Source: Vicinamibacteria bacterium (GTDB taxonomy: Bacteria > Acidobacteriota > Vicinamibacteria > Marinacidobacterales > Marinacidobacteraceae). From it: a stretch of 64,000 nucleotides of DNA. The notes below the pieces were generated by a model. It worked only from the letters and a program-made list of their open reading frames with translations, was not told the DNA's origin and did not search any database. The stretch lies in the NCBI GenBank assembly GCA_963668695.2, contig CAXXLQ010000004.1, positions 2,464,001 to 2,528,000 of the forward strand. Direction: 5' to 3'. The stretch's first letter is position 1; the number at the start of each line of letters is the position of its first letter. A program made the position numbers and the translations under genes. Shown here piece after piece: positions 1-64,000 of this stretch.

Positions 1-736
1 GCGGCTCGTACTCCACGTCGACATACGGTGTGATTTCCTCAAACACCTTGAATTCGAACTCGACGGCCAGCTCTCGCGTCAAGGGCCGGAAGCTATGGAA
101 GGTCACCGGGATCGCCACCGTCTCGCCCTCCCGAATGATGCTGGACTGGCGGAAGCGTTCCGAGACGGTGAGCGCCATTTCCAGATGCTCGGGGGTCAGC
201 GGCGGAACCTCGCTCACGTCGTCATAGATTCCGCACCGCACGTTCGTGCACGCCAGCACCGGCCCCTCCCCGGCCCCCTCGGGACAGCGCTGCACCACGA
301 TCGCTTCGTGCGACCGGATCCCCGGAAGAGGAAAGCCCCGAGAAGGAAGGCCCCAGTGGGGCGCCAGCCGCAGGCTGAACTCGTGGCGAACCGTCTCCCC
401 CGCTTCGCTCACCCGCCAGTTCCACAGCGTTTGCGACTGGAACATGTCCAGCAGCATGGTGTCCGCGGGCCCCGCCTCCACCACGAAATCCACCTCGTAC
501 TGTTCGGTGCAAAAAACCGGGCTCGACTCGTCGATCCGCCGCGGCGCCCCGACCCGGATCGTCCCACTCGCGCACTGCGACACCACCGGATAGGGCTCCT
601 CCGGCGGCTCCGGCGGTTCGGTCGGCACCGCCGGAGGCCCGGGAGCGGGGACCGGGGGCGCCGGGGTCTCGCAGCCGGGGCTCGCCGCCAGCGCGAGGCC
701 CAACCACAGCACCCACCCCGGAGCCGGCGTCCCCAT
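1..736 (-). CDS. Lipoprotein with Pro-rich linker and Cys-rich domain, paralog of the C-terminal domain of 48657..51503; 3' end lies outside the window
   Basis: Manual translation from ATG 736: MGTPAPGWVLWLGLALAASPGC-ETP (signal peptide plus Cys), then ADTMLLD...IVVQRCPEG...LACTNVRCGIYDDVSEVP; frame open to position 1. Absent from the ORF track because it has no stop in the window. Confidence 0.75.
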   Translation of the reverse strand, partial: MGTPAPGWVLWLGLALAASPGCETPAPPVPAPGPPAVPTEPPEPPEEPYPVVSQCASGTIRVGAPRRIDESSPVFCTEQYEVDFVVEAGPADTMLLDMFQSQTLWNWRVSEAGETVRHEFSLRLAPHWGLPSRGFPLPGIRSHEAIVVQRCPEGAGEGPVLACTNVRCGIYDDVSEVPPLTPEHLEMALTVSERFRQSSIIREGETVAIPVTFHSFRPLTRELAVEFEFKVFEEITPYVDVEYEP

Positions 737-747
737 GCCGCGAAGCC

Positions 748-1133
748 TCACGGAAGGGGCTCGCTCCGCCGCACCGCCAGCGGCACCGGACCGCTCTCCT
801 CGCCCGCCCGGACCCGGACCGCCCCCACCCGCAACGCCTGCCGCAGGTCCAGCACGGCCCCGACACTCGGGTAGAAGAAGTGGTTGTTCGCTACCCCCGT
901 GGGGGAGCGGATGATCAACTGGTAGTCGCCCGGAACCAGACCCCGGGATCCCACGAGCGAACATCGCGCCTATCGGGATCGGATTCGATGAAGTGGTACA
1001 CCTCCGCACGTCCTGCCGGGAACACGCTCAGGGCGCAAACCAGGCCGGCGAACAGGGCTGCCGCCGGGACGGCACGGCGCCCCGAGCGGCGGGCACGCCC
1101 GGAAGGAACGCGGATCGCAGGGAGTCGGTTCAT
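748..1133 (-). pseudogene. Internally deleted paralog of the metalloprotease at 47645..48652
   Basis: N-terminus (signal peptide, YHF...WDPGVW) is joined out of frame near 935 to a C-terminus GLVPGDYQLIIR...LRQALRVGAVRVRAGEESGPVPLAVRR that matches GLPVGRYLLLVR...IRDALRASLVSVTAGADAGPVTIRVR; no HExxH motif. Confidence 0.65.
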
Positions 1134-1404
1134 GGCGCTGCCGGCAAGAGGCGGCTGAGCAAGCCGGACGTGTCGGTTGGCGAGGAATGGTACCGAACCC
1201 CTGTTGGGGTTGGGTTGCCACAAGTGGGGCGCCGGCGCTCGCGGAGCTCCGGAAGCGGCCGCTGCCTGGAGGAAAACCACCATGCGGCCGCCCCCTGTCC
1301 GGAGTCTCATCGTTCCTGAAGCGCGTACCGCTTGGGGATTGGCCCCGGCCGGGACGAGCCCGCGCGGAGGCCCGCCGGGAACCGGCGACCCGCGCTAGCG
1401 CCGG

Positions 1405-2583
1405 ATGGGTGAAGCGAAGCGGCCCGTCTCTCCCGCGCGAACGCCGCATAGAATCAAAGCCGTTCTGTTCCCTCGCCGAGCCTCGGTTCCTCTGCTGCTC
1501 CTCGCTCTCGGGATCGTTCTTGCTCACCGGGCAAACGCGGGGGTGCCAGAACGCCAACCGGGTGTTCCTTTTTCCCTCGATCCCGGACTCGTTGCGGTTC
1601 CCGGCATCGAGGTCGGCCAGCATGAGCTCGATGGCCTGCCCACCGGCTGCACCGTAGTCCTCGCCCGCGAGGGCGCGGTCGCGGGGGTGGACGTCCGGGG
1701 CTCCGCTCCCGGGACCCGTGAGACCGACCTGCTCGATCCCGAGAACACCGTGGAGCGGGTCCACGCGGTGGTGCTTTCCGGGGGGAGCGCCTTCGGGCTC
1801 GCGGCGGCCGACGGGACAATGCGCTTTCTCGAAGAAGCCGGCATCGGATACCCGGTGGGCCCCTTCCGGATACCCATCGTCCCCGCCGCCATCCTGTTCG
1901 ATCTGGGGGTCCAGGGACCGGGCGCCGTCCGTCCGGGGCCCGACTGCGGCTACCGGGCGGCCGCCGCCGCGGGTGCGCATCCGGTCCGCCGCGGCAACGC
2001 CGGCGCGGGCGCCGGGGCGACCGTCGGGAAGAGCCGGGGCATGGCTCGGGCGATGAAGGGTGGGATCGGCTCGGCCTCGCTGAGCTTTCCGGACGGCCTG
2101 ATCGTGGCGGCGCTCATCGCCGTGAACGCGGTGGGCGACGTGGTGGACCCCGCGGACGGAACGGTGGTGGCGGGCGTGCGCGACGACGACGGGGGCCTCG
2201 CGGATTCGCGCCGTTTACTGCTCGAATCCCTTCCCGGCCGGGGTTTTGGGGCGGACGCGGAAGGCGCCGGTCCGCTTGGCGGAGCGAACACCACCATCGG
2301 GGTGGTGGCCGTCAACGCTCCGCTCACCAAGGCGGAAGCGAACAAGGTGGCCGAGATGGCGCACGACGGTCTGGCGCGGGCCATTTATCCGGTGCACACC
2401 CCCTCCGACGGGGACACGCTGTTCGCGCTCTCCACCGGAAGCGGGCCGGAAGCCCGCGTCGGGAGGATTGGCGCCCTCGCCGCCGAGGCGGTAGCGCGCG
2501 CCGTGCTGGACGCGGTCCGCTCGGCGGAGTCGCTGCCCGGGCTTCCCTCGATCCACGACCTCCCGGCACCGCCGGAGCGGTAA
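1405..2583 (+). CDS. P1/S58 (DmpA-like) peptidase
   Basis: Motifs TGCTVV, VDVRGSAPGTRETDLL, LSGGSAFGL, NTTIGVV, DGDTLF; start codon uncertain. Confidence 0.9.
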   Translation: MGEAKRPVSPARTPHRIKAVLFPRRASVPLLLLALGIVLAHRANAGVPERQPGVPFSLDPGLVAVPGIEVGQHELDGLPTGCTVVLAREGAVAGVDVRGSAPGTRETDLLDPENTVERVHAVVLSGGSAFGLAAADGTMRFLEEAGIGYPVGPFRIPIVPAAILFDLGVQGPGAVRPGPDCGYRAAAAAGAHPVRRGNAGAGAGATVGKSRGMARAMKGGIGSASLSFPDGLIVAALIAVNAVGDVVDPADGTVVAGVRDDDGGLADSRRLLLESLPGRGFGADAEGAGPLGGANTTIGVVAVNAPLTKAEANKVAEMAHDGLARAIYPVHTPSDGDTLFALSTGSGPEARVGRIGALAAEAVARAVLDAVRSAESLPGLPSIHDLPAPPER

Positions 2584-3053
2584 CAGTCTGTGGCGAAACC
2601 CAGGCGGCCCAGTTCTCCCGGTGGGGGCTCGGCCGGCGATCCATCCCGGCCAAACAGCCTGTGATGAAACCCGCGCGGCGTTCGGCAGGCGATCCATCCC
2701 GGCTGACCGCGTCGCTTCGCGCCGCTCATCGTTGCGTTTCGGTCGGAATACACCCGGGCCAGTTCTCCCGGTGGGGGCTCCTCCCTCACGCGCCTCGTCA
2801 GCCGGGCCCCCACCGGGAGAACTGGCCCCACCGGGAGAACTGGGCCTCGCCGGCCTCGGCGCTCACGCGGGTTCCACCACCGGCTGTTCACCGCGTCGCT
2901 TCGCGCCGCTCATCGTTGCGCTTCGGTCGAAATACACTCGGGCCAGTTCTCCCGGTGGGGGCTCCTCCCTCGCGCGCCTTGTCAGCCGGGTGCCTCCCCC
3001 CCACCGGGAGAACTGGCGCTCTCGGCGCTCACGCCACCTTGTCCACAGGCTGT
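2583..3053. mobile_element. Nested MITE composite (inner copy ~2654..2887 inside an outer copy) with six 20-mer motifs
   Basis: TIRs ACAGTCTGTGG...CCACAGGCTGT with TA on both sides; the left TA plus the first element base form the peptidase stop codon. Confidence 0.8.
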
Positions 3054-3062
3054 TAAGCGGGC

Positions 3063-4423
3063 GTGTCCCCGCATCTCCTCGTCCTCGCGGCCTATTCGGT
3101 CCTGCTGATCGCGGTCGGCTGGTACGTCTCCCGGAGGGGGCGTTCCGCCGAAAGCTTCTTCGTGGCCGGACGCCGCCTGCCGGCGCGGCTGATCTTCGCG
3201 ACCGTGCTCGCCGCGAACATCGGGGCCGGCTCGACCATCGGCGCGGCCGCGCTCGGCTACGAGTACGGGCTCGCCGCCTTCTGGTGGGTGGGGGCCGCGG
3301 GCATCGGCACCCTGCTCCTCGCCGTCTGGCTGGGCCCCCGGATGTGGCGGGTCGCCACCGAAGCCCGGCTCCGCACGGTGGGCGACTTCCTCGAGCTGCG
3401 CTACGGCGTTGCGGTCCGGATCGCACTCACCGGTCTCCTGCTCGTCGCCACCCTCTTCGTGCTTGCGGCGCAGTTGCTCGCCGCCGGATTGCTCATCGAA
3501 GGCGCCGCGGGGATACCGCTGCCGTTCGCCATCCTCGCCGCGGCGGTGGTGATGACCGCCTACTTCGCGGTGGGGGGGCTCCAGAGTGCGGCATCGGTGA
3601 ACTTCGTGCAGCTCGGGGTCTTGCTCCTGGGACTCGGCCTCGCCGTGCCTTACGCCCTGTCCGCCGCCGGGGGCGGGGCCGGAATCCGCGGCGCCTCGGA
3701 GAGGGCGCGTTCGACATCTTCGGGAATGCGTCCCTCGCCTTCGGCTACACCGCGCTATTGATCCCGGCCTTCCTGGTGTCCCCCGGCATCCTGCAGAAGC
3801 TCTTCGGGGCCCGCAGTGAGAGCGCCGTGCGCCGCGGCCTCACCGCCGCCGGCGCCGTGTTGCTCGTTTTCGCCGCGGTCCCGCCGCTCCTCGGCGCCGC
3901 GGCAGCGGTCCTCCATCCCGAACTGGCAAGCGCCGACGCCGCCCTTCCGGCGCTCCTCGTCGAGTCGCTTCCCCTCTGGCTCGGAACCCTCGGGGTGGCG
4001 GCGCTTTTCTCGGCCGAGGTGTCGAGCGCCGACGCGGTGCTCTTCATGCTTTCCACCTCGCTCTCCCGGGATGTCTTCCACCGCTTCCTGCGGCCGGGAG
4101 CCGACGACCGCACCGTCCTGCGGGTGGCGCGCGCGGCCGCGGTGGTTTCCGGCCTTGTCGGTGTCGTGATCGCGATCCTCGCGCAGAGCGTGATCGCTTC
4201 CCTCACGGTCTTCTACTCGATCCTGGGCGTCTCTCTCTTCGTGCCGGTGGTGGTCGGCCTCCACCGCTTCCGGCCCCCCGCCCGCGCCATCCTGAGCGGC
4301 GCGGCGGTCGGGGTTTTGGTGTTCTGGTTGGCTCCGGAGAACGGGATTCTCCCGCCGCCGCTACTCGGCATCGCGGCCTCCGGGGTGGTGGTGTTTCTCC
4401 ACCTGCGGACCGCAAGGCCCTGA
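3063..4423 (+). CDS. Sodium:solute symporter (SSS family), frameshift near 3695
   Basis: FFVAGRRL, ANIGAGST and many TM segments in two overlapping frames; adding one C to a C-run restores the frame. Confidence 0.85.
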
Positions 4424-4503
4424 TTCGCCGGGAAGGCGCGGCGCGGTAGCGCCTGCCGGCCGGACGCCCCGGAGGCGGCGGGTGGGGGCACAATCCGCGG
4501 GCC

Positions 4504-5649
4504 ATGGCTCCCGACCGCGCCGGCCCGGACCTCGCGTCCGCCGATGTCGTCATCGTGGGAGCCGGTCTCGCCGGGCTGCAGTGCGCCCGTCTGGTTGGCG
4601 AGGCGGGGCTCGACGTCGTCCTGCTGGATCGGAAGGAAGACCTGCGCGACCGCGTGCATACCACCGGGATCTTCGTGCGGAAGTCCCTCGAAGACTTCGA
4701 TCTGCCGCCGTCCTGCCTCGGTCCGCCGATCCGCCGGGTCGCGCTCTATTCCCCGGCGCGGCGCGCGCTCCGGCTGTCGAGCCGGCGCGACGAGTTCCGG
4801 GTGGGGCGGATGGGGACGCTCTACCGCGAACTTCTCGATCGCTGTCTTGCGGCGGGCGTTCGGTTTCTCCCCGGCACGCGCTATCGCGGGTCCCGTCCGG
4901 CCGGAACAGGCCTCGTGGTCGAGCTGGAGCGCGACGGAAAGGGGCTGAATATCGAGACGCGCCTTCTCGTAGGGGCCGACGGCGCGAACTCCCAGGTGGC
5001 TCGTGACCTCGGGCTCGATTCCAACTCGGACTGGCTGGTGGGCCTGGAGTGGGTGTACACCGGGGTGCCCCTCTCGGGACCGGCGACCCTGCACTGTTTT
5101 CTGGATCCCCGGATCGCGCCGGGCTACCTCGCCTGGGTTGTCCAGGATGGCGAGGAGACGCACGTGGGGGTCGGCGGCTATCCCGGCCGCTTCCGGCCCC
5201 AGACCGCGCTCGCGGAATTCGCGGGCAGCCTGGAGAGCCTCTTCGCCCTCGACCGGGGCCGGCTCGTGGAGCAGCGCGGGGGCCGGATCCCGGTCAACGG
5301 GGTGTTGCGCCGGATCGGCGGCGACCGCGGCCTGCTCGTCGGCGACGCGGCGGGGGCGGTTTCACCGCTGACCGCTGGCGGCTTCGACGCCTGCCTCCGG
5401 CTTTCCCGGCGTGCCGCAGGCGTCATCGTGCGCCGTTTCGAGACCGGCGACCCGAGTGTGCTGGCGACCTATTCGGGGGCGAGGCTCCGGTCTCGATTTC
5501 TCTCCCGGCGCTGGATGCGCCTCCTGCTCGCGGGAATCCGGAGTCCGGCGGTGATGGAGGCGGTGTGCCTGATGTTGCGGTGCCCCCCGTTCCGCAACCT
5601 CGCGTGGCAGGTCTTCTTTCGCCGGCGCTCCTTCCCCGACCTGGAGTGA
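4504..5649 (+). CDS. FAD-dependent oxidoreductase, geranylgeranyl reductase-like
   Basis: GAGLAG Rossmann motif, LVGADG, LVGDAAG..SPLTAGG. Confidence 0.8.
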   Translation: MAPDRAGPDLASADVVIVGAGLAGLQCARLVGEAGLDVVLLDRKEDLRDRVHTTGIFVRKSLEDFDLPPSCLGPPIRRVALYSPARRALRLSSRRDEFRVGRMGTLYRELLDRCLAAGVRFLPGTRYRGSRPAGTGLVVELERDGKGLNIETRLLVGADGANSQVARDLGLDSNSDWLVGLEWVYTGVPLSGPATLHCFLDPRIAPGYLAWVVQDGEETHVGVGGYPGRFRPQTALAEFAGSLESLFALDRGRLVEQRGGRIPVNGVLRRIGGDRGLLVGDAAGAVSPLTAGGFDACLRLSRRAAGVIVRRFETGDPSVLATYSGARLRSRFLSRRWMRLLLAGIRSPAVMEAVCLMLRCPPFRNLAWQVFFRRRSFPDLE

Positions 5650-5657
5650 TGCCCGCC

Positions 5658-5760
5658 AGCGGGCCCCCACCGGGAGAACTGGCCACCGGTCTCCGGCCGG
5701 CATCGCGCGGGAGCGCGAAACCAGCGCCGATGATGCTGCGCCATGCCAACGTGAGGGCCC
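5658..5760. repeat. REP-like repeat family 2 with a 20-mer at 5663..5682
   Basis: CCGGCATCGCGCGGGAGCGCGAAACCAGC.CCGATGA..CTGCGCCATGCCAAC is shared with the copies at 56453..56690. Confidence 0.7.
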
Positions 5761-5907
5761 ACCACCTTTCAGTCCCGGAGGGCGTGTCCGCTCGCTGCTC
5801 CCGCTCCCTCGGCCTCATCGGCACCGCCTGCCGGAGGCTGGCGCGACGCGTGACGCTTACCGTCCTGATGGCGTCGAGTCCGACGTCCCACGTCGGGGCG
5901 GAACCCG

Positions 5908-6174
5908 TCAGAAGATCTCTTCCGGCTTCACCGACGGATCGTCGATCGACCCGAACTCCTCCTCCAGCGGTACGAGTCCGGACAGGACCTCACGTAGCGT
6001 CGGGGATCGTTCGGCGAGCCCAGGAACCGGAAGAATCTCCTCGCGACAGGTGGCGACTTCGTCCGTGGCCAGCTCCGATTCCGAAGGAGTCCGGCCCGGC
6101 TGATTCCGGCTGTTGCGAAATGGGCGAGTCTGACTGGTTGGCCGCGGCCACTTCGGGGCGTTCGCTCTCGGCAT
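5908..6174 (-). pseudogene. Possible VapB-like antitoxin remnant, no toxin downstream
   Basis: C-terminus LREVLSGLVPLEEEFGSIDDP resembles VapB tails; the N-terminus does not. Confidence 0.35.
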
Positions 6175-6250
6175 CTGCGAAGCCTCTGTCGAAGTCGGCC
6201 CGAGGTCAAATCACGGGGCACGAATTGTCCCGGGCGATAATGCGCGCGCT

Positions 6251-7054
6251 GTGAATCCCGCCGCCTCTCCCTTCTCCCTCGACGGGATGGACGTAGTCGT
6301 GATCGGCGGCGCCTCCGGGATCGGCGAAGCGAGCGCCCGGCTGGCGGCCCGGTCGGGGGCGAGGGTAGTGATCGCCGATCGGGATGAAGTCGCGGCCGAG
6401 GCGGTAGCTGCCGCAATCAGCACCGAAGGCGGGACCGCTGTTTCCCGGGGTGTGGACATTCGCTCCGGCGAATCGGTCGAGAGCCTCTTCCGGGGCCTCG
6501 AAACCGAAGGTTTCCGGCCCCGCGGACTCGTCTCCACTCCGGGCGTGAACGTCCGAAAGAGGCTCGCCGACACCAGTGAAGAAGAGTTCGAAAGGGTCGT
6601 CTCGCTGAACTTGAAGGGGACGTTCCACGCGCTCCGCCACGGGGCAGCGAGCCTGGCGCGGTCCGGCGGCGGGAGCATCGTGCTGCTCTCGTCGATCCGC
6701 TCGCAGGTGGTGGAGCCGGGGCAGGGGGTCTATGCGGCCACCAAGGCGGGGATTGTGCAACTCGCCCGCACCGCGGCGGCCGAATGGGCTGCCTCCGGAT
6801 TGCGCGTGAACGCCCTCGCCCCCGGCGTCGTCGAGACGCCGCTCACCGCCCCCATCGAGAGCCGCCCCGACTGGAAACAGGCGTACACCGACAAGACGCT
6901 GCTGGGACGCTGGGCGACCGCGGACGAAATGGCCGCGCCGACAGTGTTCCTGCTGTCCCCGGCGGCGAGCTACGTCACCGGGTCGGTGCTCTTCGCGGAT
7001 GGCGGCTGGACCGCGGTGGACGGCCGGTTCGACCCGCTGCCCAACGCTCCATGA
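6251..7054 (+). CDS. SDR family oxidoreductase
   Basis: GGASGIG, YAATK, RVNALAPG, YVTGSVLFADGG. Confidence 0.92.
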   Translation: MNPAASPFSLDGMDVVVIGGASGIGEASARLAARSGARVVIADRDEVAAEAVAAAISTEGGTAVSRGVDIRSGESVESLFRGLETEGFRPRGLVSTPGVNVRKRLADTSEEEFERVVSLNLKGTFHALRHGAASLARSGGGSIVLLSSIRSQVVEPGQGVYAATKAGIVQLARTAAAEWAASGLRVNALAPGVVETPLTAPIESRPDWKQAYTDKTLLGRWATADEMAAPTVFLLSPAASYVTGSVLFADGGWTAVDGRFDPLPNAP

Positions 7055-7890
7055 GTCTGCGCGTGGGGTTGAGTCCGCCGCGGGCTTCACCAGCTATTCG
7101 AACGGCGTACGTCGGAGTGGACGTATCCGTGTCCAGGAGAAAGCGAATTCCCATTTCCGTATGCGTTCGTGATGAGGCCGGCCGGCTGTCACCTCTGGCT
7201 CTCAAGGGCTCCAAGAAGGTGAAAGCGCCGCCAGGGATCGGAAACGCTGCGACTCTGTGCGACAACCGGGTAGCTGAGTTCGCACAAGAGATGGCAGATT
7301 TCCTCAAGGCGCTCGTTGGACAGGAGAAGCTTGAGATCCGCCGCATCGCGATTGACGCGCCCCGGGACTATCGATCAGCAGACTCCGGGCGAAGAGCGTC
7401 GGAGCAGGCGCTATATAAGGAGGGTATTCCCTATTTCTCAACGCCTTCCGAGGCCGAGTTCGCGGAGATTCGCAAGAAAGCCGAAAAACACTTGAGAAAC
7501 AAAGGTAGCCAGAGCAGGCTTCCTCATGCCAACCAACTCTGGATGCTCGCGGGGTTCCAAATCTGGCGAGAATTGATCGCTACATTCGCCGAAAGCGAGT
7601 GTCTCGAAACGCATCCACATGCGATTTCTGTCCGGCTCAAGGCCGAAAGCAGCAAGAAATCCTCGTCGGCTGGTTTTACGGACAGATTGAATGCTGTGTA
7701 TTCGTTGACGGGATGGGACTCCCCCGATGTTCTCAAGCGCCGAATCGACAAGCAGGGTTATGGGTCAAGCCACGACAAACTGGATGCGTTCCTGTGTGCC
7801 TGGCTAGCGAGTCTTGATGAGGGAAAGCGGGAGGCTCTTGGGAAACCAGCGGACGATGCCATCTGGGTGCCAGTTGGCTCCAGGAGGTAG
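7051..7890 (+). CDS. DUF429-like (RNase H-fold, predicted nuclease) protein
   Basis: YVGVDV, AIDAP, ETHPHA, DKLDAFLCAWLA; ATGA overlap with the SDR stop; visibly lower GC. Confidence 0.7.
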   Translation: MSLRVGLSPPRASPAIRTAYVGVDVSVSRRKRIPISVCVRDEAGRLSPLALKGSKKVKAPPGIGNAATLCDNRVAEFAQEMADFLKALVGQEKLEIRRIAIDAPRDYRSADSGRRASEQALYKEGIPYFSTPSEAEFAEIRKKAEKHLRNKGSQSRLPHANQLWMLAGFQIWRELIATFAESECLETHPHAISVRLKAESSKKSSSAGFTDRLNAVYSLTGWDSPDVLKRRIDKQGYGSSHDKLDAFLCAWLASLDEGKREALGKPADDAIWVPVGSRR

Positions 7891-8321
7891 AACGGGTGTC
7901 ACATCGCGACCGCGGATCTGCTGGCCTTGCTTCGCGGGCTCCTCGGCGCCGCTGTGGCCATTCTCGGTATCCGCGTCACACACCTCCACACCCGTCGGGG
8001 GTGTGAATCTCGCCCGCCTCTGGCGGGCGATCTCGGTTTATGACCGGCGTTCCCTGGCCCTTCCGCGCTACAGGCGGGTCAGCATTACGCGCTTTCGCTG
8101 GGCTGCGCCCAGCGGTGCCGACCAGAGGTCTATACCTTTCCGGGCATCACATTTTCATGGGGCAGACACCCTGCGAACGAATGGCGCCGGACGGGGTGCG
8201 TTGGGGCGCGGCAGGTAGCCGGGAGGCGGTGTCAAGAGGAGGAAGGCGGCGAAGGTCCGGCGTTCCAAGCCGTCCCCGCGCTTTTTCTCGGTCAACGGTG
8301 CGGTCTGGCGGCCCTGCGGGC

Positions 8322-8375
8322 TGCGGTGCCGGTCTGAATGCCCCCACCGGGAGAACCGGCCGGCGATCCCTGGCC
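8322..8375. repeat. Partial REP-like family 2 copy with a 20-mer variant at 8340..8359
   Basis: Reverse complement reads GGGATCGCCGGC[CGGTTCTCCCGGTGGGGGC]ATTCAGACCGGCAC. Confidence 0.65.
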
Positions 8376-8388
8376 TCCGCGCGTCCTC

Positions 8389-11300
8389 TCACACGTAGAG
8401 CAGCACCGACTTCGCTGGCTGGCCGGTGGCTCGCTCCACCGCCCGGGCGTAGAGGCTGACCTGGCGGCGGTAGCGGGCCTCGACCGCCGCGAACTCCGGA
8501 TCATCCGGCGCTCGGGAATCCGTCTTGAAGTCCACCACGGTCCAGGGGCCGCCCGACTCCGGCTGGAATACCAGATCGGCGACGCCCTCCACGAGGAGAG
8601 GACCGTCTCCTCCATCCGCCCGGGTCCCTGCGGGGGCAGGGGCGGCCGCCCCTTCGTCCGACGCTTCGACTTCGAGCGCCGACGCCGTCTCGAATCGGTC
8701 TTGGCTCGGCTGGCTGCCGGCAGCGGGCCCCGCGGCGTTTTCGAAATGGAGCAGCGGCAATTCCCGGTAGCACCTGCCGTGCTCTTCGGCCCGCCGCGCC
8801 TCGGCGAGCAAGGGGTGGCCGAGCGCACCGAGCACCGCCGCTCCTACGGACGTCGAGAGTTCCGCCGGGCGTTCGAGTTCGCGGGACATCCGTTCAACTT
8901 CGCGGGACGCGCGGGCGGCTTCGCGGCGGACCGCCGGTTCATCAGCGTCGAGCGGTATCCGCTCGAGAACCCGGTGGACCAGCTCTCCGAACAAAACGCC
9001 TCGGGGCCGCCCCGGATCCGTCGCGAGCTGGTGGACTTCGGCCGCTCCCCTCCTCCGTCCCAGGCGCCGCCAGCGCGGTCCCGGGCGCCGCCAGCGCGGT
9101 CCCAGAAGCCGCCAGCGCCGTCGCGGAAGCCACCGCGCGGCTCGGCGCGCGTCCTTCGTCGAGGGCGCGCGTCCGGCGGGCCAGAAACGCCGCTTCCGCC
9201 GCCTTCCCTTCCTCCGGCGCGCCGTCGGCCGAGTCCTTCCGAAGCAGTTCCCACAGCGGTTTTCCGCCTCGCGCGTTTCCCGGAGCGCTCGGCTGTCCGG
9301 CTTCGGCCACTCGCGGCGTGATTCCGCCGCGTCCGCGCAGCGGTTTCAGAGCCGCGGCGACGGGGGCGAGCAGGCTGTCCCGGGGGAAGTCCCCTTCGGC
9401 CACCGGCGCCGCGACGAGATCCCGCGCCCGGGTGAGCGAGACGTAGAGCAGTCGGTCCAGCTCCGCGAGATCCTCCGCCTCTTCGGCCGGTGCCCCCTCG
9501 ATCAGGTCCCACGGAACGATGCCCGAGCCGAGATCGCAGGCGTAGAGCCGCCGCTCGGCGTTCACGACCCGGCTCGCCCGCCCGTGCCGCTGAAAGGCTC
9601 CGTCGCAGAGGATCACGACCGGGAACTCCAGTCCCTTTGCGGTGTGGGTGGTCATGATCCGCACCCCGCTCACGTCCTCATCGATGGCGTGCGCCGATCC
9701 GGCGTCCGGGTTCTCCGCTTCGGCGGCAAGCTGTTCCACGAACGCCCGGAAAGAGAGGCCGCCGCCAGCCTCGAAGGCGCGCGCCGCCTCGGCGAGCCGC
9801 CTCAGATTCGAGAGCACCTGATCCGGCGAGTTCCAGAACGCGAAACCGGTTTCCGCGCGGTTCCTGCCGAGGAGCTGTTGCAGCGTCACCGCAATGGGTT
9901 GGTGGGTACGGCGCCGGTGGAGACGGTAGAGGAACGCCAGTCCGTCCCGGATCGCCCGGTCCATCGTTCGGTCCGGCGCTCGGTCCGGCGTTCGGTCCGG
10001 CGTTCGGTCCCCCGGTCCCCCGTTCGGTCCCCCGTTCGTTCCGTCGTCCGGTCGATCGTTCCGCTTCGGGGAGCGGCCTCGTCGTCCAGTTCAAGAAGGC
10101 GCGCCCGGGCAGGCCGGAGCCGGATTTCCGGATGGCGTTCCCGAAAGAGGAACAGGTCCTGGTCGGGAATGGCGAACAGCGGACCCCGGAGGGTCGCGTA
10201 GACGCTCAACTCGTCGTCAGGGAACTCGATGGCGGTGAGAGCCGCGCGCAGGAACGACAGTTCGGCGCTGCCGATGTAGGTCTGGACCGCTGCCAGCGAG
10301 TGCGGGATGCCCAGGTCCCGAAGGGCGTCGGCATAGGGCTGCGGCACCAGTCGTCCATACGTCCGGAAGCGCCGGAACAGCAGACAGATGTCGCTCGGTT
10401 CCACCGGCCGGGTCCCCTCTTTATCGGCTTGGGAGACCCGGAACCCGCTGTCGAGGAGCCCGCCCACGAAGTCCGCCACCGCCTTCGGTTCCTGTTCCTC
10501 GAGCTGGCGGGCATAGGGGGCGTGAGCGAGCGGAATCGCGGCCAGCGGAATGCTCTCCCGGATGGATTCCCGAGAGGGGTGGAGTGGCACGTAGTCCACC
10601 TGCCGGGCGAGTCCCCCGAGTCCCGGCGCCTCCTCGAAGACCGGCTTCATGACCCGGTTCACGAAATCGCAGATGGCGGGAACCGAGCGGAAATTCGTGG
10701 TCAGCCGGATCTCGGCGGCGCCGTTCGCGAGCAGGCGCTCCTTCACCTCGAGGTAGTGGGCCACGTCGGCCCGCCGGAACCGGTAAATGGACTGCTTGGG
10801 ATCCCCTACAGGCAGAGACTTCCCGGGACCGGAATGGCGGCCCGCCAGTCGCCCCCCGGCGGTTCCGGCGCGGTGAGCAGCAGGACGATCTCCGTCTGCA
10901 TCGGGTCGGTGTCCTGGTACTCGTCCACCACGATGTGCCGAAGGCGGCCCCCGAGTTCCTCGCGGACCTCCGCGTGGTCCCGCAGCAGGCCTTGCGTCCG
11001 GAGCAGCAGGTCGTCGAAGTCCAGCATCCCGGCCTTCTGCTTGGCCGCCTCGTAGTCCTCGATCAGCCCTCGAAGGTCCTCGCGAAGCAGCGCCGCCAGG
11101 TCGGCGTTGCTTTCTTGCTGGAATGCGAGCAGGCGGGCCCGGAAAGCGTCGCGCCACTTGCGGGCGTGGCGGAAGCCGGACGGGGTGCGGCCGGAATAGC
11201 CCGGAACCTTGAGTTCCGCGAGGGCCTGTTCCAGCCAGTCGACATCTCTTCCGGAAGAGGCGTCGCGCACCCGGATCTCGCGACCGAGGTCCGCGGCCGC

Positions 11301-12152
11301 CGCCATGGAACGGACCAGCCAGTTGGGCCTGGTTCCCGGCGGGTCCTTCGGAAGCGAGCGGTAGAGCTTCTCGATCATGAAGAGGGAAGGGATCTCTTCG
11401 TCGCCCGAACCTCCCGGTTTCTCCACGATGTCCTCGACCGCCGTCCCGGCATGCCAGGACCGGCGCTTCCAGGGGGCCTCGAAGGGCCGGTAGTCGAGAA
11501 GGCGCCTTCCCGCCTCCCGGAGGACCTCGAGCGGACTCACGGCGGGGTTCCGGCTGCGGCGCAGCAGCCGCGCGATTCCCGGGCCGGGGTTTTCCAGTTG
11601 CCGGTCCACGAAGCGGCGAAAAACCCGGTCGAAGAAAGCCCGCTGATCCGCGTCGGTCAAGATCTGGAAATCCGGATCCACTCCCGCCTCGATGGGCCGC
11701 TCCCGCAGGACCGTGGCGCAAAAGGCGTGGATGGTCCCGATGGATGCTTCTTCGAGCTGGGAAAGCGCCACCTCGAGCCGCTCTCTCCGTGCCCCCGCAT
11801 CGGGGTCCCTTTCCTCGTCTTCGATACGGGACTCGAGTCCCTGCCGGATTCGCAGCCGCAACTCCCCGGCGGCCTTCTCCGTGAAAGTGATGGCGGCAAT
11901 CTGTCCTATCCGGGCGGTGCCGGCGGCGACCATCTCCACCACTCTGCTGACCACCGAGGTGGTCTTGCCGGTGCCGGCCGCGGCCTCCACGATCAGCGTG
12001 GTGTCGTGGTCCCGGCGGATGCGCTCCCGCTCGGCCAGGTCCGGGAGCCGGGGCGGCCGCTTGGGGAGCTGCGCGGGCTTTTTGGGGAGCTGCGCTGGCT
12101 GGCGCGGTGCTCCCGCGCCGGGGAGGGGCGGGAGATCCGTTGTCCGGTTCAT
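8389..12152 (-). CDS. addA: AddA-like UvrD helicase / PD-(D/E)XK nuclease; three frameshifts (~10809, ~9990, ~8990)
   Basis: EAAAGTGKT, TFTEKAA, VDEYQDT, GDPKQSIYRFR, TTHTAKGLEF, YVSLTRA, GVADL..VDFKTD distributed across consecutive ORFs. Confidence 0.8.
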
Positions 12153-12183
12153 CGCGCCGTTTCGCGGCGGCCGGGACCCAGGC

Positions 12184-15100
12184 TCATGGCAGGCTCCGGA
12201 TCTGGACGACTTCGTCGAGGGCGGCAGCGAATCCGGCCCGGGCCTTCGTTCGCGCGTGATTCGCGGGCCGCGGACCGCATACCGGCAGGTAGTCGCAGTA
12301 GTCACACACCCGGTAGGAAACCCCGGGGTTCGGCAGTGCGGGAAAGCGTCCATTGCGGGTCGCCCGGTCGAGGCCGTCGACGAACGCCTCGAAGACGGCC
12401 CGGGATTCCTCGCTGGCGGCGTCCACCACGGTCTCCAGGTAGGTCCCCCGAATGGTCGCGTAGTAGAGCCGGCCGGACGCCGTAGGCGTTCCGGAAAGGG
12501 CCTCGTAGGCGAGCGCGTAGAGGAGCGGCTGCAGGGCGCGCCCACCGAAGAGGATTCGTTGCTGCCGGGTGGTTTCGATCGACGCCCGCCCCGTCTTGTA
12601 GTCGGTGATCTGGATCGCTCCGTCCGCGAGTCGTTCCACCACGTCAATCGAACCGTGGAGCCGGAGCCCGCCGGGAAGCACCGCCGCCTCGGTGCGGCTG
12701 GCCGGGTCGGCAGGCTGCCTCGCCCCCATCCCGAACGTGAGTTCGTTCGCGAGCGGCATGCGTCCGGTAGCCGCGTAGCGCTGCAGGAAGCCCCTCAAAT
12801 CGCCGAGCAGTCCGTCCATCTGATCCTGCCAGATGCGGTCGATGGCGGGGGCTACCCGCTCCCTCACCTCTTCCTCGACCCGCCAGAAGACCGTCTCCAG
12901 CATCGCGAAAGCCTCACTCAGCCGCCCCTCGGCCAGCGGAGCGAGGTTTCGCTCCCGGAATTCGCGACCCAGGTGGAAGAACACGTCGTGCAGAAGCGAA
13001 CCCCGCGTCAACGGATCGAGATGAAGAAGGGCCTCCGGACGCTCGATGGGGCGTAGGCGGACGATGTTCTTGAGGAAGAACTGGTAAGGACACGACGCGT
13101 AAGCCTCGAGGCCGGTCACGGAAAAGGAGCGGTTCCCGGGCCGGTGTCGTTCCAGCGCCGCGAGCGCTTCCGGGTCGGGGTTCAGGAAGCCGTCGGGGGA
13201 CTGCCATTTCCACTGCTGGCGCATGTACTCCTGGCGGAGGGAGCGCGCCACCGCCGGGTCGGAGAGCAGGTAGGCCGCGGTCCCGGCGCCGGCGCCGCCT
13301 GCTTCCGGTCTTCCGAGAGCTCCAGCGACCCGCCCGAGATCGAACTCGCGGCGATCGATCGCGTAGGACGGGTTGCGTGGCGCGCGGATCCCGCGGACTA
13401 CCTGGCTCTCCTTGCCTGCCTGGGCTCGGATTTCGGCGAGGGTGGGGATCTTCCCGAGGCCCGCCCGGAAGGCTTCCGCGAGGTAGTACGACGGAACCTG
13501 GGGGCGGCCTTCGACCAGGTTCAGCGAGGAATAGCTGAGGATGAGTTTCCGGGTGGCCGCTCCCACCGCAATCCGGAGCCGGAGACGCTCGCGCTCGGCG
13601 AGATCGCTGCGCACCGGCAGGTCCGCCGAGATCGCGCCGCGTTGCCGGTCGAGGAGCATGGGGTCTTCGCGGATCACGCGAGGGAACGCCCGCTCGGAAA
13701 GGCCGGGCACCGCCACCACGTCGAAGGTGAGGCCGCGCGCCGCATCGATGGGGCCCACCCACACCCGGCCGTAGCGGTCGCCCCGGGAGCGGGTCACCAC
13801 TTCAGCGAGGCGCCGCGCCAGACTCTCCCGCACCTCGTCGAGGGTGACTTCGTTCACGTCTCGCATCGGGTCCGTCTCGGCGAGGCATTCGAGGACCCCC
13901 TCGGGGTGGAGCAGCGCGGCGCGGGCCAACTCCGCGAGCTGGCGCGTCCATTCGTAAAAGCCCGCGTGGGGGGTGGGGAAAGCGGCCAGCCGATGCAGGA
14001 TGGGCAGGGCCGTCTCGGTCAGCCGGCGAAGATCCCGCCGGCGCCGGCGCACCGCTTCCCGCCTCGATTCATCCGATTCCGCCTCTTCGTCCCGCTGGAG
14101 TTGTCGCTCGAAACGGGCAAGCCGCCCTTCCCAGCGGTCAAGACCCCCGATCACCTCGGAATCCAGGATGAGTCGTTCCCACCTCCGGGGAGCCACAAAA
14201 CCCGTGTTTTCCTCCGCCTCCGTCCCCCGGGCGCCGGCCCCGATGTCTTCCGTCGGACTGGCTTCCGTCGGACTGGCTTCCGTCCGACTGGCCGGCGTCT
14301 CTCCGAGGGAGAGGTATTCCGCGAATCGCGTGGCGGAGAGGCCCTCCCGGGCGCAGTCGAGGAGCACCAGGAAGGCGCGCCCCGCGGGGTGTGGCCGCCG
14401 GGCGCCGGCCTCGAAGAAGGCGGGGATTTCTGCGCGTTCGAATGCTTCCTGGAATGCCGAGGCCTGGTTCGCCGGCTCGGGAAGCAGGACCGCCATCCGG
14501 TCGAAGGGGATCCCGTCGGCCGCCTCGGCCAGGAAGGCGCGCGCGTGCTCGATCGCCTCCGCCGCCGTCCCCGGCGCGGCGACTACCGAGAGGCCCCGGC
14601 GCCCAGTACCCGGATCCGGCCGCCGGGTGGCGAACAGGTGGCGTTGCGCGGAGGCGACGGCATCGTCTTGCGAGGTGTCGCCAAAGTCCCTTTCGGCAGC
14701 TGGTAGCGGTAGGGCTCCCAGCGCCAGCGGCTCCCAGCGGCAGGGCTCCCAGCGGCAGGGTTCCCGGCGCCACGGCTCCCGGCGGCATGGTTCCCGGCGC
14801 CAGGGTTCCCGGCGCCACGGCTCCCGGCGGCATGGTTCCCGGCAGGGGCGGCGTTCCCAGCGGCAGGGCTCCCAGCGGCAGGGCTCCCAGCGCCAGGGCG
14901 GCTTCCTCGGTGTGCCGGTCTCCCTCGGGCAGGGTCAGGAACACCTCGGATGCTGCCGCTGCCAGGGCTGCGGCGAAACGGCGGGAAGCCTGGTCCACGA
15001 GCGGCACGTCCAGGAGCAGCAACGGCAGCCCGACCGGAAGGCCGGCGCCGTTCGTGATCGCTCGTCGAGCGGACTCGAACGTTTCGGCCCGGTCCGCCAG

Positions 15101-15589
15101 CTTCACTTCGGCCAGCGTCTCCAAGTAGGCGCGGTAGAGCCTTCCGAGCGACTCCTCCGCGGCTCCGACCTCGTCAGCGGTGACGCCGGCCAACCGCAGT
15201 TCATCGAACGTCGAGGCAAGCCGGACCGCAAGCCCGGGACCCTGGGCGGCCTCTTCGAAGCGTCCGAGCTCGCCGGCCCGCCGGGCCCGGTGGATGATCC
15301 GGACCACGGCGGCGAGCCGCGCGGCGGGGGTGAGCGTCCTGAGTTCCCGCGCCGCCAGCTCCGGCCGGGCCAACTGCTGCGCGAGGACGAACAGCCCGAA
15401 GCGAAACGCGCCGAAGAGCCCGCCCTGATGGCCTCGCCCCTCCGCCGCCTCATGCACCAGTCGGTCCGCCGCGTGGCGGGACGCTCCCACCACCAGGAAC
15501 GGGTTTCCCGCGCCCAGCCCCTCGAGAAACCGAACGGCCGCCGCGGTCCGCACGGCGGCCCGCGGACTCTTGATGAATCGCCTCTGCAC
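12184..15589 (-). CDS. addB: AddB-like PD-(D/E)XK nuclease subunit; frameshift near 14690
   Basis: SVTGLEAYASCPYQFF, GSIDVV..TDYKTG, C-terminal CDYCDYLPVC Fe-S cysteines; lies directly upstream of addA. Confidence 0.78.
14713..14895. repeat. 15-bp tandem repeat tract inside addB (PLGAL/PGTMP-type units)
   Basis: Units GCTCCCAGCGGCAGG / TTCCCGGCGCCACGG repeated about 12 times. Confidence 0.85.
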
Positions 15590-15596
15590 CGCGCCC

Positions 15597-15602
15597 ACTA
15601 TA
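15597..15602 (-). promoter_or_regulatory. -10 box TATAGT, 7 nt before the addB GTG (leaderless-type)
   Basis: Minus strand reads TATAGT gggcgcg GTG. Confidence 0.45.
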
Positions 15603-15646
15603 GAACCGAACCCCGACAAATTCCGTCGTGCCGGGACGTGGGGGTG

Positions 15647-16684
15647 TCAGGCGCGGGGAAGCCCGCGGGTTGCAGCACGAAAGAGCAGCTTGAGGCCGAA
15701 GTCCCAGCGGGCCATTACGCTCGTGAGAACAAGGGCGGCGCCCGCGCTCAGCCGGGACACCCGCACGTTCCGGCCGAGCCGGAAGCTGCGCTCGCTGTGC
15801 ACGCGCCGGAGCGCCAGAACGGCCAATCCGAGCGCCCAGAGCAGATGCCGCCGGATACCGGCTTCCCGAGCCGGAATGAGCAGGATGAATTCGAGGGCGT
15901 GCCCGAGGTGGCGCCGGGTGATCGCCACCAGCCGCGACAGTCCTTCGTCGAAACCGGGGCCGCCGCCCCCGGCCGAGAGATCGCGCAGATCGAAGCCCGC
16001 GGCGTCGAAGACGTCGCGGGGGAGCCAGCAGGAGCCCCTCGCCCAGTCATCCCACACATCCTTGAGGATGTTGGCCATCTGGAGTCCCTGGGCGTGCGAT
16101 GTCGCGAGCGCCAGCAACTCCTCGCGGCGCCGCTCGACTTCCGCGGAGTAATCGCCGAACAGGTCCACGAGCAACTCGCCGACCACCCCGGCGGCGAAAT
16201 AGCAGTAGCGGTCGAGCTGGCGCATGTCCTCGAGGCCGACGGAGGGCGTGTCCTGCTGGAACTCGACCATGCCGTTCGACATGGTCCGGATGCAGCGTTC
16301 GATGGCCGTTCGCTGCCTCGGACGAAACCCTGCCGTCACGCGGACGATGCGAGCCGTGTTGGCCGCGAGGTCGTGCTCCGGCTCCGGGGTCGCCGGCGAC
16401 AGCGCCGCCGAGAGGTCGCGTGCGAAGGATGCGGCGTCGTCCCGGCCGGACACCACCTCGACGAAGCGCTCCCAGAGCGACTGCTTCCGGTGGAGGGAAA
16501 GTTCAGGTTCGTCTTCGATGGTGTCCGCAATCCGGCACAGCAGATAGGCGTTTCCCACCACCTCCCGCAGGCCCTCGGGCAGCACGGGAATCGTGAGCGC
16601 GTAGGTTCGCGAAACGGACAGGAGAATCCTTGTCTGATAGGCGAGATCACCCGCGCTTCCGCTGCGCGACGGATCCTTGTTCAT
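15647..16684 (-). CDS. Squalene/phytoene synthase family protein (squalene synthase-like)
   Basis: VSRTYAL, YLLCRIADTIEDE, RYCYFAAGVVGELL, GLQMANILKDVWDD. Confidence 0.88.
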   Translation of the reverse strand: MNKDPSRSGSAGDLAYQTRILLSVSRTYALTIPVLPEGLREVVGNAYLLCRIADTIEDEPELSLHRKQSLWERFVEVVSGRDDAASFARDLSAALSPATPEPEHDLAANTARIVRVTAGFRPRQRTAIERCIRTMSNGMVEFQQDTPSVGLEDMRQLDRYCYFAAGVVGELLVDLFGDYSAEVERRREELLALATSHAQGLQMANILKDVWDDWARGSCWLPRDVFDAAGFDLRDLSAGGGGPGFDEGLSRLVAITRRHLGHALEFILLIPAREAGIRRHLLWALGLAVLALRRVHSERSFRLGRNVRVSRLSAGAALVLTSVMARWDFGLKLLFRAATRGLPRA

Positions 16685-16708
16685 CGGGAGGCCCCGGGAA
16701 GAGCTGTA

Positions 16709-17196
16709 ACAGTCGGTGGACAAAGTGACGTGAGTACCGAGACCGGTGAGGCCCAGTTCTCCCGGTGGGGGCGAGGCGCCCGGCTGACAAGGCGCGCGAG
16801 GGAGGAGCCCCCACCGGGAGAACTGGCCCGAGTGTATTTCGACCGAAGCGCAACGATGAGCGACGCGGTGAACAGCCGGTGGTGGAACCCGCGTGAGCGC
16901 CGAGGCCGGCCAGTTCTCCCGGTGGGGGCGAGGCCCAGTTCTCCCGGTGGGGCCAGTCCTCCCGGTGGGGGCCCGGCTGACAAGGCGCGTGAGAGAGGAG
17001 CCCCCACCGGGAGAACTGGCCCGGGTGTATTTCGACCGAAGCGCAACGATGAGCGGCGCGCAGCGACGCGGTTCAGCCGGGATGGATCGCCGGCCGAGCC
17101 CCCACCGGGAGAACTGGGCCGCGTGGGTTTCATCGCCGGTTGTTTGGCCGGGATGCATCGCCGGTCGGATGCCGCGTGACTTCGTCCACAGGCTGT
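16709..17196. mobile_element. Nested MITE composite, inverted sister of 2583..3053, with seven 20-mers
   Basis: Same junctions (CCCGGCCAAACA and CGGCTGTTCACCGCGTCG on the reverse strand) and the same TIRs. Confidence 0.8.
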
Positions 17197-17239
17197 TCAG
17201 GTTTCGCTCCCTGCCGTCCAGCTCGGGGACGGACTACTA

Positions 17240-17493
17240 ACAGCCTGTGGTGGAACCCGGGTGAGCGCCGAGACCGGCCAGTTCTCCCGGTGGGGGCGAG
17301 GCCCAGTTCTCCCGGTGGGGGTCCGGCTGACAAAGCGCGTGAGGGAGGAGCCCCCACCGGGAGAACCGGCCCGGGTGTATTTCGACCGAAACGCAACGAA
17401 GAACGGAGCGAAGCGGAGTGGTTCAGCCGGGATGGATCGCCGGGCGAGCCCCCACCGGGAGAACTGGGCCGCCTGGGTTTCACCACAGGTTGT
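17240..17493. mobile_element. MITE with four 20-mers
   Basis: TA|ACAGCCTGTGG...CCACAGGTTGT|TA. Confidence 0.82.
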
Positions 17494-17495
17494 TA

Positions 17496-17663
17496 AGTCT
17501 GCGTGTCGTCGGAATGCACTTTGGGGGGCAGGCGGTAGGAGATCAGGGGATCGCGCAGGCGCGAGTTGTCCACGAAGGTGTATCGGTCCACTTTCGCCTT
17601 CGCCTCCCACGCCGGAACCAGACCGTCCTCGACGGAAGTCCCGTCGGCCCCGCGACCCTCCTC
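17496..17663 (-). pseudogene. 3' remnant of an MpaB/DUF2236-like oxygenase paralog between two MITEs
   Basis: TFVDNSRLRDPLISYRLPPKVHSDDTQT resembles QLLQISVYDDDGVSYKMPDHVKTAQQSPW at the end of 18176..19033. Confidence 0.45.
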
Positions 17664-17665
17664 TA

Positions 17666-17920
17666 GCAGCCGGTGGATAAAGTGGTGTGAGCGCCGAGAG
17701 CGGCCAGTCCTCCCGGTGGGGGCGAGGCCCAGTTCTCCCGGTGGGGGTCCGGCTGACAAGGCGCGCGAGGGAGGAGCCCCCACCGGGAGAACTGGCCCGA
17801 GTGTATTTCGACCGAAGCGCAACGATAGAGCGACGCGAAACGGAGTGTTTCAGCCGGGATGCATCGCCGGTCGAGCCCCCACCGGGAGAACTGGGCCGCA
17901 TGACTTTGTCCACAGGCTGC
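17666..17920. mobile_element. MITE with four 20-mers
   Basis: TA|GCAGCCGGTGG...CCACAGGCTGC|TA. Confidence 0.82.
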
Positions 17921-17995
17921 TAAGCGGCCCCGGCCCGGCGTTCGGGCGACCCGTGCGGCGACCGTTCTACCGCGGGGGACTGTCGACCGGGCTTA

Positions 17996-18176
17996 ACAGC
18001 CTGTGGCAAAACCCACGCGGCGTTCGGCCGGCGATGCATCCCGCCCGAACCACTCCGCTTCGCTCCGTTCTTCGTTGCGTTTCGGTCGAAATACACCCGG
18101 TATTCCTCCCTCACGCGCCTCGTCGGACGGGCGCCTCACCGACCTCGGCGCTCACGTGAGTTTCACCACAGGCTGT
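17996..18176. mobile_element. MITE, empty form (no 20-mer)
   Basis: TA|ACAGCCTGTGG...CCACAGGCTGT|TA; the right end supplies the TAA of the oxygenase gene. Confidence 0.85.
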
Positions 18177-19033
18177 TACCACGGCGACTGTTGCGCCGTC
18201 TTGACATGGTCGGGCATCTTGTAGCTCACTCCGTCGTCGTCGTACACCGAGATCTGGAGAAGCTGGGTGAAATTGTGTGCCCGAACCTTCTGACTTCCCG
18301 CCAAAGTGCGCAGAACACGCTGTTTCGTCCGGTACTTGAAGAGCGTTCCCCGGTCCCACCAGGCCCTGGGCGGGAAATGAAATGCCCCGGCGAGATCCTC
18401 TCCGATGAGCGCCCGCGAAAGACGGTATGCGAGACCCCGCAGCTTTTCTTGCGCGGCCTCACCCTCGACATCCGCAACGGCCGGAATCGCCTGGATCAGC
18501 ATGTTCGCCACCGCGATGGAGTCCTCGTCCGGCGGCGGCTCGCACAGATAGGCCGTCTGGTACATCCTGTCAGCGGACTCGGCGGAGGTGTAGAGGATGG
18601 TTTCCGGGATCCCCATGACATATCCGGCGTACCGCCAGACATCGAGAACGCTCTGCCCTTCCTCGTCGTTGAATTCGGCGCCCAGCAGCCTCGAGAAATC
18701 CAGCAGCCGCTTCGAGAAGACGGAGATTGCGAAGCCCAGATGCGCCGCGCTCAGTGGGACGCCCCAGGCTTCGCGATCCCATTCCTCCGAATGCGCCAGC
18801 AGGCCCCGGATGCGGGTATGGATGAAACGAATGCGGATGGACAGCTTCCATCCGTCGCCGTCCCGGCGGAGACCGGCGGGAAAGAAGATGTCCAGCATGT
18901 GGCGGTTGTTCTGCTGCAGACGTCTTCTTGTCGAGGCCACCCGCCCGGTGATGTTGAAGGACTGGGCGATCATGGTCGAAAAGCCCTCGACCAGCACTCC
19001 GGTGACGAATGCGGCCAGCGTCAGGTCCACATG
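18176..19033 (-). pseudogene. 5'-truncated MpaB/rubber oxygenase (DUF2236)-like protein
   Basis: GWKLSIRIRFIHTRIR, WDREAWGVPLSAAH, WRYAGYVMGIPE; N-terminus replaced by transposase-like sequence. Confidence 0.7.
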
Positions 19034-19250
19034 CCAGCCGCCAGTAGGTCCGCACGATCTCCTCCGTGTTCCAGTCCGTATGGCTCGACCGCAGCAGATA
19101 CGAACCCGCCCCCGCGTCCCGCGCCCCATACCGCTTCGTCCGGGTCACCCGCACCGCCGTCGCGTTGGCACCCTCCCCCTTCGTCACCTGCACCTCAACC
19201 TGCGACGACACCCCCGCATACCGCTCCCGCAGCCGGCCTGGCAGACCGGG
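19034..19250 (-). mobile_element. Internal fragment of an IS1634-like transposase
   Basis: GRLRERY...GSYLLRSSHTDWNTEEIVRTYWRL resembles the segment preceding the catalytic E of IS1634/IS4-type transposases. Confidence 0.55.
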
Positions 19251-19264
19251 CATTCCGCAGACTG

Positions 19265-22200
19265 CTAGCGCTTCAGGATGGAGGAGCCGTCGTCGGCGAG
19301 GCTGTAAAGCGCTGGCACGATGAGCAGCGTCACCAGGGTAGCGAACGCGACCCCGAACACGAGCGAGGCGGCCATCGGAATGAGGAACTGCGCCTGGATG
19401 CTGCGCTCCGCCATGAGCGGCGCGAGCCCGGCGCAGGTGGTCACCGTGGTCAGGATGATGGGGCGGAAGCGGAGCGGCCCTGCCGTGAGTACGGCCTCGC
19501 GGGTCGGCATGCCCGCGCGGCGGCTCTGGTTGATGAAGTCGAGCAGCACCAGGGCGTCGTTCACCACGATCCCGACGAGCGGCACCATGCCGAAGAAACT
19601 GGTGATGGAGAACTCCACCCCCATCACGATGTGGCCGAAGATGGCGCCCGCGAGGCCGAACGGCACGGCGGCCATGATGACGAAGGGTTGGGTCCAGGAG
19701 GAAAGGGGGATGGCGAGCAGCGCGTAGATCAGGATCAGCGCGAGCAGCAGGTTCTGACCGAGAGCCTCGAACGTCTCCGCCTGATCGCCGGCGAGGCCGG
19801 CCACTTCGAATCGAAGGTCGGGAAAACGCTCTCCGAGATCCGGAAGCACCTGGTTCTGGATGTCGGCAAGCACCGCTCCGGCGGAGGCGACACCCGGGTC
19901 CACGTTGGTGTGGACCGTCACCGCCCGCCCGCCGTCCACGCGGTGGATCGCCGCCAGCTTCTCGGTGCGGGCGAGTTCGGCCACCTCGCCGATAGGGGCC
20001 ACGCCTCCGTCGGCCCGGCGCACCCTCATCCCGGTCACGTCTTCCGGCCGCGTGCGGTCCGAATCCGGGTAGCGCAGCAGCACCCGAATTTCGTCGCGTC
20101 CGCGCTGGATCCGCTGAACCTCCTCTCCGTAGAACGCCTGGCGGATCTGGCGTCCGAACTCGGTGGCGCCGATGCCGATCCCGGCGCCGTCGCTGCGGAC
20201 GCGGGCCACCAGTTCCGGAGCGCTCCCTTCCAGGTCGTCCTTGACCGAACTGACTCCCCGGTACTCGCGGAAGAGCGTCTGCAGCACCGCCGACGCCTCG
20301 CGCAGTTCCTCCATGTCGCTCCCGCTGATCCGGATCGAGATGTCCGCTTCCTCGCCCAGCAGCGACGTCAGAATCGTCACCTCGCCGCCGTGCGGCAGCG
20401 AGCCGGTGAGACTCCGCAGCCGGTCGCCGATCTCACGGGTCGTAAAGCCGACCCGCTCCTCGGCGGCGATCAGTTCGAGCGTGAGCTGGCCGATCGTGGT
20501 TCCGGAACTCGCTATCGCCCCTCCGATGGCGCCGCCCGGGCCGAAGGGAAGCCGCTGACCCACGAGCGCCGTCAGGTTCCGCAGCGGGTCCACGCCGTGA
20601 TCGTCCCGGACTTCTTCCCGGATCCGGAGAATCGCCGCTTCGACTTCTCCGACAACTTCCGCGGTGGCGTTCGCCGAGGAGCCGGGCGGGAGCGAAACCT
20701 GCACGGTGATCACGTCGCTGTCGAACGGCGGCGTGGTCTCCACCGGCACCCAGCCGCCGCCCACCAGCCCCATGGCCAGCGCCAGCGCCAGGATCCCGAG
20801 GGCGACCGTCGCCAGCCGGTTCCCGAGCGACCACCCCAGGGCGGGGCGGTAGAGGGTTTCGATAGTCCAGTCCAGGGCGCTCTGGAATCCGGCCCGGATG
20901 CGCGCGAGCCGGAGGTTGGGCCGCACGCCGAGTCTCCCGTGCGCCATGTGGTGGGGGAGGATCCAGGCGGCGTCCAGCAGCGAGAAGGCGAGCACCGGGA
21001 TGACGATGCGGGGGAGCGTCCCCATGAGTTCGCCCCAGATACCGGGCAGGCCCAGGAGCGGCGCGAACGCGGCCATGGTGGTCAGGACCCCGAAGGCGGC
21101 GGGGAAGAGCACCTGCCGCACCCCCTTGACGGCCGCCGCTTCGACGCCCGTTTTCGCGGCGGAGACATGGCGCTGCACGTTCTCCCCCACCACGATGGCG
21201 TCGTCGACCACGATCCCGAGGGTCAGGATGAACCCGAACAGGCTGAACATGTTCACGGTGACCCCGAGTCCGGGCATCATCAGGAAGGCGCCGAAGAACG
21301 CCACCGGAAGTCCAGCGGCGGTCCAGACGGCGAGCCGGCTCGACAGCGTGAAGAAGAGGACCAGGAAGATCAGCGCCAGCCCCTGGAGCCCGTTCCGGAC
21401 CAGTACGTCCATGCGGCTCTCGAAGAGCCGCCAGGCATCGAACCAGGGGGTGACGGCGAGCCCTTCCGGCAGAGCGCGTTCGAGCTCGCGGACCTCGGCA
21501 TGGACCGCGCTCGCGGTGTCGAGGAGATGGGCGCCGCTCGCCAGCATCACTTCGAGCAGCACCGCGGGTTCCCCGTTCATTCGCGCCACCCGCTCCACGT
21601 CCGCGAAGCCGTCGGTGACGACCGCCACGTCTCCGACGGTGACCACGCCGCCGCCGGGCGCGGCGATCAGGGGAATCCTCGCGAAATCGTCCGCGGTCGC
21701 CGCTTCCGCCTCGGTGCTCAGCCGCAGTTCGCCGCTCGCGGAGCGAAGCGCGCCGCCCGGAATGTCCGCCGAACCCCGGCGAATCGCCGCCGCCACCCGG
21801 TCAAATGTGAGCCCGAACCGGGTGAGGACGTCCTCCGAGATCTCGATCGAGATCTCGTAGTCCCTCCCGGTAGCGATATCCACCGTCGCCACCCCGGGAA
21901 TGGGGGTGAGCGCGTCCCGCACCCGGTGCGCGACCTCGGTGAGGGTCCGCTCGTCGGCCTCTCCGTGGACCGCGATCCGCAGCAGCAGCGCGTCCGGCGT
22001 CACCTCCGAGATCACCGGTTCCTCGGCATCCGCCGGCAGGGTCGTGAGGGACTCCACCCGTTCCCGGATTTCGTCGCTGACGGTCCGGAAGTCGGCCCAG
22101 CGCTCGACCTCGACGGTGAGCATCCCGAGTCCCTCGGTCGCGAGTCCGACGGTCTCCTTGACGCCCGAGATTTCGCTGAGCGCCTCTTCGAGTCCCAGCA

Positions 22201-22429
22201 GGATGCTGTCCTCGATCACCTCGGCGCCGGCGCCCGGGAAGACGGTGCGGATGGTGAGGGCCGAGGACTGGGTCTTCGGGATCATCTCCTGCGGGACGCC
22301 GCCGACGGTGAGCAGGCCGCCGAGTGAGATCCCGAGCAGCATCAGGTTCGCCGCGACCCGGTTCCGTACGAACCACCCGATCACGCCGGATACGGGCTCG
22401 GCGCCCGGAGGAAGGGAGCGCGGGGCCAA
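19265..22429 (-). CDS. RND efflux permease (AcrB/AcrD/AcrF family)
   Basis: 1054 aa; GIVVDDAIVVGEN, GIVVNDALV, RFRPIILT. Confidence 0.93.
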   Translation of the reverse strand: MAPRSLPPGAEPVSGVIGWFVRNRVAANLMLLGISLGGLLTVGGVPQEMIPKTQSSALTIRTVFPGAGAEVIEDSILLGLEEALSEISGVKETVGLATEGLGMLTVEVERWADFRTVSDEIRERVESLTTLPADAEEPVISEVTPDALLLRIAVHGEADERTLTEVAHRVRDALTPIPGVATVDIATGRDYEISIEISEDVLTRFGLTFDRVAAAIRRGSADIPGGALRSASGELRLSTEAEAATADDFARIPLIAAPGGGVVTVGDVAVVTDGFADVERVARMNGEPAVLLEVMLASGAHLLDTASAVHAEVRELERALPEGLAVTPWFDAWRLFESRMDVLVRNGLQGLALIFLVLFFTLSSRLAVWTAAGLPVAFFGAFLMMPGLGVTVNMFSLFGFILTLGIVVDDAIVVGENVQRHVSAAKTGVEAAAVKGVRQVLFPAAFGVLTTMAAFAPLLGLPGIWGELMGTLPRIVIPVLAFSLLDAAWILPHHMAHGRLGVRPNLRLARIRAGFQSALDWTIETLYRPALGWSLGNRLATVALGILALALAMGLVGGGWVPVETTPPFDSDVITVQVSLPPGSSANATAEVVGEVEAAILRIREEVRDDHGVDPLRNLTALVGQRLPFGPGGAIGGAIASSGTTIGQLTLELIAAEERVGFTTREIGDRLRSLTGSLPHGGEVTILTSLLGEEADISIRISGSDMEELREASAVLQTLFREYRGVSSVKDDLEGSAPELVARVRSDGAGIGIGATEFGRQIRQAFYGEEVQRIQRGRDEIRVLLRYPDSDRTRPEDVTGMRVRRADGGVAPIGEVAELARTEKLAAIHRVDGGRAVTVHTNVDPGVASAGAVLADIQNQVLPDLGERFPDLRFEVAGLAGDQAETFEALGQNLLLALILIYALLAIPLSSWTQPFVIMAAVPFGLAGAIFGHIVMGVEFSITSFFGMVPLVGIVVNDALVLLDFINQSRRAGMPTREAVLTAGPLRFRPIILTTVTTCAGLAPLMAERSIQAQFLIPMAASLVFGVAFATLVTLLIVPALYSLADDGSSILKR

Positions 22430-22449
22430 AGCGGAACCTGGGCCTGCGA

Positions 22450-23655
22450 TCAGCGTTCGGCGGCTGGTGCCCCGCCGCCGCCCGGGTCGGCTGGCATGTC
22501 CACCAGAGAGACGCGCACCTCCATTCCCTCGGTAACGATCGCGGGAGGGTTGGTCACCACCCGCTCCCCGTCGCGAAGGCCGGAGCGAACCAGCAGATCC
22601 CCGTCACGAGATGACCAAAAGGCGTCCACCTCGCGGATCCGGATCCGGTCTTCCCCATCGACCACGAGCACCCGTCCGTCTTCCCGTAACGCGCTGCGCG
22701 GCACGACCGCGACCTCCGGATACTCCCTTCCTTCAATCTCCGCCCGGACGAACATCCCGGCGACCAGCGGCGGTCTGCCGTCCGGTCCGCCCGCATACGG
22801 GTTCGGCACCTCGATGACGCCGGGGAAGAACCGGGTCGCCGGGTCCACCTCACCCTCCATCCGCACGAGCCGGCCCTCCCAGGTCCAGGTCGACGACGCG
22901 AGCGCCGGCCCCAGTACGGCGGTCAACTGAGCCCGCGGCCCGCGTCCCGACGGGACACCGCCGAACGGAAGGTCCACCAGTTCGAGCGCGGCGTCCGGCA
23001 ACGACACCCGCGTTTCCACCACCTCCACCAAAAGGAGTTCGAGCAGTGGCAGCCCCGGCGCCGCCCATTCCCCGACCTCGGCGTGCCGTTTCCCCACGAG
23101 ACCCGCGTGGGGCGCCCGCACCTCGGTCTTTTCGACGTCTCGTTCCGCTCGCCTGAGCGCCGCTGCCGCCGCCGCGAGTCCCGCCCGGGCCACCGCGAGT
23201 TGGGGAACCCGGAGCGCGAGCGGATCGGGCGGCGTTCCCTCTCCCGCCCACTCCTCCTCCGCGAGCCGCGCCAGGCTTTCCTCGGTCTGCAACTGCAGCC
23301 TGACCTGTTCGAGCTGGCTCTGCGCCTGGATCACCGCCTGCTCGTAAACCAGGGGTTCGATCCGGAAGAGGGGGGCCCCTTCTTCGACCCGAACCCCGTC
23401 CCGGAGCCCGGGAGCGCCCCACACCACCTGGCCGGCGACTTCCGCCGCCACCGTCGTCCGACGCGCCGGACGGACCGCTCCGTCGGCGCTCACCGTCACG
23501 CGGTGCGGGCCGACCCGCACCCGGGCCGCCCGGACTTCGGGCAGCACGGTCTCGATCTCCTGGGCTTCCGGTTTCGGTCCGAGCGCGGTGAGCAAAGCCG
23601 CCAGCACCACCGCCGCGAGCAGGATGGGAACGAAAAGGAATCTCCGCAACATCAC
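22450..23655 (-). CDS. RND membrane fusion protein
   Basis: N-terminal TM, AEVAGQV, RAPHAG, LVAGMFVRAEI, VPRSAL. Confidence 0.9.
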   Translation of the reverse strand: MMLRRFLFVPILLAAVVLAALLTALGPKPEAQEIETVLPEVRAARVRVGPHRVTVSADGAVRPARRTTVAAEVAGQVVWGAPGLRDGVRVEEGAPLFRIEPLVYEQAVIQAQSQLEQVRLQLQTEESLARLAEEEWAGEGTPPDPLALRVPQLAVARAGLAAAAAALRRAERDVEKTEVRAPHAGLVGKRHAEVGEWAAPGLPLLELLLVEVVETRVSLPDAALELVDLPFGGVPSGRGPRAQLTAVLGPALASSTWTWEGRLVRMEGEVDPATRFFPGVIEVPNPYAGGPDGRPPLVAGMFVRAEIEGREYPEVAVVPRSALREDGRVLVVDGEDRIRIREVDAFWSSRDGDLLVRSGLRDGERVVTNPPAIVTEGMEVRVSLVDMPADPGGGGAPAAER

Positions 23656-25142
23656 CGGGACCTCAAGCCTGAGCCGACTGTTTCGCCGGCCCCTGCCGAC
23701 TCTTCCCCGTTCGTGCGCTCGAATCCGCCGCCGAGCGCCAGCGAGAGGTTCACCCGGTTGTCCAGCCGCGCCCGCACCTGGGATAGATGGGCCGATTCGG
23801 CCATCAGAACCGCCCGCTCGGCGTCCAGTTCCGCCAGGAGCGAAGCGAATCCGCTCCGCCGCTGCGCCTCGGTCCTCGAGAGCGCCCGCCGGCTGGCCTC
23901 AAGCGCCTCCGCCGACCGCGACTCCACCTCGGAAAGCGCCTCCTCCGCCGAGAGGGCCGCCTCCACCTCCTGATACGCCGTCAGCACCGTCCGGGCATAG
24001 ACCGCCAGCGCCTCGCTGTCCCGGGCCTCTTCCTGCCGGATCTGGGCCCGGATCCGCCCTCCCTGAAACACCGGCGCCGCGATCCGCGCGATCAGGCTCC
24101 ATACCGAGAAGTCGCCCTTCACCAGGTCCTTCAAACGCGCGGTCGCGGTGCCGACCGAACTGGTCAGGGGAAACTGGGGATAGCGCGCCCGCCGCGCGAT
24201 CTCGGTGAACTCCTTCGACATCGCGAGGCGCCGCTCCGCGCTCGCTACGTCCGGACGCCGCGAGATCAGATCCGCCGGGGCCCCGGCCGGAACCGGGCCT
24301 GCCGTTGCCGGCAGACCGCCCCCGAGCGCCCAGTCCGGACCCGGCTCTCCGTCCGGATAGTCGGTAAGGAGAACCTCCAGGCCCCTCACCGCCGCCGAGC
24401 GCGCCTGCCGCCTGCTCGCGGCGGTCGCTTGCGCCTCCGCCAGTCGAGCCTGCGCGGCGTCTACCTGGGCGAGCGCCGCCTCTCCGATCCGCGCCCGCGC
24501 CCGCGTCCAGCGAACCGTCTCTTGCAGGCTTGCCGCGATCGCCTCCGCGATGCGCGTCTGCTCGCGGGCCTCGATCGCCAGGAAATAGAGCCGGGCGGCC
24601 TGACCGGCCAGCGAAACCCGGGCGCCCGCTACCTCCGCGACCGCTGCCTCCACCACGGCGTTGGCGGCGCGGGCCCGCGGCGTCGCCGCGCGCCAGAGAT
24701 TCGCCTCCCAGGAAAGATCCAGCGACAGTCCGTACCGGACGTAGTCCGCGGTCAGCACCTCGTCTTCCCCGATCCCCGGGATCGGCAGCCCGATGAACGC
24801 CTGCCGCGCCGCGATCCGTTCCACCCCGGTGCCGACCTGGGGAAAGAGCGCGCTCCTCGCAATCCCGGCGTCCGCCGCAGCCTGGGCGAGCCGCGCCGCC
24901 GCCTCCTGAAGCGTCAGGTTCCCGGAGAGCGCGCGTTCCACCACCAGGTCGAGTGCCGGATCCCCGAACGACGTCCACCAATCCGCGGCCGGTTTCCCGG
25001 CCGATTCCGGCGCCGGGGTCGCCGCCGGCTCGGGCGCGAGGTCCAACTCCGGGTCGAGAACGGGCGCCCGCAAGCTGGCGCAACCCGCGGCCAGCAGGCA
25101 GATCGCGACGAGGGAAGGCACACGGCGTGCGGCCACGTTCAT
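23652..25142 (-). CDS. Outer membrane efflux lipoprotein (NodT/TolC family)
   Basis: Lipobox LAAGC, WWTSFGDP, RRPDVASAE, ALGGG. Confidence 0.92.
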   Translation of the reverse strand: MNVAARRVPSLVAICLLAAGCASLRAPVLDPELDLAPEPAATPAPESAGKPAADWWTSFGDPALDLVVERALSGNLTLQEAAARLAQAAADAGIARSALFPQVGTGVERIAARQAFIGLPIPGIGEDEVLTADYVRYGLSLDLSWEANLWRAATPRARAANAVVEAAVAEVAGARVSLAGQAARLYFLAIEAREQTRIAEAIAASLQETVRWTRARARIGEAALAQVDAAQARLAEAQATAASRRQARSAAVRGLEVLLTDYPDGEPGPDWALGGGLPATAGPVPAGAPADLISRRPDVASAERRLAMSKEFTEIARRARYPQFPLTSSVGTATARLKDLVKGDFSVWSLIARIAAPVFQGGRIRAQIRQEEARDSEALAVYARTVLTAYQEVEAALSAEEALSEVESRSAEALEASRRALSRTEAQRRSGFASLLAELDAERAVLMAESAHLSQVRARLDNRVNLSLALGGGFERTNGEESAGAGETVGSGLRSR

Positions 25143-25349
25143 GTCGGTCGCCGAAGTCTATTCGTTCGGGTGCGAAGCTTCCGGTGCCGACAGACCCCAT
25201 GCTCCCGGTGGATCGCGCCGGCGGAAATCCTGCGCCGACGGGCAGGTGAAGCGTCCTCCCTGGTTGAAGGCCCGCCCCCCGCTCGCTTACGATCTTGGGT
25301 TCGAAGCGCGGTTCCCGTCGGGCTCCGGCCTGAACTCACGGAGGCTTTC

Positions 25350-27086
25350 ATGATCCAAATGACGTTCCACCCGGCATCCCGCCGTCCGGCCGGTCTCCTT
25401 CGCCGGCTCGGTCCTCTCGCCGCCCTGGGGCTGGTCGCCGTGTTCGGAGCCTCCCACGCCGCCGCGCAGGAAGAGCAGGAAGAACCGCTGAACCGCCGCG
25501 AGGTCTCGCGGGCGCTCGACATCGCGGAGGAACACATCGACGACGCTGAGAAGGCGGTCCGCGACGGCGACATGGAAGCCGCCAACGCCGCCTGGAGCCA
25601 GGCGGGAGGCCTCTTCCTGAGGGTCCTTCGGGACTACCCGGACCGCCACGACGTGAGGCTGGAAATCGCCCGCATCTACCGGCATTTCGAGGAATGGGAA
25701 AACGTCGCGGGCGCCTACGAGCTGGCGATCGCGGGGCTCGAGGACGACGACGAGATCCTCGAGGCGTGGACCGAGTTGACGACCGCCTACGCGAACCTCG
25801 AAAACGACGTGAAGGTCATCGAGGCGGGGCAGAAGGTCATCGAGTTGAACCCGAACCCGCCGGCCTCGATCTATCTCGGCCTCGGGGGCGCCATGGCCCG
25901 CCAGGGGCAGTTCGCGGAGGCCGCGGACATGGCGCGGAAGGCTCTCGAAATGGAGCCGGACAGCGCGATCGCCCACTCCACCCTCGGTCAGGCCTCCGCC
26001 GCCGCGGAGGACTGGGACGCCGCCGAGGCGTCCTTCCGGCGCGCTGTCGAAATCGATCCCAACACCGCCCGCGCCCACGCCGGACTCGCCAACATCTACA
26101 TTGCGCGCGAGGAGTTCCAGGCGGCGGTGGATGCGGCCACGGCGGCGCTCGCTGTGAACGATCAGTTGACGGCGGCCTACGGCATCCGGGGGCTCGCGAA
26201 CAACGCGCTCGGGAACCAGCAGGAGGCCTACGGCGATCTGGCGATGGCGATCACCGTGAACGCCAACGACCCGGCAGCGAACCTCGCCTTCGCCCAGGTG
26301 TATGAAGCGCAGGACAACAAGGGCCAGGCGGCGACCTACTACCGCAAGGTGACGACATTCGACAACTCGCCCCCGGCCTCCCGGGCGGAGGCGCACATCG
26401 CCCTCGGCCGCTTCGCCATCGACGCCATGAACCCCGACCAGGCAGTGATCGAGATGGAGGCGGCGGCTGCCGCCGACCCGGGTTCGGCGGAAGCCAAGGC
26501 CGCACTCGGGATGGCGCACCGCGCCAAGGCGAAGGCCCTGCGCCAGGCGCAGGATCTGGCGGGAGCGCTGGTCTCCGCGGAAGCGGCGAACGCCGCCAAT
26601 CCCGATGACCCGCTCACCAATCTGGAATACGGCATCGCGCTCTTCTCGAATCAGGCGTTGGCCGAGGCGGCCCCGTTGCTCGAGGCGGCGATTCCCGCCT
26701 TCCCGGCCGACGGCGACCTGAACGACCTTGCGGTCGGCCACTACGCTCTCGGGCAGGCGTACATGGGGCAGAGCAACTTCGCGGGTGCGGAGTCCCAGTT
26801 CATCGAGGCGAGCCAGAAGATGGCCAGTTGGGGCGAGCCATTCCGGATGCTGGCCTGGGCCCAGTCCGTGCAGATCAGTTACGGCCCCTGCCGGCTGAAG
26901 GACGCCGCCTTCGGCGAGCGCTTGCAGGCGGCCCAGGTGGGTTGCCCGGCGAGCGATGCCGACTACGAACGGGTCGCCGAAGCGGCGGCGCAGTACCAGA
27001 AGGCCGTGGAACTCGGCGTCCAGGACCCGGCGCTCGCCGAGCGGCTTGCGGTGCTGCAGGAGGTCCGGAATCAGCTCATCGAATAG
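25350..27086 (+). CDS. Secreted TPR-repeat protein
   Basis: RBS GGAGG, signal peptide, repeated TPR patterns (AxxxxRKALEMEP, AHxxLG). Confidence 0.85.
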   Translation: MIQMTFHPASRRPAGLLRRLGPLAALGLVAVFGASHAAAQEEQEEPLNRREVSRALDIAEEHIDDAEKAVRDGDMEAANAAWSQAGGLFLRVLRDYPDRHDVRLEIARIYRHFEEWENVAGAYELAIAGLEDDDEILEAWTELTTAYANLENDVKVIEAGQKVIELNPNPPASIYLGLGGAMARQGQFAEAADMARKALEMEPDSAIAHSTLGQASAAAEDWDAAEASFRRAVEIDPNTARAHAGLANIYIAREEFQAAVDAATAALAVNDQLTAAYGIRGLANNALGNQQEAYGDLAMAITVNANDPAANLAFAQVYEAQDNKGQAATYYRKVTTFDNSPPASRAEAHIALGRFAIDAMNPDQAVIEMEAAAAADPGSAEAKAALGMAHRAKAKALRQAQDLAGALVSAEAANAANPDDPLTNLEYGIALFSNQALAEAAPLLEAAIPAFPADGDLNDLAVGHYALGQAYMGQSNFAGAESQFIEASQKMASWGEPFRMLAWAQSVQISYGPCRLKDAAFGERLQAAQVGCPASDADYERVAEAAAQYQKAVELGVQDPALAERLAVLQEVRNQLIE

Positions 27087-27144
27087 GGCCGATCCGGCCG
27101 ACATCCGGGGGCTGCTGTCCCGCCTCGAGGGACAGCAGCCCCCG

Positions 27145-28269
27145 ATGGAGGACATGCTCGGTCGGTTCGTCCGGATCGAGTCCCCCACCGACGATCCCGA
27201 TGCGACGGCCCGGATGGGCGAGGAGGCCGTCTCCGCGCTCACGGCCGGCGCCTCGTCCTTCCTGAACGACGCAGTCACGTCCCGGACCCTCGGTACGGAC
27301 GGTGGCGCCCCGCGCGGACCCCAGGTGCTGGTCCGGATTCCGGGAACTGCGGCGACGGAGAAACCGCTGCTGCTCCTCGGTCATCTAGACACCGTCTGGC
27401 CGCACGGCACTCTCGAGGAGATTCCCTTCCGGATCGAGGACGGAGTGGCGCGGGGCCCCGGCGTCTACGACATGAAGGCAGGCCTGGTGCAGACGATCTG
27501 GGCGCTCAGGATTCTCGACCGCGAGGGTGTCCGGCCGCGCCGGCCGCTAAGGGTCCTGTGGAACACCGACGAAGAGGCGGGAAGCGCCGCAAGCCGCCAA
27601 CTCATCGAGGCGGAGGCGGCTGCTGCTGCTGCCTGCCTGGTGATGGAGCCCTCGCTGCCGGACGGCGGCGCCAAGACGAGCCGCCGGGGTGTCGGAATCC
27701 TGAGCGCGCGGGTCCTCGGACGCGCCGCCCATGCCGGTCTGGAGCCCGAGCGCGGGATCAATGCGATCACCGAACTGGCCCGGATCGTGACCGCCGCCGC
27801 CGCCCTTTCGGCGCCGGAGCGCGGCGTCACCGCGAACGTCGGACTGATCCGGGGCGGGTCACGGACCAATGTCGTCCCCGCCGAGGCGTCGGCCGACGTG
27901 GACATCCGGATGGATGATCCGGAGTCGGGAGCGCAGATCATCGCGGCGCTCCGGGACCTCGGCGCGGAACATCCGGAAGCCCGGGTTGAATGGACCGGCG
28001 GCGTGAACCGGCCTCCGCTGCTGCGGAACGCGGGCGTCGTCGCCCTCTACGAGCGAGCCCGGCAGTTGGCTGCCGAACTCGACTGGGATCTCGGCGAGGG
28101 TTCGGCGGGCGGCGGTTCGGACGGCAACATCGTGGCCGGGCTGGGTGTTCCGGTACTTGACGGCCTCGGCCCGCTCGGGGACGGCGCCCACGCGCGGCAC
28201 GAACAGGTTGTCACCGGGGACCTCCCCCGCCGCGTCGCCCTCCTGGCGGCCCTCCTCCTCGAACTCTGA
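27145..28269 (+). CDS. M20 family metallopeptidase (glutamate carboxypeptidase-like)
   Basis: GHLDTV, GPGVYDMKAG, DEEAGS, GGGSDGN, GAHARHE; start uncertain. Confidence 0.88.
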   Translation: MEDMLGRFVRIESPTDDPDATARMGEEAVSALTAGASSFLNDAVTSRTLGTDGGAPRGPQVLVRIPGTAATEKPLLLLGHLDTVWPHGTLEEIPFRIEDGVARGPGVYDMKAGLVQTIWALRILDREGVRPRRPLRVLWNTDEEAGSAASRQLIEAEAAAAAACLVMEPSLPDGGAKTSRRGVGILSARVLGRAAHAGLEPERGINAITELARIVTAAAALSAPERGVTANVGLIRGGSRTNVVPAEASADVDIRMDDPESGAQIIAALRDLGAEHPEARVEWTGGVNRPPLLRNAGVVALYERARQLAAELDWDLGEGSAGGGSDGNIVAGLGVPVLDGLGPLGDGAHARHEQVVTGDLPRRVALLAALLLEL

Positions 28270-28296
28270 TCGGCGGAGGCGCCGTCGCCCGCCGGG

Positions 28297-29040
28297 TCAG
28301 TGAGACAGGATCCGGCTCAGAAAAAGCTTCGTCCGATCGTCAGCGGGGTTCGTGAAGAACGCTTCCGGAGACAGGCATTCGACGATGCTGCCCTCGTCCA
28401 TGAAGGCGATCCGGTCGGCGACGGTCCGGGCGAACCCCATTTCGTGCGTGACCACGATCATCGTCATCCCGCTCTGGGCGAGATCGTTCATCACGTCGAG
28501 GACTTCCTTGATCATCACGGGATCGAGCGCCGACGTGGGTTCGTCGAACAGCAAGACCCTTGGCTGCATGCACAGCGACCTTGCGATCGCCGCCCGCTGC
28601 TGCTGACCGCCTGAGAGCTGGCCCGGATACTTCCCGGCCTGCTCCGGGATCCGCACGCGGGCGAGGAGCTCCATGGCGCGTTTCCGCGCCTCCGCCGCCG
28701 CCATCCCCAGCACCCGGGTCGGCCCCAGCATGCAGTTATCCAGCACGGAAAGGTGGGGGAAGAGATTGAACTCCTGAAACACCATGCCGATCTCGCGCCG
28801 GACCGCGGCGAGGTCCTTCGTCTCCGCGCTCATCTCCCGTCCGGCCAAGACGATGCGCCCTTCCTCGTGTTCCTCGAGACGGTTGATGCAGCGGATCAGG
28901 GTGGACTTTCCCGACCCGGACGGACCGCAGATCACGACCCGCTCGCCTTCCGAGATCCGAAGCTGCACATCCCTGAGAACGTGAAAGTCGCCGAACCACT
29001 TGTTCACGCCGTCGAGTTCGATCAGCACCTTGCCCGCCAT
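28297..29040 (-). CDS. Polar amino acid ABC transporter ATP-binding protein
   Basis: [27 protein letters not shown]. Confidence 0.93.
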
Positions 29041-29129
29041 GAGACCCCCCCCGGCGTCAGGCCCTGCGGGGCGCGGCCCCGCCGCCGCCAACGCGCCCCG
29101 GTAGGGAGGTCATGCAGTCGCCCCGGACT

Positions 29130-30019
29130 TCATGGCCGGGCCCCCACCGTGCTCTTCTCGAGGCGGTTGAACACCAGCGACAGGAAGTAGCACAGGCAGA
29201 AGTACAGACCGGCGACCGTAATCCACACCTCGAACACCCGGGTGGTCGAAACGGCGGTTTCCATGGCCAGGAAGGTCAGTTCCTGGATCGAGATCAGGGA
29301 GAGGATCGAAGAGTCCTTCACCAGGGTGATGAACTGCCCGGCGAGGGGCGGGATCACCCGCCGGACGGCCTGGGGAAGGATCACGCGGCGCCAGAGTTGC
29401 CAGCGGGAAAGCCCGATGCTGAGTCCGGCCTCGCTCTGCGCCTTCGGAATGGACTGGATCCCGGCGCGCACGATCTCCGTCATGTAGGCGCCTTGAAACA
29501 TGGAGAGACAGATGACGCCGGAGATCACGTTCGGAATGAGGGTGGATGGGCCGAACAGCAGTTCCAGCGGGCGCAGTGTTCCGGGGAGGCCGCGCGTACG
29601 AAGTCCTCCACCCCCAGGATCGGCATGATCTGGCTGCTGATGAAGAAGTAGAAGATGAAGATGAAGACGAGCGGCGGGATGTTCCGGATCAACTCGACGT
29701 AGCTCCGGCTGAGCAGTCGCGGAAAGAGGCGCCGGCTTGTCCGCATGATGCCGAAGACGGCTCCGAGCAGCGCGGCCGGGATCATGCTCAGCAGCGCCAG
29801 GCGAACCGTCGTGTAGAACCCCTGCATCAGCAGGTTCGGGACCCAGCGCCGCAGTTCTTCGTCCCACCGGTACAGGAAGTGTGGGATGACCGTCTAGTCC
29901 CAGCGGTATTCCAGGACGGAGTCCACCCGGTATGCGACGTAAGCGACGGCCGCGATCAGCGCGGCAAAAACCACGGCATCGAACCAGCCGAGTCGAGGGG
30001 CGTGTCCAGGTAGTCTCAC
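29130..30019 (-). CDS. Amino acid ABC permease; apparent TAG near 29895 and frameshift near 29577
   Basis: YVELIRNIP, EIVRAGIQSIPKAQSEA, LVKDSS in split frames. Confidence 0.8.
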
Positions 30020-30050
30020 GTTCGGCGGCGCCCCACGCTGTCCACCGGAG

Positions 30051-30892
30051 TTACTCCCGGGGACGAACCTCGTCGATCCAGTTCGTCGTCTTGAACCAGT
30101 AGTCGTAACGCTCCGTCAGCCAGCCGCTGGTGGTGTTGACCCGGATCCAGTTGGAGAAGAGTTCAGCGCGTCCGGATCACCTTTGCGCAGCCCGAACGCT
30201 TCGTCCCCCTGCGAAAGGCTTTCGGTCGTCGGAAGAAAGAGGAGTTCCGGTTTGCGGCCCACCCATTCCACCGGGTTCGGGTATGAGGACACGATGGCGT
30301 GGGCGTTGCCGTTCAGAACCTCCTGCAGGGCCTGGATGTCGTCGTCGAACCTGCGCACCGTCGCCTTCGGGAACAGCCGGCCCACGTCGCTGCACGAGGT
30401 CGCGCCGCGCCGGCAGGTGAGGGTCACTTCCTCGTGGTCGTAGTCGTCCGGCCACCGCAGGTTCGCGGTCAGCGCCCGGTTGGCCGCGACCCCCATACCG
30501 GAGTGCGCATAGGGGATGGTGAAGTTGATCGTCAGGTTCCGTTGGGGGCGGACGCTCAGGCCGCCGATGATCACGTCGAACTTGCCCGCGATGAGGGCCG
30601 GGATGATGCCGTCCCAGGAAGTGGGCACAAACTCGAGATCCACGCCCATGTCCGCGGCGACCTTCGTCGCGACGTCCACTTCAAAGCCGACGAGTTCCCC
30701 GTTCCGGTTGCGCATCGCCCACGGCTCGAAGGTTGAAACCCCGACCTTCAGCGCACCGCGTTTCTGGATCGTCTCGATGACGCTCTCGCCCGTGCGCTGC
30801 GGCGCGGCGCACTGCGCCAGGAGCCCGGCGGCGACGCCCAGCGTGAGGAGCGAGACGAGCGTCCGTGGTAACCGGCTGCCGGCAGGACTCAT
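30051..30892 (-). CDS. Amino acid ABC substrate-binding protein; frameshift near 30161
   Basis: GFEVDVA, WDGIIPAL..GKFDVII, FTIPY. Confidence 0.85.
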
Positions 30893-30933
30893 TCGCTTCT
30901 CCTTGATCTTGGGATGGTGCGGAACCCGGGACG

Positions 30934-31760
30934 TCACGCTCGCACGCGCTGCTCGAGGCGGCTCGCGGCTGCGGAGAGGGCCACGGTGAACGCCAGGTAG
31001 ATGGCGGCGACCGTAATCCATACCTCGAAACTCAGGAACGTCTCCGCGATGATGTTTCGCGCCTCGGTGGTGAGGTCGAACACGGCGATGACGCTGACGA
31101 TCGCCGAGTTCCTGATGAGCGAGATCACGATCCCCGTGAGGGGCGGAAGCATCAAGGGTACCGCCTGCGGAAGGATCACCGACCGGTAGAGCTGCGCCCG
31201 GCTGAGGCCGAGGCCGGCGCCCGCCTCCCACTGTCCGCGCGGGACGGAGAGGATGCCCGCCCGGATCGCTTCGCCGGCAAACGCTCCCTCGAAGACCGAC
31301 AGCGCCAGGACCCCGACCCAGAACCGGTCCATGCCGAGGATCGGGCCGAGAACGAAGTAGAACAGGTAGACCTGGATCAGCAGCGGGGTGCTGCGTACCG
31401 CTTCGAGATAGATCTTCGCGAGGATGCGTCCCGAGAACGAATCCGAGAGGCGCAGGAGCGCGGCCGTCAGTCCGATCGCGAGGGTGATGAGGACGCTCCA
31501 GGCGGTGAGCGCCAGCGTGACCGTGAGCCCGCGCGTGAGCGGCCCCACAGAAGCTCGCCCTCGGCGATCTGGAAGAGGTAATCGGGAATCCGGTACCACT
31601 GCCAGTTGTAGCCCATCCTCAGGGCGCCGGAGACCGCGAGTCCCAACAGGGCGCCGACGAACACCGTGAACTGGAGGGCGTCGAACCACGGCGCGTTCCA
31701 CCAGCGTCCGCGCCGGACGTCCGGCGGCGGCGGGCGGGAGGCGGGGAGCGCCCGGCCCAT
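30934..31760 (-). CDS. Amino acid ABC permease; frameshift near 31545
   Basis: RSTPLLIQ, EAIRAGILSVPRGQWEA, VILPQA. Confidence 0.85.
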
Positions 31761-32073
31761 CAGCGACGCCTCCCGTGCCGATTCCTCTTGTCCACGGAAT
31801 GCGCGGCCGGTGCGGATCGCGTTGTTTGAAATTCCGTCATGTTCACAGCTTCAGGACACAGCGGCCGGCGATGCGGGATTCGGCTCTTTTCGGATTGGGC
31901 GACTCAGTCGTTTTTTGCTGCCCGGGGGGCTCTTTTCCTCTTCCGGTTCGGTGCTTCCGCGGCCTTCATTTGCCGGCGCGATACCCGCCGCGACAATGGG
32001 TAGTGGTCAAGTTTGACCGGGGGTAATTCAACCCATTGAATCGGCGCGGGAGCGGGCAGTGAGGGCCGGTCAG

Positions 32074-32375
32074 TTACTCGGGGGAACTGGGCGGTCCCCG
32101 AGACCATTTGACCTTGAGGGCCTCCGCGAACTCTGAGAGCACGATCGCCAAGTAAGGGCCAAGAACCACTACCGCGAGGGCGGCGACGAACGGCCACGAG
32201 AAGTTGTTCTCGGGCGAGTCGTCGGTAGCGGGTTCGTTAGTGGCAGGTTCGTCAGTAGTGGGGGCGGAGACGATTTGGGAGGGAGTTTGTCCTGCGTCGC
32301 AACGTCCCTGGAGACGGTCCATGTGACGCCTACGGCGGTAAAGAGCAGGACAAGAATGCCGACCCACTTCTTCAA
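32074..32375 (-). CDS. Small two-TM passenger protein, frameshifted
   Basis: MKKWVGILVLLFTAVG... joins across frames to ...WPFVAALAVVVLGPYLAIVLSEF; RBS-like GAGAG upstream. Confidence 0.4.
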
Positions 32376-32477
32376 TCGAGGATTCTCTCTCGTTCTACGG
32401 CGGGGGAGGGCTCGGATTGAGTCGGCTTTCTACGAGGTCCATCAGCCGATCTATCAGGTCTGCCAGCATGGTCTTCG

Positions 32478-32738
32478 TCACTGCCCCCCGTTTCCTGACG
32501 GAGCGGAGCCGTCCTGAATGTCCACCTTCGATTCGAGGGCCGCTAGCCGCTCCCCAATCTCCGCATGTTCCTTCGACATTTCAGTCTGTAGGATCGCGAT
32601 TCGATCTATCACGTCAACTCGGACATTCCCCATCTGGACGTAGACCCCGATAGTTGCCCCGACCAGGGCTATCAGCATCGAGGCAAGTAGCGTCACAACG
32701 GGGTCCCTCGTCGCGGAGTGCTTTGCGTTCTCCATCAT
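32478..32738 (-). CDS. Small TM plus coiled-coil passenger protein
   Basis: One hydrophobic helix followed by heptads IAILQTEMSKEHAEIGERLAALE. Confidence 0.55.
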   Translation of the reverse strand: MMENAKHSATRDPVVTLLASMLIALVGATIGVYVQMGNVRVDVIDRIAILQTEMSKEHAEIGERLAALESKVDIQDGSAPSGNGGQ

Positions 32739-32822
32739 GCGCCAAAAGGTAACTCCTGCTCGGAGCCCTCTGCGCTAGGCGCAATCACATGTTAGCAACC
32801 CTCGCGCTAGTGCCAACCCTGG

Positions 32823-33523
32823 ATGCTTGATCGGGCATCCGTCGCCGCCGCCCATCAGGATGCGGCCCTGCGGGACCTCCCCTGCCGCCGGATTGAGGCG
32901 GATGAGATTCACTCGTTCTGCTACGCCCGGCGGAAGAACGTCCCGCCCGAGCGGGCCGGGCAGTTCGGCTACGGGGACGTCTGGACTTGGGTCGCGATAG
33001 ACCCGGAGACGAAGCTGGTAGTGAGTTGGCTTCTCGGGGACCGGGAAGCGGGAGCGGCCCGCGCCTTCATGAGGGACCTCGCCTCCCGGCTCAGCGGGCG
33101 AATTAACTGACGACCGACGGCCTACGCAAGTACCCCGATGCCGTAGAGGTCGCCTTCGGGGGCGATGTTGACTACGCCGCCCTGGTCAAGGATTTCGCCA
33201 CCGACAAGGAAGCCCGGTCCATCGTCCATGTAGGGAACCCGGACCCGGAGCGGATCACAACGAGCTACATCGAGCGGCAGAACCTAACGATGGGGATGGG
33301 GATGCGCCGCTACCCCCGGCGGACGAACGCCTTCTCCAAGAAGATCGAGAACCACGGTCATATGCTGGCGATTCATTACCTCTACCACAACTTCGCCCGG
33401 CCTCACCTGAGCCTCGATGGGATCACGCCGGCGCAGGCCGCCCTGCTGTCTCTTCGGCGCTGGCAACCGGCCGACATGGTCGACCTTTTGGAGTCCTCGA
33501 AAGTCCAAATTCTTGAAACTTGA
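32823..33523 (+). pseudogene. IS1-like DDE transposase, N-terminally truncated, frameshift near 33105
   Basis: IEADEIHSF, DVWTWVAID, LTTDG, TSYIERQNLT, TNAFSKK, YHNFARPH. Confidence 0.8.
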
Positions 33524-33546
33524 CCACTACCCGAAGAAACGAAAGA

Positions 33547-33576
33547 TTGACTTCCATACCGGGAACGTGGTACGAA
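33547..33576 (+). promoter_or_regulatory. Possible sigma70-type promoter
   Basis: TTGACT-18 nt-TACGAA with an extended TG, upstream of 33651. Confidence 0.3.
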
Positions 33577-33650
33577 AGCAGGGTCGCGTGTTCGTGCGTA
33601 GGAAGGACGGCACGTAAACCGAAAAAGAGACGGATCCTTGGAGGGACAAT

Positions 33651-33974
33651 ATGTTAAACAGAGTACTCGTGGGCCTAGGCACGTTAGTCGGGCTCTTGAT
33701 GGGCTTCACCACAATGGTCCCGGACACAGTCGGGCCTCTGCTGTTGGTCATTATCGGCATCGTGTATTCCGTCATGAACACCGATGCCGAGGATGCGACG
33801 GGATCCCTGGTGCTCGCCATCGCCGTCGGCGGAATGGCGATGTCGGATGTGCTGCATCACATCCCGGCAGTCGGTATGCAGCTCAACACGGCGATGGGCG
33901 CCCTGAGCATGGCCCTGTGGGCCGGCGTGGCGACCGTGGCTGCGACCCGGATCTTCAACCGGATCAAGGGCTGA
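33651..33974 (+). CDS. Small multi-TM membrane protein
   Basis: RBS GGAGGG; 107 aa, almost entirely hydrophobic. Confidence 0.7.
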   Translation: MLNRVLVGLGTLVGLLMGFTTMVPDTVGPLLLVIIGIVYSVMNTDAEDATGSLVLAIAVGGMAMSDVLHHIPAVGMQLNTAMGALSMALWAGVATVAATRIFNRIKG

Positions 33975-33983
33975 GGAAGAGCG

Positions 33984-34012
33984 CGGCCGGCCGACACCGA
34001 CTGGCCGTTTCT
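33984..34012 (+). terminator. Possible intrinsic terminator
   Basis: Imperfect GC stem CGGCCGGCCG-ACAC-CGACTGGCCG followed by TTTCT. Confidence 0.3.
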
Positions 34013-34143
34013 CGTTCTTGATGCTGGCGGGATCGTGCTTGCACGGTCCCGTCGGCTAAACCGCCCGGCGCCAGTACGTCAGGTGGGGGCCAGCCCCCGC
34101 TTGGGAACTGCAGCCGGGTGTCGCTTGCGCTCTTGGGGCGGCA

Positions 34144-34187
34144 GGCGAAGCGATAGCCGCATTCCGGCGAAGCGATAGCCGCATTCC
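34144..34187. repeat. Exact 22-bp tandem duplication
   Basis: GGCGAAGCGATAGCCGCATTCC x2. Confidence 0.85.
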
Positions 34188-34310
34188 GGTAAGTCGCGAG
34201 CCGCGGCGGATGCTTCGGCTCTCCGGGTGGCGCTGCTCTTTGCGCCCGGGCGACAAGCTTGGGCGACAGGCCTGACCCGGACTGCGGGGCGGAACCGCCA
34301 TAATTCCGCC

Positions 34311-34652
34311 ATGAGCGAATTGGCCAGCCGAACCTGCGTTCCCTGCCGAGGCGGGGTGCCCCCGATGGATTCCGCCGGGGTGGAAAACTATCTGGGCCAG
34401 GTGGAGGGTTGGGGCCACGCCGAACACCGCAGAATCGCCCGCACCTTCGTGTTCCCGGACTTCGCCGGCGCGCTCGACTTCGCGAATCGGGTCGGCGGGA
34501 TCGCCGAGGCCGAAGGGCATCACCCCGATCTGCTGGTTGCCTGGGGCCGGGTGGAGGTCACCATCTGGACCCACAAGGTGAACGGCCTCACCGAGAGCGA
34601 CTTCATCCTGGCCGCCAAGATCGATCGTCTCTCCGGCGGAGCGGGACGCTGA
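34311..34652 (+). CDS. phhB: Pterin-4-alpha-carbinolamine dehydratase
   Basis: CVPCRGG, AEAEGHHPDL, WTHKVNGLTESDFILAAKID. Confidence 0.92.
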   Translation: MSELASRTCVPCRGGVPPMDSAGVENYLGQVEGWGHAEHRRIARTFVFPDFAGALDFANRVGGIAEAEGHHPDLLVAWGRVEVTIWTHKVNGLTESDFILAAKIDRLSGGAGR

Positions 34653-34717
34653 CGGCCGCCGCCGGGCCGAACTCGGGCCCTGGGCGGGAGTTTCTCGCCG
34701 GACAGCTTCCGGGTTGG

Positions 34718-36861
<2,144 letters not shown>

Positions 36862-36953
36862 GGGGGATTTCCCGATCCGAACCGGCTGCCGGAACCGGCT
36901 GCTGGAACCGGGCGGGCGAACGGGTGAAACCGGGACTGCTCTTGCCGACTTGA

Positions 36954-38168
36954 TCAGAGATCGAGGCCGCGAGCGATCGTCGCGAGTTGCATGTTCTCGG
37001 TGCCCTCGTAGATCGTCCCCGCCTTGGCGTCCCGCCAGAGCTTCTCCGCGAGGCAGTCCGTGGTGTACCCGGTGCCCCCGTGGATCTCGATAGCGAGCGA
37101 GGTTACCGATTCCGCCATCCGCTGGGCAGTCAGTTTGGCCATCGCGGCCGCGTAGCGGGTCTCGTTCCCCTGGTCCGCGAGCCTCGCCGCGTTCCAGGTG
37201 AGCAGCCGCGCCGTCTCCACCTGCGTGGCGGCCTCCGCCAGGGCGAAAGCCACCGCCTGGTTCTTGCCGATCGGGCGGCCGAACGCCTCGCGCTGCTTGG
37301 CGTAGGCGACGGCCAGTTCCAGGGCGGCCTGTCCGATCCCCACGAGCTGGGCGGCGATCCCGATGCGCCCCTCGTTCAGGAGCGACATGGCGAGACGCCG
37401 TCCTTCCCCGACCTCGCCGAGGACGTTGTCGCTGGAGACGAAGCAGTCCTTGAGGAAGAGCGGCGTCGTACTGGACGCCTTGAGACCGACCTTCGCCTCG
37501 GGCGGACCGACGTTCAGGCCGTCGCTCTCCCGATCCACCAGAAAGGCGGTGATCCCTCCGCCGGATTGCCCATCGGGTCCGCCGGCGACCCGGGCGAAAA
37601 TCAGAAAGAGTCCGGCTTCGCGGCCGCCCGAGACCCACGACTTCGATCCGCTCAGCGAAAACCCCCCCTCGACTTGCTCCGCGGTGGTCCGGAGCGCGAA
37701 GGCGTCGCTTCCGGCGTGGGACTCCGAAAGCGAGAAGGCGCCGAGGCAGTCGCTCGCCAATTTGGGCAAGAACCGGAGCCGCTGGCTCCGGCGGCCGAAC
37801 CGGTTGATCGCGGCGGCGATCAGGGTGTTGTGGACGTCCACCAGGAGGGCGACCGCGGCGTCGGCGCGGGCGAGCGCCTCCACGGTGAGAACCACGTCGA
37901 AGAGGCCCTGTCCGCTGCCCCCGAGCTGCTCGGGAATCACGACTCCGAAGAACCCGTAGCGGGCCAGCGTCTTCACCAGTTCCGGTGGGATCCGTCCTTC
38001 TTCTTCCATGCGGCGGGTCAGGGGAGCGACTGCTTCCCTGGCCACCTGATGGACAGCCCCGAAATGGAGCCGTTCGTTCTCCGAGAGAACGCTCAGCGGA
38101 TTCGTATCGGGGCTCGCCGGTATGGGTTCGGTTTGGGCGAGCGGAGACTGGAATACCTGGACGGACAT
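36954..38168 (-). CDS. Acyl-CoA dehydrogenase (short/branched chain-like)
   Basis: FSLSESHAGSD, LNEGRIGIAAQ, REAFG, IYEGTENMQ. Confidence 0.92.
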   Translation of the reverse strand: MSVQVFQSPLAQTEPIPASPDTNPLSVLSENERLHFGAVHQVAREAVAPLTRRMEEEGRIPPELVKTLARYGFFGVVIPEQLGGSGQGLFDVVLTVEALARADAAVALLVDVHNTLIAAAINRFGRRSQRLRFLPKLASDCLGAFSLSESHAGSDAFALRTTAEQVEGGFSLSGSKSWVSGGREAGLFLIFARVAGGPDGQSGGGITAFLVDRESDGLNVGPPEAKVGLKASSTTPLFLKDCFVSSDNVLGEVGEGRRLAMSLLNEGRIGIAAQLVGIGQAALELAVAYAKQREAFGRPIGKNQAVAFALAEAATQVETARLLTWNAARLADQGNETRYAAAMAKLTAQRMAESVTSLAIEIHGGTGYTTDCLAEKLWRDAKAGTIYEGTENMQLATIARGLDL

Positions 38169-38214
38169 GCAACCCGCAGACTAGTGAGATGTGGCGTTGC
38201 CCGCTACGCCCGGG

Positions 38215-40461
38215 TCAGTAGTCCGCGAGATCCCGGATGGCGGCGAGCAGGTCTTCCGGCTGCGGCAGAGTCGCGGTCTCGACATCCGGGTTGTAGGCCA
38301 CCCAGGTGTCCCGGGCCGCTACCCGCCGCACCGGGGCATCGAGATCCTCGAACAGCTCCTCCGCGATGCGGGCGGCGATTTCTGCGCCGTAGCCGAAGCT
38401 GCGGGTGTCTTCGTAAGCCACGACGACGCGGCTCGTTCGCTGGACACTCTCGCGAATCGCTTCCCAGTCGTAGGGCGCGAGGGAACGGAGGTCCAGAATC
38501 TCCACCGAGATCCCGTCGGCGGCCGCCTTTTTGGCGGCGAGTTCGGCCCGGTGGACGAGCGCGCCGAAGGTGACGAGGGTGAGGTCTTCGCCCGGACGAA
38601 CGGTGCGCGCCTTGCCGAAGGGAATCATGAAGTCGGGCCCCGGATCGACGCTCTTGTTGTAGGTCTGCCGGTAGAGGTGCTTGTGTTCGAGGAAGATGAC
38701 CGGATCGTCGCAGCGGATCGCGGTGCGGAGGAGTCCCGCGGCATCGAGCGCCGTCGAGGGCATCACCACTCGCAGTCCCGGAAGATGGGTGAAGAGCACC
38801 TCGGCCGATTGGCTGTGGTACAGCGCGCCGCCAGTCAGGTAGCCGCCGGTTGGAACCCGAAGTACCAGCGGGGCGCTGTACTGACCGTTCGCGCGCCAGC
38901 GCAGGCTGGCGAGTTCGCTCCGGATCTGCATGTAGCCGGGCCAGATGTAGTCGAGGAACTGGATTTCGGCGACCGGTCGCAGGCCGCGCACGGCCATCCC
39001 GATCCCCATTCCGACGATCGTGGCTTCGGCGAGGGGGGTGTTGAAGACCCGCTCCGACCCGAACTCGCGCTGGAGCCCGTAGCTCACCTTGAAGACGCCG
39101 CCCTTGCCCTTGACCTCACGGAGAATGTGCTCGCGGCTCGCGTCCGCCACGTCCTGACCGAAGACCATGACCCGCGGGTCGCGAGCCATTTCGGAGCGGA
39201 GCGTCCCGTTGATCAGGTCCACCATCGTCCCGGGCTTGGCGTCCGCCGCGAAATCCGGTTGGGTTTCGAAATCCGGGGAGCAGGGGTCCACGTCGGGGCT
39301 GTAGAGGTGATCGCAGGCGGTGTCCGGATGGGGCCAGGGCAGGGCGAGGGCATCGGTGGCCGAGGCGGCTACCTCCGCCTGGGTGCGCTTTTGCAAACCG
39401 TCGAGCTCTTCCCGGGTGGCGGCTCCGGAAGCGGTGAGCCGATCCCGGAGGCGGGCGAGCGGGTCGCGTCCCGATTCCGCGTGCAGCTCGGCGGCGGTCT
39501 TGTAGTCGCGATCTTCGTCGGAAAGTGAGTGGGGCATCATCCGGATGACCCGGGCCTGCACGAGCGCCGGCCCTTCTCCGGATCGGATGTAGTCGATCGC
39601 CTCCTGCAGGGTGCGGTAGGACTCTTCGTAGTCGCAGCCGTCGCACTCGAGCACCTTGAGATCGGGGAACGCGCGTGCGAGCGGGGCGATGGAGCCACCG
39701 GCGGTCTGATGCTCTACGGGGACCGAGATGGCGTACCCGTTGTCCTGGATCAGGAAGAGGACCGGCAACCGCCGTAGCGACGCGCTGTTCAGCGCCTCCC
39801 AGAATTCGCCTTCGCTCGTCGCGCCGTCTCCACCGCTCACCAGCACGATTCCGTCGCCGTTCGGGGCGCCCGGAAGTCCGGGGATACGGTGGCGGCTCAA
39901 GTACCTTTCGGCGTGGGCCACCCCGACCGCATGCAGGAACTGCGTCCCCACGCAGCTCGAATGGACGGCCAGGCCGAGCGAGCGCTTCGAGAAGTGCGAG
40001 GGCATCTGCCTCCCGCCCGAAGAAGGATCCGAAGCGGCGCCCCAGGAAGCGGCCAATTGCTCGAGGGGGGTCAGTCCCAGGCCGGTGGCCAGGGCGCGAT
40101 CCCGGTAGTAGGCGAAGACCCAATCGGTCTTCGGCCGGAGCAGAGCGGCGGCGGCGGCGGTGACCGCTTCGTGGCCGGCCGAACTGACCTGGAAGAAAGC
40201 CTTGTTCTGCCGCTTCAGGGCGATCTCCCGAAGATCCACCTCCCGGGAGGTGAGCATGACCCGATAGGCGGCTTTGAGCTGCTCGGGACCAAGCGCGGGA
40301 GTGTCTTCGAGTTCGCCCTCCAAAACCGAATCGTGGCCGTTCCCTCCTTCGCCGATGCGCTGTGTCACTTGTTCAAGCGACCGGGAATCGTCGGAGGGGG
40401 AAGTCTCGCCCACGGAGCGAGTGTCCCTGCCGTTCGAGCGGGAACTCTGGGCGTCGGACAA
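38215..40461 (-). CDS. Fused 2-oxoacid dehydrogenase E1 alpha/beta (branched-chain type)
   Basis: [16 protein letters not shown] ThDP motif; [21 protein letters not shown]. Confidence 0.9.
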
Positions 40462-40508
40462 ATCAGGGTGACAAATCAGAGTGACAAATCAGAGTGACAA
40501 ATCAGAGT
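40457..40508. repeat. 13-bp tandem array x4 over the E1 start region
   Basis: GACAAATCAG(G/A)GT x4. Confidence 0.9.
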
Positions 40509-40693
40509 TTCAAGGGGCTCCGGCATTCAGGCCGAAGCGCCAGGCGGGCCCTCCCGAATGCCAGCTTGGAGGGGCAGGAATGGTAGCAAAGCCCCGGACG
40601 GTCTGGCGGCGGTGTCCGGCGGATTCGCCGAACGCCGAGTCGCTTGCCGGGGTTCATATCCGCCGCCAGGTTTCTCCGGCAGGGTCCGCCGGG

Positions 40694-41044
40694 TTAGCGC
40701 GCCAGGGCTTCGCCCGGCTTTTTCTGGTACTGGCGGTACTCGTAGGTCCGGTCGCGCTCGTCGGCGAGCCGCATTCCCTCGTCGTGGGGGAACATGTGGA
40801 TCGCGTCGTAGTCGGGCGGACAGAACTTCGCGCAAAGCTGGCAGCCGATGCAGGTTTCCATGTTCACTTCGCAGACCTGTCCCACCGAGCGGGGTTCGGG
40901 GTCCGGCACGAGGATGATGCAGTCCTTTACCGGGCATACGGCGATGCACATCTCGCATCCCCGGCCGAAGCATTTGCCGGCGTCCACATGGGCGAGGATC
41001 TTCGGCTGACGCTTTCTGGGCCCGGAGATCAGAACGTCCTGCAT
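40694..41044 (-). CDS. 2x[4Fe-4S] ferredoxin-like protein
   Basis: CFGRGCEMCIAVCP and CIGCQLCAKFCP. Confidence 0.85.
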   Translation of the reverse strand: MQDVLISGPRKRQPKILAHVDAGKCFGRGCEMCIAVCPVKDCIILVPDPEPRSVGQVCEVNMETCIGCQLCAKFCPPDYDAIHMFPHDEGMRLADERDRTYEYRQYQKKPGEALAR

Positions 41045-41099
41045 GAACCGAAAGCGTATCATTCGGGCAGTGCCGACCGTCGAAGATTCCGTCGCGCAG

Positions 41100-42413
41100 A
41101 TGGGTAGCGAAGAGCTGTCGCCTTCTAGCGCCAAGCTGCCGCCGCCGGGCATCCACTACCGTCGCGGTCTCGGGCTGCGCAAGCAGATCATCGAGCCGCT
41201 GACCGAGGACTACCGCGGCCATCTGGTCCGCTTCGCGCGCGACCACGACTACCGGATTCGGGCCGGGGAGATCCGGTTCCTGATCGCCCACGAGTTCGGC
41301 TTCTGCTACGGCGTGGACCGGGCGATCGAGTATGCCTACGAGGCGCGTCTCCGTTTCCCCGACCGGCAGATCTTCCTGACCGGGGAGATCATCCACAACC
41401 CCTACGTGAATCGCCGGCTCTCCGAATTCGGGATCCTGTTCCTGCAGGATGGGTCTCCGCCCGAGGCGAAGTTCGAAGATGTCGGCCCCGAGGCCGTGGT
41501 GCTGCTGCCTGCCTTCGGGGTGGCCACCAGCGAACTGGACGTGCTGCGTCGAAAGGGCGCCATTCTCGTGGACACCACCTGCGGCTCGGTCATGAACGTC
41601 TGGAAGAACGTGGGCCGTTACCAGCGCGATGGATTCACCTCGGTGGTCCACGGCAAGTACGCCCACGAGGAGACGAAGGCCACGATTTCCCGCGCCGGAA
41701 AGTACCTGGTCGTCCGCGACATGGCCGAGGCGCTGGAGGTCTGCCGCTACATCGAGGCCGGCCGGAAGCCGGCCGGCGAGACGGATGCCGGAGCCACGGG
41801 AACGAATGGAGGCGCGATGCTCCCCGACCGGGGAGCGTTCCTCGATCGCTTTGCTCCCGCCTGCTCGCCGGGGTTCGACCCGGATCTGGACCTGGGCCGA
41901 ATCGGCCTCGCGAATCAGACCACGGTGCTCGCGAGCGAGTCGCTCGAGATCGCCGCCGTGCTTCGCGACTCCATGGCGCGCCGCTACGGGGAGGCCGATG
42001 TCGCCGGCCGGTTCCGTTCCTTTGACACGATCTGCAGCGCCACCCAGGAGCGTCAGGACGCCGTCCTCGAACTGCTCCAGGAAGACCTCGCTCTCGTGCT
42101 GGTGGTCGGCGGTTTCAACTCCTCGAACACCGCCAATCTGGCTGCGATCTGCGAACGGAAGTTCCCGAGCTACCACATCTCGGGGCCCGAGTGCCTGCTG
42201 TCCGGCGACGAGATTCGTTGCCGGCCCGCGCCGGGCTCGGGGCAGGGGACGGAGCCGATAGTACGGCGGGGCTGGTTGCCGGAGGGAGCCCTCCGGATCG
42301 GAGTTACTTCGGGAGCCTCGACCCCGGACGTGATGGTCCACCGGACAATGCTCCGGGTGCTGGGTTTCCGCGGGATGACCGAAGCCGACTGCCGCCCTGA
42401 CGAATTGTTTTAG
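41100..42413 (+). CDS. ispH: 4-hydroxy-3-methylbut-2-enyl diphosphate reductase
   Basis: FGFCYGVDRA, EIIHN, DTTC, DTICSATQERQ, SSNT, SGASTP. Confidence 0.93.
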   Translation: MGSEELSPSSAKLPPPGIHYRRGLGLRKQIIEPLTEDYRGHLVRFARDHDYRIRAGEIRFLIAHEFGFCYGVDRAIEYAYEARLRFPDRQIFLTGEIIHNPYVNRRLSEFGILFLQDGSPPEAKFEDVGPEAVVLLPAFGVATSELDVLRRKGAILVDTTCGSVMNVWKNVGRYQRDGFTSVVHGKYAHEETKATISRAGKYLVVRDMAEALEVCRYIEAGRKPAGETDAGATGTNGGAMLPDRGAFLDRFAPACSPGFDPDLDLGRIGLANQTTVLASESLEIAAVLRDSMARRYGEADVAGRFRSFDTICSATQERQDAVLELLQEDLALVLVVGGFNSSNTANLAAICERKFPSYHISGPECLLSGDEIRCRPAPGSGQGTEPIVRRGWLPEGALRIGVTSGASTPDVMVHRTMLRVLGFRGMTEADCRPDELF

Positions 42414-42611
42414 TAGCCTGTGGATAGAGTGGCGTGAGCGCCGAGAGCGGTGAGGCGCCCGGCTGACAAGGCGCGCGAGGGAGGAATACCGGGTGTATTC
42501 GGACCGAGGCGCAACGATGAGCGACGCGAAGCGGCGCGGTTCAGCCGGGATGGATCGCCGCTCGAGCCCCCACCGGGAGAACTGGGCCGCGCCACTCTGT
42601 CCACCGGCTGC
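42413..42611. mobile_element. MITE with one 20-mer (42566..42585)
   Basis: TA|GTAGCCTGTGG...CCACCGGCTGC|TA; left end forms the ispH TAG. Confidence 0.82.
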
Positions 42612-42666
42612 TAGCGCGGCTTCGGCGAGCGAACGCCGCACCGGATCGTCGTCCGCCTGATACCGA

Positions 42667-44757
42667 ATGCCTTCCGGCTCTTCGCGTTACGCCGGACCGG
42701 CCGAGCGCGCGGCTCCCTACGCTCGTCCCGGCCTGCCGCCGGGGAAGTCCGATCGACCCTTCCGGGTGGTGAGCCCTTTCGAGCCGCGCGGAGACCAGCA
42801 AGAAGCCATTGAGCAGCTCGCCGCGGGATTGGAACGGGGCGATCCGAACCAGGTGCTGCTCGGGGTAACGGGCTCGGGCAAGACCTATTCCGTCGCTCGG
42901 GCCATCGAGGCGGTAAACCGCCCGGCGCTGGTCATCGCGCACAACAAAACGCTCGCCGCCCAGCTCTATCAGGAGTTCCGGAGCTTTTTCCCGAACAACG
43001 CCGTCGAGTACTTCGTGAGCTACTACGACTACTACCAGCCCGAGGCCTACGTCCCGGCGAGCGATACGTACATCGAGAAGGAGGCCACGATCAACGACGA
43101 GATCGATCGCCTCCGGCTGTCGGCCACCCGTTCACTCTTCGAGCGCCGGGACGTGCTCATCGTCGCGAGCGTCTCCTGCATCTACGGCCTCGGCTCTCCC
43201 GAGGCCTACTACGGGATGCTCGTCGTGTTCGAGGAGGGAGCCGAGTTCCCGTCCCGGCAGGCGCTTTTGCGCAAGCTCGTCGAGATGCAGTACGAGCGAA
43301 ACGACGCCTCCCTCGAGCGGGGCCGTTTTCGGGTGCGCGGAGACACCGTGGAGATCGTCCCCGGCTACGAAGACCTCGGCCTGCGGGTGCGGCTTTTCGG
43401 CGACGAGGTGGAGCGCCTGGCCCGCTTTGACCCCCTGACCGGTCGCGAGCTCGCGCGCGAGCGCCGGGTCACGCTCTTCCCGCGGAGGCACTACGTGGCC
43501 CGGGAGGAGGACCTCGCCCGGGCGCTGGTCACGATCCGGGAAGAACTCGACGAGCACCATCCGAAGCTTCTCCAGGAGGGGAAGCTGCTCGAAGCGCAGC
43601 GTCTGATGCAGCGCACGCTCTTCGATCTGGACATGCTCGCCGAGTCGGGCCATTGCCACGGCATCGAGAACTACTCGCGTCACTTCACGGGGCGCGCTCC
43701 CGGCGAGCCGCCTCCGACCCTCATGGACTACCTGCCGTCGGACACCATCGTCGTCGCGGACGAAAGCCACCAGACGTATCCGCAGATCCGCGGCATGTTC
43801 GCCGGTGACCAGGCCAGGAAACGCACCCTCGTGGAGCACGGTTTTCGGCTCCCCTCGGCGCTCGACAACCGGCCGCTTTCGTTTGAGGAGTGGGAGGAGC
43901 GGGTCGGACAGGCGATCTCGGTTTCGGCGACCCCGGGGCCGTATGAACTCGAGGCCGTGGGCGGGGTCGTGGTCGAGCAGGTCATCCGCCCCACCGGTTT
44001 GCTCGATCCCGAGGTCGAGGTGCGGCCCGCGGGAGATCAGGTGGACGACCTGCTCGGAGAGATCCGGGAGACGGTGGCCCGCGGTGAGCGCGTGCTCGTC
44101 ACCACCCTGACCAAGCGAATGGCGGAGGACCTGGCCGAGTATTACCACGAGCTCGGGGTGAACTGCCGCTACCTGCACTCGGACATCGACACCCTCGAAA
44201 GGGTGCAGCTCCTCCGCTCCCTCCGCCTCGGCGAGTTCGACGTGCTGATCGGGATCAACCTCTTGCGTGAGGGGCTCGATTTGCCCGAGGTCTCCCTGGT
44301 GGCCATCCTCGATGCCGACCGGGAGGGGTTTCTCCGCTCGGAGGGAGCGCTGATCCAGACCATGGGCCGGGCGGCCCGGCACGCCAGCGGTCGGGCGATC
44401 CTCTACGCCGACCATGAGACCGGCTCCATGAAACGGGCGCTCGGCGAGACCCGGCGCCGCCGCGTGCTCCAGCAGGAGTTCAACGAGGAGCACGGCATCG
44501 TGCCCCGCACGGTGGTCAAGGATGTGGCCGCGGCGTTCGCTCCCGCATCGGCAGGGAAGGCGGCCGTGGAGGAGGCTGACTGGGACCGGGCGATGGGGCT
44601 CTTCGAGGTGCCGCCCGAGGATCCGGAGGCGCTCGAGCGCGAGATCGCCCGGCTCCGCAAGGAAATGAAAAAGGCGGCGCGGGATCTGGAGTTCGAGCGG
44701 GCCGCCCGGCTCCGCGATCACCTGCGCGGAATCCAGCACACCGCGCTGTTGCGCTAG
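42667..44757 (+). CDS. uvrB: Excinuclease ABC subunit B
   Basis: [41 protein letters not shown] tail FERAARLRD. Confidence 0.97.
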
Positions 44758-44879
44758 GGGGCACCACGTGTCGTTTATCCGCGACAAAGTTCGTGTCGTT
44801 TGACAGCGTTTCGCCGTCCCCGGATAGGCTCGGTTAATCGGCGAACATAGCGGTGGGAGTGCCGTGGGAGAATGACGGG

Positions 44880-46241
44880 ATGAGCAGCAGTCCGACCGAA
44901 TCCGTGTTGCAGGAGGAAACTCCGCCGGCCTGTCGTCCGCGGCTGAGCACCGAAGCCATCCGCGAGGCCCACCGCCGCTACGTTATGCCGGCGGTGCAGA
45001 CCTTCTACGACGAGCCCATGCCGATCGTCCGGGGCAAGGGGAAGCACGTCTGGGACTCGGACGGCAACCGCTATCTCGATTTCTTCGGCGGGATCCTCAC
45101 CGTCGGCCTCGGCCACTGCCATCCCGAGGTGAACCGGGCGATCCACGAGCAGGTGGACACCCTCCAGCACGTCACCACCATGTTCCCGAACCAGCCGATG
45201 GTGGAACTCGCCGAGCGCCTGGCCCGCCTGTCTCCCGGGGACTGCCGGAAGAGCTTCTTCACCAACTCCGGCACCGAGGCCAACGAGATGGCCCTGCTGC
45301 TCGCCGAAATGCATACCGGGCGGTCCGAAATAATCGCCCTCCGCCACGGCTACAGCGGCCGCAGCCGGTTGACCATGGGCGCCACCGGACAGGCGCCCTG
45401 GCGCCTCGGGGCCAGCACCGCCGCGGGTGTCCGCCATGTCGCGAACGCCTACTGCTACCGCTGTCCCTTCGGTCTCGAATACCCCTCCTGCGACCTCCGC
45501 TGCGCCCGCGACATCGAGGACGTGATCCAGACCACCACCTCGGGCCGGATCGCCGGGTTTATCGCCGAGCCAATTCAGGGAGTGGGCGGGTTCATCACCC
45601 CGCCGCCCGGATACTTCGAGATTGCCGTGGAGATCGTACGGCGCTACGGCGGGGTCTTCATCTGCGATGAGGTGCAGACGGGGTGGGGCCGCACGGGCGG
45701 AACCCTGAACGGAATCGAACACTGGGACGTGGAGCCGGACATCGTCACCTACGCCAAGGGGCTCGGGAACGGGGTGCCGGTGGGAGCCACGGTCGCCACC
45801 GACGAAGTCGCGGATGCAATACAAGGCAACACGCTCTCGACCTTTGGCGGCAATCCGGTGAGCATGGCCGCCGCCGGAGCGGTTCTGGAGGTGGTCGAAC
45901 GCGAAAACCTCGCAGAGAATGCGGAACGCGTGGGCGCCCATCTCCGGGCAGGACTCGAAGACCTCGCCGAGGCCCATCCGGCGATTGGCGACGTGCGCGG
46001 GAAGGGGCTCATGCAGGCGATCGAGTTCGTCGAGGATCGGGACACGAAGGCGCCTGACGCCCGTTTCACCGCCTGCCTGCTCGAAAAGGCGCGCGACGAG
46101 GGGCTTCTGATTGGAAAGGCCGGGCTCTACGGCAACTGCGTCCGCATCTCGCCGCCGCTCAACATCGGGGTCTCCGATGTGAACGACGCGCTGGTACTCC
46201 TCGAACGGGCGCTGACCGCCACCGAGGCCGCGCTCCGTTGA
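44880..46241 (+). CDS. Class III PLP aminotransferase (AGXT2-like)
   Basis: FTNSGTEANE, EPIQGVGG, DEVQTGWGRTG, AKGLGNG, TFGGNP. Confidence 0.9.
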   Translation: MSSSPTESVLQEETPPACRPRLSTEAIREAHRRYVMPAVQTFYDEPMPIVRGKGKHVWDSDGNRYLDFFGGILTVGLGHCHPEVNRAIHEQVDTLQHVTTMFPNQPMVELAERLARLSPGDCRKSFFTNSGTEANEMALLLAEMHTGRSEIIALRHGYSGRSRLTMGATGQAPWRLGASTAAGVRHVANAYCYRCPFGLEYPSCDLRCARDIEDVIQTTTSGRIAGFIAEPIQGVGGFITPPPGYFEIAVEIVRRYGGVFICDEVQTGWGRTGGTLNGIEHWDVEPDIVTYAKGLGNGVPVGATVATDEVADAIQGNTLSTFGGNPVSMAAAGAVLEVVERENLAENAERVGAHLRAGLEDLAEAHPAIGDVRGKGLMQAIEFVEDRDTKAPDARFTACLLEKARDEGLLIGKAGLYGNCVRISPPLNIGVSDVNDALVLLERALTATEAALR

Positions 46242-47562
46242 CTTCCGGGTCCGCCGCGGCGCCGCCGGCAGCAGGAGGCCCGCCGCCGGCAGCAGGAGCC
46301 GCCGGCAGCAGGAGGCCCGCCCGGCAGCAGGAGGCCCGCCGGCCAGGAGGCCAGGAGGCCCGCCGCCGGCAGCAGGAGGCCCGCCGCCGGCAGCAGGAGG
46401 CCAGCCGGCGGTAGGAGGCCAGCCGCTCGCGGGAATCCGCATTCTGGACCTGTCCAGAATCCTGGCCGGCCCCTACGCCACGATGATGCTCGCCGACCTC
46501 GGCGCCGAGGTGATCAAGATCGAGCCGCCCGCCGGGGATGACACCCGGACCTGGGGCCCGCCCTTTGCTGGCGGGGAGGCCGCCTACTTCGTGGCCGTCA
46601 ACCGGGGAAAAAAGAGCGTCACGCTCAACCTCAAGACCGAAGAAGGCTCCGAGGCCCTCTGGCGGCTGGTCGCGAGCAGCGACGTGCTGGTCGAGAACTT
46701 TCGGCCGGGGACGATGGCCCGGCTCGGGTTTTCTCCCGAGCGGGTTCAGAACCGTCACCCTCGGCTGGTCTGGTGCTCGGTCTCCGCCTACGGCCAGTAC
46801 GGGCCGCTCTCGTCCAAGCCGGGTTACGACGCGATCATGCAGGGCGAGGCCGGCTGGATGGGCCTTACCGGTCCGCCCGAGGGGCCGCCCACCAAGGTCG
46901 GGGCCTCCCTGGCCGACATCTGCGCCGGGATGATGGCGAGTTCCGGCATCCTGGCTGCCCTGTTCGCGCGGGAGCGGGACGGGCGGGGCCGCCGGGTGGA
47001 TGTGGCGCTCTTCGATTCGGTGGTGGCCACCCTCTGCTACCAGGCGCAGGGGTATCTGCTCACCGGTGAGGAGCCGGTCCGAAGCGGCAACAACCATCCC
47101 TCGCTGACGCCCTACGAAAGCTTCGAAGCGTCGGACGGGCACGTGATCGTGGGCGTCGGCAACGACGCGATCTGGAAGCGCTTCTGTGCGGTGGCGTGTC
47201 CCCACCTGGACCGTTCCGGGTTCGAAAAGAACCCCGACCGGGTGCGCCGGCGCCCCGAACTCCGCGCCCTGCTCGAGCCGGTCTTCCGTGCCCGGGGGGT
47301 CGCCGAGTGGGAGCGGATGCTGGACGCAGCCGGCGTTCCGGTGGGCCGGGTCCGAAGCGTGGCGGAGATCGTGGCGAGCCCGCAGCTTCAGGCGCGTGGG
47401 ATGGTGGTGGAACGCGAGCACCCCGCGGTCGGCACCCTCCGGATGGTCGGGAACCCGGTCCAGTTCGACGGGCAGAACCACACCGCCGCCCTCCCGCCGC
47501 CACTCCAGGGCCAGCACACCGAGGAGGTCCTCCGCGCCGTCCGGCCTCCACCGGACTACTGA
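46238..47562 (+). CDS. CaiB/BaiF CoA transferase; N-terminal repeat tract, start uncertain
   Basis: LAGIRILDLSRILAGP..LADLGAEVIKIE, NRGKKS, ENFRPG, GYD. Confidence 0.88.
46255..46425. repeat. ~21-bp tandem repeat (CCGCCGCCGGCAGCAGGAGGC) with irregular units
   Basis: About 8 units seen directly. Confidence 0.85.
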
Positions 47563-47644
47563 ACCGCCGCCTCCGAGCCGCACCCGGCACGGTAGCGGCC
47601 GTCATACTCAAGTGTCGTACAGGTGTAATTCACCGGTACGGATC

Positions 47645-48652
47645 ATGAATTCCTGCCGCGGAGTGCCCGGACGTCGATTCCTCCCGGGGAGCCTTCTGGT
47701 GTTCCTCATGACCTTCGGGCTGGGGATGTCGGAGGGATACCGGTTCCTGTTCGCCGATTTCGAGGGGACGCCGGCGCCCACCTACTGGGATCCCGCAAAG
47801 TGGGGTTCGGAGGAAACCCTTTCGTTTGTGCTCGTTGAGGCTCCGGAGTGGCTGGAGATGTTTTCCGGCATGGCTGAGGTCGAGAACTTCATCGAAGACG
47901 ACCTGATGGATGAGTGGTCGAACCTCACGACAGCAGATATTCGGTGGGAAATCGGAAGCGTCTCGACGAGCGTCGTGGACGACGCCTACAACATCCGGGT
48001 GAGTGACCGAACGACGTTCGCTACCTCCCTGATAACCAGAAAGAGGTCCGGCATCGTCGATTGCCAGATCTCCCTGGCGCCGCGCCTCCTGCGGACGCAT
48101 CGCCTGATCCTGGGGGACTCTCTCATTCACGAATTGGGCCACTGCCTCGGGCTCGGTCACGCGGCGAACTACTGGCCCGACGCCCACTTCATCGGTAGGA
48201 ATCTGGAACCGCCCGCGGCCTGGGCAGACGATCCCGTCATGTCCTACGGACGGACCCTGGGGGAGGTCACTTCCGATGATTCCATCGGCGCCTCCCTGCT
48301 GCGGCCGGCGTCCGGCTGGAAGGCGCGAACCGGAAGCATCTCGGGCACCGTGCTGAACGAGGATGGCGACGGCGCCGCGGTCGTGCACGTGCTGGCCACC
48401 CGCCTCGACGGCAGCGGCAACCTGGGAGCGAGCGCCGGCCGCTTCACGAACACCTCGGGCGAGTTCGTCCTCGAAGGACTGCCGGTCGGGCGCTATCTCC
48501 TGCTGGTCCGGCCCATCGTGGACGCGGACCCGCACGGCGACCTGATCCGCCTCGCCGAAACCGGAATCCGCGATGCGCTTCGGGCGTCGCTCGTTTCCGT
48601 GACCGCCGGCGCGGATGCCGGGCCGGTGACGATCCGGGTGCGGGACCGCTAG
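47645..48652 (+). CDS. Secreted matrixin-like zinc metalloprotease with C-terminal beta-sandwich
   Basis: Signal peptide, HELGHCLGLGH, Met-turn PVMSYG, GSISGTV...GEFVLEGLPVGRY. Confidence 0.85.
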   Translation: MNSCRGVPGRRFLPGSLLVFLMTFGLGMSEGYRFLFADFEGTPAPTYWDPAKWGSEETLSFVLVEAPEWLEMFSGMAEVENFIEDDLMDEWSNLTTADIRWEIGSVSTSVVDDAYNIRVSDRTTFATSLITRKRSGIVDCQISLAPRLLRTHRLILGDSLIHELGHCLGLGHAANYWPDAHFIGRNLEPPAAWADDPVMSYGRTLGEVTSDDSIGASLLRPASGWKARTGSISGTVLNEDGDGAAVVHVLATRLDGSGNLGASAGRFTNTSGEFVLEGLPVGRYLLLVRPIVDADPHGDLIRLAETGIRDALRASLVSVTAGADAGPVTIRVRDR

Positions 48653-48656
48653 GGTC

Positions 48657-51503
48657 ATGATCGAAGCACGGTGTCGGTGGCTTTCACGGATCTCCGGCGC
48701 GCTTTTCATCCTCGGCCTCGGCGGCGCTCCGGGGTGCGACACCCCCACGACGCCGGCTCCTGAGAGTCCGGCGATCCCCGGCTCCCCGCCGTCGGTTCCA
48801 CCGTCCGGGCCGGCTCCACCTGCCGCGCAGCCCCCGCCCGCCCAGCCCGCGCCGCCCCCGGGGCCGGAACAGCCCCCTCCACCGCCCGAGCGTCCCGTCC
48901 CGCCGTCCTCTGGTGGCGGTGGTGGCGGTGGCGGCGGTGGTGGTGGTGGTGGTGGTGGTGGTGGTGGTGGTGGTGGTGGTGGTGGTGGTGGTGGTGGTGG
49001 TGGTGGCGGTCTGACGACCATGAGCGGACCGCGGCCGACCGGAATCATCGCCGCCAATCCCGACGCGATTTTCCGGGGGGAATGCTCCAACCTGAACTGG
49101 TTCACCGAGGACGCCACCAGCCAGTCCATCAACCAGGGAATCGGGTCGGTCCCGGCTCGCGGACACCGCCTGATCTGCCCCACGAGGACCACGACCTACA
49201 CGCTGAGTGCGTCCGGCCCCGGGGGATCCCTGTCCCTCGCTCCCTCGGTGACGATCACGGTGACGGCACCCCCGCCGACCGGTGACCTGGGGGTAATCAC
49301 CACACCCATCCAGCGCGGGGAATGTACGGATCTCACCTGGTCCACCACCGGAACGGCCAGCCGGAGGATCCAGCCTGACGTCGGGAGCGTCGGGCCGCAG
49401 GGCCGGGAGGCAGTCTGTCCCGGGGTCACGACCACCTACACGCTGACCGCCTCGGGCCCGGGGGGATCCCTGGATCCCGAGCCCGCCGTCACCGTCGTCG
49501 TCATCCAACCCACCCCGACGGGGCAGCTCTCCGCGACCCGCCCGGCGCTGATCTCAGGGGAGTGCACGGAGCTGCTCTGGGTTACCACGGGGACGACCAG
49601 CCAGACCATTGCGCCGGGCATCGGGAGCGTGCCGGTCTCCGGATCCCGCAACGGGGTCTGTCCGACGGCTACCACGACGTACACCCTGACCGCGACCGGT
49701 CCGGGAGGCACGGTGACGCCCGCGCCGGAGGTGACCGTTACCGTGGTTCCGGCGCCGCCGACCGCGAGTCTCAACGCGAATCCGCCGAGCGTCACCTCGG
49801 GAAACTGTTCGACCCTGAACTGGAGCACGACGGACGCTACCGATGTGTCCCTGAACCAGGGGATCGGCAGCGTGTCCACCAGCGGATCCCGGCAAGTCTG
49901 TCCGACAACTTCCACGGCGTACACCCTGACCGTCTCCGGGCCGGGCGGATCGCTCAGCCCGAGCCCCGAGGTCACGGTTACGGTGGCGGCTTCGTCGTCC
50001 GCCCCGACGGGAACGATTGGAGTTGACCCGGTGTTTCTGGACCGCGGCGAATGCTCAGCGCTCAGTTGGAGCACGACGGACGCGACGAGCCAGTCCATCG
50101 ATCAGGGGATCGGCAGCGTCGCCGCCAGCGGTTCGCAGCGGATCTGCCCGACCGAGACGACGACCTACACCCTGACCGCCTCCGGTTCCGGAGGTTCCCT
50201 GAGCCCCGAACCCACGGCCACCGTGACCGTGGAACAGCCCAAACCGGACGGTGACCTGTTCGCCGATCCCGAGCGGATCAGCCGGGGGCAGTGTTCCACC
50301 TTGAGCTGGATTACCCGGGACACGCCCATCCGGTCCATCGATCAGGGGATCGGCAGCGTCGCGGCCAGCGGATCCCGTTCGGTCTGCCCGACGGAGACGA
50401 CAACCTACCGACTCACTGGTTCGGGCCCCGGGGGGAATCTGAACACGATGGTGACGGTCCAGGTCGTCCAGCCGGTGCCGACGGGAACTCTGACCGCCAG
50501 CCCGGAAGAGATCGAGACGGGGAAATGCTCCACGCTGACCTGGCGCACCGCCGAAACCACCACCCGTTCCATCGATCAGGGAGTCGGGGACGTGGCGGCC
50601 TCGGGTTCCGAACAAGTCTGTCCGACCGAGACGACGACCTACACCCTGACCGCCTCCGGACCGGGAGGATCCCTGACGCCGTCGCCCTTCGCCACCATCA
50701 TGGTCAAAGAGCCGCCCGCGTCCGAGGTCCGCTGCGAGATGGTGAGCGTGTCCACGGAGACCCCCATCCGGGCTGGCGAGGGCTATGGCATCTGCCGCGA
50801 CGACTTCTTCGTGGACATCACCATCGAAACGAAGGACGCCGACACCACGGTCCTGGACCTCGGGGAGCCCTACCGCATCTTCGACTGGCAGGTTGAGACG
50901 ATCACCGACGGCCTCCGGCACTCGGTGCGCCTTCACTGGAACCCCCGGGACGAAGAGGGTCTGCTGCCCTCTTCCGGCAGAGCAAGGCCCCTAATCGTCC
51001 AGGCGTGTCCCGAGGGGGACGTGGGAACGTTCGTCGCTTGTGACGACCTCGGATGCACCACGTATAACGACGAAAGCGACATCCCCGACGTGCGGACGCC
51101 GCTCAGCCTGCGGCCTTCCACCAACATCGTGCTCGAGAGTCCCTGGATGGAATCCGAGGTCCAGGACGTCGAGGAGGGGACGCAGCTCGACATTCCGATT
51201 TCCTACGAGATCGACGGAAGCTTCACCGGGAGCATTTTCGTGGAGGCGTCCCTCACCATCGTAGGCAGCTCCGCGAACGCCAGCCGGCGGTTGGTTTCCT
51301 TCAGGAGACTGGTGACCGCGGATGTGACCCCGAACGCCTCCGGAAACCTCGATTTCTGGGTGGTGCCGAATCTGACTTCGGAAGACGAGGGGACGCATAC
51401 GGTGAAGCTCAACTTCCAGGTCGGGTTGTCCACTTCCAGCGCTTCCGACTGCATCGTCCCGCCGAATTCGGTGCAATTCCGGGTCATCGAGGCCCAGCCA
51501 TAG
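48657..51503 (+). CDS. Surface lipoprotein: Pro-rich, 33-Gly tract, 7 two-Cys Ig-like repeats, Cys-rich C-terminal domain
   Basis: GAPGC-DTP; repeats PTG...GECxxLxW...IDQGIGSV...CPT.TTTYTLTA.GPGG x7. Confidence 0.85.
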   Translation: MIEARCRWLSRISGALFILGLGGAPGCDTPTTPAPESPAIPGSPPSVPPSGPAPPAAQPPPAQPAPPPGPEQPPPPPERPVPPSSGGGGGGGGGGGGGGGGGGGGGGGGGGGGGGGGGLTTMSGPRPTGIIAANPDAIFRGECSNLNWFTEDATSQSINQGIGSVPARGHRLICPTRTTTYTLSASGPGGSLSLAPSVTITVTAPPPTGDLGVITTPIQRGECTDLTWSTTGTASRRIQPDVGSVGPQGREAVCPGVTTTYTLTASGPGGSLDPEPAVTVVVIQPTPTGQLSATRPALISGECTELLWVTTGTTSQTIAPGIGSVPVSGSRNGVCPTATTTYTLTATGPGGTVTPAPEVTVTVVPAPPTASLNANPPSVTSGNCSTLNWSTTDATDVSLNQGIGSVSTSGSRQVCPTTSTAYTLTVSGPGGSLSPSPEVTVTVAASSSAPTGTIGVDPVFLDRGECSALSWSTTDATSQSIDQGIGSVAASGSQRICPTETTTYTLTASGSGGSLSPEPTATVTVEQPKPDGDLFADPERISRGQCSTLSWITRDTPIRSIDQGIGSVAASGSRSVCPTETTTYRLTGSGPGGNLNTMVTVQVVQPVPTGTLTASPEEIETGKCSTLTWRTAETTTRSIDQGVGDVAASGSEQVCPTETTTYTLTASGPGGSLTPSPFATIMVKEPPASEVRCEMVSVSTETPIRAGEGYGICRDDFFVDITIETKDADTTVLDLGEPYRIFDWQVETITDGLRHSVRLHWNPRDEEGLLPSSGRARPLIVQACPEGDVGTFVACDDLGCTTYNDESDIPDVRTPLSLRPSTNIVLESPWMESEVQDVEEGTQLDIPISYEIDGSFTGSIFVEASLTIVGSSANASRRLVSFRRLVTADVTPNASGNLDFWVVPNLTSEDEGTHTVKLNFQVGLSTSSASDCIVPPNSVQFRVIEAQP
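48912..49010 (+). repeat. (GGT)n-dominated tract encoding 33 Gly
   Basis: 99 nt counted from the coordinates. Confidence 0.9.
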
Positions 51504-51531
51504 CGGGAAACGCGCGGCCGCCGCGCTGTTA

Positions 51532-51754
51532 GCAGCCTGTGGTGAAACCCGGAAGGCATCCATTCGCGGCGCGCAGCGCCGCGGGGGTGGGGTGTGGGGA
51601 GGGGTTTCCCCTCCCCACGAAAGACGATGGTGCGAATCGCGCAGCGATTCGCACCATCAACCCGTGGGGAAAGCGCCCCGCACGCACACAAACCGACGGA
51701 TTCGCCGCGCGCGACCTCCTGGGGCTCGTGCGGGGTGCTTTCACCACGGGCTGT
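51532..51754. mobile_element. MITE with the same TIRs but a different interior (type B)
   Basis: GCAGCCTGTGGTGAAAC...TTTCACCACGGGCTGT; perfect hairpins at 51594..51618 and 51626..51658. Confidence 0.7.
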
Positions 51755-51756
51755 CA

Positions 51757-51937
51757 GCAGTCTGTGGACAACGTCGCGGGAGGGCCGAGAGCGGCGAGGC
51801 GCCCGGCTGACAAGGCGCGCGAGGGAGGAATACCGCGTGTATTTCGACCGAAGCGCAACGATGAGCGACGCGAAGCGGCGCGGTCCAGGCGGGATGCATC
51901 GCCGGTCGAACACCCCGCGACGTTGTTCACGGGCTGC
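51757..51937. mobile_element. MITE, empty form
   Basis: GCAGTCTGTGG...CACGGGCTGC|TA; interior matches 17996..18176 reversed. Confidence 0.8.
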
Positions 51938-51982
51938 TAGCATTTGATCGGTTGGGGTGAGGTAGGGAGGCGGAGAGGCGCG

Positions 51983-52933
51983 ATGGAAACCGCACAAAAC
52001 ACCGGGGGCAGCGCTCCGGTGCGCCGCTCGGCAGGCTGGCTGGCTGGCCTCGCCTCGGGCGGTTCGGCATCCAGCCCGGCGGAGCCGATCTGGAAGCAGC
52101 GATCGGCGCTCGCCTCGGCCGCCTTCCACCTGGCGCTGGCAGCCCTCGTATTCCTGCCGAGGTTCGGTTTCTTCGACGCGTCGGACGAGCGGATGATGGG
52201 CAGCCCCCTCTTCCAGTTCCGGATCGCCGGGGGCGAAGGCGCCGGCGGTGGCGGTGGCGGCGGCGGCAGCCGCGGGGAGCGGATCAGCGCCTACATTCCG
52301 GTCCGGGTGGAATCGCCAACCCCCCAGCCCGAACTCGAAACCCCGCGCGAGGCCCCCATCGCTCCGCGGAAGCCGCGGCCCCTCCGCTTCGAGGACCTGG
52401 GGAACGTCGCCGATCAGCCGGATCTGACGAACCTGGTTCTGGGAGATGTCTTTTCTCCGCAGGCGGTCGATTTCCCCGGGCTCTCGCTCGACGACTTCGG
52501 CGACTCCGGAGGGCGTGATACCGCGCCGAGCGCGGGTACCGGTGGGGGTGTCGGCGGCGGCGAGGGGATCGGGACCGGCGAGGGGCAGGGATGGGGAGTC
52601 GGCCCCGGGTACGGGGGCGGCTCGGGTGGCGGCGCCTACAGCTCCGGGGGCTATGACGTGGAGCCGCGCCTCCTCTACGAACCCCCCGAGCCGCCCTATC
52701 CCGAGTCGGCGCGGCGGCGGAAAATCACCGGCGAAGTGATGCTTCGTGTTCTCGTCAAGCTCGATGGGACCACGGAGGTGCTCGGGATCATCAAGTCCGG
52801 GTGCCGGGTCTGCGTCGAAACGGCGCGGCAGCACGCGCTCCTCTATCGCTGGAAGCCGGCCCTCAAGGACGGAAAGCCGGTGGAGGCGATCGGGGTCATC
52901 AGCGTCACCTTCGGCCTGTTCCCGACCGGTTAG
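51983..52933 (+). CDS. TonB family protein
   Basis: TM with SAAFH, Pro/Gly linker, YPESARRRKITGEV..WKPALKDGKPV. Confidence 0.82.
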   Translation: METAQNTGGSAPVRRSAGWLAGLASGGSASSPAEPIWKQRSALASAAFHLALAALVFLPRFGFFDASDERMMGSPLFQFRIAGGEGAGGGGGGGGSRGERISAYIPVRVESPTPQPELETPREAPIAPRKPRPLRFEDLGNVADQPDLTNLVLGDVFSPQAVDFPGLSLDDFGDSGGRDTAPSAGTGGGVGGGEGIGTGEGQGWGVGPGYGGGSGGGAYSSGGYDVEPRLLYEPPEPPYPESARRRKITGEVMLRVLVKLDGTTEVLGIIKSGCRVCVETARQHALLYRWKPALKDGKPVEAIGVISVTFGLFPTG

Positions 52934-52949
52934 CTCCGGCCCAGACGGC

Positions 52950-53489
52950 GTGACTCCCCCTGACGGCACGGCGGCGGCCCCGCCCGAGATCCTCTCGGCG
53001 GAGGTCATCGCCGCGCGGGTGAAATCACTCGCCGAGGAGATCGCCGCCGCTCACGCCGACCGGAAGCTGCATCTTCTGGTGGTACTCCGCGGAGCCTTCG
53101 TGTTCGCGGCCGATCTGGTGCGCGAACTCCATGCGCGGGGCATCGAGGTGACCGTAGATTTCTGCCGGGTGGCGTCCTACGGCGACGGCACCGAGCCGGG
53201 GAGTCCCGCCGTAGAGCTCTACCACCCCGAGACCCTCACCGACCGCGACGTGCTGATCGTGGAGGACATCGTGGACACCGGGATCGCGCTGGAAGCCCTC
53301 ATGCGGGCGGTGGAGTCGGCGGGGCCCCGTTCCGTGGGGTGCGCGGCGCTGCTTTCCAAACCGTCCCGCCGCCGCGTCGCTGTCCAGGCGGACTTCATCG
53401 GCTTCGTCGTTCCCGACCAGTTCCTGGTGGGCTACGGCCTCGACTACGCCGGCCGCTACCGCCACCTCCCCTACGTGGGCGTGCTGTAG
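52950..53489 (+). CDS. hpt: Hypoxanthine phosphoribosyltransferase
   Basis: VLRGAFVF, IVEDIVDTG, FLVGYGLDY..YRHLPY. Confidence 0.93.
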   Translation: MTPPDGTAAAPPEILSAEVIAARVKSLAEEIAAAHADRKLHLLVVLRGAFVFAADLVRELHARGIEVTVDFCRVASYGDGTEPGSPAVELYHPETLTDRDVLIVEDIVDTGIALEALMRAVESAGPRSVGCAALLSKPSRRRVAVQADFIGFVVPDQFLVGYGLDYAGRYRHLPYVGVL

Positions 53490-53517
53490 GGGACGGGACG
53501 CAGTCCGAGGCTTCCCG

Positions 53518-54378
53518 TCAGCCTCCTCGAAATTCCTCCTCCGCGGCCGCCGCCCCGAGCAGCCGCCCGAGCGTCGGCGCCGCCCGCGCCGCGGCCTCGT
53601 TCACATGCGCCGCAGCGAGCGGCCCCTCGCCCATTCCCGCCGCGAGGTTCGAGGCAAAGGCGAGCCCCGCGAGCCGGATTCCGAGATGGCGCGCCGCGAT
53701 CGCTTCGAGCACCACCGACATGCCCACCACGTCCGCGCCGATCGTCCGCAGCATCCGGATCTCGGCCGGGGTTTCGAACTGGGGGCCCCGCACCCCGGCG
53801 TAGACCCCGGAGAGCAGGCGGATCCCGATCCGCGAGGCGGCGCGCTCGAGCGCCGCTCCGAGTCGTTCGTCCCAGGCCCGGGTCATGTCCGGAAAGCGCG
53901 GCTCGGGCCCGGGTTCCGGGCCCTCGAGGGGGCTCGCACCGGTCAGGTTGAGGTGGTCGTCAATCCGCAGGAAATCCCCGACCCGGAGCTCCGGATGGAT
54001 GGCGCCTACCGCTGCGGTAAGGACCAGCCGCCGGACGCCGAGCGTCCCCAGGAGCCGCACCGCGAAGACGGCCTCTTCCGGAGTTCGCCCCTCGTAGAGA
54101 TGGTGTCTGCCGAGTAGCACCGCTACTGGCAGCGGGGTCCCGGAATCGGCAGGCAGATCGCCGACCAGGAGCCGGCTCCGGTGGCCCGGGGCCGAACACG
54201 CGGCGAGCCCCGGGACGCTCTCGTAGGGGAGGGAGCGGGCGTCCGGGACTCCAGCCGCGACGCCGGCCAGTCCGGAGCCGAGGACGATCCCGAGCTCCGG
54301 GAACGGCCGGTCCTTCCCGTACCACGCCCGGATAGAGGCGGCCGCCTCCGAAAGGCGCACTTCGACGGCGGGGTTCAC
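53518..54378 (-). CDS. Purine nucleoside phosphorylase (trimeric type)
   Basis: VLGSGL, GRHHLYEG, GPQFETPAE, VGMS. Confidence 0.9.
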   Translation of the reverse strand: MNPAVEVRLSEAAASIRAWYGKDRPFPELGIVLGSGLAGVAAGVPDARSLPYESVPGLAACSAPGHRSRLLVGDLPADSGTPLPVAVLLGRHHLYEGRTPEEAVFAVRLLGTLGVRRLVLTAAVGAIHPELRVGDFLRIDDHLNLTGASPLEGPEPGPEPRFPDMTRAWDERLGAALERAASRIGIRLLSGVYAGVRGPQFETPAEIRMLRTIGADVVGMSVVLEAIAARHLGIRLAGLAFASNLAAGMGEGPLAAAHVNEAAARAAPTLGRLLGAAAAEEEFRGG

Positions 54379-55580
54379 GGCGCCCCCACGAGCATTCCGG
54401 CGATGGCGGCGGTCACGAGCGTCGCCGCCGTGCCGCCGACGAGGGCCCGGAGGCCCAGCCGGGCCAGATCCTTCTTGCGGCCGGGCGCGATCGCTCCGAT
54501 TCCGCCGATCTGGATGCCGACGGAACCGAGGTTCGCGAACCCACAGAGGGCGAACGTCGCGATGATCTCGCTCTTCGCGGAGAGCGCCCCCGTGTTCTTC
54601 AGCGCCGTCAGGTCAAGGTAGGCGACGAATTCGTTGAGGATCAGCTTCTTCCCGAGCAGCGAGGCAACGGTCCCGACTTCCGCCAGCGGGACACCGATCA
54701 GGAAGGCGATCGGCGCGAAAACCCAACCCAGGATCTCCGAGAGCGACAGACCCACCGCACCGAGCGGCAGATTGATGAGCGCCACGATGCTCAGGAAGGC
54801 GATCAGCATCGCGACCACGTTCAACACCAGTTTCATGCCGGCGGAGGCGCCGCTCGCGGCCGCATCGATCAGGTTTACCTCACCGCGCTCGACTCGGCAT
54901 TTCACCCGTCCCGCCGTCGCCGGCTTTTCGGTCTCCGGGACGATGATCTTGGCCATCATGAGCGCCGCCGGGGCGTTCACCAGGCTGGCCGCCAACAGAA
55001 AGCGGGCGTCCACGCCGAGCGCGATATAGGCCGCGAGCATCCCGCCCGACACGGTGGCCATTCCCGAGACCATGACCGCGTGGAGTTCCGAGCGGGTCAT
55101 ACGCTCCAGGTACGGGGCCACCAGCAGCGGCGCCTCGGTCTGGCCCATGAAGACGTTCCCGGCGGCGGCCAGCGTTTCCGCGCCGCTGGTGCCGAGCGTG
55201 CGCACCATCACCTTGGCCATTCCCACCACGGCAAGCTGCAGGATGCCGAGGTAGTAGAGGACGGAGAACACCGACGCCACGTAGACGATGGCGGGGAGCG
55301 CCGAGATCGCCAGGATGACCCCGAAACGCTCCCGATCGGCCAGCGGGCCGAACAGCAGTTCGATGCCGGCGTTCGCCTGCTGGAGCGCAAGTTCCACCCC
55401 GTCCGCGACCGTCGAAAGCACCGCGGCCCCCGCGGAGGTCTTGAGGACCAGCAGCGCGAACGCCAGCTGCATCGCGAGCGACCAGGCGACAATCCGCCAC
55501 GGGAAGCGGCGGCGATCGGTGGAGATCGCCCAGGCGATGCCGATCAGAACCGCGATCCCGAGAACCGGGAGTCCCGCCAT
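54375..55580 (-). CDS. nupC: NupC/CNT nucleoside transporter
   Basis: GQTEAP, MATVSG, NEFVAY, LCGFAN. Confidence 0.92.
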   Translation of the reverse strand: MAGLPVLGIAVLIGIAWAISTDRRRFPWRIVAWSLAMQLAFALLVLKTSAGAAVLSTVADGVELALQQANAGIELLFGPLADRERFGVILAISALPAIVYVASVFSVLYYLGILQLAVVGMAKVMVRTLGTSGAETLAAAGNVFMGQTEAPLLVAPYLERMTRSELHAVMVSGMATVSGGMLAAYIALGVDARFLLAASLVNAPAALMMAKIIVPETEKPATAGRVKCRVERGEVNLIDAAASGASAGMKLVLNVVAMLIAFLSIVALINLPLGAVGLSLSEILGWVFAPIAFLIGVPLAEVGTVASLLGKKLILNEFVAYLDLTALKNTGALSAKSEIIATFALCGFANLGSVGIQIGGIGAIAPGRKKDLARLGLRALVGGTAATLVTAAIAGMLVGAP

Positions 55581-55604
55581 CTGGAGAGTTGCGGTGGGTC
55601 CCGA

Positions 55605-55775
55605 TCAGGCGCCCGCCAGGTACATGACCCAGCCGATTCCTACGGCGAATCCGACGAAGCTGAGGAAGGCCCAGAGGGTGAAGCGCAGCCGCGCTCCCCA
55701 TCCTTCGCGCATGAGGCAGGCGAAGGCGGGGGAGACGAGCGCGGCGAACACGATGAGCGCGGCGAAGTGGCTCAT
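55605..55775 (-). CDS. Small two-TM membrane protein
   Basis: MSHFAALIVFAALVS...GWVMY; ATGA coupling to the upstream gene. Confidence 0.65.
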   Translation of the reverse strand: MSHFAALIVFAALVSPAFACLMREGWGARLRFTLWAFLSFVGFAVGIGWVMYLAGA

Positions 55776-56233
55776 CGCGTGGCGTCCACGGGCGCTCCGT
55801 CCTCCGCCGACTCCTTGGCCCCCGTCGCAATGTCCCACGCATCCAGGACCACCAGCATGTTGAGGAGTCCCGCCACGATCAGGAAGGCGTACCCGTATTC
55901 GTAGGCGGGAGCTTCCGGAATCCCGGCCCCGAGCCCCAGCATGCGGGCCGCCACGTAGAACCCGCCGGCCCCCATCTCGGCGAGCCCGGCGAGGAGGGTC
56001 AGCGGCGCCGTCGCCTCGAAGGGAAAGAGTTCTCCCTCCATCTGGATCCCGAAGACGAACAGCAGCCCGATGCTGACGAGGAACACGGCGCCCGTCCCGC
56101 GCCGGCCGAGGGCCATGTGTCCCGCTCCCGGCAAAAGCAGGCCCAAACCGCAGAAAAGCAGCGGGTTCGACGCCTCGCGGGTACCCGTTCGGGGTTGCTG
56201 CCGGGCGCTCGCGCGCACCCCTGCCTCGACCAT
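55772..56233 (-). CDS. DUF6677-like membrane protein
   Basis: LPGAGH..LGR, YEYG..FLIVAGLLNMLVVLDAWDIA. Confidence 0.7.
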   Translation of the reverse strand: MVEAGVRASARQQPRTGTREASNPLLFCGLGLLLPGAGHMALGRRGTGAVFLVSIGLLFVFGIQMEGELFPFEATAPLTLLAGLAEMGAGGFYVAARMLGLGAGIPEAPAYEYGYAFLIVAGLLNMLVVLDAWDIATGAKESAEDGAPVDATR

Positions 56234-56306
56234 TCGGGAATCGTAACCGGGCGGTGGGAGAGCAGAGGAGCCCGACTTCCAGGTTGGCATGTTGGCGCGG
56301 ATGCCA

Positions 56307-56690
56307 GGGAACGCCGGCCAGTTGCCGTGAAACTGCCGTCGCGCCGGGATGCCGACAGTTTGGATGGTGCGGGCCGCAAGGGAACGCTGGGCGGTTGCTG
56401 TGAAAATGCAGTCGCGCCGGGACCCCGACAACCCGGATGGCGCGCAGGCAAGGGAACGCCGGCCAGTCCTCCCGGTGGGGGCCTTCAGACCGGCACCGCG
56501 CGGGAGCGCGAAACCAGCACCGATGAGGTTGCGCCATGGCAAGTTGAGGGCCGGGTCTTTTTCATGACGGGCGAGGGTGTGCAGGTCCACCCGATCATGC
56601 GGGTTTCTCCCGGTGGGGCCCTTCAGACCGGCATCGCGCGGGAGCGCGAAACCAGCACCGATGACGCTGCGCTATGCCAACTCGAGTTCC
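56307..56690. repeat. REP-like cluster: two ~73-bp tandem units plus two family 2 copies with 20-mers
   Basis: GGGAACGC starts at 56307, 56380 and 56452; 20-mers at 56463..56482 and degenerate near 56601..56620. Confidence 0.7.
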
Positions 56691-56932
56691 GCACCCTCGC
56701 CTGTCGCGTGCACGATGCGATCCAGATCCCGATCCTCGCGGGTTTCTTCAAGCCCCACCGAGATCGGCACTCTCCCGCGTAGGTCCCGGAGTTTCTTTTG
56801 GGCATCAAGCGCTGTGATCTGCCGCAGACCCTGGCCGACCGTCGCTGTGATTCCCTCTCCGGTGATTGCGCACGCCTGCTGCAGCAGGGCCGTCGGGATG
56901 CGCACTGTGATTCTTTGGGTCGGTTTGTTCAT
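56672..56932 (-). CDS. Orphan RHH/VapB-like antitoxin
   Basis: RITVRIPTALLQQA...GITATV..GL...LRDLRGRV...REDR; the ORF runs into the repeat. Confidence 0.6.
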   Translation of the reverse strand: MNKPTQRITVRIPTALLQQACAITGEGITATVGQGLRQITALDAQKKLRDLRGRVPISVGLEETREDRDLDRIVHATGEGAELELA

Positions 56933-57116
56933 GGCTTCTGGCTCGGCAAGAGTGGGGCAGGATGCCATACCGTGTTGTGGCGCATGACGCGGAACCGCCG
57001 CGCGCGCGACCGCCCGCCACCTCGGTCAAGGTGTGGCGGCAAAGCTCGCCCAGTTCTTTCCTGCCGGTCCGCCGATTGCTCGCGACGGTAGCGTATATAC
57101 TCTTGTATGCCGAACG

Positions 57117-57437
57117 GTGCAGTTCTCATGGGATCCCGCCAAGAGTGACGCAACTCTGCACCAGCGTGGCTTTGACTTCGAGTTCGCGTGCCAGATCTTC
57201 GGAGGCGACATTGTGGAAACCGCGGATAGTCGCCGGGACTACAGAGAAAAACGCATGGTCGCGATAGGACTTGCTGACGGAATCCAATTGACCGTCGTGT
57301 ACACGGACCGCATCCTCGAAACAGGAGTCACCCGTCGCATCATCTCTGCCAGAAGGAGCAACACGAATGAGCGCCAGCTTTATCGAAGACAGGCCGAACC
57401 CGGCAAAGACCCCAACTCGCGGTCGCGCCGACCTTGA
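57117..57437 (+). CDS. brnT: BrnT-family toxin
   Basis: FSWDPAKS, DYREKRMVAIG, VVYTDR, RIISARR. Confidence 0.85.
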   Translation: MQFSWDPAKSDATLHQRGFDFEFACQIFGGDIVETADSRRDYREKRMVAIGLADGIQLTVVYTDRILETGVTRRIISARRSNTNERQLYRRQAEPGKDPNSRSRRP

Positions 57438-57669
57438 TCGCCTCCGCCGGATGTCGGATGAGGAAATCGAGCGGACCTCTCCCCCGGAGCTGCAGGACCT
57501 CCCGGCGGACTTCTGGAAGGAGGCGGTCGTGGTACCTCCACCCAAGCGAGCAATCTCGTTGCGTGTGGATCACGATGTGCTTGAGTGGTTTCGTGCACGG
57601 GGGCCGCGCTATCAGACGCACATGAACGCTGTCCTGCGGGCCTATGTGTCCCGGATGGAGGAACGCTGA
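57367..57669 (+). CDS. brnA: BrnA-family antitoxin
   Basis: ISLRVDHDVLEWFRARGPRYQTHMNAVLRAY. Confidence 0.88.
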   Translation: MSASFIEDRPNPAKTPTRGRADLDRLRRMSDEEIERTSPPELQDLPADFWKEAVVVPPPKRAISLRVDHDVLEWFRARGPRYQTHMNAVLRAYVSRMEER

Positions 57670-57795
57670 AGCTTTCCGGACAGCACGGTCTCGCCAGCGA
57701 CGCGAGACAGGCTTCGGCCGAGTTTTCCCCATTGGCGAACCGGGCGGGAAGAAAACGGTGCGGTTTTCGTCTGTACACAGGTGGAGGGTTGCGCC

Positions 57796-58260
57796 ATGAA
57801 CCGACCGAATCACAACCCGAACGCCCGGGCCGCAGCCACCGCCGTTGCCGGGCCCGCCGGCACTCCCTACACTGAGGCAAGTGATGGAAAGGTGCGTGAG
57901 ATGACCGGGGCGGAGCGAGAGCGGTCCCCGGAAACCCTCACCCGGGCCGAGAAGATCCTGGTCACCATCCTGGCGGCGGTGCTCGGAAGCGCCGCGGCCG
58001 GCTTTTTCGCCATGAACGCGACCATGAACGCGAACTTCACGGTGGTGAACGGGCATCTTCTCGACCTCCAGAAACAGATCGGGGATCTGCGGACGGAAGT
58101 GCACGAAGAGATGGGAGGTCTCCGGACGGATGTGCGGGAGGAGATCGGGAACCTGGACACCCGTATCGCTCGGCTTGAAACGCTCTTCGAGACGCACCTC
58201 GTCGGTGTGGCGCGATCGGGTTCTCCAGATGGGAAGCCCGAACCGCCGCCCGAGTCCTGA
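57796..58260 (+). CDS. TM plus coiled-coil protein
   Basis: RBS GGAGGG; one TM then IGDLRTEVHEEMGGLRTDVREEIGNLDTRIARLE (11-residue periodicity). Confidence 0.65.
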   Translation: MNRPNHNPNARAAATAVAGPAGTPYTEASDGKVREMTGAERERSPETLTRAEKILVTILAAVLGSAAAGFFAMNATMNANFTVVNGHLLDLQKQIGDLRTEVHEEMGGLRTDVREEIGNLDTRIARLETLFETHLVGVARSGSPDGKPEPPPES

Positions 58261-58288
58261 TCGTCAGGTCGAGGGCAAGTCCAGCCCC

Positions 58289-58579
58289 ATGAAGCTGACG
58301 ATCGAAGTGGAGCCCGATGTCCTCAAGCGGGCTAGCCTGCGTGCGGTCGAGGAAAGCACCTCGGTGAGCGCCGTGCTGCGCGAGCACCTGGCGGCGTACG
58401 CCGACGGGCATCGATTTCTCAGACGGGCGGCGGACGAGACGCCCCGCGGTCGCCGCGAGGCCATGGCGAGCCTGATCCGCCTCTCGCAGATTCCGCGTCC
58501 GGTGGTGACTCCGCTCCGCACGACCCCTGACCCGCGTGGCGACCGAAACTGGATGCGCGACGACCTGTATGACCGGTGA
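58289..58579 (+). CDS. Antitoxin-like RHH protein
   Basis: KLTIEVEPDVLKRA...TSVSAVLRE...WMRDDLYDR. Confidence 0.65.
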   Translation: MKLTIEVEPDVLKRASLRAVEESTSVSAVLREHLAAYADGHRFLRRAADETPRGRREAMASLIRLSQIPRPVVTPLRTTPDPRGDRNWMRDDLYDR

Positions 58580-58612
58580 CCGGGGTGTGTGGACACCACG
58601 GTCGTTACGGAC
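58569..58612 (+). pseudogene. 5' stub of a PIN toxin
   Basis: Overlapping ATG (MTGDR), then out-of-frame VDTTVV; similarity stops there. Confidence 0.35.
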
Positions 58613-58844
58613 TGTGCCGTGAGTGGTTCCGGGGACCGGCAAACCCCGCTCGCGGGCCGATCCTGTGAACCCGTTGCGAATGCTGGAACGCACCGTGGGT
58701 GCGGGGAGTTGGCGCTTGGGGATCTCGGATCCCGGCCAGCTCCGTCCCGGAGCCAACCACGGCCGGCCGGGTCTTCCTGGCCGGGCCACTCAGTATCCGG
58801 GGGACACCCCCGGATGCCGCGCCAGCGCTTCTTATGGAACCGAG

Positions 58845-59596
58845 CTACAGGTATTTCAGCAGCACGAATTGCGCGCGCCGTCTGGTGTCATCGGTCAGGT
58901 CAAGTGTCAGCAGGCCGACGATAATCTTGAGGCTCTCGATGGAGAGTGGTTGGTCGCGGGTAATGAGCGCTTCGGCCAGCCGACTACCGTCTCGATACAG
59001 CGTGACCGTCACGCCAGCGGGATCGAAGCTCCATCCTGCGACAGACATGGTCAGGTTGTCGAAAACGCTCTGGACCGCGCTCGTCCCGTGAACATGGATT
59101 GACTGGCCGATAGCGTTGACTTCCTCGCTCTACGCGATGGAATGTGGCTTGTTGAGCCCTGAAAAATTGCGTTCCGCAGATCGCCCTGCAAATTGTTGAC
59201 GAGGACGTATCCCTGCAGATGAGGACCGCTCTGCACGAGGATGCGGCTCGGGTCTGCTGGATCGAGACTCGCGGAGAGCTGACGGTCCGCGACAGGAACG
59301 CTCTCCATAGTGACTTCCCTCTCAACCGTGTCGCCACGGATCAACTGAGCCGAGACGACAGGAATCTGTGCCCCGCCATCGTGCACCGCCGCCCAGCTGG
59401 GCGACGGAGGTGGAAGGAGCTTTACATCGTATGGATTCGAGGCGTTCCGCACTTCCAGGATCATCAGCAGGATCCCGCCGGCTCCGGCAGCAACGAGAAA
59501 TGTCAAGGCCAGCCGTGGCGACTTTTCCCAAAATCGCCATGCAAGCAGTGCCAGAAAACCGGCGAAACCAAACTGAGCGATGTCAGCAATTTCCAT
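58845..59596 (-). CDS. Hypothetical membrane-anchored protein, frameshift near 59050, lower GC
   Basis: RBS AAGGA; two N-terminal TM segments; continues in ORF 58845..59048. Confidence 0.45.
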
Positions 59597-59908
59597 CGTC
59601 GAAACCACCGTCCTTAGGATTGGAGAGGGGTGCGCCCACCTGAAAGCGGAGGGCATCAGGCGGAAGCATAGGAACTCTCGCGGAGGCGAGGCCGGTGCGG
59701 AGATCCCGACGGGAGGGAACTTCGGCGTTCGCGTTGTGCTGCACACTCCGCCCGGCATTTTGAGCAGCTAGAGCAGCTTCTTCCGAATGGTCTGCGGTAC
59801 GGGAGTTCGCAGCCCCCTCGGCCCGCGATGCGGGTCTGGAGACCGGCGGTCCCCGAGCTGCCGGACGGTGACGCCGATCGGCGGTCGCGCGATACCCTTT
59901 CGCGCGCT

Positions 59909-61171
59909 ATGAGCTCCCCCAGAAATGCCGCCGCTCCGGCGTCGGGTATCTGGTTTCTGGGAGGGGCCCGGACCCCCATGACCCCCTTTCTCGGGGATCT
60001 GGCGGGGCTCAGTGCGGTGGAGCTCGGAGCGGAGGCGGCCCGGGGGGCGCTAGCCCGCTCCGGCGTGGCGCCCGAGCAGGTGGACCACGTGGTCGTCGGC
60101 AACGCCCAGCAGACCACGAGCGACGCGATCTACGGAGCGCGCCACGTCGGTCTCCGGGCGGGAGTTCCGGATGCGGTGCCGGCGCTGACGGTGAACCGGC
60201 TCTGCGGCTCCGGGATCCAGGCGGTGATCTCGGCGGCGCACCAGATGCTCGCCGGCGAAGCGGAGATCGTGCTCGCCGGCGGGATGGAATCCATGAGCCA
60301 GGCGCCCTTTGTGGTGCGGGGAGCGCGTTTGGGCCTCCGGCTCGGCCACGGGAAGCTCGAAGACACCCTGGTGGCGGCGCTTACCGACGGCCAATGCGGG
60401 CTTTCCATGTCCGACACCGCCGAAAACGTGGCGGAGCGCACCGGGGTCACCCGGGAGGACTCGGACGCGTACGCGTTCCGGAGCCAGCAGACGGCGGACC
60501 GGGCCTACCGCGCCGGTTCGCACGCCGAGGAGATCGTCCCGGTCACCGTGAAGAGCAGGAAGGGCGAGAACGTCGTTTCGGAAGACGGCCACCGGCGGCC
60601 CGGGACCACGCTGGAAGATCTCGCCCGGCTCCGACCCGCGTTTCGCAGGGACGGCCTCGTCACCGCCGGGAATGCGAGCGGCATCGTGGACGGCGCCGCG
60701 GCTCTGGTGGTGGCTGGGGAGGACACCGAGGCGGTCCGTTTCGGATCTCCGCTCGGGCGGATCGTTTCCTGGGCGACCGCGGGCGTGCCGCCCGAGATCA
60801 TGGGGCTTGGGCCGGTTCCGGCCAGCCGGGCGGCGCTCGAGGCAGCGGGCCTCCGGCTGGAAGACATGGACCGGATCGAGGTGAACGAGGCTTTCGCCCC
60901 GCAGTACCTCGCGGTGGAACGGGAACTCGGACTGGATCGCGAGCGGGTGAACGTGAACGGCGGGGCGATCGCGCTGGGGCATCCCCTCGGTGCGACCGGG
61001 ACCCGCCTGCTGCTCACCCTGCTTCTCGAACTGCGTCGCTCCGGGGGCCGCTACGGCCTCGCCACCGCCTGCATCGGAGGCGGCCAGGGCATCGCCATGA
61101 TCGTCGAGGCGGCGGGGAACGGCGCCGGCAACGGCGCTGGCAACGGCACCGGCAACGGAAGGGCGGCGTGA
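59909..61171 (+). CDS. Acetyl-CoA C-acyltransferase (thiolase)
   Basis: NRLCGSG, NEAFA, GHPLGATG, CIGGGQG. Confidence 0.95.
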   Translation: MSSPRNAAAPASGIWFLGGARTPMTPFLGDLAGLSAVELGAEAARGALARSGVAPEQVDHVVVGNAQQTTSDAIYGARHVGLRAGVPDAVPALTVNRLCGSGIQAVISAAHQMLAGEAEIVLAGGMESMSQAPFVVRGARLGLRLGHGKLEDTLVAALTDGQCGLSMSDTAENVAERTGVTREDSDAYAFRSQQTADRAYRAGSHAEEIVPVTVKSRKGENVVSEDGHRRPGTTLEDLARLRPAFRRDGLVTAGNASGIVDGAAALVVAGEDTEAVRFGSPLGRIVSWATAGVPPEIMGLGPVPASRAALEAAGLRLEDMDRIEVNEAFAPQYLAVERELGLDRERVNVNGGAIALGHPLGATGTRLLLTLLLELRRSGGRYGLATACIGGGQGIAMIVEAAGNGAGNGAGNGTGNGRAA

Positions 61172-61959
61172 CCGCTCATCCCAACCTCGCGGTCGAGCGC
61201 CGGGAGACCGCCAAGGGGCGGTGCTTCGCGCTCATCACGGTGAACCGGCCCAAGGCCCTCAACGCCCTGAACCGGGAGACGCTCGAGGCCCTCGCGGACG
61301 CCTTCGAGCACGCGGGGAATGACGCCGACGCACTCGGGATCGTGCTCACCGGCGCGGGCGACCGGGCCTTCGTCGCCGGGGCGGACATCTCCGAGCTCCG
61401 GGATCTGACAACGGAGTCGGCGTTCCAGGTCGCCCGGCGGGGCCAGGAAGTCATGCGCACCATCGAGGGGACGCGGAAGCCGGTCATCGCCGCGATCGGC
61501 GGTTTCGCGCTCGGCGGCGGGCTGGAACTCGCGCTCGCCTGTCACCTGCGGGTTGCCGGGCCGAAGGCGAAGCTCGGGCTCCCCGAAGTGAAGCTCGGCG
61601 TCATCCCGGGATACGGCGGCACCCAGCGGCTCCCGCGCCTCATCGGACGGGGCCGGGCCCTCCGGATGATCCTCACCGGCGATCCGGTGGGGAGCGAGGA
61701 GGCGCTGGCGGCGGGCCTGGTGGATGCGGTCCACGAGGACGCCGTGGAAGGAGCGGCGGCGCTTCTCGACCGGGTGCTGGCGAACGGACCGCTGGCGGTG
61801 CGCAACGCGCTCCTCGCGGTGGACGCGGGGCTTTCGGGTCTCGAGGACGGCCTGCTGGCCGAGGCGTCGCTTTTTTCGTCGCTCGCCGGCACCGACGACA
61901 TGCGGGAGGGGCTGGGCGCGTTCCTGGAGAAGCGCCCGCCGCATTTCCGTGGCGCCTGA
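61168..61959 (+). CDS. Enoyl-CoA hydratase (crotonase)
   Basis: AFVAGADI, GGGLELA, PEVKLG..PGYGGTQRL. Confidence 0.93.
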   Translation: MTAHPNLAVERRETAKGRCFALITVNRPKALNALNRETLEALADAFEHAGNDADALGIVLTGAGDRAFVAGADISELRDLTTESAFQVARRGQEVMRTIEGTRKPVIAAIGGFALGGGLELALACHLRVAGPKAKLGLPEVKLGVIPGYGGTQRLPRLIGRGRALRMILTGDPVGSEEALAAGLVDAVHEDAVEGAAALLDRVLANGPLAVRNALLAVDAGLSGLEDGLLAEASLFSSLAGTDDMREGLGAFLEKRPPHFRGA

Positions 61960-62479
61960 GTCCGGGCCCGGCGGGGAGGGCGCGCCCGACCGCGGCGGCC
62001 CGCTCGCCGGGTTCCACGTCGGCATCGTGGTTTCGGAGCGGGACGAACCCTCGCTTCGCCTGGCCGCGGCCGCCGGGCGCTGGCTCCGGGCCGAGGGGGC
62101 CGATGTCTCCCGCTACCCGGCGCCCGCCGCCTTCGAGGTAGCCCAGTTGGCCGGCTGGCTGGCCGAATCCGGCCGGGTGGACGGGATCGTGGCCTGCGCC
62201 TCGATCGTGCGCGGGGAGACTTCCCACGACCGCCATCTCGCCGAAGCGGTGACCGGCGGGCTCCTCGAAATCGGGATCCGGACCCGGATTCCCGTGGGCA
62301 ACGCGGTCCTTACGGTGGACACGAGCGCGCAGGCCGACGCGCGTTCCGGGGGAGCCAAGGGAAACCGGGGCGAAGACGCGGCACGCGCGGTCGCCGGGCT
62401 GCTGCGCGCCCGGAAGCGTCTTGGAGAGCGCCCCGGCCTCGACCTCGGGCCGGTCTCCGGCTTCCGCGGGGAAGGCTAG
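61949..62479 (+). CDS. ribH: 6,7-dimethyl-8-ribityllumazine synthase
   Basis: PAAFEV, IVRGETSH, GNRGEDAA; directly upstream of nusB. Confidence 0.85.
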   Translation: MAPESGPGGEGAPDRGGPLAGFHVGIVVSERDEPSLRLAAAAGRWLRAEGADVSRYPAPAAFEVAQLAGWLAESGRVDGIVACASIVRGETSHDRHLAEAVTGGLLEIGIRTRIPVGNAVLTVDTSAQADARSGGAKGNRGEDAARAVAGLLRARKRLGERPGLDLGPVSGFRGEG

Positions 62480-62695
62480 CAACCGGTGGACGAAGTCACG
62501 CGGCCCAGTTCTCCCGGTGGGGGCTCGAGCGCCGATTCATCCCGGCTGAACCGCGCGGCTGCGCCTCGCTCGTCGTTGCGCTTCGGTCGAAATACACCCG
62601 GTATTCCTCCCTCGCGCGCCTTGTCAGCCGGGCGCCTCGCCCCCACCGGGAGACTGGTCGCTCTCGGCGCTCGCGCCACTTCGCCCACCGGCTGC
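62479..62695. mobile_element. MITE with two 20-mers
   Basis: TA|GCAACCGGTGG...CCACCGGCTGC; forms the ribH TAG and ends 3 nt before the nusB ATG. Confidence 0.82.
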
Positions 62696-62698
62696 TGA

Positions 62699-63238
62699 AT
62701 GGATCCCCGGACCGCGCGCCAGCGCCGGCGCGGGCGCGAGCTCGCCGTGCAGATGCTGTCTTCCTGGGACGCCAACCCGGAGCCGCACCCGGCCACCGTG
62801 GTCGGAGTGAGTGATCTCACCCGGGCGAGCGCAACGCATCTGGAATTCGCGGAAGCGCTGGCGAACGCTGCCTGGGAGCGCCTCGAGCAAATCGACCGCT
62901 GCCTCGACGAGACCACGAAGCCCTTTTGGAAGGAGAACATGGGGCGGGTCGAGCGCAGCGTTCTGCGGGTGGCGGTCGCCGAGCTGCTCAGTGAGAAGAC
63001 GCCTCCCCGCGTCGTATTGAGCGAAGCGATCGAGGTGGCCCGCCGCTACGCCGGAGAGGACTCCACCTCCTTTATCCACGCGGTCCTGGACGGTGTCGTC
63101 AAGCGGCTCGGGCTGATCGCGACTGATGAGGGTGCCGCGCCGGGCGGCGAAGGCTCCCGGAAGGCGAAGACTCTCCGGAGAGACCACGGAAGGCGAAGAC
63201 ACGGAAGGCGGAGACTCCACGGAAGGCAGGGTTCGTGA
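62699..63238 (+). CDS. nusB: Transcription antitermination factor NusB
   Basis: [34 protein letters not shown]; repeat-derived tail. Confidence 0.88.
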
Positions 63239-64000
63239 GCCAGATCCCCGAAGGTCGCGAGCAGGCCATGAACCGGGACGAGCGGGAGCGGCGGCGGAAA
63301 CTGGCCGAGATCGAAAACCTCGGAGTGCCCGCCTGGCCGAACCGCTTCGCCGCCTCCCACACCCTGGATCAGGCCTCGGAGACCTACGCGGATCTGGACG
63401 CGGCCGGACTCGAAGCCGTTTCCGAGGCGGATCGGACGGTGCGGGTCGCCGGCCGGATTGTCGCGATCCGGTCGTTCGGAAAGGCGGCTTTCCTGCGCCT
63501 TTCCGAAGGACCCGGAACGCTCCAGGTACATATTCGGCGCGACGTGCTTCCCGAGCGCGACTTCGCGGTCTCGAAGGCGTTGGACCTCGGGGATTGGGTG
63601 GGAGTCGCCGGCCCCATGTTCCGGACCCGAACCGGGGAACTGACCGTTCGCGCCGACTCCCTCGCCTTCCTGGCGAAGGCCCTCCTGCCGCTCCCCGAGA
63701 AGTGGCACGGCCTTGCCGACCGGGACACCCGCTACCGGCAGCGCTACCTGGACCTGCTCGGGAATCCGCGGACCCGCGAGGTGTTCCGCCGCCGGGCCGC
63801 AATGGTTTCGTCGATGCGCCGTTTCATGGACGGCGAGGGTTTTCTGGAAGTCGAGACGCCGATGCTCCAGCCGCTCGCCACCGGGGCGGCGGCACGGCCG
63901 TTCCAGACCCGGCATCGAGCGCTCGGGATCGACCTCTACCTCCGGGTGGCGCCCGAGCTCTACCTGAAGCGGCTGGTGGTCGGGGGGTTCCCGCGGGTTT
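63235..64000 (+). CDS. lysS: Lysine--tRNA ligase (class II), 3' end outside the window
   Basis: Manual translation: VAGRI...[41 protein letters not shown]. Confidence 0.95.

Follow-up and report, generated by a model that had tools for sequence, protein, structure and literature searches.

The window, the whole stretch of 64,000 nucleotides analysed here from a Vicinamibacteria bacterium, encodes a metalloprotease followed directly by a cysteine-rich lipoprotein, which raises the question of what these two proteins do for each other. An earlier note on this DNA described two such pairs, suggested that the lipoprotein anchors, inhibits or targets its protease at a variable distance from the cell, and proposed to align the domain shared by the lipoproteins, to search it with Foldseek and to predict the complex of the pair. 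The features of both loci are the following, with CRD standing for the Cys-rich domain.

47645..48652 (+): protease A gene, an open reading frame (ORF) of 335 aa with the motif HELGHCLGLGH; signal peptide, propeptide-less metzincin catalytic domain (HELGHCLGLGH, DPVMSYG), then CarboxypepD_reg-like beta-sandwich tail
48657..51503 (+): lipoprotein A gene, 948 aa, an ORF with the lipobox ...GAPGC27
48738..48911 (+): Pro-rich linker of lipoprotein A, residues 28-85, from the translation
48912..49010 (+): tract of exactly 33 Gly, residues 86-118
49047..50717 (+): stalk of 7 Ig-like repeats, ~76-80 aa each, residues 131-687
50727..51089 (+): CRD of lipoprotein A, ~120 aa with five Cys, residues 691-811
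51090..51500 (+): C-terminal Calx-beta-like beta-sandwich with an EG.T..IP motif, from the alignment
1..736 (-): lipoprotein B, first 245 of 325 residues with lipobox and Pro linker, the rest lying before the window
200-580 (-): CRD of lipoprotein B, then the start of its C-terminal sandwich
915..1133 (-): 5' piece of a protease remnant, coding for a signal peptide and ~25 mature residues (AEVYHF...WDPGVW) up to a stop codon
769..945 (-): 3' piece of the same remnant, in a different reading frame; last 59 residues, CarboxypepD_reg-like tail

The pair at 47645..51503 (+) is present as the earlier note described it, with the metzincin ORF followed by the lipoprotein ORF after a gap of 4 nt between stop codon and start. 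Lipoprotein A also possesses the 33-Gly tract and the seven Ig-like repeats that had been placed before the shared domain in one copy. The Gly tract is encoded by 99 nt, a near-pure GGT/GGC run, and each stalk repeat was detected with an E-value of 1e-31 to 1e-37 using a self-built repeat profile. The same profile found the repeat in only four ORFs of the genome, all four of which encode CRD lipoproteins.

At the start of the window only lipoprotein B is intact, and the "protease" beside it is a deletion remnant. The second lipoprotein of the earlier note, reading from position 736 (-), was recovered; in full it comprises 325 aa (L001:11762-12736, -), and its N-terminal part carries ...ASPGCETP and a Pro-rich linker, with neither Ig repeats nor stalk. 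The intact matrixin-like protease claimed at 1133..<1 (-) was not found: its two pieces lie in different frames, the 3' piece corresponds to positions 249-305 of 305 of the protease profile (E 1.1e-12), and the catalytic domain including HExxH is absent. Two further tandem cassettes are located just beyond the window start.

Lipoproteins A and B share 27% identity over 183 aa (BLASTP, E 3e-17) with the five Cys aligned, so that the shared domain proposed earlier is significant. However, it combines the CRD with a Calx-beta-like sandwich, and these two modules occur in either order; the CRD also occurs alone. In an alignment of 35 rows, the residues C6, W57, H68, C97, P98, C108 and C113 of the CRD (numbering of the lipoprotein A domain) are invariant. 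The CRD of lipoprotein A had no sequence match in Pfam, NCBIfam or PDB, the latter searched at E 10, and at E 0.1 no Pfam family recurred in the 42 members that contain a CRD. Within these same limits no match to the serralysin inhibitor family (Inh/AprI) was obtained. The family was thus rightly called unrecognised: the CRD is a new, previously undescribed domain, and the protease-CRD cassette is likewise undescribed. The confident model of the lipoprotein A CRD (pLDDT 85.7, pTM 0.79) is that of a generic Ig-like sandwich. The proposed Foldseek search had a best E-value of 0.028 and the best VIA score was Z 7.4, so the fold gives no clue to function.

For the second domain, the model of paralog P0001 (residues 189-308) matched Calx-beta 3gin_A best, with Z 9.2, rmsd 3.2 and 108 aligned residues. 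The C-terminal sandwich of type I lipoproteins has its top matches with the Calx-beta (PF03160) structures 3gin_A (Z 9.2), 2lt9 (9.1), 3ead_A (9.0) and 3fq4_A (8.5). Nevertheless, the margin over unrelated sandwiches, which start from Z 8.8 in VIA, is below 1 Z unit, and the pLDDT of the model is 68.5 overall. In seven lipoproteins searched against Pfam, no match to PF03160 was found even at E 1.

The product of gene 1 is predicted to be a Sec-exported, soluble, collagenase-like zinc endopeptidase related to matrix metalloproteinases (MMPs). A PDB search with the protease family profile retrieved MMP catalytic domains first, led by stromelysin-3 (1hv5_A, E 1e-6, 31.3 bits, ~115 residues aligned) and followed by MMP-20 and MMP-8. 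Protease A scored 14.3 bits (E 0.038) with the matrixin model PF00413, below the gathering threshold of 24, which some relatives exceed, e.g. P0094 with 25.0 bits; with PF13620 it reached E 1.4e-7 and 32.2 bits at a cut-off of 32.3. Serralysin (MEROPS M10B, NCBIfam NF035945, Zn_serralysin) was rejected as an assignment, with 13 bits against a cut-off of 500. As in matrixins and MMPs (MEROPS M10A, PF00413), to which the bacterial MMP-like enzyme karilysin can be added, the HExxHxxGxxH zinc motif is accompanied by an invariant Met downstream, and the catalytic domain precedes a beta-rich accessory domain. Residues H133, E134, G136, H137, G140 and H143 of the motif are invariant in 35 sequences, with the exceptions HQIGHCLGLGH and HEIGHCLPLLH in this genome (G000). 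Unlike MMPs, the cassette protease has an invariant extra Cys in the motif (HExxHC) and another at C111, and its tail is CarboxypepD_reg-like, not hemopexin. Matrixin propeptides carry the cysteine switch motif PRCGxPD, whereas the cassette protease lacks both propeptide and switch. In protease A the GYRF block, the first conserved block of the 35-row protease alignment built from profile-matched regions, directly follows the signal peptide. Membrane-type MMPs share the idea of membrane tethering, but here the tether would be a separate lipoprotein instead of a transmembrane helix or GPI anchor.

The genome harbours 16 protease loci and 13 CRD proteins in total, so the system described as duplicated is indeed paralogous, but as a family of 13 to 16 members. 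A CRD protein on the same strand follows 12 of the 16 protease loci, in three architectures, and the thirteenth follows the remnant; no CRD partner was detected at the other four loci. Stop-to-start spacing ranges from +4 to -4 nt in eight of the nine type I and II cassettes. The variable distance suggested for the stalk agrees with the number of Ig-like repeats, which is 0, 2, 7 or 11. Other proteins possess fn3 (P0030, P0138) or Big_2 (P0125, P0142) between anchor and CRD, and this use of unrelated spacer modules corresponds to the build of a stalked display protein. Minimal forms consist of the CRD with neither Calx-beta-like domain nor stalk repeats, at ~145-170 residues including signal and linker.

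Bacterial lipoprotein signal peptides end in a lipobox with an invariant Cys. A lipobox-like Cys was found in every CRD partner of this genome except one minimal form, the signal peptides ending in ...GAPGC, ...ASPGC, ...GLLGC, ...AGLSC, ...GWAGC, ...VWGC, ...AGGC, ...LFAC and ...GAAC. The protease possesses a signal peptide and lacks the lipobox Cys. Directly after the lipidated Cys, Asp or Glu is present in 16 of 27 full-length type I homologs; in E. coli this signals inner-membrane retention, a rule that may not be that of Acidobacteria. In the RNA libraries of a single study, short contigs match parts of each gene, none of them spanning the junction, and hint at transcription of both.

In relatives, the gene order from protease to lipoprotein is conserved. 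A protease homolog is located directly upstream on the same strand at all 11 loci around the best CRD matches. In public genome loci, 44 full-length protease homologs are followed by 1200 nt or more of sequence, and 42 of these have a CRD ORF downstream. Protease, CarboxypepD_reg and CRD are also present in one chain, with no lipobox between, in P0070, P0094, P0133 (found on three contigs) and P0146. Fusion as one open frame occurs in the genomes of at least four relatives: six-frame profile scans placed both domains in one frame at L096 (G019), L097 (G003), L098 (G014; one TGA lies inside a slightly longer match of the fused query) and L099 (G017), and the fused query matched almost end to end with no internal stop at six places in G019, G003, G017 and G006. 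Neither the protease nor the CRD family was found outside one family of Vicinamibacteria, with 22 of 24 and 22 of 23 genomes positive within it and 0 of 16 and 0 of 97 elsewhere. The pair is an autonomous two-gene cassette of this one marine family of Acidobacteriota.

The predicted complex of protease and CRD scored 0.45 (0.45, 0.38 and 0.55 in three runs), against 0.00 for the best of three controls, with a contact agreement of at least 56% and a partner pLDDT of at least 63. Of 157 solved complexes, 116 reach the pass mark, as do 2 of 215 mismatched pairs; those that pass with scores of 0.60 or under are 18 of the 157 solved complexes and both passing mismatches. These counts hold only roughly here, since self-made alignments were used. 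The result is a score without an interface, in a band where the tool itself expects more wrong results than right ones unless the pairing was already likely. The complex prediction proposed in the earlier note was thus passed, if weakly, and lends weak support to binding between protease and CRD.

The explanation that we tentatively prefer, at a probability somewhat below even, is that the CRD is the cognate docking module of the protease and that the stalk sets the distance from the membrane. Gene 1 would encode a soluble exported MMP-like protease, otherwise free, and gene 2 its lipid-anchored partner. The CRD, as a disulfide-bonded Ig-like domain of ~120 residues, would bind its own protease, which the partner would hold at the cell envelope. 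The distance would be fixed by a variable spacer, a Pro or Gly linker with 0 to 11 Ig-like repeats or, in other members, fn3 or Big_2 repeats. The cassette would multiply via tandem duplication, and fast divergence of the copies would give a repertoire of cognate pairs. We infer direct binding of protease and CRD, anchoring as its consequence, the location in the cell and the substrates. The natural fusions indirectly support direct binding, and the paralog with HQIGHCLGLGH, probably inactive judging by its motif, keeps its CRD partner, which fits binding better than pure inhibition. Nonetheless, no affinity of the CRD for the protease is needed in the fused forms, so its conserved role could be another kind of binding, to a substrate or surface.

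It is rather unlikely that the CRD and the Calx-beta-like domain bind the target of the protease, or a host or matrix component, so that the lipoprotein captures what the co-expressed protease cuts. The fused chains, in which the CRD would act as a binding module on the enzyme, resemble such an arrangement, as does the layout of a terminal head on a stalk of interchangeable modules, with a Calx-beta-like fold in the C-terminal domain. Between recent duplicates nearly all domains diverge rapidly, which would be expected if the targets change, and many genes flanking the cassettes encode enzymes of peptide and amino-acid catabolism (S58, M20, amidase, amidohydrolase, FAA hydrolase). The closest parallel is provided by the surface glycan-binding lipoproteins of Bacteroidota, which are stalked and encoded beside their glycosidases in polysaccharide utilisation loci. 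However, a substrate-binding head needs neither the strict one-to-one coupling with near-zero spacing nor a partner for a probably inactive paralog, the complex prediction gave a weak pass where the controls scored zero, and Pfam searches matched no ligand-binding family. Unlikely, too, is a latency factor or inhibitor that keeps the propeptide-less enzyme inactive until release, either in trans as a lipoprotein or in cis as a C-terminal domain. Such a role would not conflict with docking, because inhibitors bind their enzymes as well. The absence of a cysteine-switch region in protease A, the tight coupling of the genes, the minimal forms with neither stalk repeats nor Calx-beta-like domain and the weak predicted binding are consistent with inhibition. 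Against it, an inhibitor would have no need of a second sandwich domain or of a stalk that can reach 11 repeats, the HQxxH paralog still has a partner, and no inhibitor family was matched in sequence. According to a study on serralysins (PMC4070987), their producers co-express high-affinity periplasmic inhibitors encoded beside the protease, and these systems (AprA/AprI, PrtA/Inh) resemble the cassette as a metzincin beside a small exported one-to-one binder. The same study describes the N-terminus of AprI entering the active site (PMC4070987), which is impossible here because the N-terminal Cys is lipidated and lies far from the CRD, beyond the linker and up to 11 repeats. Moreover, serralysins and their inhibitors have no sequence similarity to the cassette protease or the CRD, the partner in the cassette is a lipoprotein that in many cases has a second domain and a long stalk, its CRD is modelled as an Ig-like sandwich, and inhibition by the CRD is putative.

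Very improbable is that the lipoprotein serves as substrate of the upstream protease, for instance by a cut in its Pro/Gly linker that would release the head from the cell. The lipoproteins do have long, exposed linkers rich in Pro and Gly, and the joint conservation of both genes would also suit it, whereas fused forms and linker-poor minimal forms do not, nothing points to a cleavage site, and a separate protease for each of sixteen substrates would be wasteful. We give the least credence to a toxin-immunity pair, in which the lipoprotein would shield the producer from its own secreted antibacterial or anti-host protease toxin. Gene order, tight coupling and the many fast-diverging paralogous pairs fit, but a toxin fused to its own immunity protein is not expected, long stalks are atypical of immunity proteins, and neither the cassette proteins nor their flanks yielded a domain of a secretion system or polymorphic toxin.

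Docking of the protease at the envelope recalls the cohesin-dockerin scaffoldins, in which cell-anchored beta-sandwich spacers carry a terminal binding module and are encoded beside the enzymes served. Both these and the Bacteroidota lipoproteins resemble the cassette in anchored beta-sandwich spacers, terminal module and adjoining enzyme gene; they differ from it in that no sequence relation exists and that the cassette enzyme is a protease, in which no motif resembling a dockerin was noticed. Cohesins occur only among the weak fold matches (Foldseek E 1e-4, TM 0.2-0.4; VIA Z 7.5, in the generic range). A cellulosome-like display, in which each CRD docks its own MMP-like enzyme and this marine, probably sponge-dwelling acidobacterium cuts host collagen, spongin or surface proteins, is improbable on present evidence. 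A survey of about 1200 sponge MAGs did not find collagen-degrading capacity by annotation (PMC8163846). If the display reading is true, a dozen matrix-type proteases, each different, would stand on the organism's stalks at fixed lengths; these would supply the 'missing' collagen-degrading capacity of sponge MAGs, which would have been missed because the protease family escapes the Pfam matrixin model.

The window lies at G000:C4:2464001-2528000 (source genome and contig), and the high-coordinate gene pair was found there as the earlier note had described it: a matrixin-like protease followed by a lipoprotein carrying a five-Cys domain of ~120 residues (CRD). The features of this pair and of the region after it are as follows.

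47645-48652, + strand: protease A, 335 aa, with a signal peptide, a conserved block starting GYRF, the zinc motif and a C-terminal CarboxypepD_reg-like domain
48657-51503, + strand: lipoprotein A, 948 aa, starting four bases past the protease A stop codon
48912-49010: tract of exactly 33 Gly in lipoprotein A, a 99-nt near-pure GGT/GGC run
Residues 131-687 of lipoprotein A: seven Ig-like repeats
Residues 691-811 of lipoprotein A: CRD, followed by a beta-rich last domain
51528-51755: repeat element 1 in the spacer after lipoprotein A, ~230 nt, about 65-70 genome copies by blastn
51756-51940: repeat element 2 in the same spacer, ~185 nt, about 640 genome copies by blastn
51941-52930: gene with a TonB C-terminal domain, after lipoprotein A

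Protease A possesses the zinc motif HELGHCLGLGH and the invariant Met within DPVMSYG, and no propeptide was found between the signal peptide and the GYRF block. Its C-terminal domain matched PF13620 in Pfam (E 1.4e-7; 32.2 bits, cut-off 32.3). The protein scored 14.3 bits with the Pfam matrixin model (cut-off 24) and 13 bits with the NCBIfam serralysin model (cut-off 500). When a 35-row profile of the protease family was compared with the PDB, catalytic domains of matrix metalloproteinases (MMPs) ranked first (1hv5_A, E 1e-6). The family mostly escapes the matrixin model and would therefore be missed by annotation surveys; in the sources examined the proteases carry the name 'hypothetical protein' or none, and the CRD proteins are likewise named no further.

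Lipoprotein A begins with a lipobox ending in GAPGC27, followed by a Pro-rich linker. The length of the Gly tract is likely unstable because it is encoded by a near-pure GGT/GGC run. Asp or Glu directly follows the lipobox Cys in 16 of 27 type I homologs, as counted with a crude regular expression over full-length rows of the type I alignment. The residue at this position decides inner-membrane retention in E. coli, a rule that may not be that of Acidobacteria.

At low coordinates, the earlier note had described a second protease and lipoprotein pair. Here the lipoprotein is intact and the protease is a remnant. Upstream of lipoprotein B, window 915-1133 (-) encodes a signal peptide and ~25 mature residues, and 769-945 (-), in another frame, encodes the C-terminal 59 residues (E 1.1e-12 to profile positions 249-305). 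The catalytic domain is deleted from the gene. Lipoproteins A and B are 27% identical over 183 aa (E 3e-17), and their five Cys align; the shared domain is therefore real, as had been claimed. Two more cassettes (a protease gene, then a CRD-protein gene) lie shortly ahead of the window, in a ~3.8-kb tandem duplication with 91-96% identity that includes a 150-nt copy of the lipoprotein B 3' tail. In the excised locus L001, of the same contig, these features are arranged as follows.

L001:2827-4838: IS21-type istA/istB-like genes, beside the duplicated cassettes
L001:4775-8060: first tandem-duplicated cassette
L001:8633-11880: second tandem-duplicated cassette
L001:11762-12736, - strand: lipoprotein B, 325 aa, starting at window 736 and continuing beyond the window edge

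The two pairs are paralogous, as the note's word 'duplicated' implied; they belong to a gene family rather than to a single duplication. Searches of the 4.1-Mb genome revealed sixteen protease loci and ten CRD proteins, nine of them directly downstream of protease loci and the tenth after the remnant. Three further protease loci have a small protein of ~145-170 residues downstream; all three of these proteins carry a signal sequence and two a lipobox and Pro linker, and their domain ends W..LE....GC.....C....C. By profile-profile comparison (probability 87.9%, E 3.2e-6, positions 4-114 of 125) this domain belongs to the CRD family. A CRD partner is thus present at twelve of the sixteen loci, and none was detected at four. 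No CRD was found after the proteases at C4:2641167, 2143342 or 2246976, and the ORF after the C4:1828685 protease, which reached only E 0.12 with the CRD profile in a 6-sequence search, was left out of the count. The partners show three domain orders, in which the second sandwich is a Calx-beta-like domain beside the CRD.

Type I, 6 copies: anchor, stalk of 0, 2, 2, 7 or 11 Ig-like repeats, CRD, second sandwich
Type II, 4 copies: anchor, second sandwich, CRD; the type I profile matches it in two pieces of swapped order
Type III, 3 copies: anchor, then CRD alone

In eight of the nine type I and II cassettes, the start of the CRD-protein gene lies +4 to -4 nt from the protease stop. The protease tree agrees only broadly with partner type, and several forks are unresolved; since genes that are linked are also duplicated together, this agreement was not read as a sign of co-evolution. 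Three of the sixteen protease loci are altered, at the following positions.

L007:1353-1904 and L007:2091-2801, + strand: one protease split across two frames, in separate ORFs ~190 nt apart
L010:2897-3805 and L010:4343-5302, - strand: adjacent paralogs with altered zinc motifs

The N-terminal ORF of the split protease covers profile positions 1-82 and the C-terminal ORF 106-305, which could result from a frameshift, an insertion or an assembly error. In the L010 pair, one motif reads HQIGHCLGLGH, with the catalytic Glu replaced, and the other HEIGHCLPLLH, with Pro for the Gly of the motif; both proteases keep a minimal CRD partner.

The earlier note's failure to recognise the domain was borne out. 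No Pfam or NCBIfam family matched the lipoproteins above noise level, and their profile had no match among PDB sequences at E 10. The CRD-only model (42-row alignment) is an all-beta sandwich with pLDDT 85.7 and pTM 0.79; Foldseek found no match for it in the PDB at E 0.001, and a wide VIA-align comparison gave only generic Ig constant-type domains (best Z 7.4, in a range the tool calls common). The two-domain model retrieved only generic sandwiches from the PDB with Foldseek, and the best ESM Atlas score was 0.87, under the lead level of 0.9. The second domain of type I has no Pfam match and is closest to Calx-beta domains (Z 9.2, 9.1, 9.0 and 8.5), by a small margin over other sandwiches. 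C1, C3, C4 and C5 do not vary across the type I alignment, and four Cys in corresponding order recur in the three type III forms. An interdomain disulfide between C2 and the sixth Cys, in the second domain, is suggested because both are absent together in four of the five rows without C2, representing two independent losses at most. One 2164-aa protein (P0068), with ten fn3 domains and URGCP-like GTPase domains, has nine stretches matching CRD profile positions 30-84; it was rejected as a family member, since the match probably reflects a resemblance in fold between the CRD core and fn3 and not common descent.

Among other genomes of the same family, 22 of 24 gave a match to the CRD profile; 16 genomes drawn from two different families in the order gave none. 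With a fused family member as query, the corresponding figures at E 1e-20 or better were 22 of 23 genomes within the family and 0 of 97 across 18 other families in the class. A full HMMER scan of 1.84 billion cluster representatives detected 181 CRD proteins at E 0.001, 69 at 1e-10 and 10 at 1e-30. The CRD is an undescribed domain, and it deserves its own family because it is this rare, unmatched in Pfam, NCBIfam and PDB, and confidently modelled. A word-indexed homolog search with P0001, a short lipoprotein paralogous to lipoprotein A, returned only 6 proteins, none named. The relatives' public records are MAGs whose titles read Candidatus Marinacidobacterium, Vicinamibacteria or Acidobacteria. 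In the public-locus search, seeded with a 5-row alignment, Oligoflexia, Bdellovibrionota and others gave only partial catalytic-domain matches, without a CRD.

The linkage to an upstream protease also holds in relatives. A protease lies directly upstream in 11 of 11 of their best CRD loci. Of 44 full-length public protease homologs whose downstream sequence extends for 1200 nt or more, 42 are followed by a CRD ORF on the same strand (five with too little were dropped beforehand). Arrays of three or four tandem cassettes are common among the public loci. Four proteins (P0070, P0094, P0133 and P0146) combine protease, CarboxypepD_reg and CRD in a single chain with no lipobox between, and P0133 was found on three contigs. 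In the genome search, the fused query matched near end-to-end and stop-free at six places in four relatives (G019, G003, G017 and G006). A six-frame scan placed protease and CRD in one open frame in the loci L096, L097, L098 and L099, that of L096 being 562 codons long; in L098 (from G014), one TGA falls within the slightly longer genome-search match. P0109 and P0142 were rejected as fusions, since they look like run-on gene calls spanning two genes.

The evidence for a physical partnership of protease and CRD is indirect but consistent. It comprises the invariant gene order, the tight coupling and the occasional fusion of both proteins, the pairing of a soluble enzyme with a lipid-anchored partner, the recruitment of unrelated spacers (Ig-like repeats, fn3, Big_2) between anchor and CRD, and the retention of the partner by a probably inactive paralog (HQxxH). 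Complex prediction with mature protease A and the CRD and second domain of lipoprotein A, proposed in the earlier note, scored 0.45 (runs 0.45, 0.38 and 0.55), graded 'weak support'; none of the 3 controls rose above 0.00. In the benchmark, 116 of 157 solved complexes attained the pass mark, as did 2 of 215 mismatches, and passes at a score of 0.60 or less comprised 18 of the 157 complexes plus both mismatches; as self-made alignments were used, these benchmark counts hold roughly. Contacts agreed between runs by at least 56%, with a partner pLDDT of at least 63.

We tentatively favour the possibility that the CRD protein docks and anchors its protease. Binding of the substrate by the CRD protein seems doubtful, although the fused forms would fit it. 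Inhibition of the protease by its CRD would suit an enzyme without a propeptide; the stalks and the lipidated N-terminus speak against it, and we regard it as unlikely. Anchoring and inhibition are not separable by the complex prediction because it gave no interface. Thus the earlier note's observation is partly confirmed and is larger than stated, and its interpretation, a surface system in which the lipoprotein anchors, inhibits or targets its cognate protease, is reasonable but unproven.

Most differences between the two cassettes of the recent duplication fall at non-synonymous sites (Nei-Gojobori, own script). The values below rest on small counts and carry no significance test.

Protease catalytic domain: dN/dS 2.2 (non-synonymous : synonymous changes 39.5 : 6.5)
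CarboxypepD_reg tail: dN/dS 1.0
CRD: dN/dS 0.9
Second domain: dN/dS 1.2
Ig repeat 1: dN/dS 0.2
Ig repeat 2: dN/dS 3.2

This shows relaxed or diversifying selection, the two not told apart. In four metatranscriptome runs from a single study, short contigs (158-476 nt, 0-3 differing letters) match portions of the two genes of the protease A cassette; none bridges the 48652/48657 junction, the comparison skipped 48908-49015 as repeat, and DNA carry-over is possible in these libraries. Runs labelled 'sponge metagenome' contained almost none of the query words and so give no indication of habitat. Contigs with loose ends pile up over the repeat elements after lipoprotein A, where Rfam gave only sub-threshold miRNA-model noise.

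No conserved neighbour genes were found, and the flanks differ between cassettes. Many genes for peptide or amino-acid catabolic enzymes were present in the flanks (L001-L012; window 1399-2580 and 44838-47559), including S58 aminopeptidase, M20, amidase, amidohydrolase, creatininase, FAA hydrolase, class III aminotransferase and CoA-transferase III.

The cassette represents a variant of the protease-plus-partner theme that is undescribed and specific to its lineage. The name 'Marinacidobacterium' was not found in the literature searched, and a search on sponge Acidobacteria, metalloprotease and collagen brought up no paper that looked related. A survey of ~1200 sponge MAGs reports that no collagenase genes were identified (PMC8163846); a protease family failing the matrixin model would escape a survey of that kind. 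With its strict pairing, natural fusions and three domain orders, the cassette is a clear-cut example of an enzyme-partner module confined to one lineage, testable using two recombinant proteins. If the lineage is sponge-dwelling, as MAG names hint, an expanded, fast-diverging set of MMP-like surface proteases would bear on how symbionts handle the host matrix.

Follow-up and report, generated by a model that had tools for sequence, protein, structure and literature searches.

How does a sequence of about 20 nt come to lie, almost unchanged and at the same precise positions, in copy after copy of separate repeat families? The question is raised by a 64,000-nt stretch of genome, the window hereafter, from a lineage of Acidobacteriota (Vicinamibacteria) of the sponge-associated type. 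An initial annotation of the window had described about 28 copies of a fixed 20-nt insert, distributed over a MITE and a supposedly unrelated REP-like repeat, and had suggested that the insert was added from a template or spread by gene conversion.

An invariant unit and its host repeats

We refer to the insert as U and define it by its 18-nt core, CCCCACCGGGAGAACTGG; including flanking bases, the block measures 20-21 nt. When the window was scanned with a 20-mer allowing up to two mismatches, 26 matches were obtained, whereas 100 dinucleotide-preserving shuffles of the window gave none (0 expected). All 26 lie where the initial annotation had placed them, but two of its copies are not complete units: the one at 62639 is a one-base-deleted variant, and the one near 56601 is the first 14 nt of U fused to another repeat, R2. 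The four occupied MITE positions (sites A, C, D and E), the REP-like contexts, the two empty MITEs and both head-to-tail doublets were recovered as described (Table 1). The same applies to the pair said to differ by 19 nt (ggcctcg/ccggcctcgg near 2843 versus the filled copy at 16901..16935).

Table 1. Copies of U and of its host repeats in the window; letters A to E denote insertion sites in the MITE.
Position	Strand	Feature	Basis or remark
2582..3058 (approximate)	+	Composite of MITE copies and fragments with five U sites (2609, 2759, 2806, 2943, 2997)	BLAST pieces
2609..2628	-	U, site A	20-mer scan, 0 mismatches; flanks read
2759..2778	-	U, site C	20-mer scan, flanks
2806..2843	+	U head-to-tail doublet, period 18, site D	adjoining site E empty (gcctcgccggcc)
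2943..2962	-	U, site C	20-mer scan, flanks
2997..3016	+	U, E-type junction (cctc/C-U/cgctctcgg)	20-mer scan, flanks
5663..5682	+	U adjoining REP-like hairpin	ccaccggtctccggccggcatcgc
8340..8359	+	U, T>C variant, tip of REP-like hairpin	gtgccggtctgaatg/U/ccggcgatcc
16706..17199 (approximate)	-	Composite MITE cluster, seven U units	16753(-) E, 16807(+) C, 16910(-) E, 16935(-)/16953(-) D doublet (16935..16972), 17000(+) C, 17098(+) A
17235..17497	-	MITE copy, four sites filled	E 17278, D 17303, C 17350, A 17448
17664..17925	-	MITE copy, four sites filled	E 17704, D 17729, C 17776, A 17875
17996..18176	+	Empty MITE copy, 181 nt, used as reference	folds as long hairpin, z -3.8/-5.8
42412..42614	-	MITE copy, U only at A (42566..42585)	C, D, E empty
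51757..51937	-	Empty MITE copy	
56463..56482	-	U, A>G variant, tip of REP-like hairpin	
56483..56617	-	R2 repeat	5' end, first 14 nt of U (CCCCACCGGGAGAA), joined to ACCCGCATGATCGGG...
62478..62697	+	MITE copy, U at A (62505..62524, -)	one-base-deleted 17-nt variant GGGAGACTGG at E (62639..62657, +)

Across the 4.1-Mb genome, 1,631 units were found (1,288 exact, 278 with one and 65 with two mismatches). Most of these (1,393, or 85%) are carried by the 181-nt MITE family, 183 stand beside REP-like hairpins, and 55 lie elsewhere. Near-identical duplicates, which make up about 264 kb of the assembly, inflate the raw counts, and 1,528 units remain when they are removed. U is equally frequent on both strands and is extragenic almost throughout. 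The earlier statement that no copy lies in coding sequence holds in the window; the sole verified in-frame copy in the genome was found in an AcrB-family gene, which is present twice in the assembly.

Most of the changes seen in the 20-mer scan fall at two positions: 14, with A>G in 173 copies, and 17, with T>C in 26. Variation within U is 2- to 30-fold lower than in the bases next to it, and the factor differs from site to site. For sites A and C, mismatches per site amount to 0.2-0.4% in U and to 3-8% in the neighbouring 20 nt; for site E, the ratio is about 2. Its edges are sharp, since across 171 independent contexts the information content drops away outside GC...SCC; these GC and SCC flanks are likewise constrained.

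U itself has neither inverted ends nor a predicted hairpin (folds of -1.4 and -1.9 kcal/mol, z +0.70 and +0.63, with 153 and 150 of 200 shuffles folding as well or better). A normal transposon could be neither this short nor this unstructured. In a test for halves of U at the ends of a larger element, 10-mer counts along U were flat (1,269-1,684). Orphan right halves number 23-25 and mostly lie within unrelated sequence; the left 14 nt occur in about 30 R2 repeats, whose other end is not followed by the usual flank of U. Among the orphans, the 17-nt variant is found almost only at site E; 44 copies of that site show the shorter length. Tandem copies are also localised: there are 151 same-strand pairs spaced exactly 18 nt, and 138 of 140 two-unit arrays, together with all four longer ones, belong to two site-D flank clusters. 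U contains no stop codon in any frame. The cluster at 16.7-17.9 kb lies upstream of a squalene/phytoene-synthase (SQS_PSY) gene, whose domain begins at residue 182 of the open frame.

Filled and empty sites within and between genomes

At any one site, a filled copy is longer than an empty one by exactly 18 or 19 nt. MITE lengths are quantised (about 181, 199, 217, 235, 252 and 271 nt), and the gap totals are 0, 18, 19, 36, 37 and 55. Using anchors outside U, we counted 196 empty and 193 filled copies of site A, and 274 and 287, respectively, of site C, with almost no intermediate lengths. Site B was empty in 340 copies (lengths 19-20) and had the +18 length in 59; in 8 of the latter, U occupies a neighbouring position. 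Genome-wide, five MITE sites (A-E) accept U, and they are filled in any combination. U comes and goes as one discrete block; the description of a discrete insert that has colonised separate repeat families is borne out.

The junctions are stereotyped. The inserted block is GC plus U, sometimes with a further C, and replaces 0-3 bases of the target; each site has its own fixed junction and orientation. A paralogous empty site was available for 76 of the 171 contexts, with changes from empty to filled such as AAC/GCC to AGC[U]GCC, AAT/ACC to AGC[U]CCC, GGC/GCC to GGC[U]GCC and GAC/CG to GGC[U]CCG. The +19 site reads, genome-wide, C(A/G/C)CCG to CGC[U]CCG. Targets are GC-rich, of the form N-(A/G)-N / (C/G)-C-N. 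Neither target duplications at any tabulated junction nor direct repeats at the boundaries of U were found. The host MITE, by comparison, has inverted ends of about 28 nt.

Beyond 3 nt, the presence of U is independent of the sequence that surrounds it. There, r2 between U and backbone variants of the MITE is at most 0.14, compared to 0.93-1.0 for the adjacent 1-3 nt at sites A and C. On a MITE tree, which was built from 181 nt with the junction columns dropped and is therefore weak, the minimum number of changes per filled copies was 15/16 for A, 51/55 for C, 40/48 for D and 34/40 for E, close to the values for shuffled labels; site B was mildly clustered (17 changes for 24 filled copies). 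The backbone variants themselves lose mutual linkage within 10-30 nt, and the random placement of U on the tree may thus reflect a generally mosaic MITE family.

U is present in all 15 other genomes of the genus, with 8 to 776 copies compared to 1,566 in the genome studied here (G000), and in two of three other genera of the family. The exact 18-mer was detected in 17 of 30 related genomes searched. It also occurs in many separately deposited genome records from different projects, and contigs from four public runs of four studies carry the repeats. Hence, an assembly or polishing artefact, for which no support was found although the duplicates mentioned above exist, is exceedingly improbable. 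In most genomes, the number of units goes with that of MITE cores, at a ratio of about 2-3 to one; G010, G007 and G012, however, have 32-95 MITE cores and only 8-15 units.

Sequence comparisons point to continuing turnover of U, between species as well as between near-identical duplicates. The assembly duplicates (98.6-99.7% identical) contain 31 indels of at least 8 nt, four of which are exact 18-nt indels of U. In aligned orthologous blocks of G000 and the closest relative, G001, six of 26 G000 units are found in G000 only and two units in G001 only; in 320 kb aligned with G004, which involve 47 units, each genome has 10 of its own. The in-frame copy in the AcrB-type gene is shared by G000 and G001, and the gene is empty in the other 10 of 12 genus genomes. 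Judged from this distribution, the filled state there is derived, i.e., a gain; polarity is read from this one site, as the G000/G001 differences are unpolarised for want of G004 cover at the places concerned.

Could U instead have been ancestral in the MITE and REP families, with the empty copies being deletions? An exact 18-nt loss does look like a gain in pairwise comparison, and most differences are unpolarised. An ancestral presence is, however, contradicted at the AcrB-type gene, and the boundaries of U have no direct repeats that could drive exact deletion. Next to U, filled and empty copies do not have the same bases (TAT against G..GC), which means that an empty copy is not simply a filled one minus 18 nt. 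G010, with 95 MITE cores but 15 units, and the free combination of filled sites also speak against this reading, and we regard it as very unlikely.

Selection on a functional site, bound by protein or RNA or serving as a DNA-uptake-type signal, would be another way to keep U constant; selection or biased retention would then account for its abundance, and recombination, not an insertion machinery, for the spread of copies. Indeed, the 18-mer is exact across three genera, whereas the identity of a host gene within the one genus compared is 82-87% among the more distant genomes (91-96% in the three closest). At sites A and C, U varies far less than the sequence around it; this, together with the constrained flanks, the equal use of both strands and the mostly extragenic location, fits as well. 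Yet U behaves as an all-or-none block without build-up by point changes, near-misses are few, and copy numbers range from 8 to 1,566 inside one genus. The units are largely MITE-borne, one sits within the coding sequence of a transporter, and arrival at about 170 different contexts would still require an insertion step. We therefore consider this explanation unlikely.

Candidate enzymes and a possible route of transfer

The initial annotation rightly noted that no candidate enzyme is encoded in the window and proposed a reverse transcriptase or a HUH/RAYT-type enzyme acting in trans. Addition by a reverse transcriptase or from an RNA template is not supported: no RVT_1 match was found in the genome. 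A RAYT was likewise absent from G000 by Pfam, NCBIfam and tblastn and from G004 by Pfam and NCBIfam. Among genus relatives, in contrast, the RAYT equivalog NF047646 (96.8 bits, cut-off 80) was detected in 9 of the 11 searched with that model, and Pfam Y1_Tnp in 13 of 15. On either side of the RAYT genes in these relatives lie arrays of the REP hairpin in which U also occurs, and U was present at one of eight such loci inspected. The genus has a true REP-RAYT system, and the host hairpin, previously called unrelated, is its cognate REP.

These findings make it conceivable that U, as a by-product of the REP system or a module within it, was moved as single-stranded DNA by the RAYT (HUH-Y1), which would cut it out of, and paste it into, hairpin loops. 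U is often located at the 3' edge of the loop, adjoining the CCGGC arm, and in G016, from another genus, all seven copies occupy a single hairpin-like context. HUH enzymes such as those of IS200/IS605 act by exact gain and loss without target duplication, as observed for U. However, the RAYT-less G000 and G004 have the highest counts among the genomes searched and the lineage-specific differences described above, while G010 and G012 possess a RAYT and carry only 15 and 8 units. In addition, U lacks a hairpin of its own and a GTAG or CGTC tag, and several sites (A, B and C) are outside loops. Movement of U by the RAYT is thus doubtful.

The explanation we favour, and hold to be moderately probable, is that U belongs to the small dispersed repeat kind, as a very small element, neither autonomous nor palindromic, which arrives by short-patch transfer, spreads among paralogues and is multiplied by its host MITE. 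On first arrival, an existing copy would be the source of a piece of about 20-23 nt, which is copied or pasted into a break and lines up there through microhomology of 1-3 nt at either edge. The genome encodes Ku, so end-joining is available. Spread over hundreds of paralogous MITE and REP copies could involve further transfers of such very short tracts, or else insertion at specific sites time and again, and amplification of the MITE would further raise the copy number. The invariance of U across genera suggests a putative sequence-specific recognising factor, protein or nucleic acid. Because no enzyme, template or master copy for U was found in the genome, we infer the mechanistic core of this explanation.

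Gene conversion among paralogous copies is a possible means of spread, but it leaves the first arrival at new sites unexplained. Ordinary RecA conversion tracts would also leave flank linkage, and none was seen. Identical junctions in hundreds of copies are unlike the usual imprecise end-joining and call for deterministic microhomology or homology-guided transfer. Rather improbable, in our estimation, is a dedicated sequence-specific micro-insertion system, other than a known transposase, RAYT or reverse transcriptase, that writes U and removes it exactly. One option would be patch synthesis from an oligonucleotide or RNA template, with nicks in GC-rich hairpins as priming sites and alignment via the 2-3 nt GC and SCC edges. 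If such a system existed, U would rank as the smallest autonomous-looking DNA mobility unit so far observed in bacteria, and as a natural counterpart to short templated insertion.

We found no explanation in the literature for the movement of repeats of about 20 nt, and this lineage is an unusually clean case in which to study it: one invariant unit, hundreds of filled/empty pairs with stereotyped junctions, sister genomes with 8 to about 1,570 copies and with or without RAYT, and polymorphism at 99% identity. The movement of U is therefore open to comparative genomics (gene content versus units per MITE, genomes from long-read metagenomes) and, in principle, to biochemistry. For annotation, it should be noted that the stop-free U keeps long false ORFs open through repeat clusters and can add six residues to real proteins, as in the AcrB-type gene.

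Comparison with known repeats

Neisseria dRS3 is the attachment repeat of an IS110-family element. We rejected such a role for U: the one intact IS110-family element of G000, whose ends are unlike U, interrupts the REP hairpin (GGAGGTC/TATACC ... GAAGGTC/CGGCGTTCC) and not U. REPs have been described as attachment sites for the IS110-family ISPpu9 (PMC8450116). Nor is U a MITE, as it lacks inverted ends and duplications at the tabulated junctions.

DNA uptake sequences (DUS/USS) arise by point change, have roughly even density in coding and non-coding DNA, and are recognised by the uptake machinery; the block indels, MITE-bound distribution and variable copy number within the genus speak against this assignment. 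Rickettsia palindromic elements are selfish and can, like U, sit in frame in genes, but they are palindromic and about 100-150 nt long, compared to 18 nt and one verified coding case in the genome for U. The extra-PU motifs of E. coli BIMEs, e.g., the IHF-binding L motif, are short, conserved and non-palindromic and lie beside or between some REP hairpins; U resembles them in being non-palindromic and, in some copies, beside REP hairpins. To our knowledge, they do not invade other repeat families or coding genes, nor vary as exact blocks at many positions.

With REP/REPIN sequences and their RAYT, described as short, extragenic, present in hundreds of copies, free of target duplication and vertically persistent (PMC2817692, PMC3337134, 10.1101/2022.05.22.493013), U shares small size (20-40 nt for a REP), extragenic location, more than 100 copies, absence of target duplication and vertical persistence within a lineage, and it dwells in REP hairpins. 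REPs are reported to carry a conserved GTAG or CGTC at one end (PMC3733652); neither is present on either strand of U or its conserved flanks. U was rejected as a REP: it has no palindrome or stem-loop, it is, unlike a REP, most abundant in a genome without RAYT, and in relatives it is the other hairpin repeat that borders the RAYT genes.

The closest known kind is represented by the cyanobacterial small dispersed repeats (SDRs). Elhai and colleagues reportedly found in 2008 that SDRs measure 21-27 nt, are nested in minitransposons and, in the case of SDR4-6, share a secondary structure; we know of no mechanism for their movement. U is unrelated to them in sequence, belongs to a different phylum, is slightly below the reported size range and has no predicted secondary structure. 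SDRs have been characterised as "some 20 bp long" elements that "might be mobile" (PMC2884548), and the 2008 description (Genome Res 18:1484) is cited in PMC3116915. The citing passages considered here treat the elements as only possibly mobile, and none of them names an enzyme. In these accounts, SDR1-8 of Nostoc and related cyanobacteria are, like U, about 20 nt long, non-coding, dispersed and of high copy number, are judged mobile by their presence or absence in otherwise homologous sequence, and are precisely inserted into other repeats. U shows both of the latter features, being present or absent in homologous sequence and embedded in other repeats at precise positions; in addition, it overwrites target bases and is kept as the same unit across genera.

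Sequence, genomic context and distribution of the unit

The 20-nt insert that the initial annotation had listed along the window was recovered where it had been placed, with 26 matches (up to two mismatches) and none in 100 shuffled sequences. The window corresponds to G000:C4:2464001-2528000. In the source genome (G000; 4.10 Mb in four contigs, C1 to C4, 67% G+C) we defined its conserved core as an 18-nt unit, CCCCACCGGGAGAACTGG, here called U, which occurs 1,631 times: 1,288 copies are exact, 278 carry one mismatch and 65 carry two. The information content is about 2 bits over all 18 nt and about 1.1-1.4 bits at the preceding GC and at the next two bases (S, C), and falls to background further out. 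The same profile was obtained when each of 171 distinct flank contexts was weighted once. No strand or replichore bias was found in G000, where the strands are used equally; in the related genome G018, exact counts were 108 forward and 112 reverse.

Some 264 kb of the assembly occurs twice, at 98.6-99.7% identity (see table), which probably lies behind the 9.3% "contamination" figure; the duplicates may be strain variants kept in the assembly or real duplications. With these regions taken out, the non-redundant count of U is 1,528.

Most copies are embedded in other repeats. Flanks matching the MITE, the main host repeat, were found for 1,393 of the 1,631 copies, and 183 lie beside the signature of a REP-like hairpin; the remaining 55 were classed as "other". 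Many of these are visibly MITE ends or REP variants, and about 10-15 are in unique DNA. The MITE is 181 nt long, with inverted ends of about 28 nt (ACAGCCTGTGG...) and a long hairpin fold, and about 600 MITE cores are present in G000. It is bordered by TA or TTAA-like bases. It holds U at five main positions (sites A-E), with a fixed orientation at each, and at rarer neighbouring ones. The window holds examples of sites A, C, D and E, three REP contexts, two empty MITEs (lacking U), one 17-nt variant and one partial unit. No known RNA family was found in the window at gathering thresholds.

The repeat cluster at 16.7-17.9 kb is intergenic; in the open frame that overlaps it, a squalene/phytoene-synthase domain begins at residue 182, downstream of the repeats. 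Both U and the MITE are stop-free in several frames, so repeat clusters lengthen stop-to-stop ORFs by hundreds of codons and can easily mislead gene callers in a genome so rich in G+C. Many kilobase-scale short-tandem-repeat arrays in G000 are also open in several frames.

Coordinates of repeats, extended reading frames, duplicated regions and the IS110-family element
Feature	Location	Strand	Remarks
Empty MITE copy	window 17996..18176		
Empty MITE copy	window 51757..51937		
Stop-to-stop ORF lengthened by repeats	window 13973..17179	+	one of several similar
Stop-to-stop ORF lengthened by repeats	window 15647..17158	-	one of several similar
R2 repeat	window 56483..56617	-	34 copies in G000, e.g. 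C4:413406, C4:902941
Intact IS110-family element	G000:C4:482107-483886		outside window; DEDD_Tnp_IS110 + Transposase_20
Tandem-repeat arrays	G000:C4:574312-576071, 975842-979037, 1574056-1575357, 2329554-2330693, 2554250-2555880, 3551688-3552700		and others
Duplicated regions	C1 and C3 vs C4:304-421 kb and C4:3505-3538 kb		
Duplicated regions	C4:13-148 kb vs C4:3783-3914 kb		two ends of C4

When one mismatch was allowed, U was present in all 15 other genomes of the genus that were searched (8-776 copies, compared with 1,566 in G000) and in two of three other genera of the family, and it was found in none of 12 genomes from two sister families. The MITE core has an identical distribution across genomes; three related genomes have more cores than units (95 vs 15 in G010, 49 vs 11 in G007 and 32 vs 8 in G012), a ratio of about 0.2 units per MITE, and in G017 the ratio is zero. 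Exact matches in the public genome collection fell in records titled Acidobacteriota, Vicinamibacteria or "Candidatus Marinacidobacterium", which are metagenome genomes from several projects; single exact matches in other phyla are probably due to chance. Public sequencing runs containing the stretch are labelled as sponge metagenomes or coded organisms. Among short contigs assembled from four of them, the unique parts of the stretch matched without differences in X15 and X16, and no contig spanned the repetitive stretch; these contigs speak neither for nor against U. Given the recurrence of U in independent records, we attach practically no weight to the explanation that it is an artefact.

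Gain and loss of U in exact blocks, with recurrent junctions

U is gained and lost as an exact block. The lengths of full-length MITEs cluster at about 181, 199, 217, 235, 252 and 271 nt, and among 224 copies, 101 had no unit, 52 had one, 34 two, 27 three and 10 four to six. Site occupancy was counted with anchors outside U, so that detection was independent of U itself. Site A was empty in 196 and filled in 193 copies and site C in 274 and 287, respectively. At site B, 340 copies were empty and 59 had the +18 length, eight of the latter carrying U at a neighbouring position. Site E was empty in 129 copies, singly filled in 121 and filled jointly with D in 93. Very few copies had intermediate lengths.

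The sequence of U is strongly constant at the two largest sites: in filled copies of A and C, it departed from the consensus at 0.2-0.4% of positions, compared with 3-8% in the adjacent 20 nt. At filled site E the ratio was only about 2 (3.7% vs 7.2%), and the figure for U at site B is inflated by the eight shifted copies.

A paralogous empty site was found for 76 of the 171 contexts. With the point of insertion marked by a caret, the changes were AAC^GCC to AGC[U]GCC, AAT^ACC to AGC[U]CCC, GGC^GCC to GGC[U]GCC, CGC^CGC to CCC[U]CGC and GAA^CCG to GGC[U]CCG; junctions with a net gain of 19 nt were C(A/G)C^CG to CGC[U]CCG and GAC^CG to GGC[U]CCG. This regular pattern indicates that the arriving piece is GC plus U, at times with one further C. 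It overwrites 0-3 bases, often an A, and leaves no target duplication. The altered neighbouring bases at sites A and C are fully linked to U (r2 0.93-1.0) and are therefore part of the same event. Nearly all head-to-tail doublets (period 18 nt) are at site D; 140 arrays have two units and two have three, and there is a single array each of four and of five units.

These block changes are independent of the flanks. Whether a site was filled or empty showed, in a set of 205 non-redundant full-length MITEs, an r2 of at most 0.14 with each common backbone variant lying over 3 nt from it. On a MITE tree built with the junction columns dropped, which rests on only about 180 columns, site A required a minimum of 15 state changes for 16 filled copies (shuffled mean 15.6), site C 51 for 55 (48.8), site D 40 for 48 (43.4) and site E 34 for 40 (37.0). 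Site B required 17 changes for 24 filled copies (shuffled mean 23.0), a value reached by none of 300 shuffles. U is not simply inherited along with the host MITE copy. As a caveat, the backbone variants themselves also lose linkage within 10-30 nt, their mean r2 falling from 0.27 (1-3 nt) to 0.06 (11-30 nt), so MITE copies are mosaic rather than members of clean subfamilies. Some inheritance with the host is visible: the 17-nt variant GGGAGACTGG is almost always at site E in the orphan listing, 44 site-E copies have the shorter length, and in most genomes the number of units goes with that of MITE cores, at about 2-3 units per MITE.

A gain could be polarised in a gene of the AcrB/AcrD/AcrF family (Pfam E 2e-231), in which U lies in frame and adds PHRENW. 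Orthologues from 12 genomes of the genus were compared. Only two have U, those of G000 and of its nearest relative, G001, which is 96% identical to it across the fragment; ten lack the 18 nt and have the sequence ...GAGCCCG-CG-CGGGAT... or one much like it. This makes the filled state the derived one, two bases having been swapped for GC plus U. A second apparent in-frame unit in a coding region, reading GGPPPGELVR, was seen in G012 at locus L012 (the same sequence as L109), and U is absent at the matching position in the source genome (G000:C4:998180-998577).

Between the 264-kb duplicates there are 31 indels of at least 8 nt; of the five with a length of 18 nt, four are exactly U. Orthologous blocks of G000 and G001 (180 kb, 94.35% identity) cover 26 G000 units; six of these are private to G000, and two units are private to G001. 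Those of G000 and the relative G004 (320 kb, 91.1% identity) cover 47 units; ten units are private to G000 and ten to G004. Turnover of U is continuing. All these differences are unpolarised and would as such also suit an ancestral U that was later deleted, an explanation that we consider very improbable in view of the derived state in the AcrB-type gene. No second recurrent micro-insert was found among the 12-60 nt indels between G000 and G001 or G004, the frequent ones being U or MITE fragments.

Candidate movers and a proposed mechanism

The REP-like hairpin that hosts U, GCCGGTCTGAAGACCGGC with its variants, is the genus's cognate REP. Proteins of about 235 aa in relatives match the NCBIfam "REP-associated tyrosine transposase" (RAYT) equivalog at 96.8 bits (cut-off 80), and their genes sit among arrays of this hairpin. 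The RAYT gene is missing from G000 and G004, and REPs are retained in both. What the initial annotation observed is borne out, and its interpretation holds up in part; it had proposed a templated insert added in trans by a reverse transcriptase or RAYT-type enzyme, or a binding site spread by gene conversion. A RAYT was found in G000 neither by Pfam or NCBIfam nor by tblastn with a relative's protein, and a reverse transcriptase was rejected because G000 has no RVT_1 match. The location of RAYT genes among U-hosting hairpins would suit a model in which RAYT drives U as a single strand. This model is weakened by G000 and G004: of the genomes searched, these two hold the most units and have U differences of their own, although neither has a RAYT. 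We regard the model as unlikely.

Other candidates were also set aside. U is not a REP, as it has no fold and no GTAG or CGTC tag, and not a MITE, as it lacks inverted ends and target duplication. It is probably not the footprint or the joined ends of a known insertion sequence in G000 either: in a search for separated halves of U, only a further repeat family, R2, carried one. The long repeats inspected in a self-comparison of G000 were tandem-repeat arrays, with no multi-copy transposase genes. The sole intact IS110-family element in G000 interrupts a REP hairpin and not U; G004 and another relative, G008, each have multiple copies with more than 90% identity to it, only a fragment is present in G001, more distant homologues occur in the low-U genome G010, and no pattern was seen across genomes. 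For a TnpB-type nuclease, there was only a sub-threshold match.

At the start of R2, 14 nt from the beginning of U (CCCCACCGGGAGAA) are fused to ACCCTCATGATCGGGTCC..., and a REP unit forms its other end. The R2 junction, partly degenerate, is also present in the low-U genomes G010 and G012, and its opposite strand reads AGGAGGA-N6-ATG. R2 may be a relative or progenitor of U.

The reading we favour, with moderate confidence, is short-patch transfer aligned by microhomology, combined with sequence-specific recognition of U. The variable length of 18-21 nt and the GC or C edges that overwrite the target look like a short patch with 1-3 nt of microhomology at both ends, and appear unlike the movement of a fixed-end element. 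The patch could be a copy of a site that already holds U, or a short piece, either excised or synthesised, that is captured at a break; Ku is encoded in G000. Among paralogous MITE or REP copies, the same short-tract process could be guided by local homology, which would yield identical junctions without flank linkage. The constancy of U across genera suggests that some factor recognises its sequence. Constancy would also suit a functional site spread by selection, which we think improbable.

U is a real and unusual finding that lends itself well to comparative work. No description of it, and neither its sequence nor the complement, turned up in the literature searched at the level of titles and abstracts. 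Among described elements, U comes nearest to the "small dispersed repeats" of Nostoc and its relatives. These too are very small and dispersed, sit inside other repeats and are found in some copies of a homologous sequence and not in others. U belongs to another phylum and is unrelated to them in sequence; it is also slightly shorter, and it is unstructured. It further differs from the Nostoc repeats in overwriting flanking bases and in being conserved across genera.
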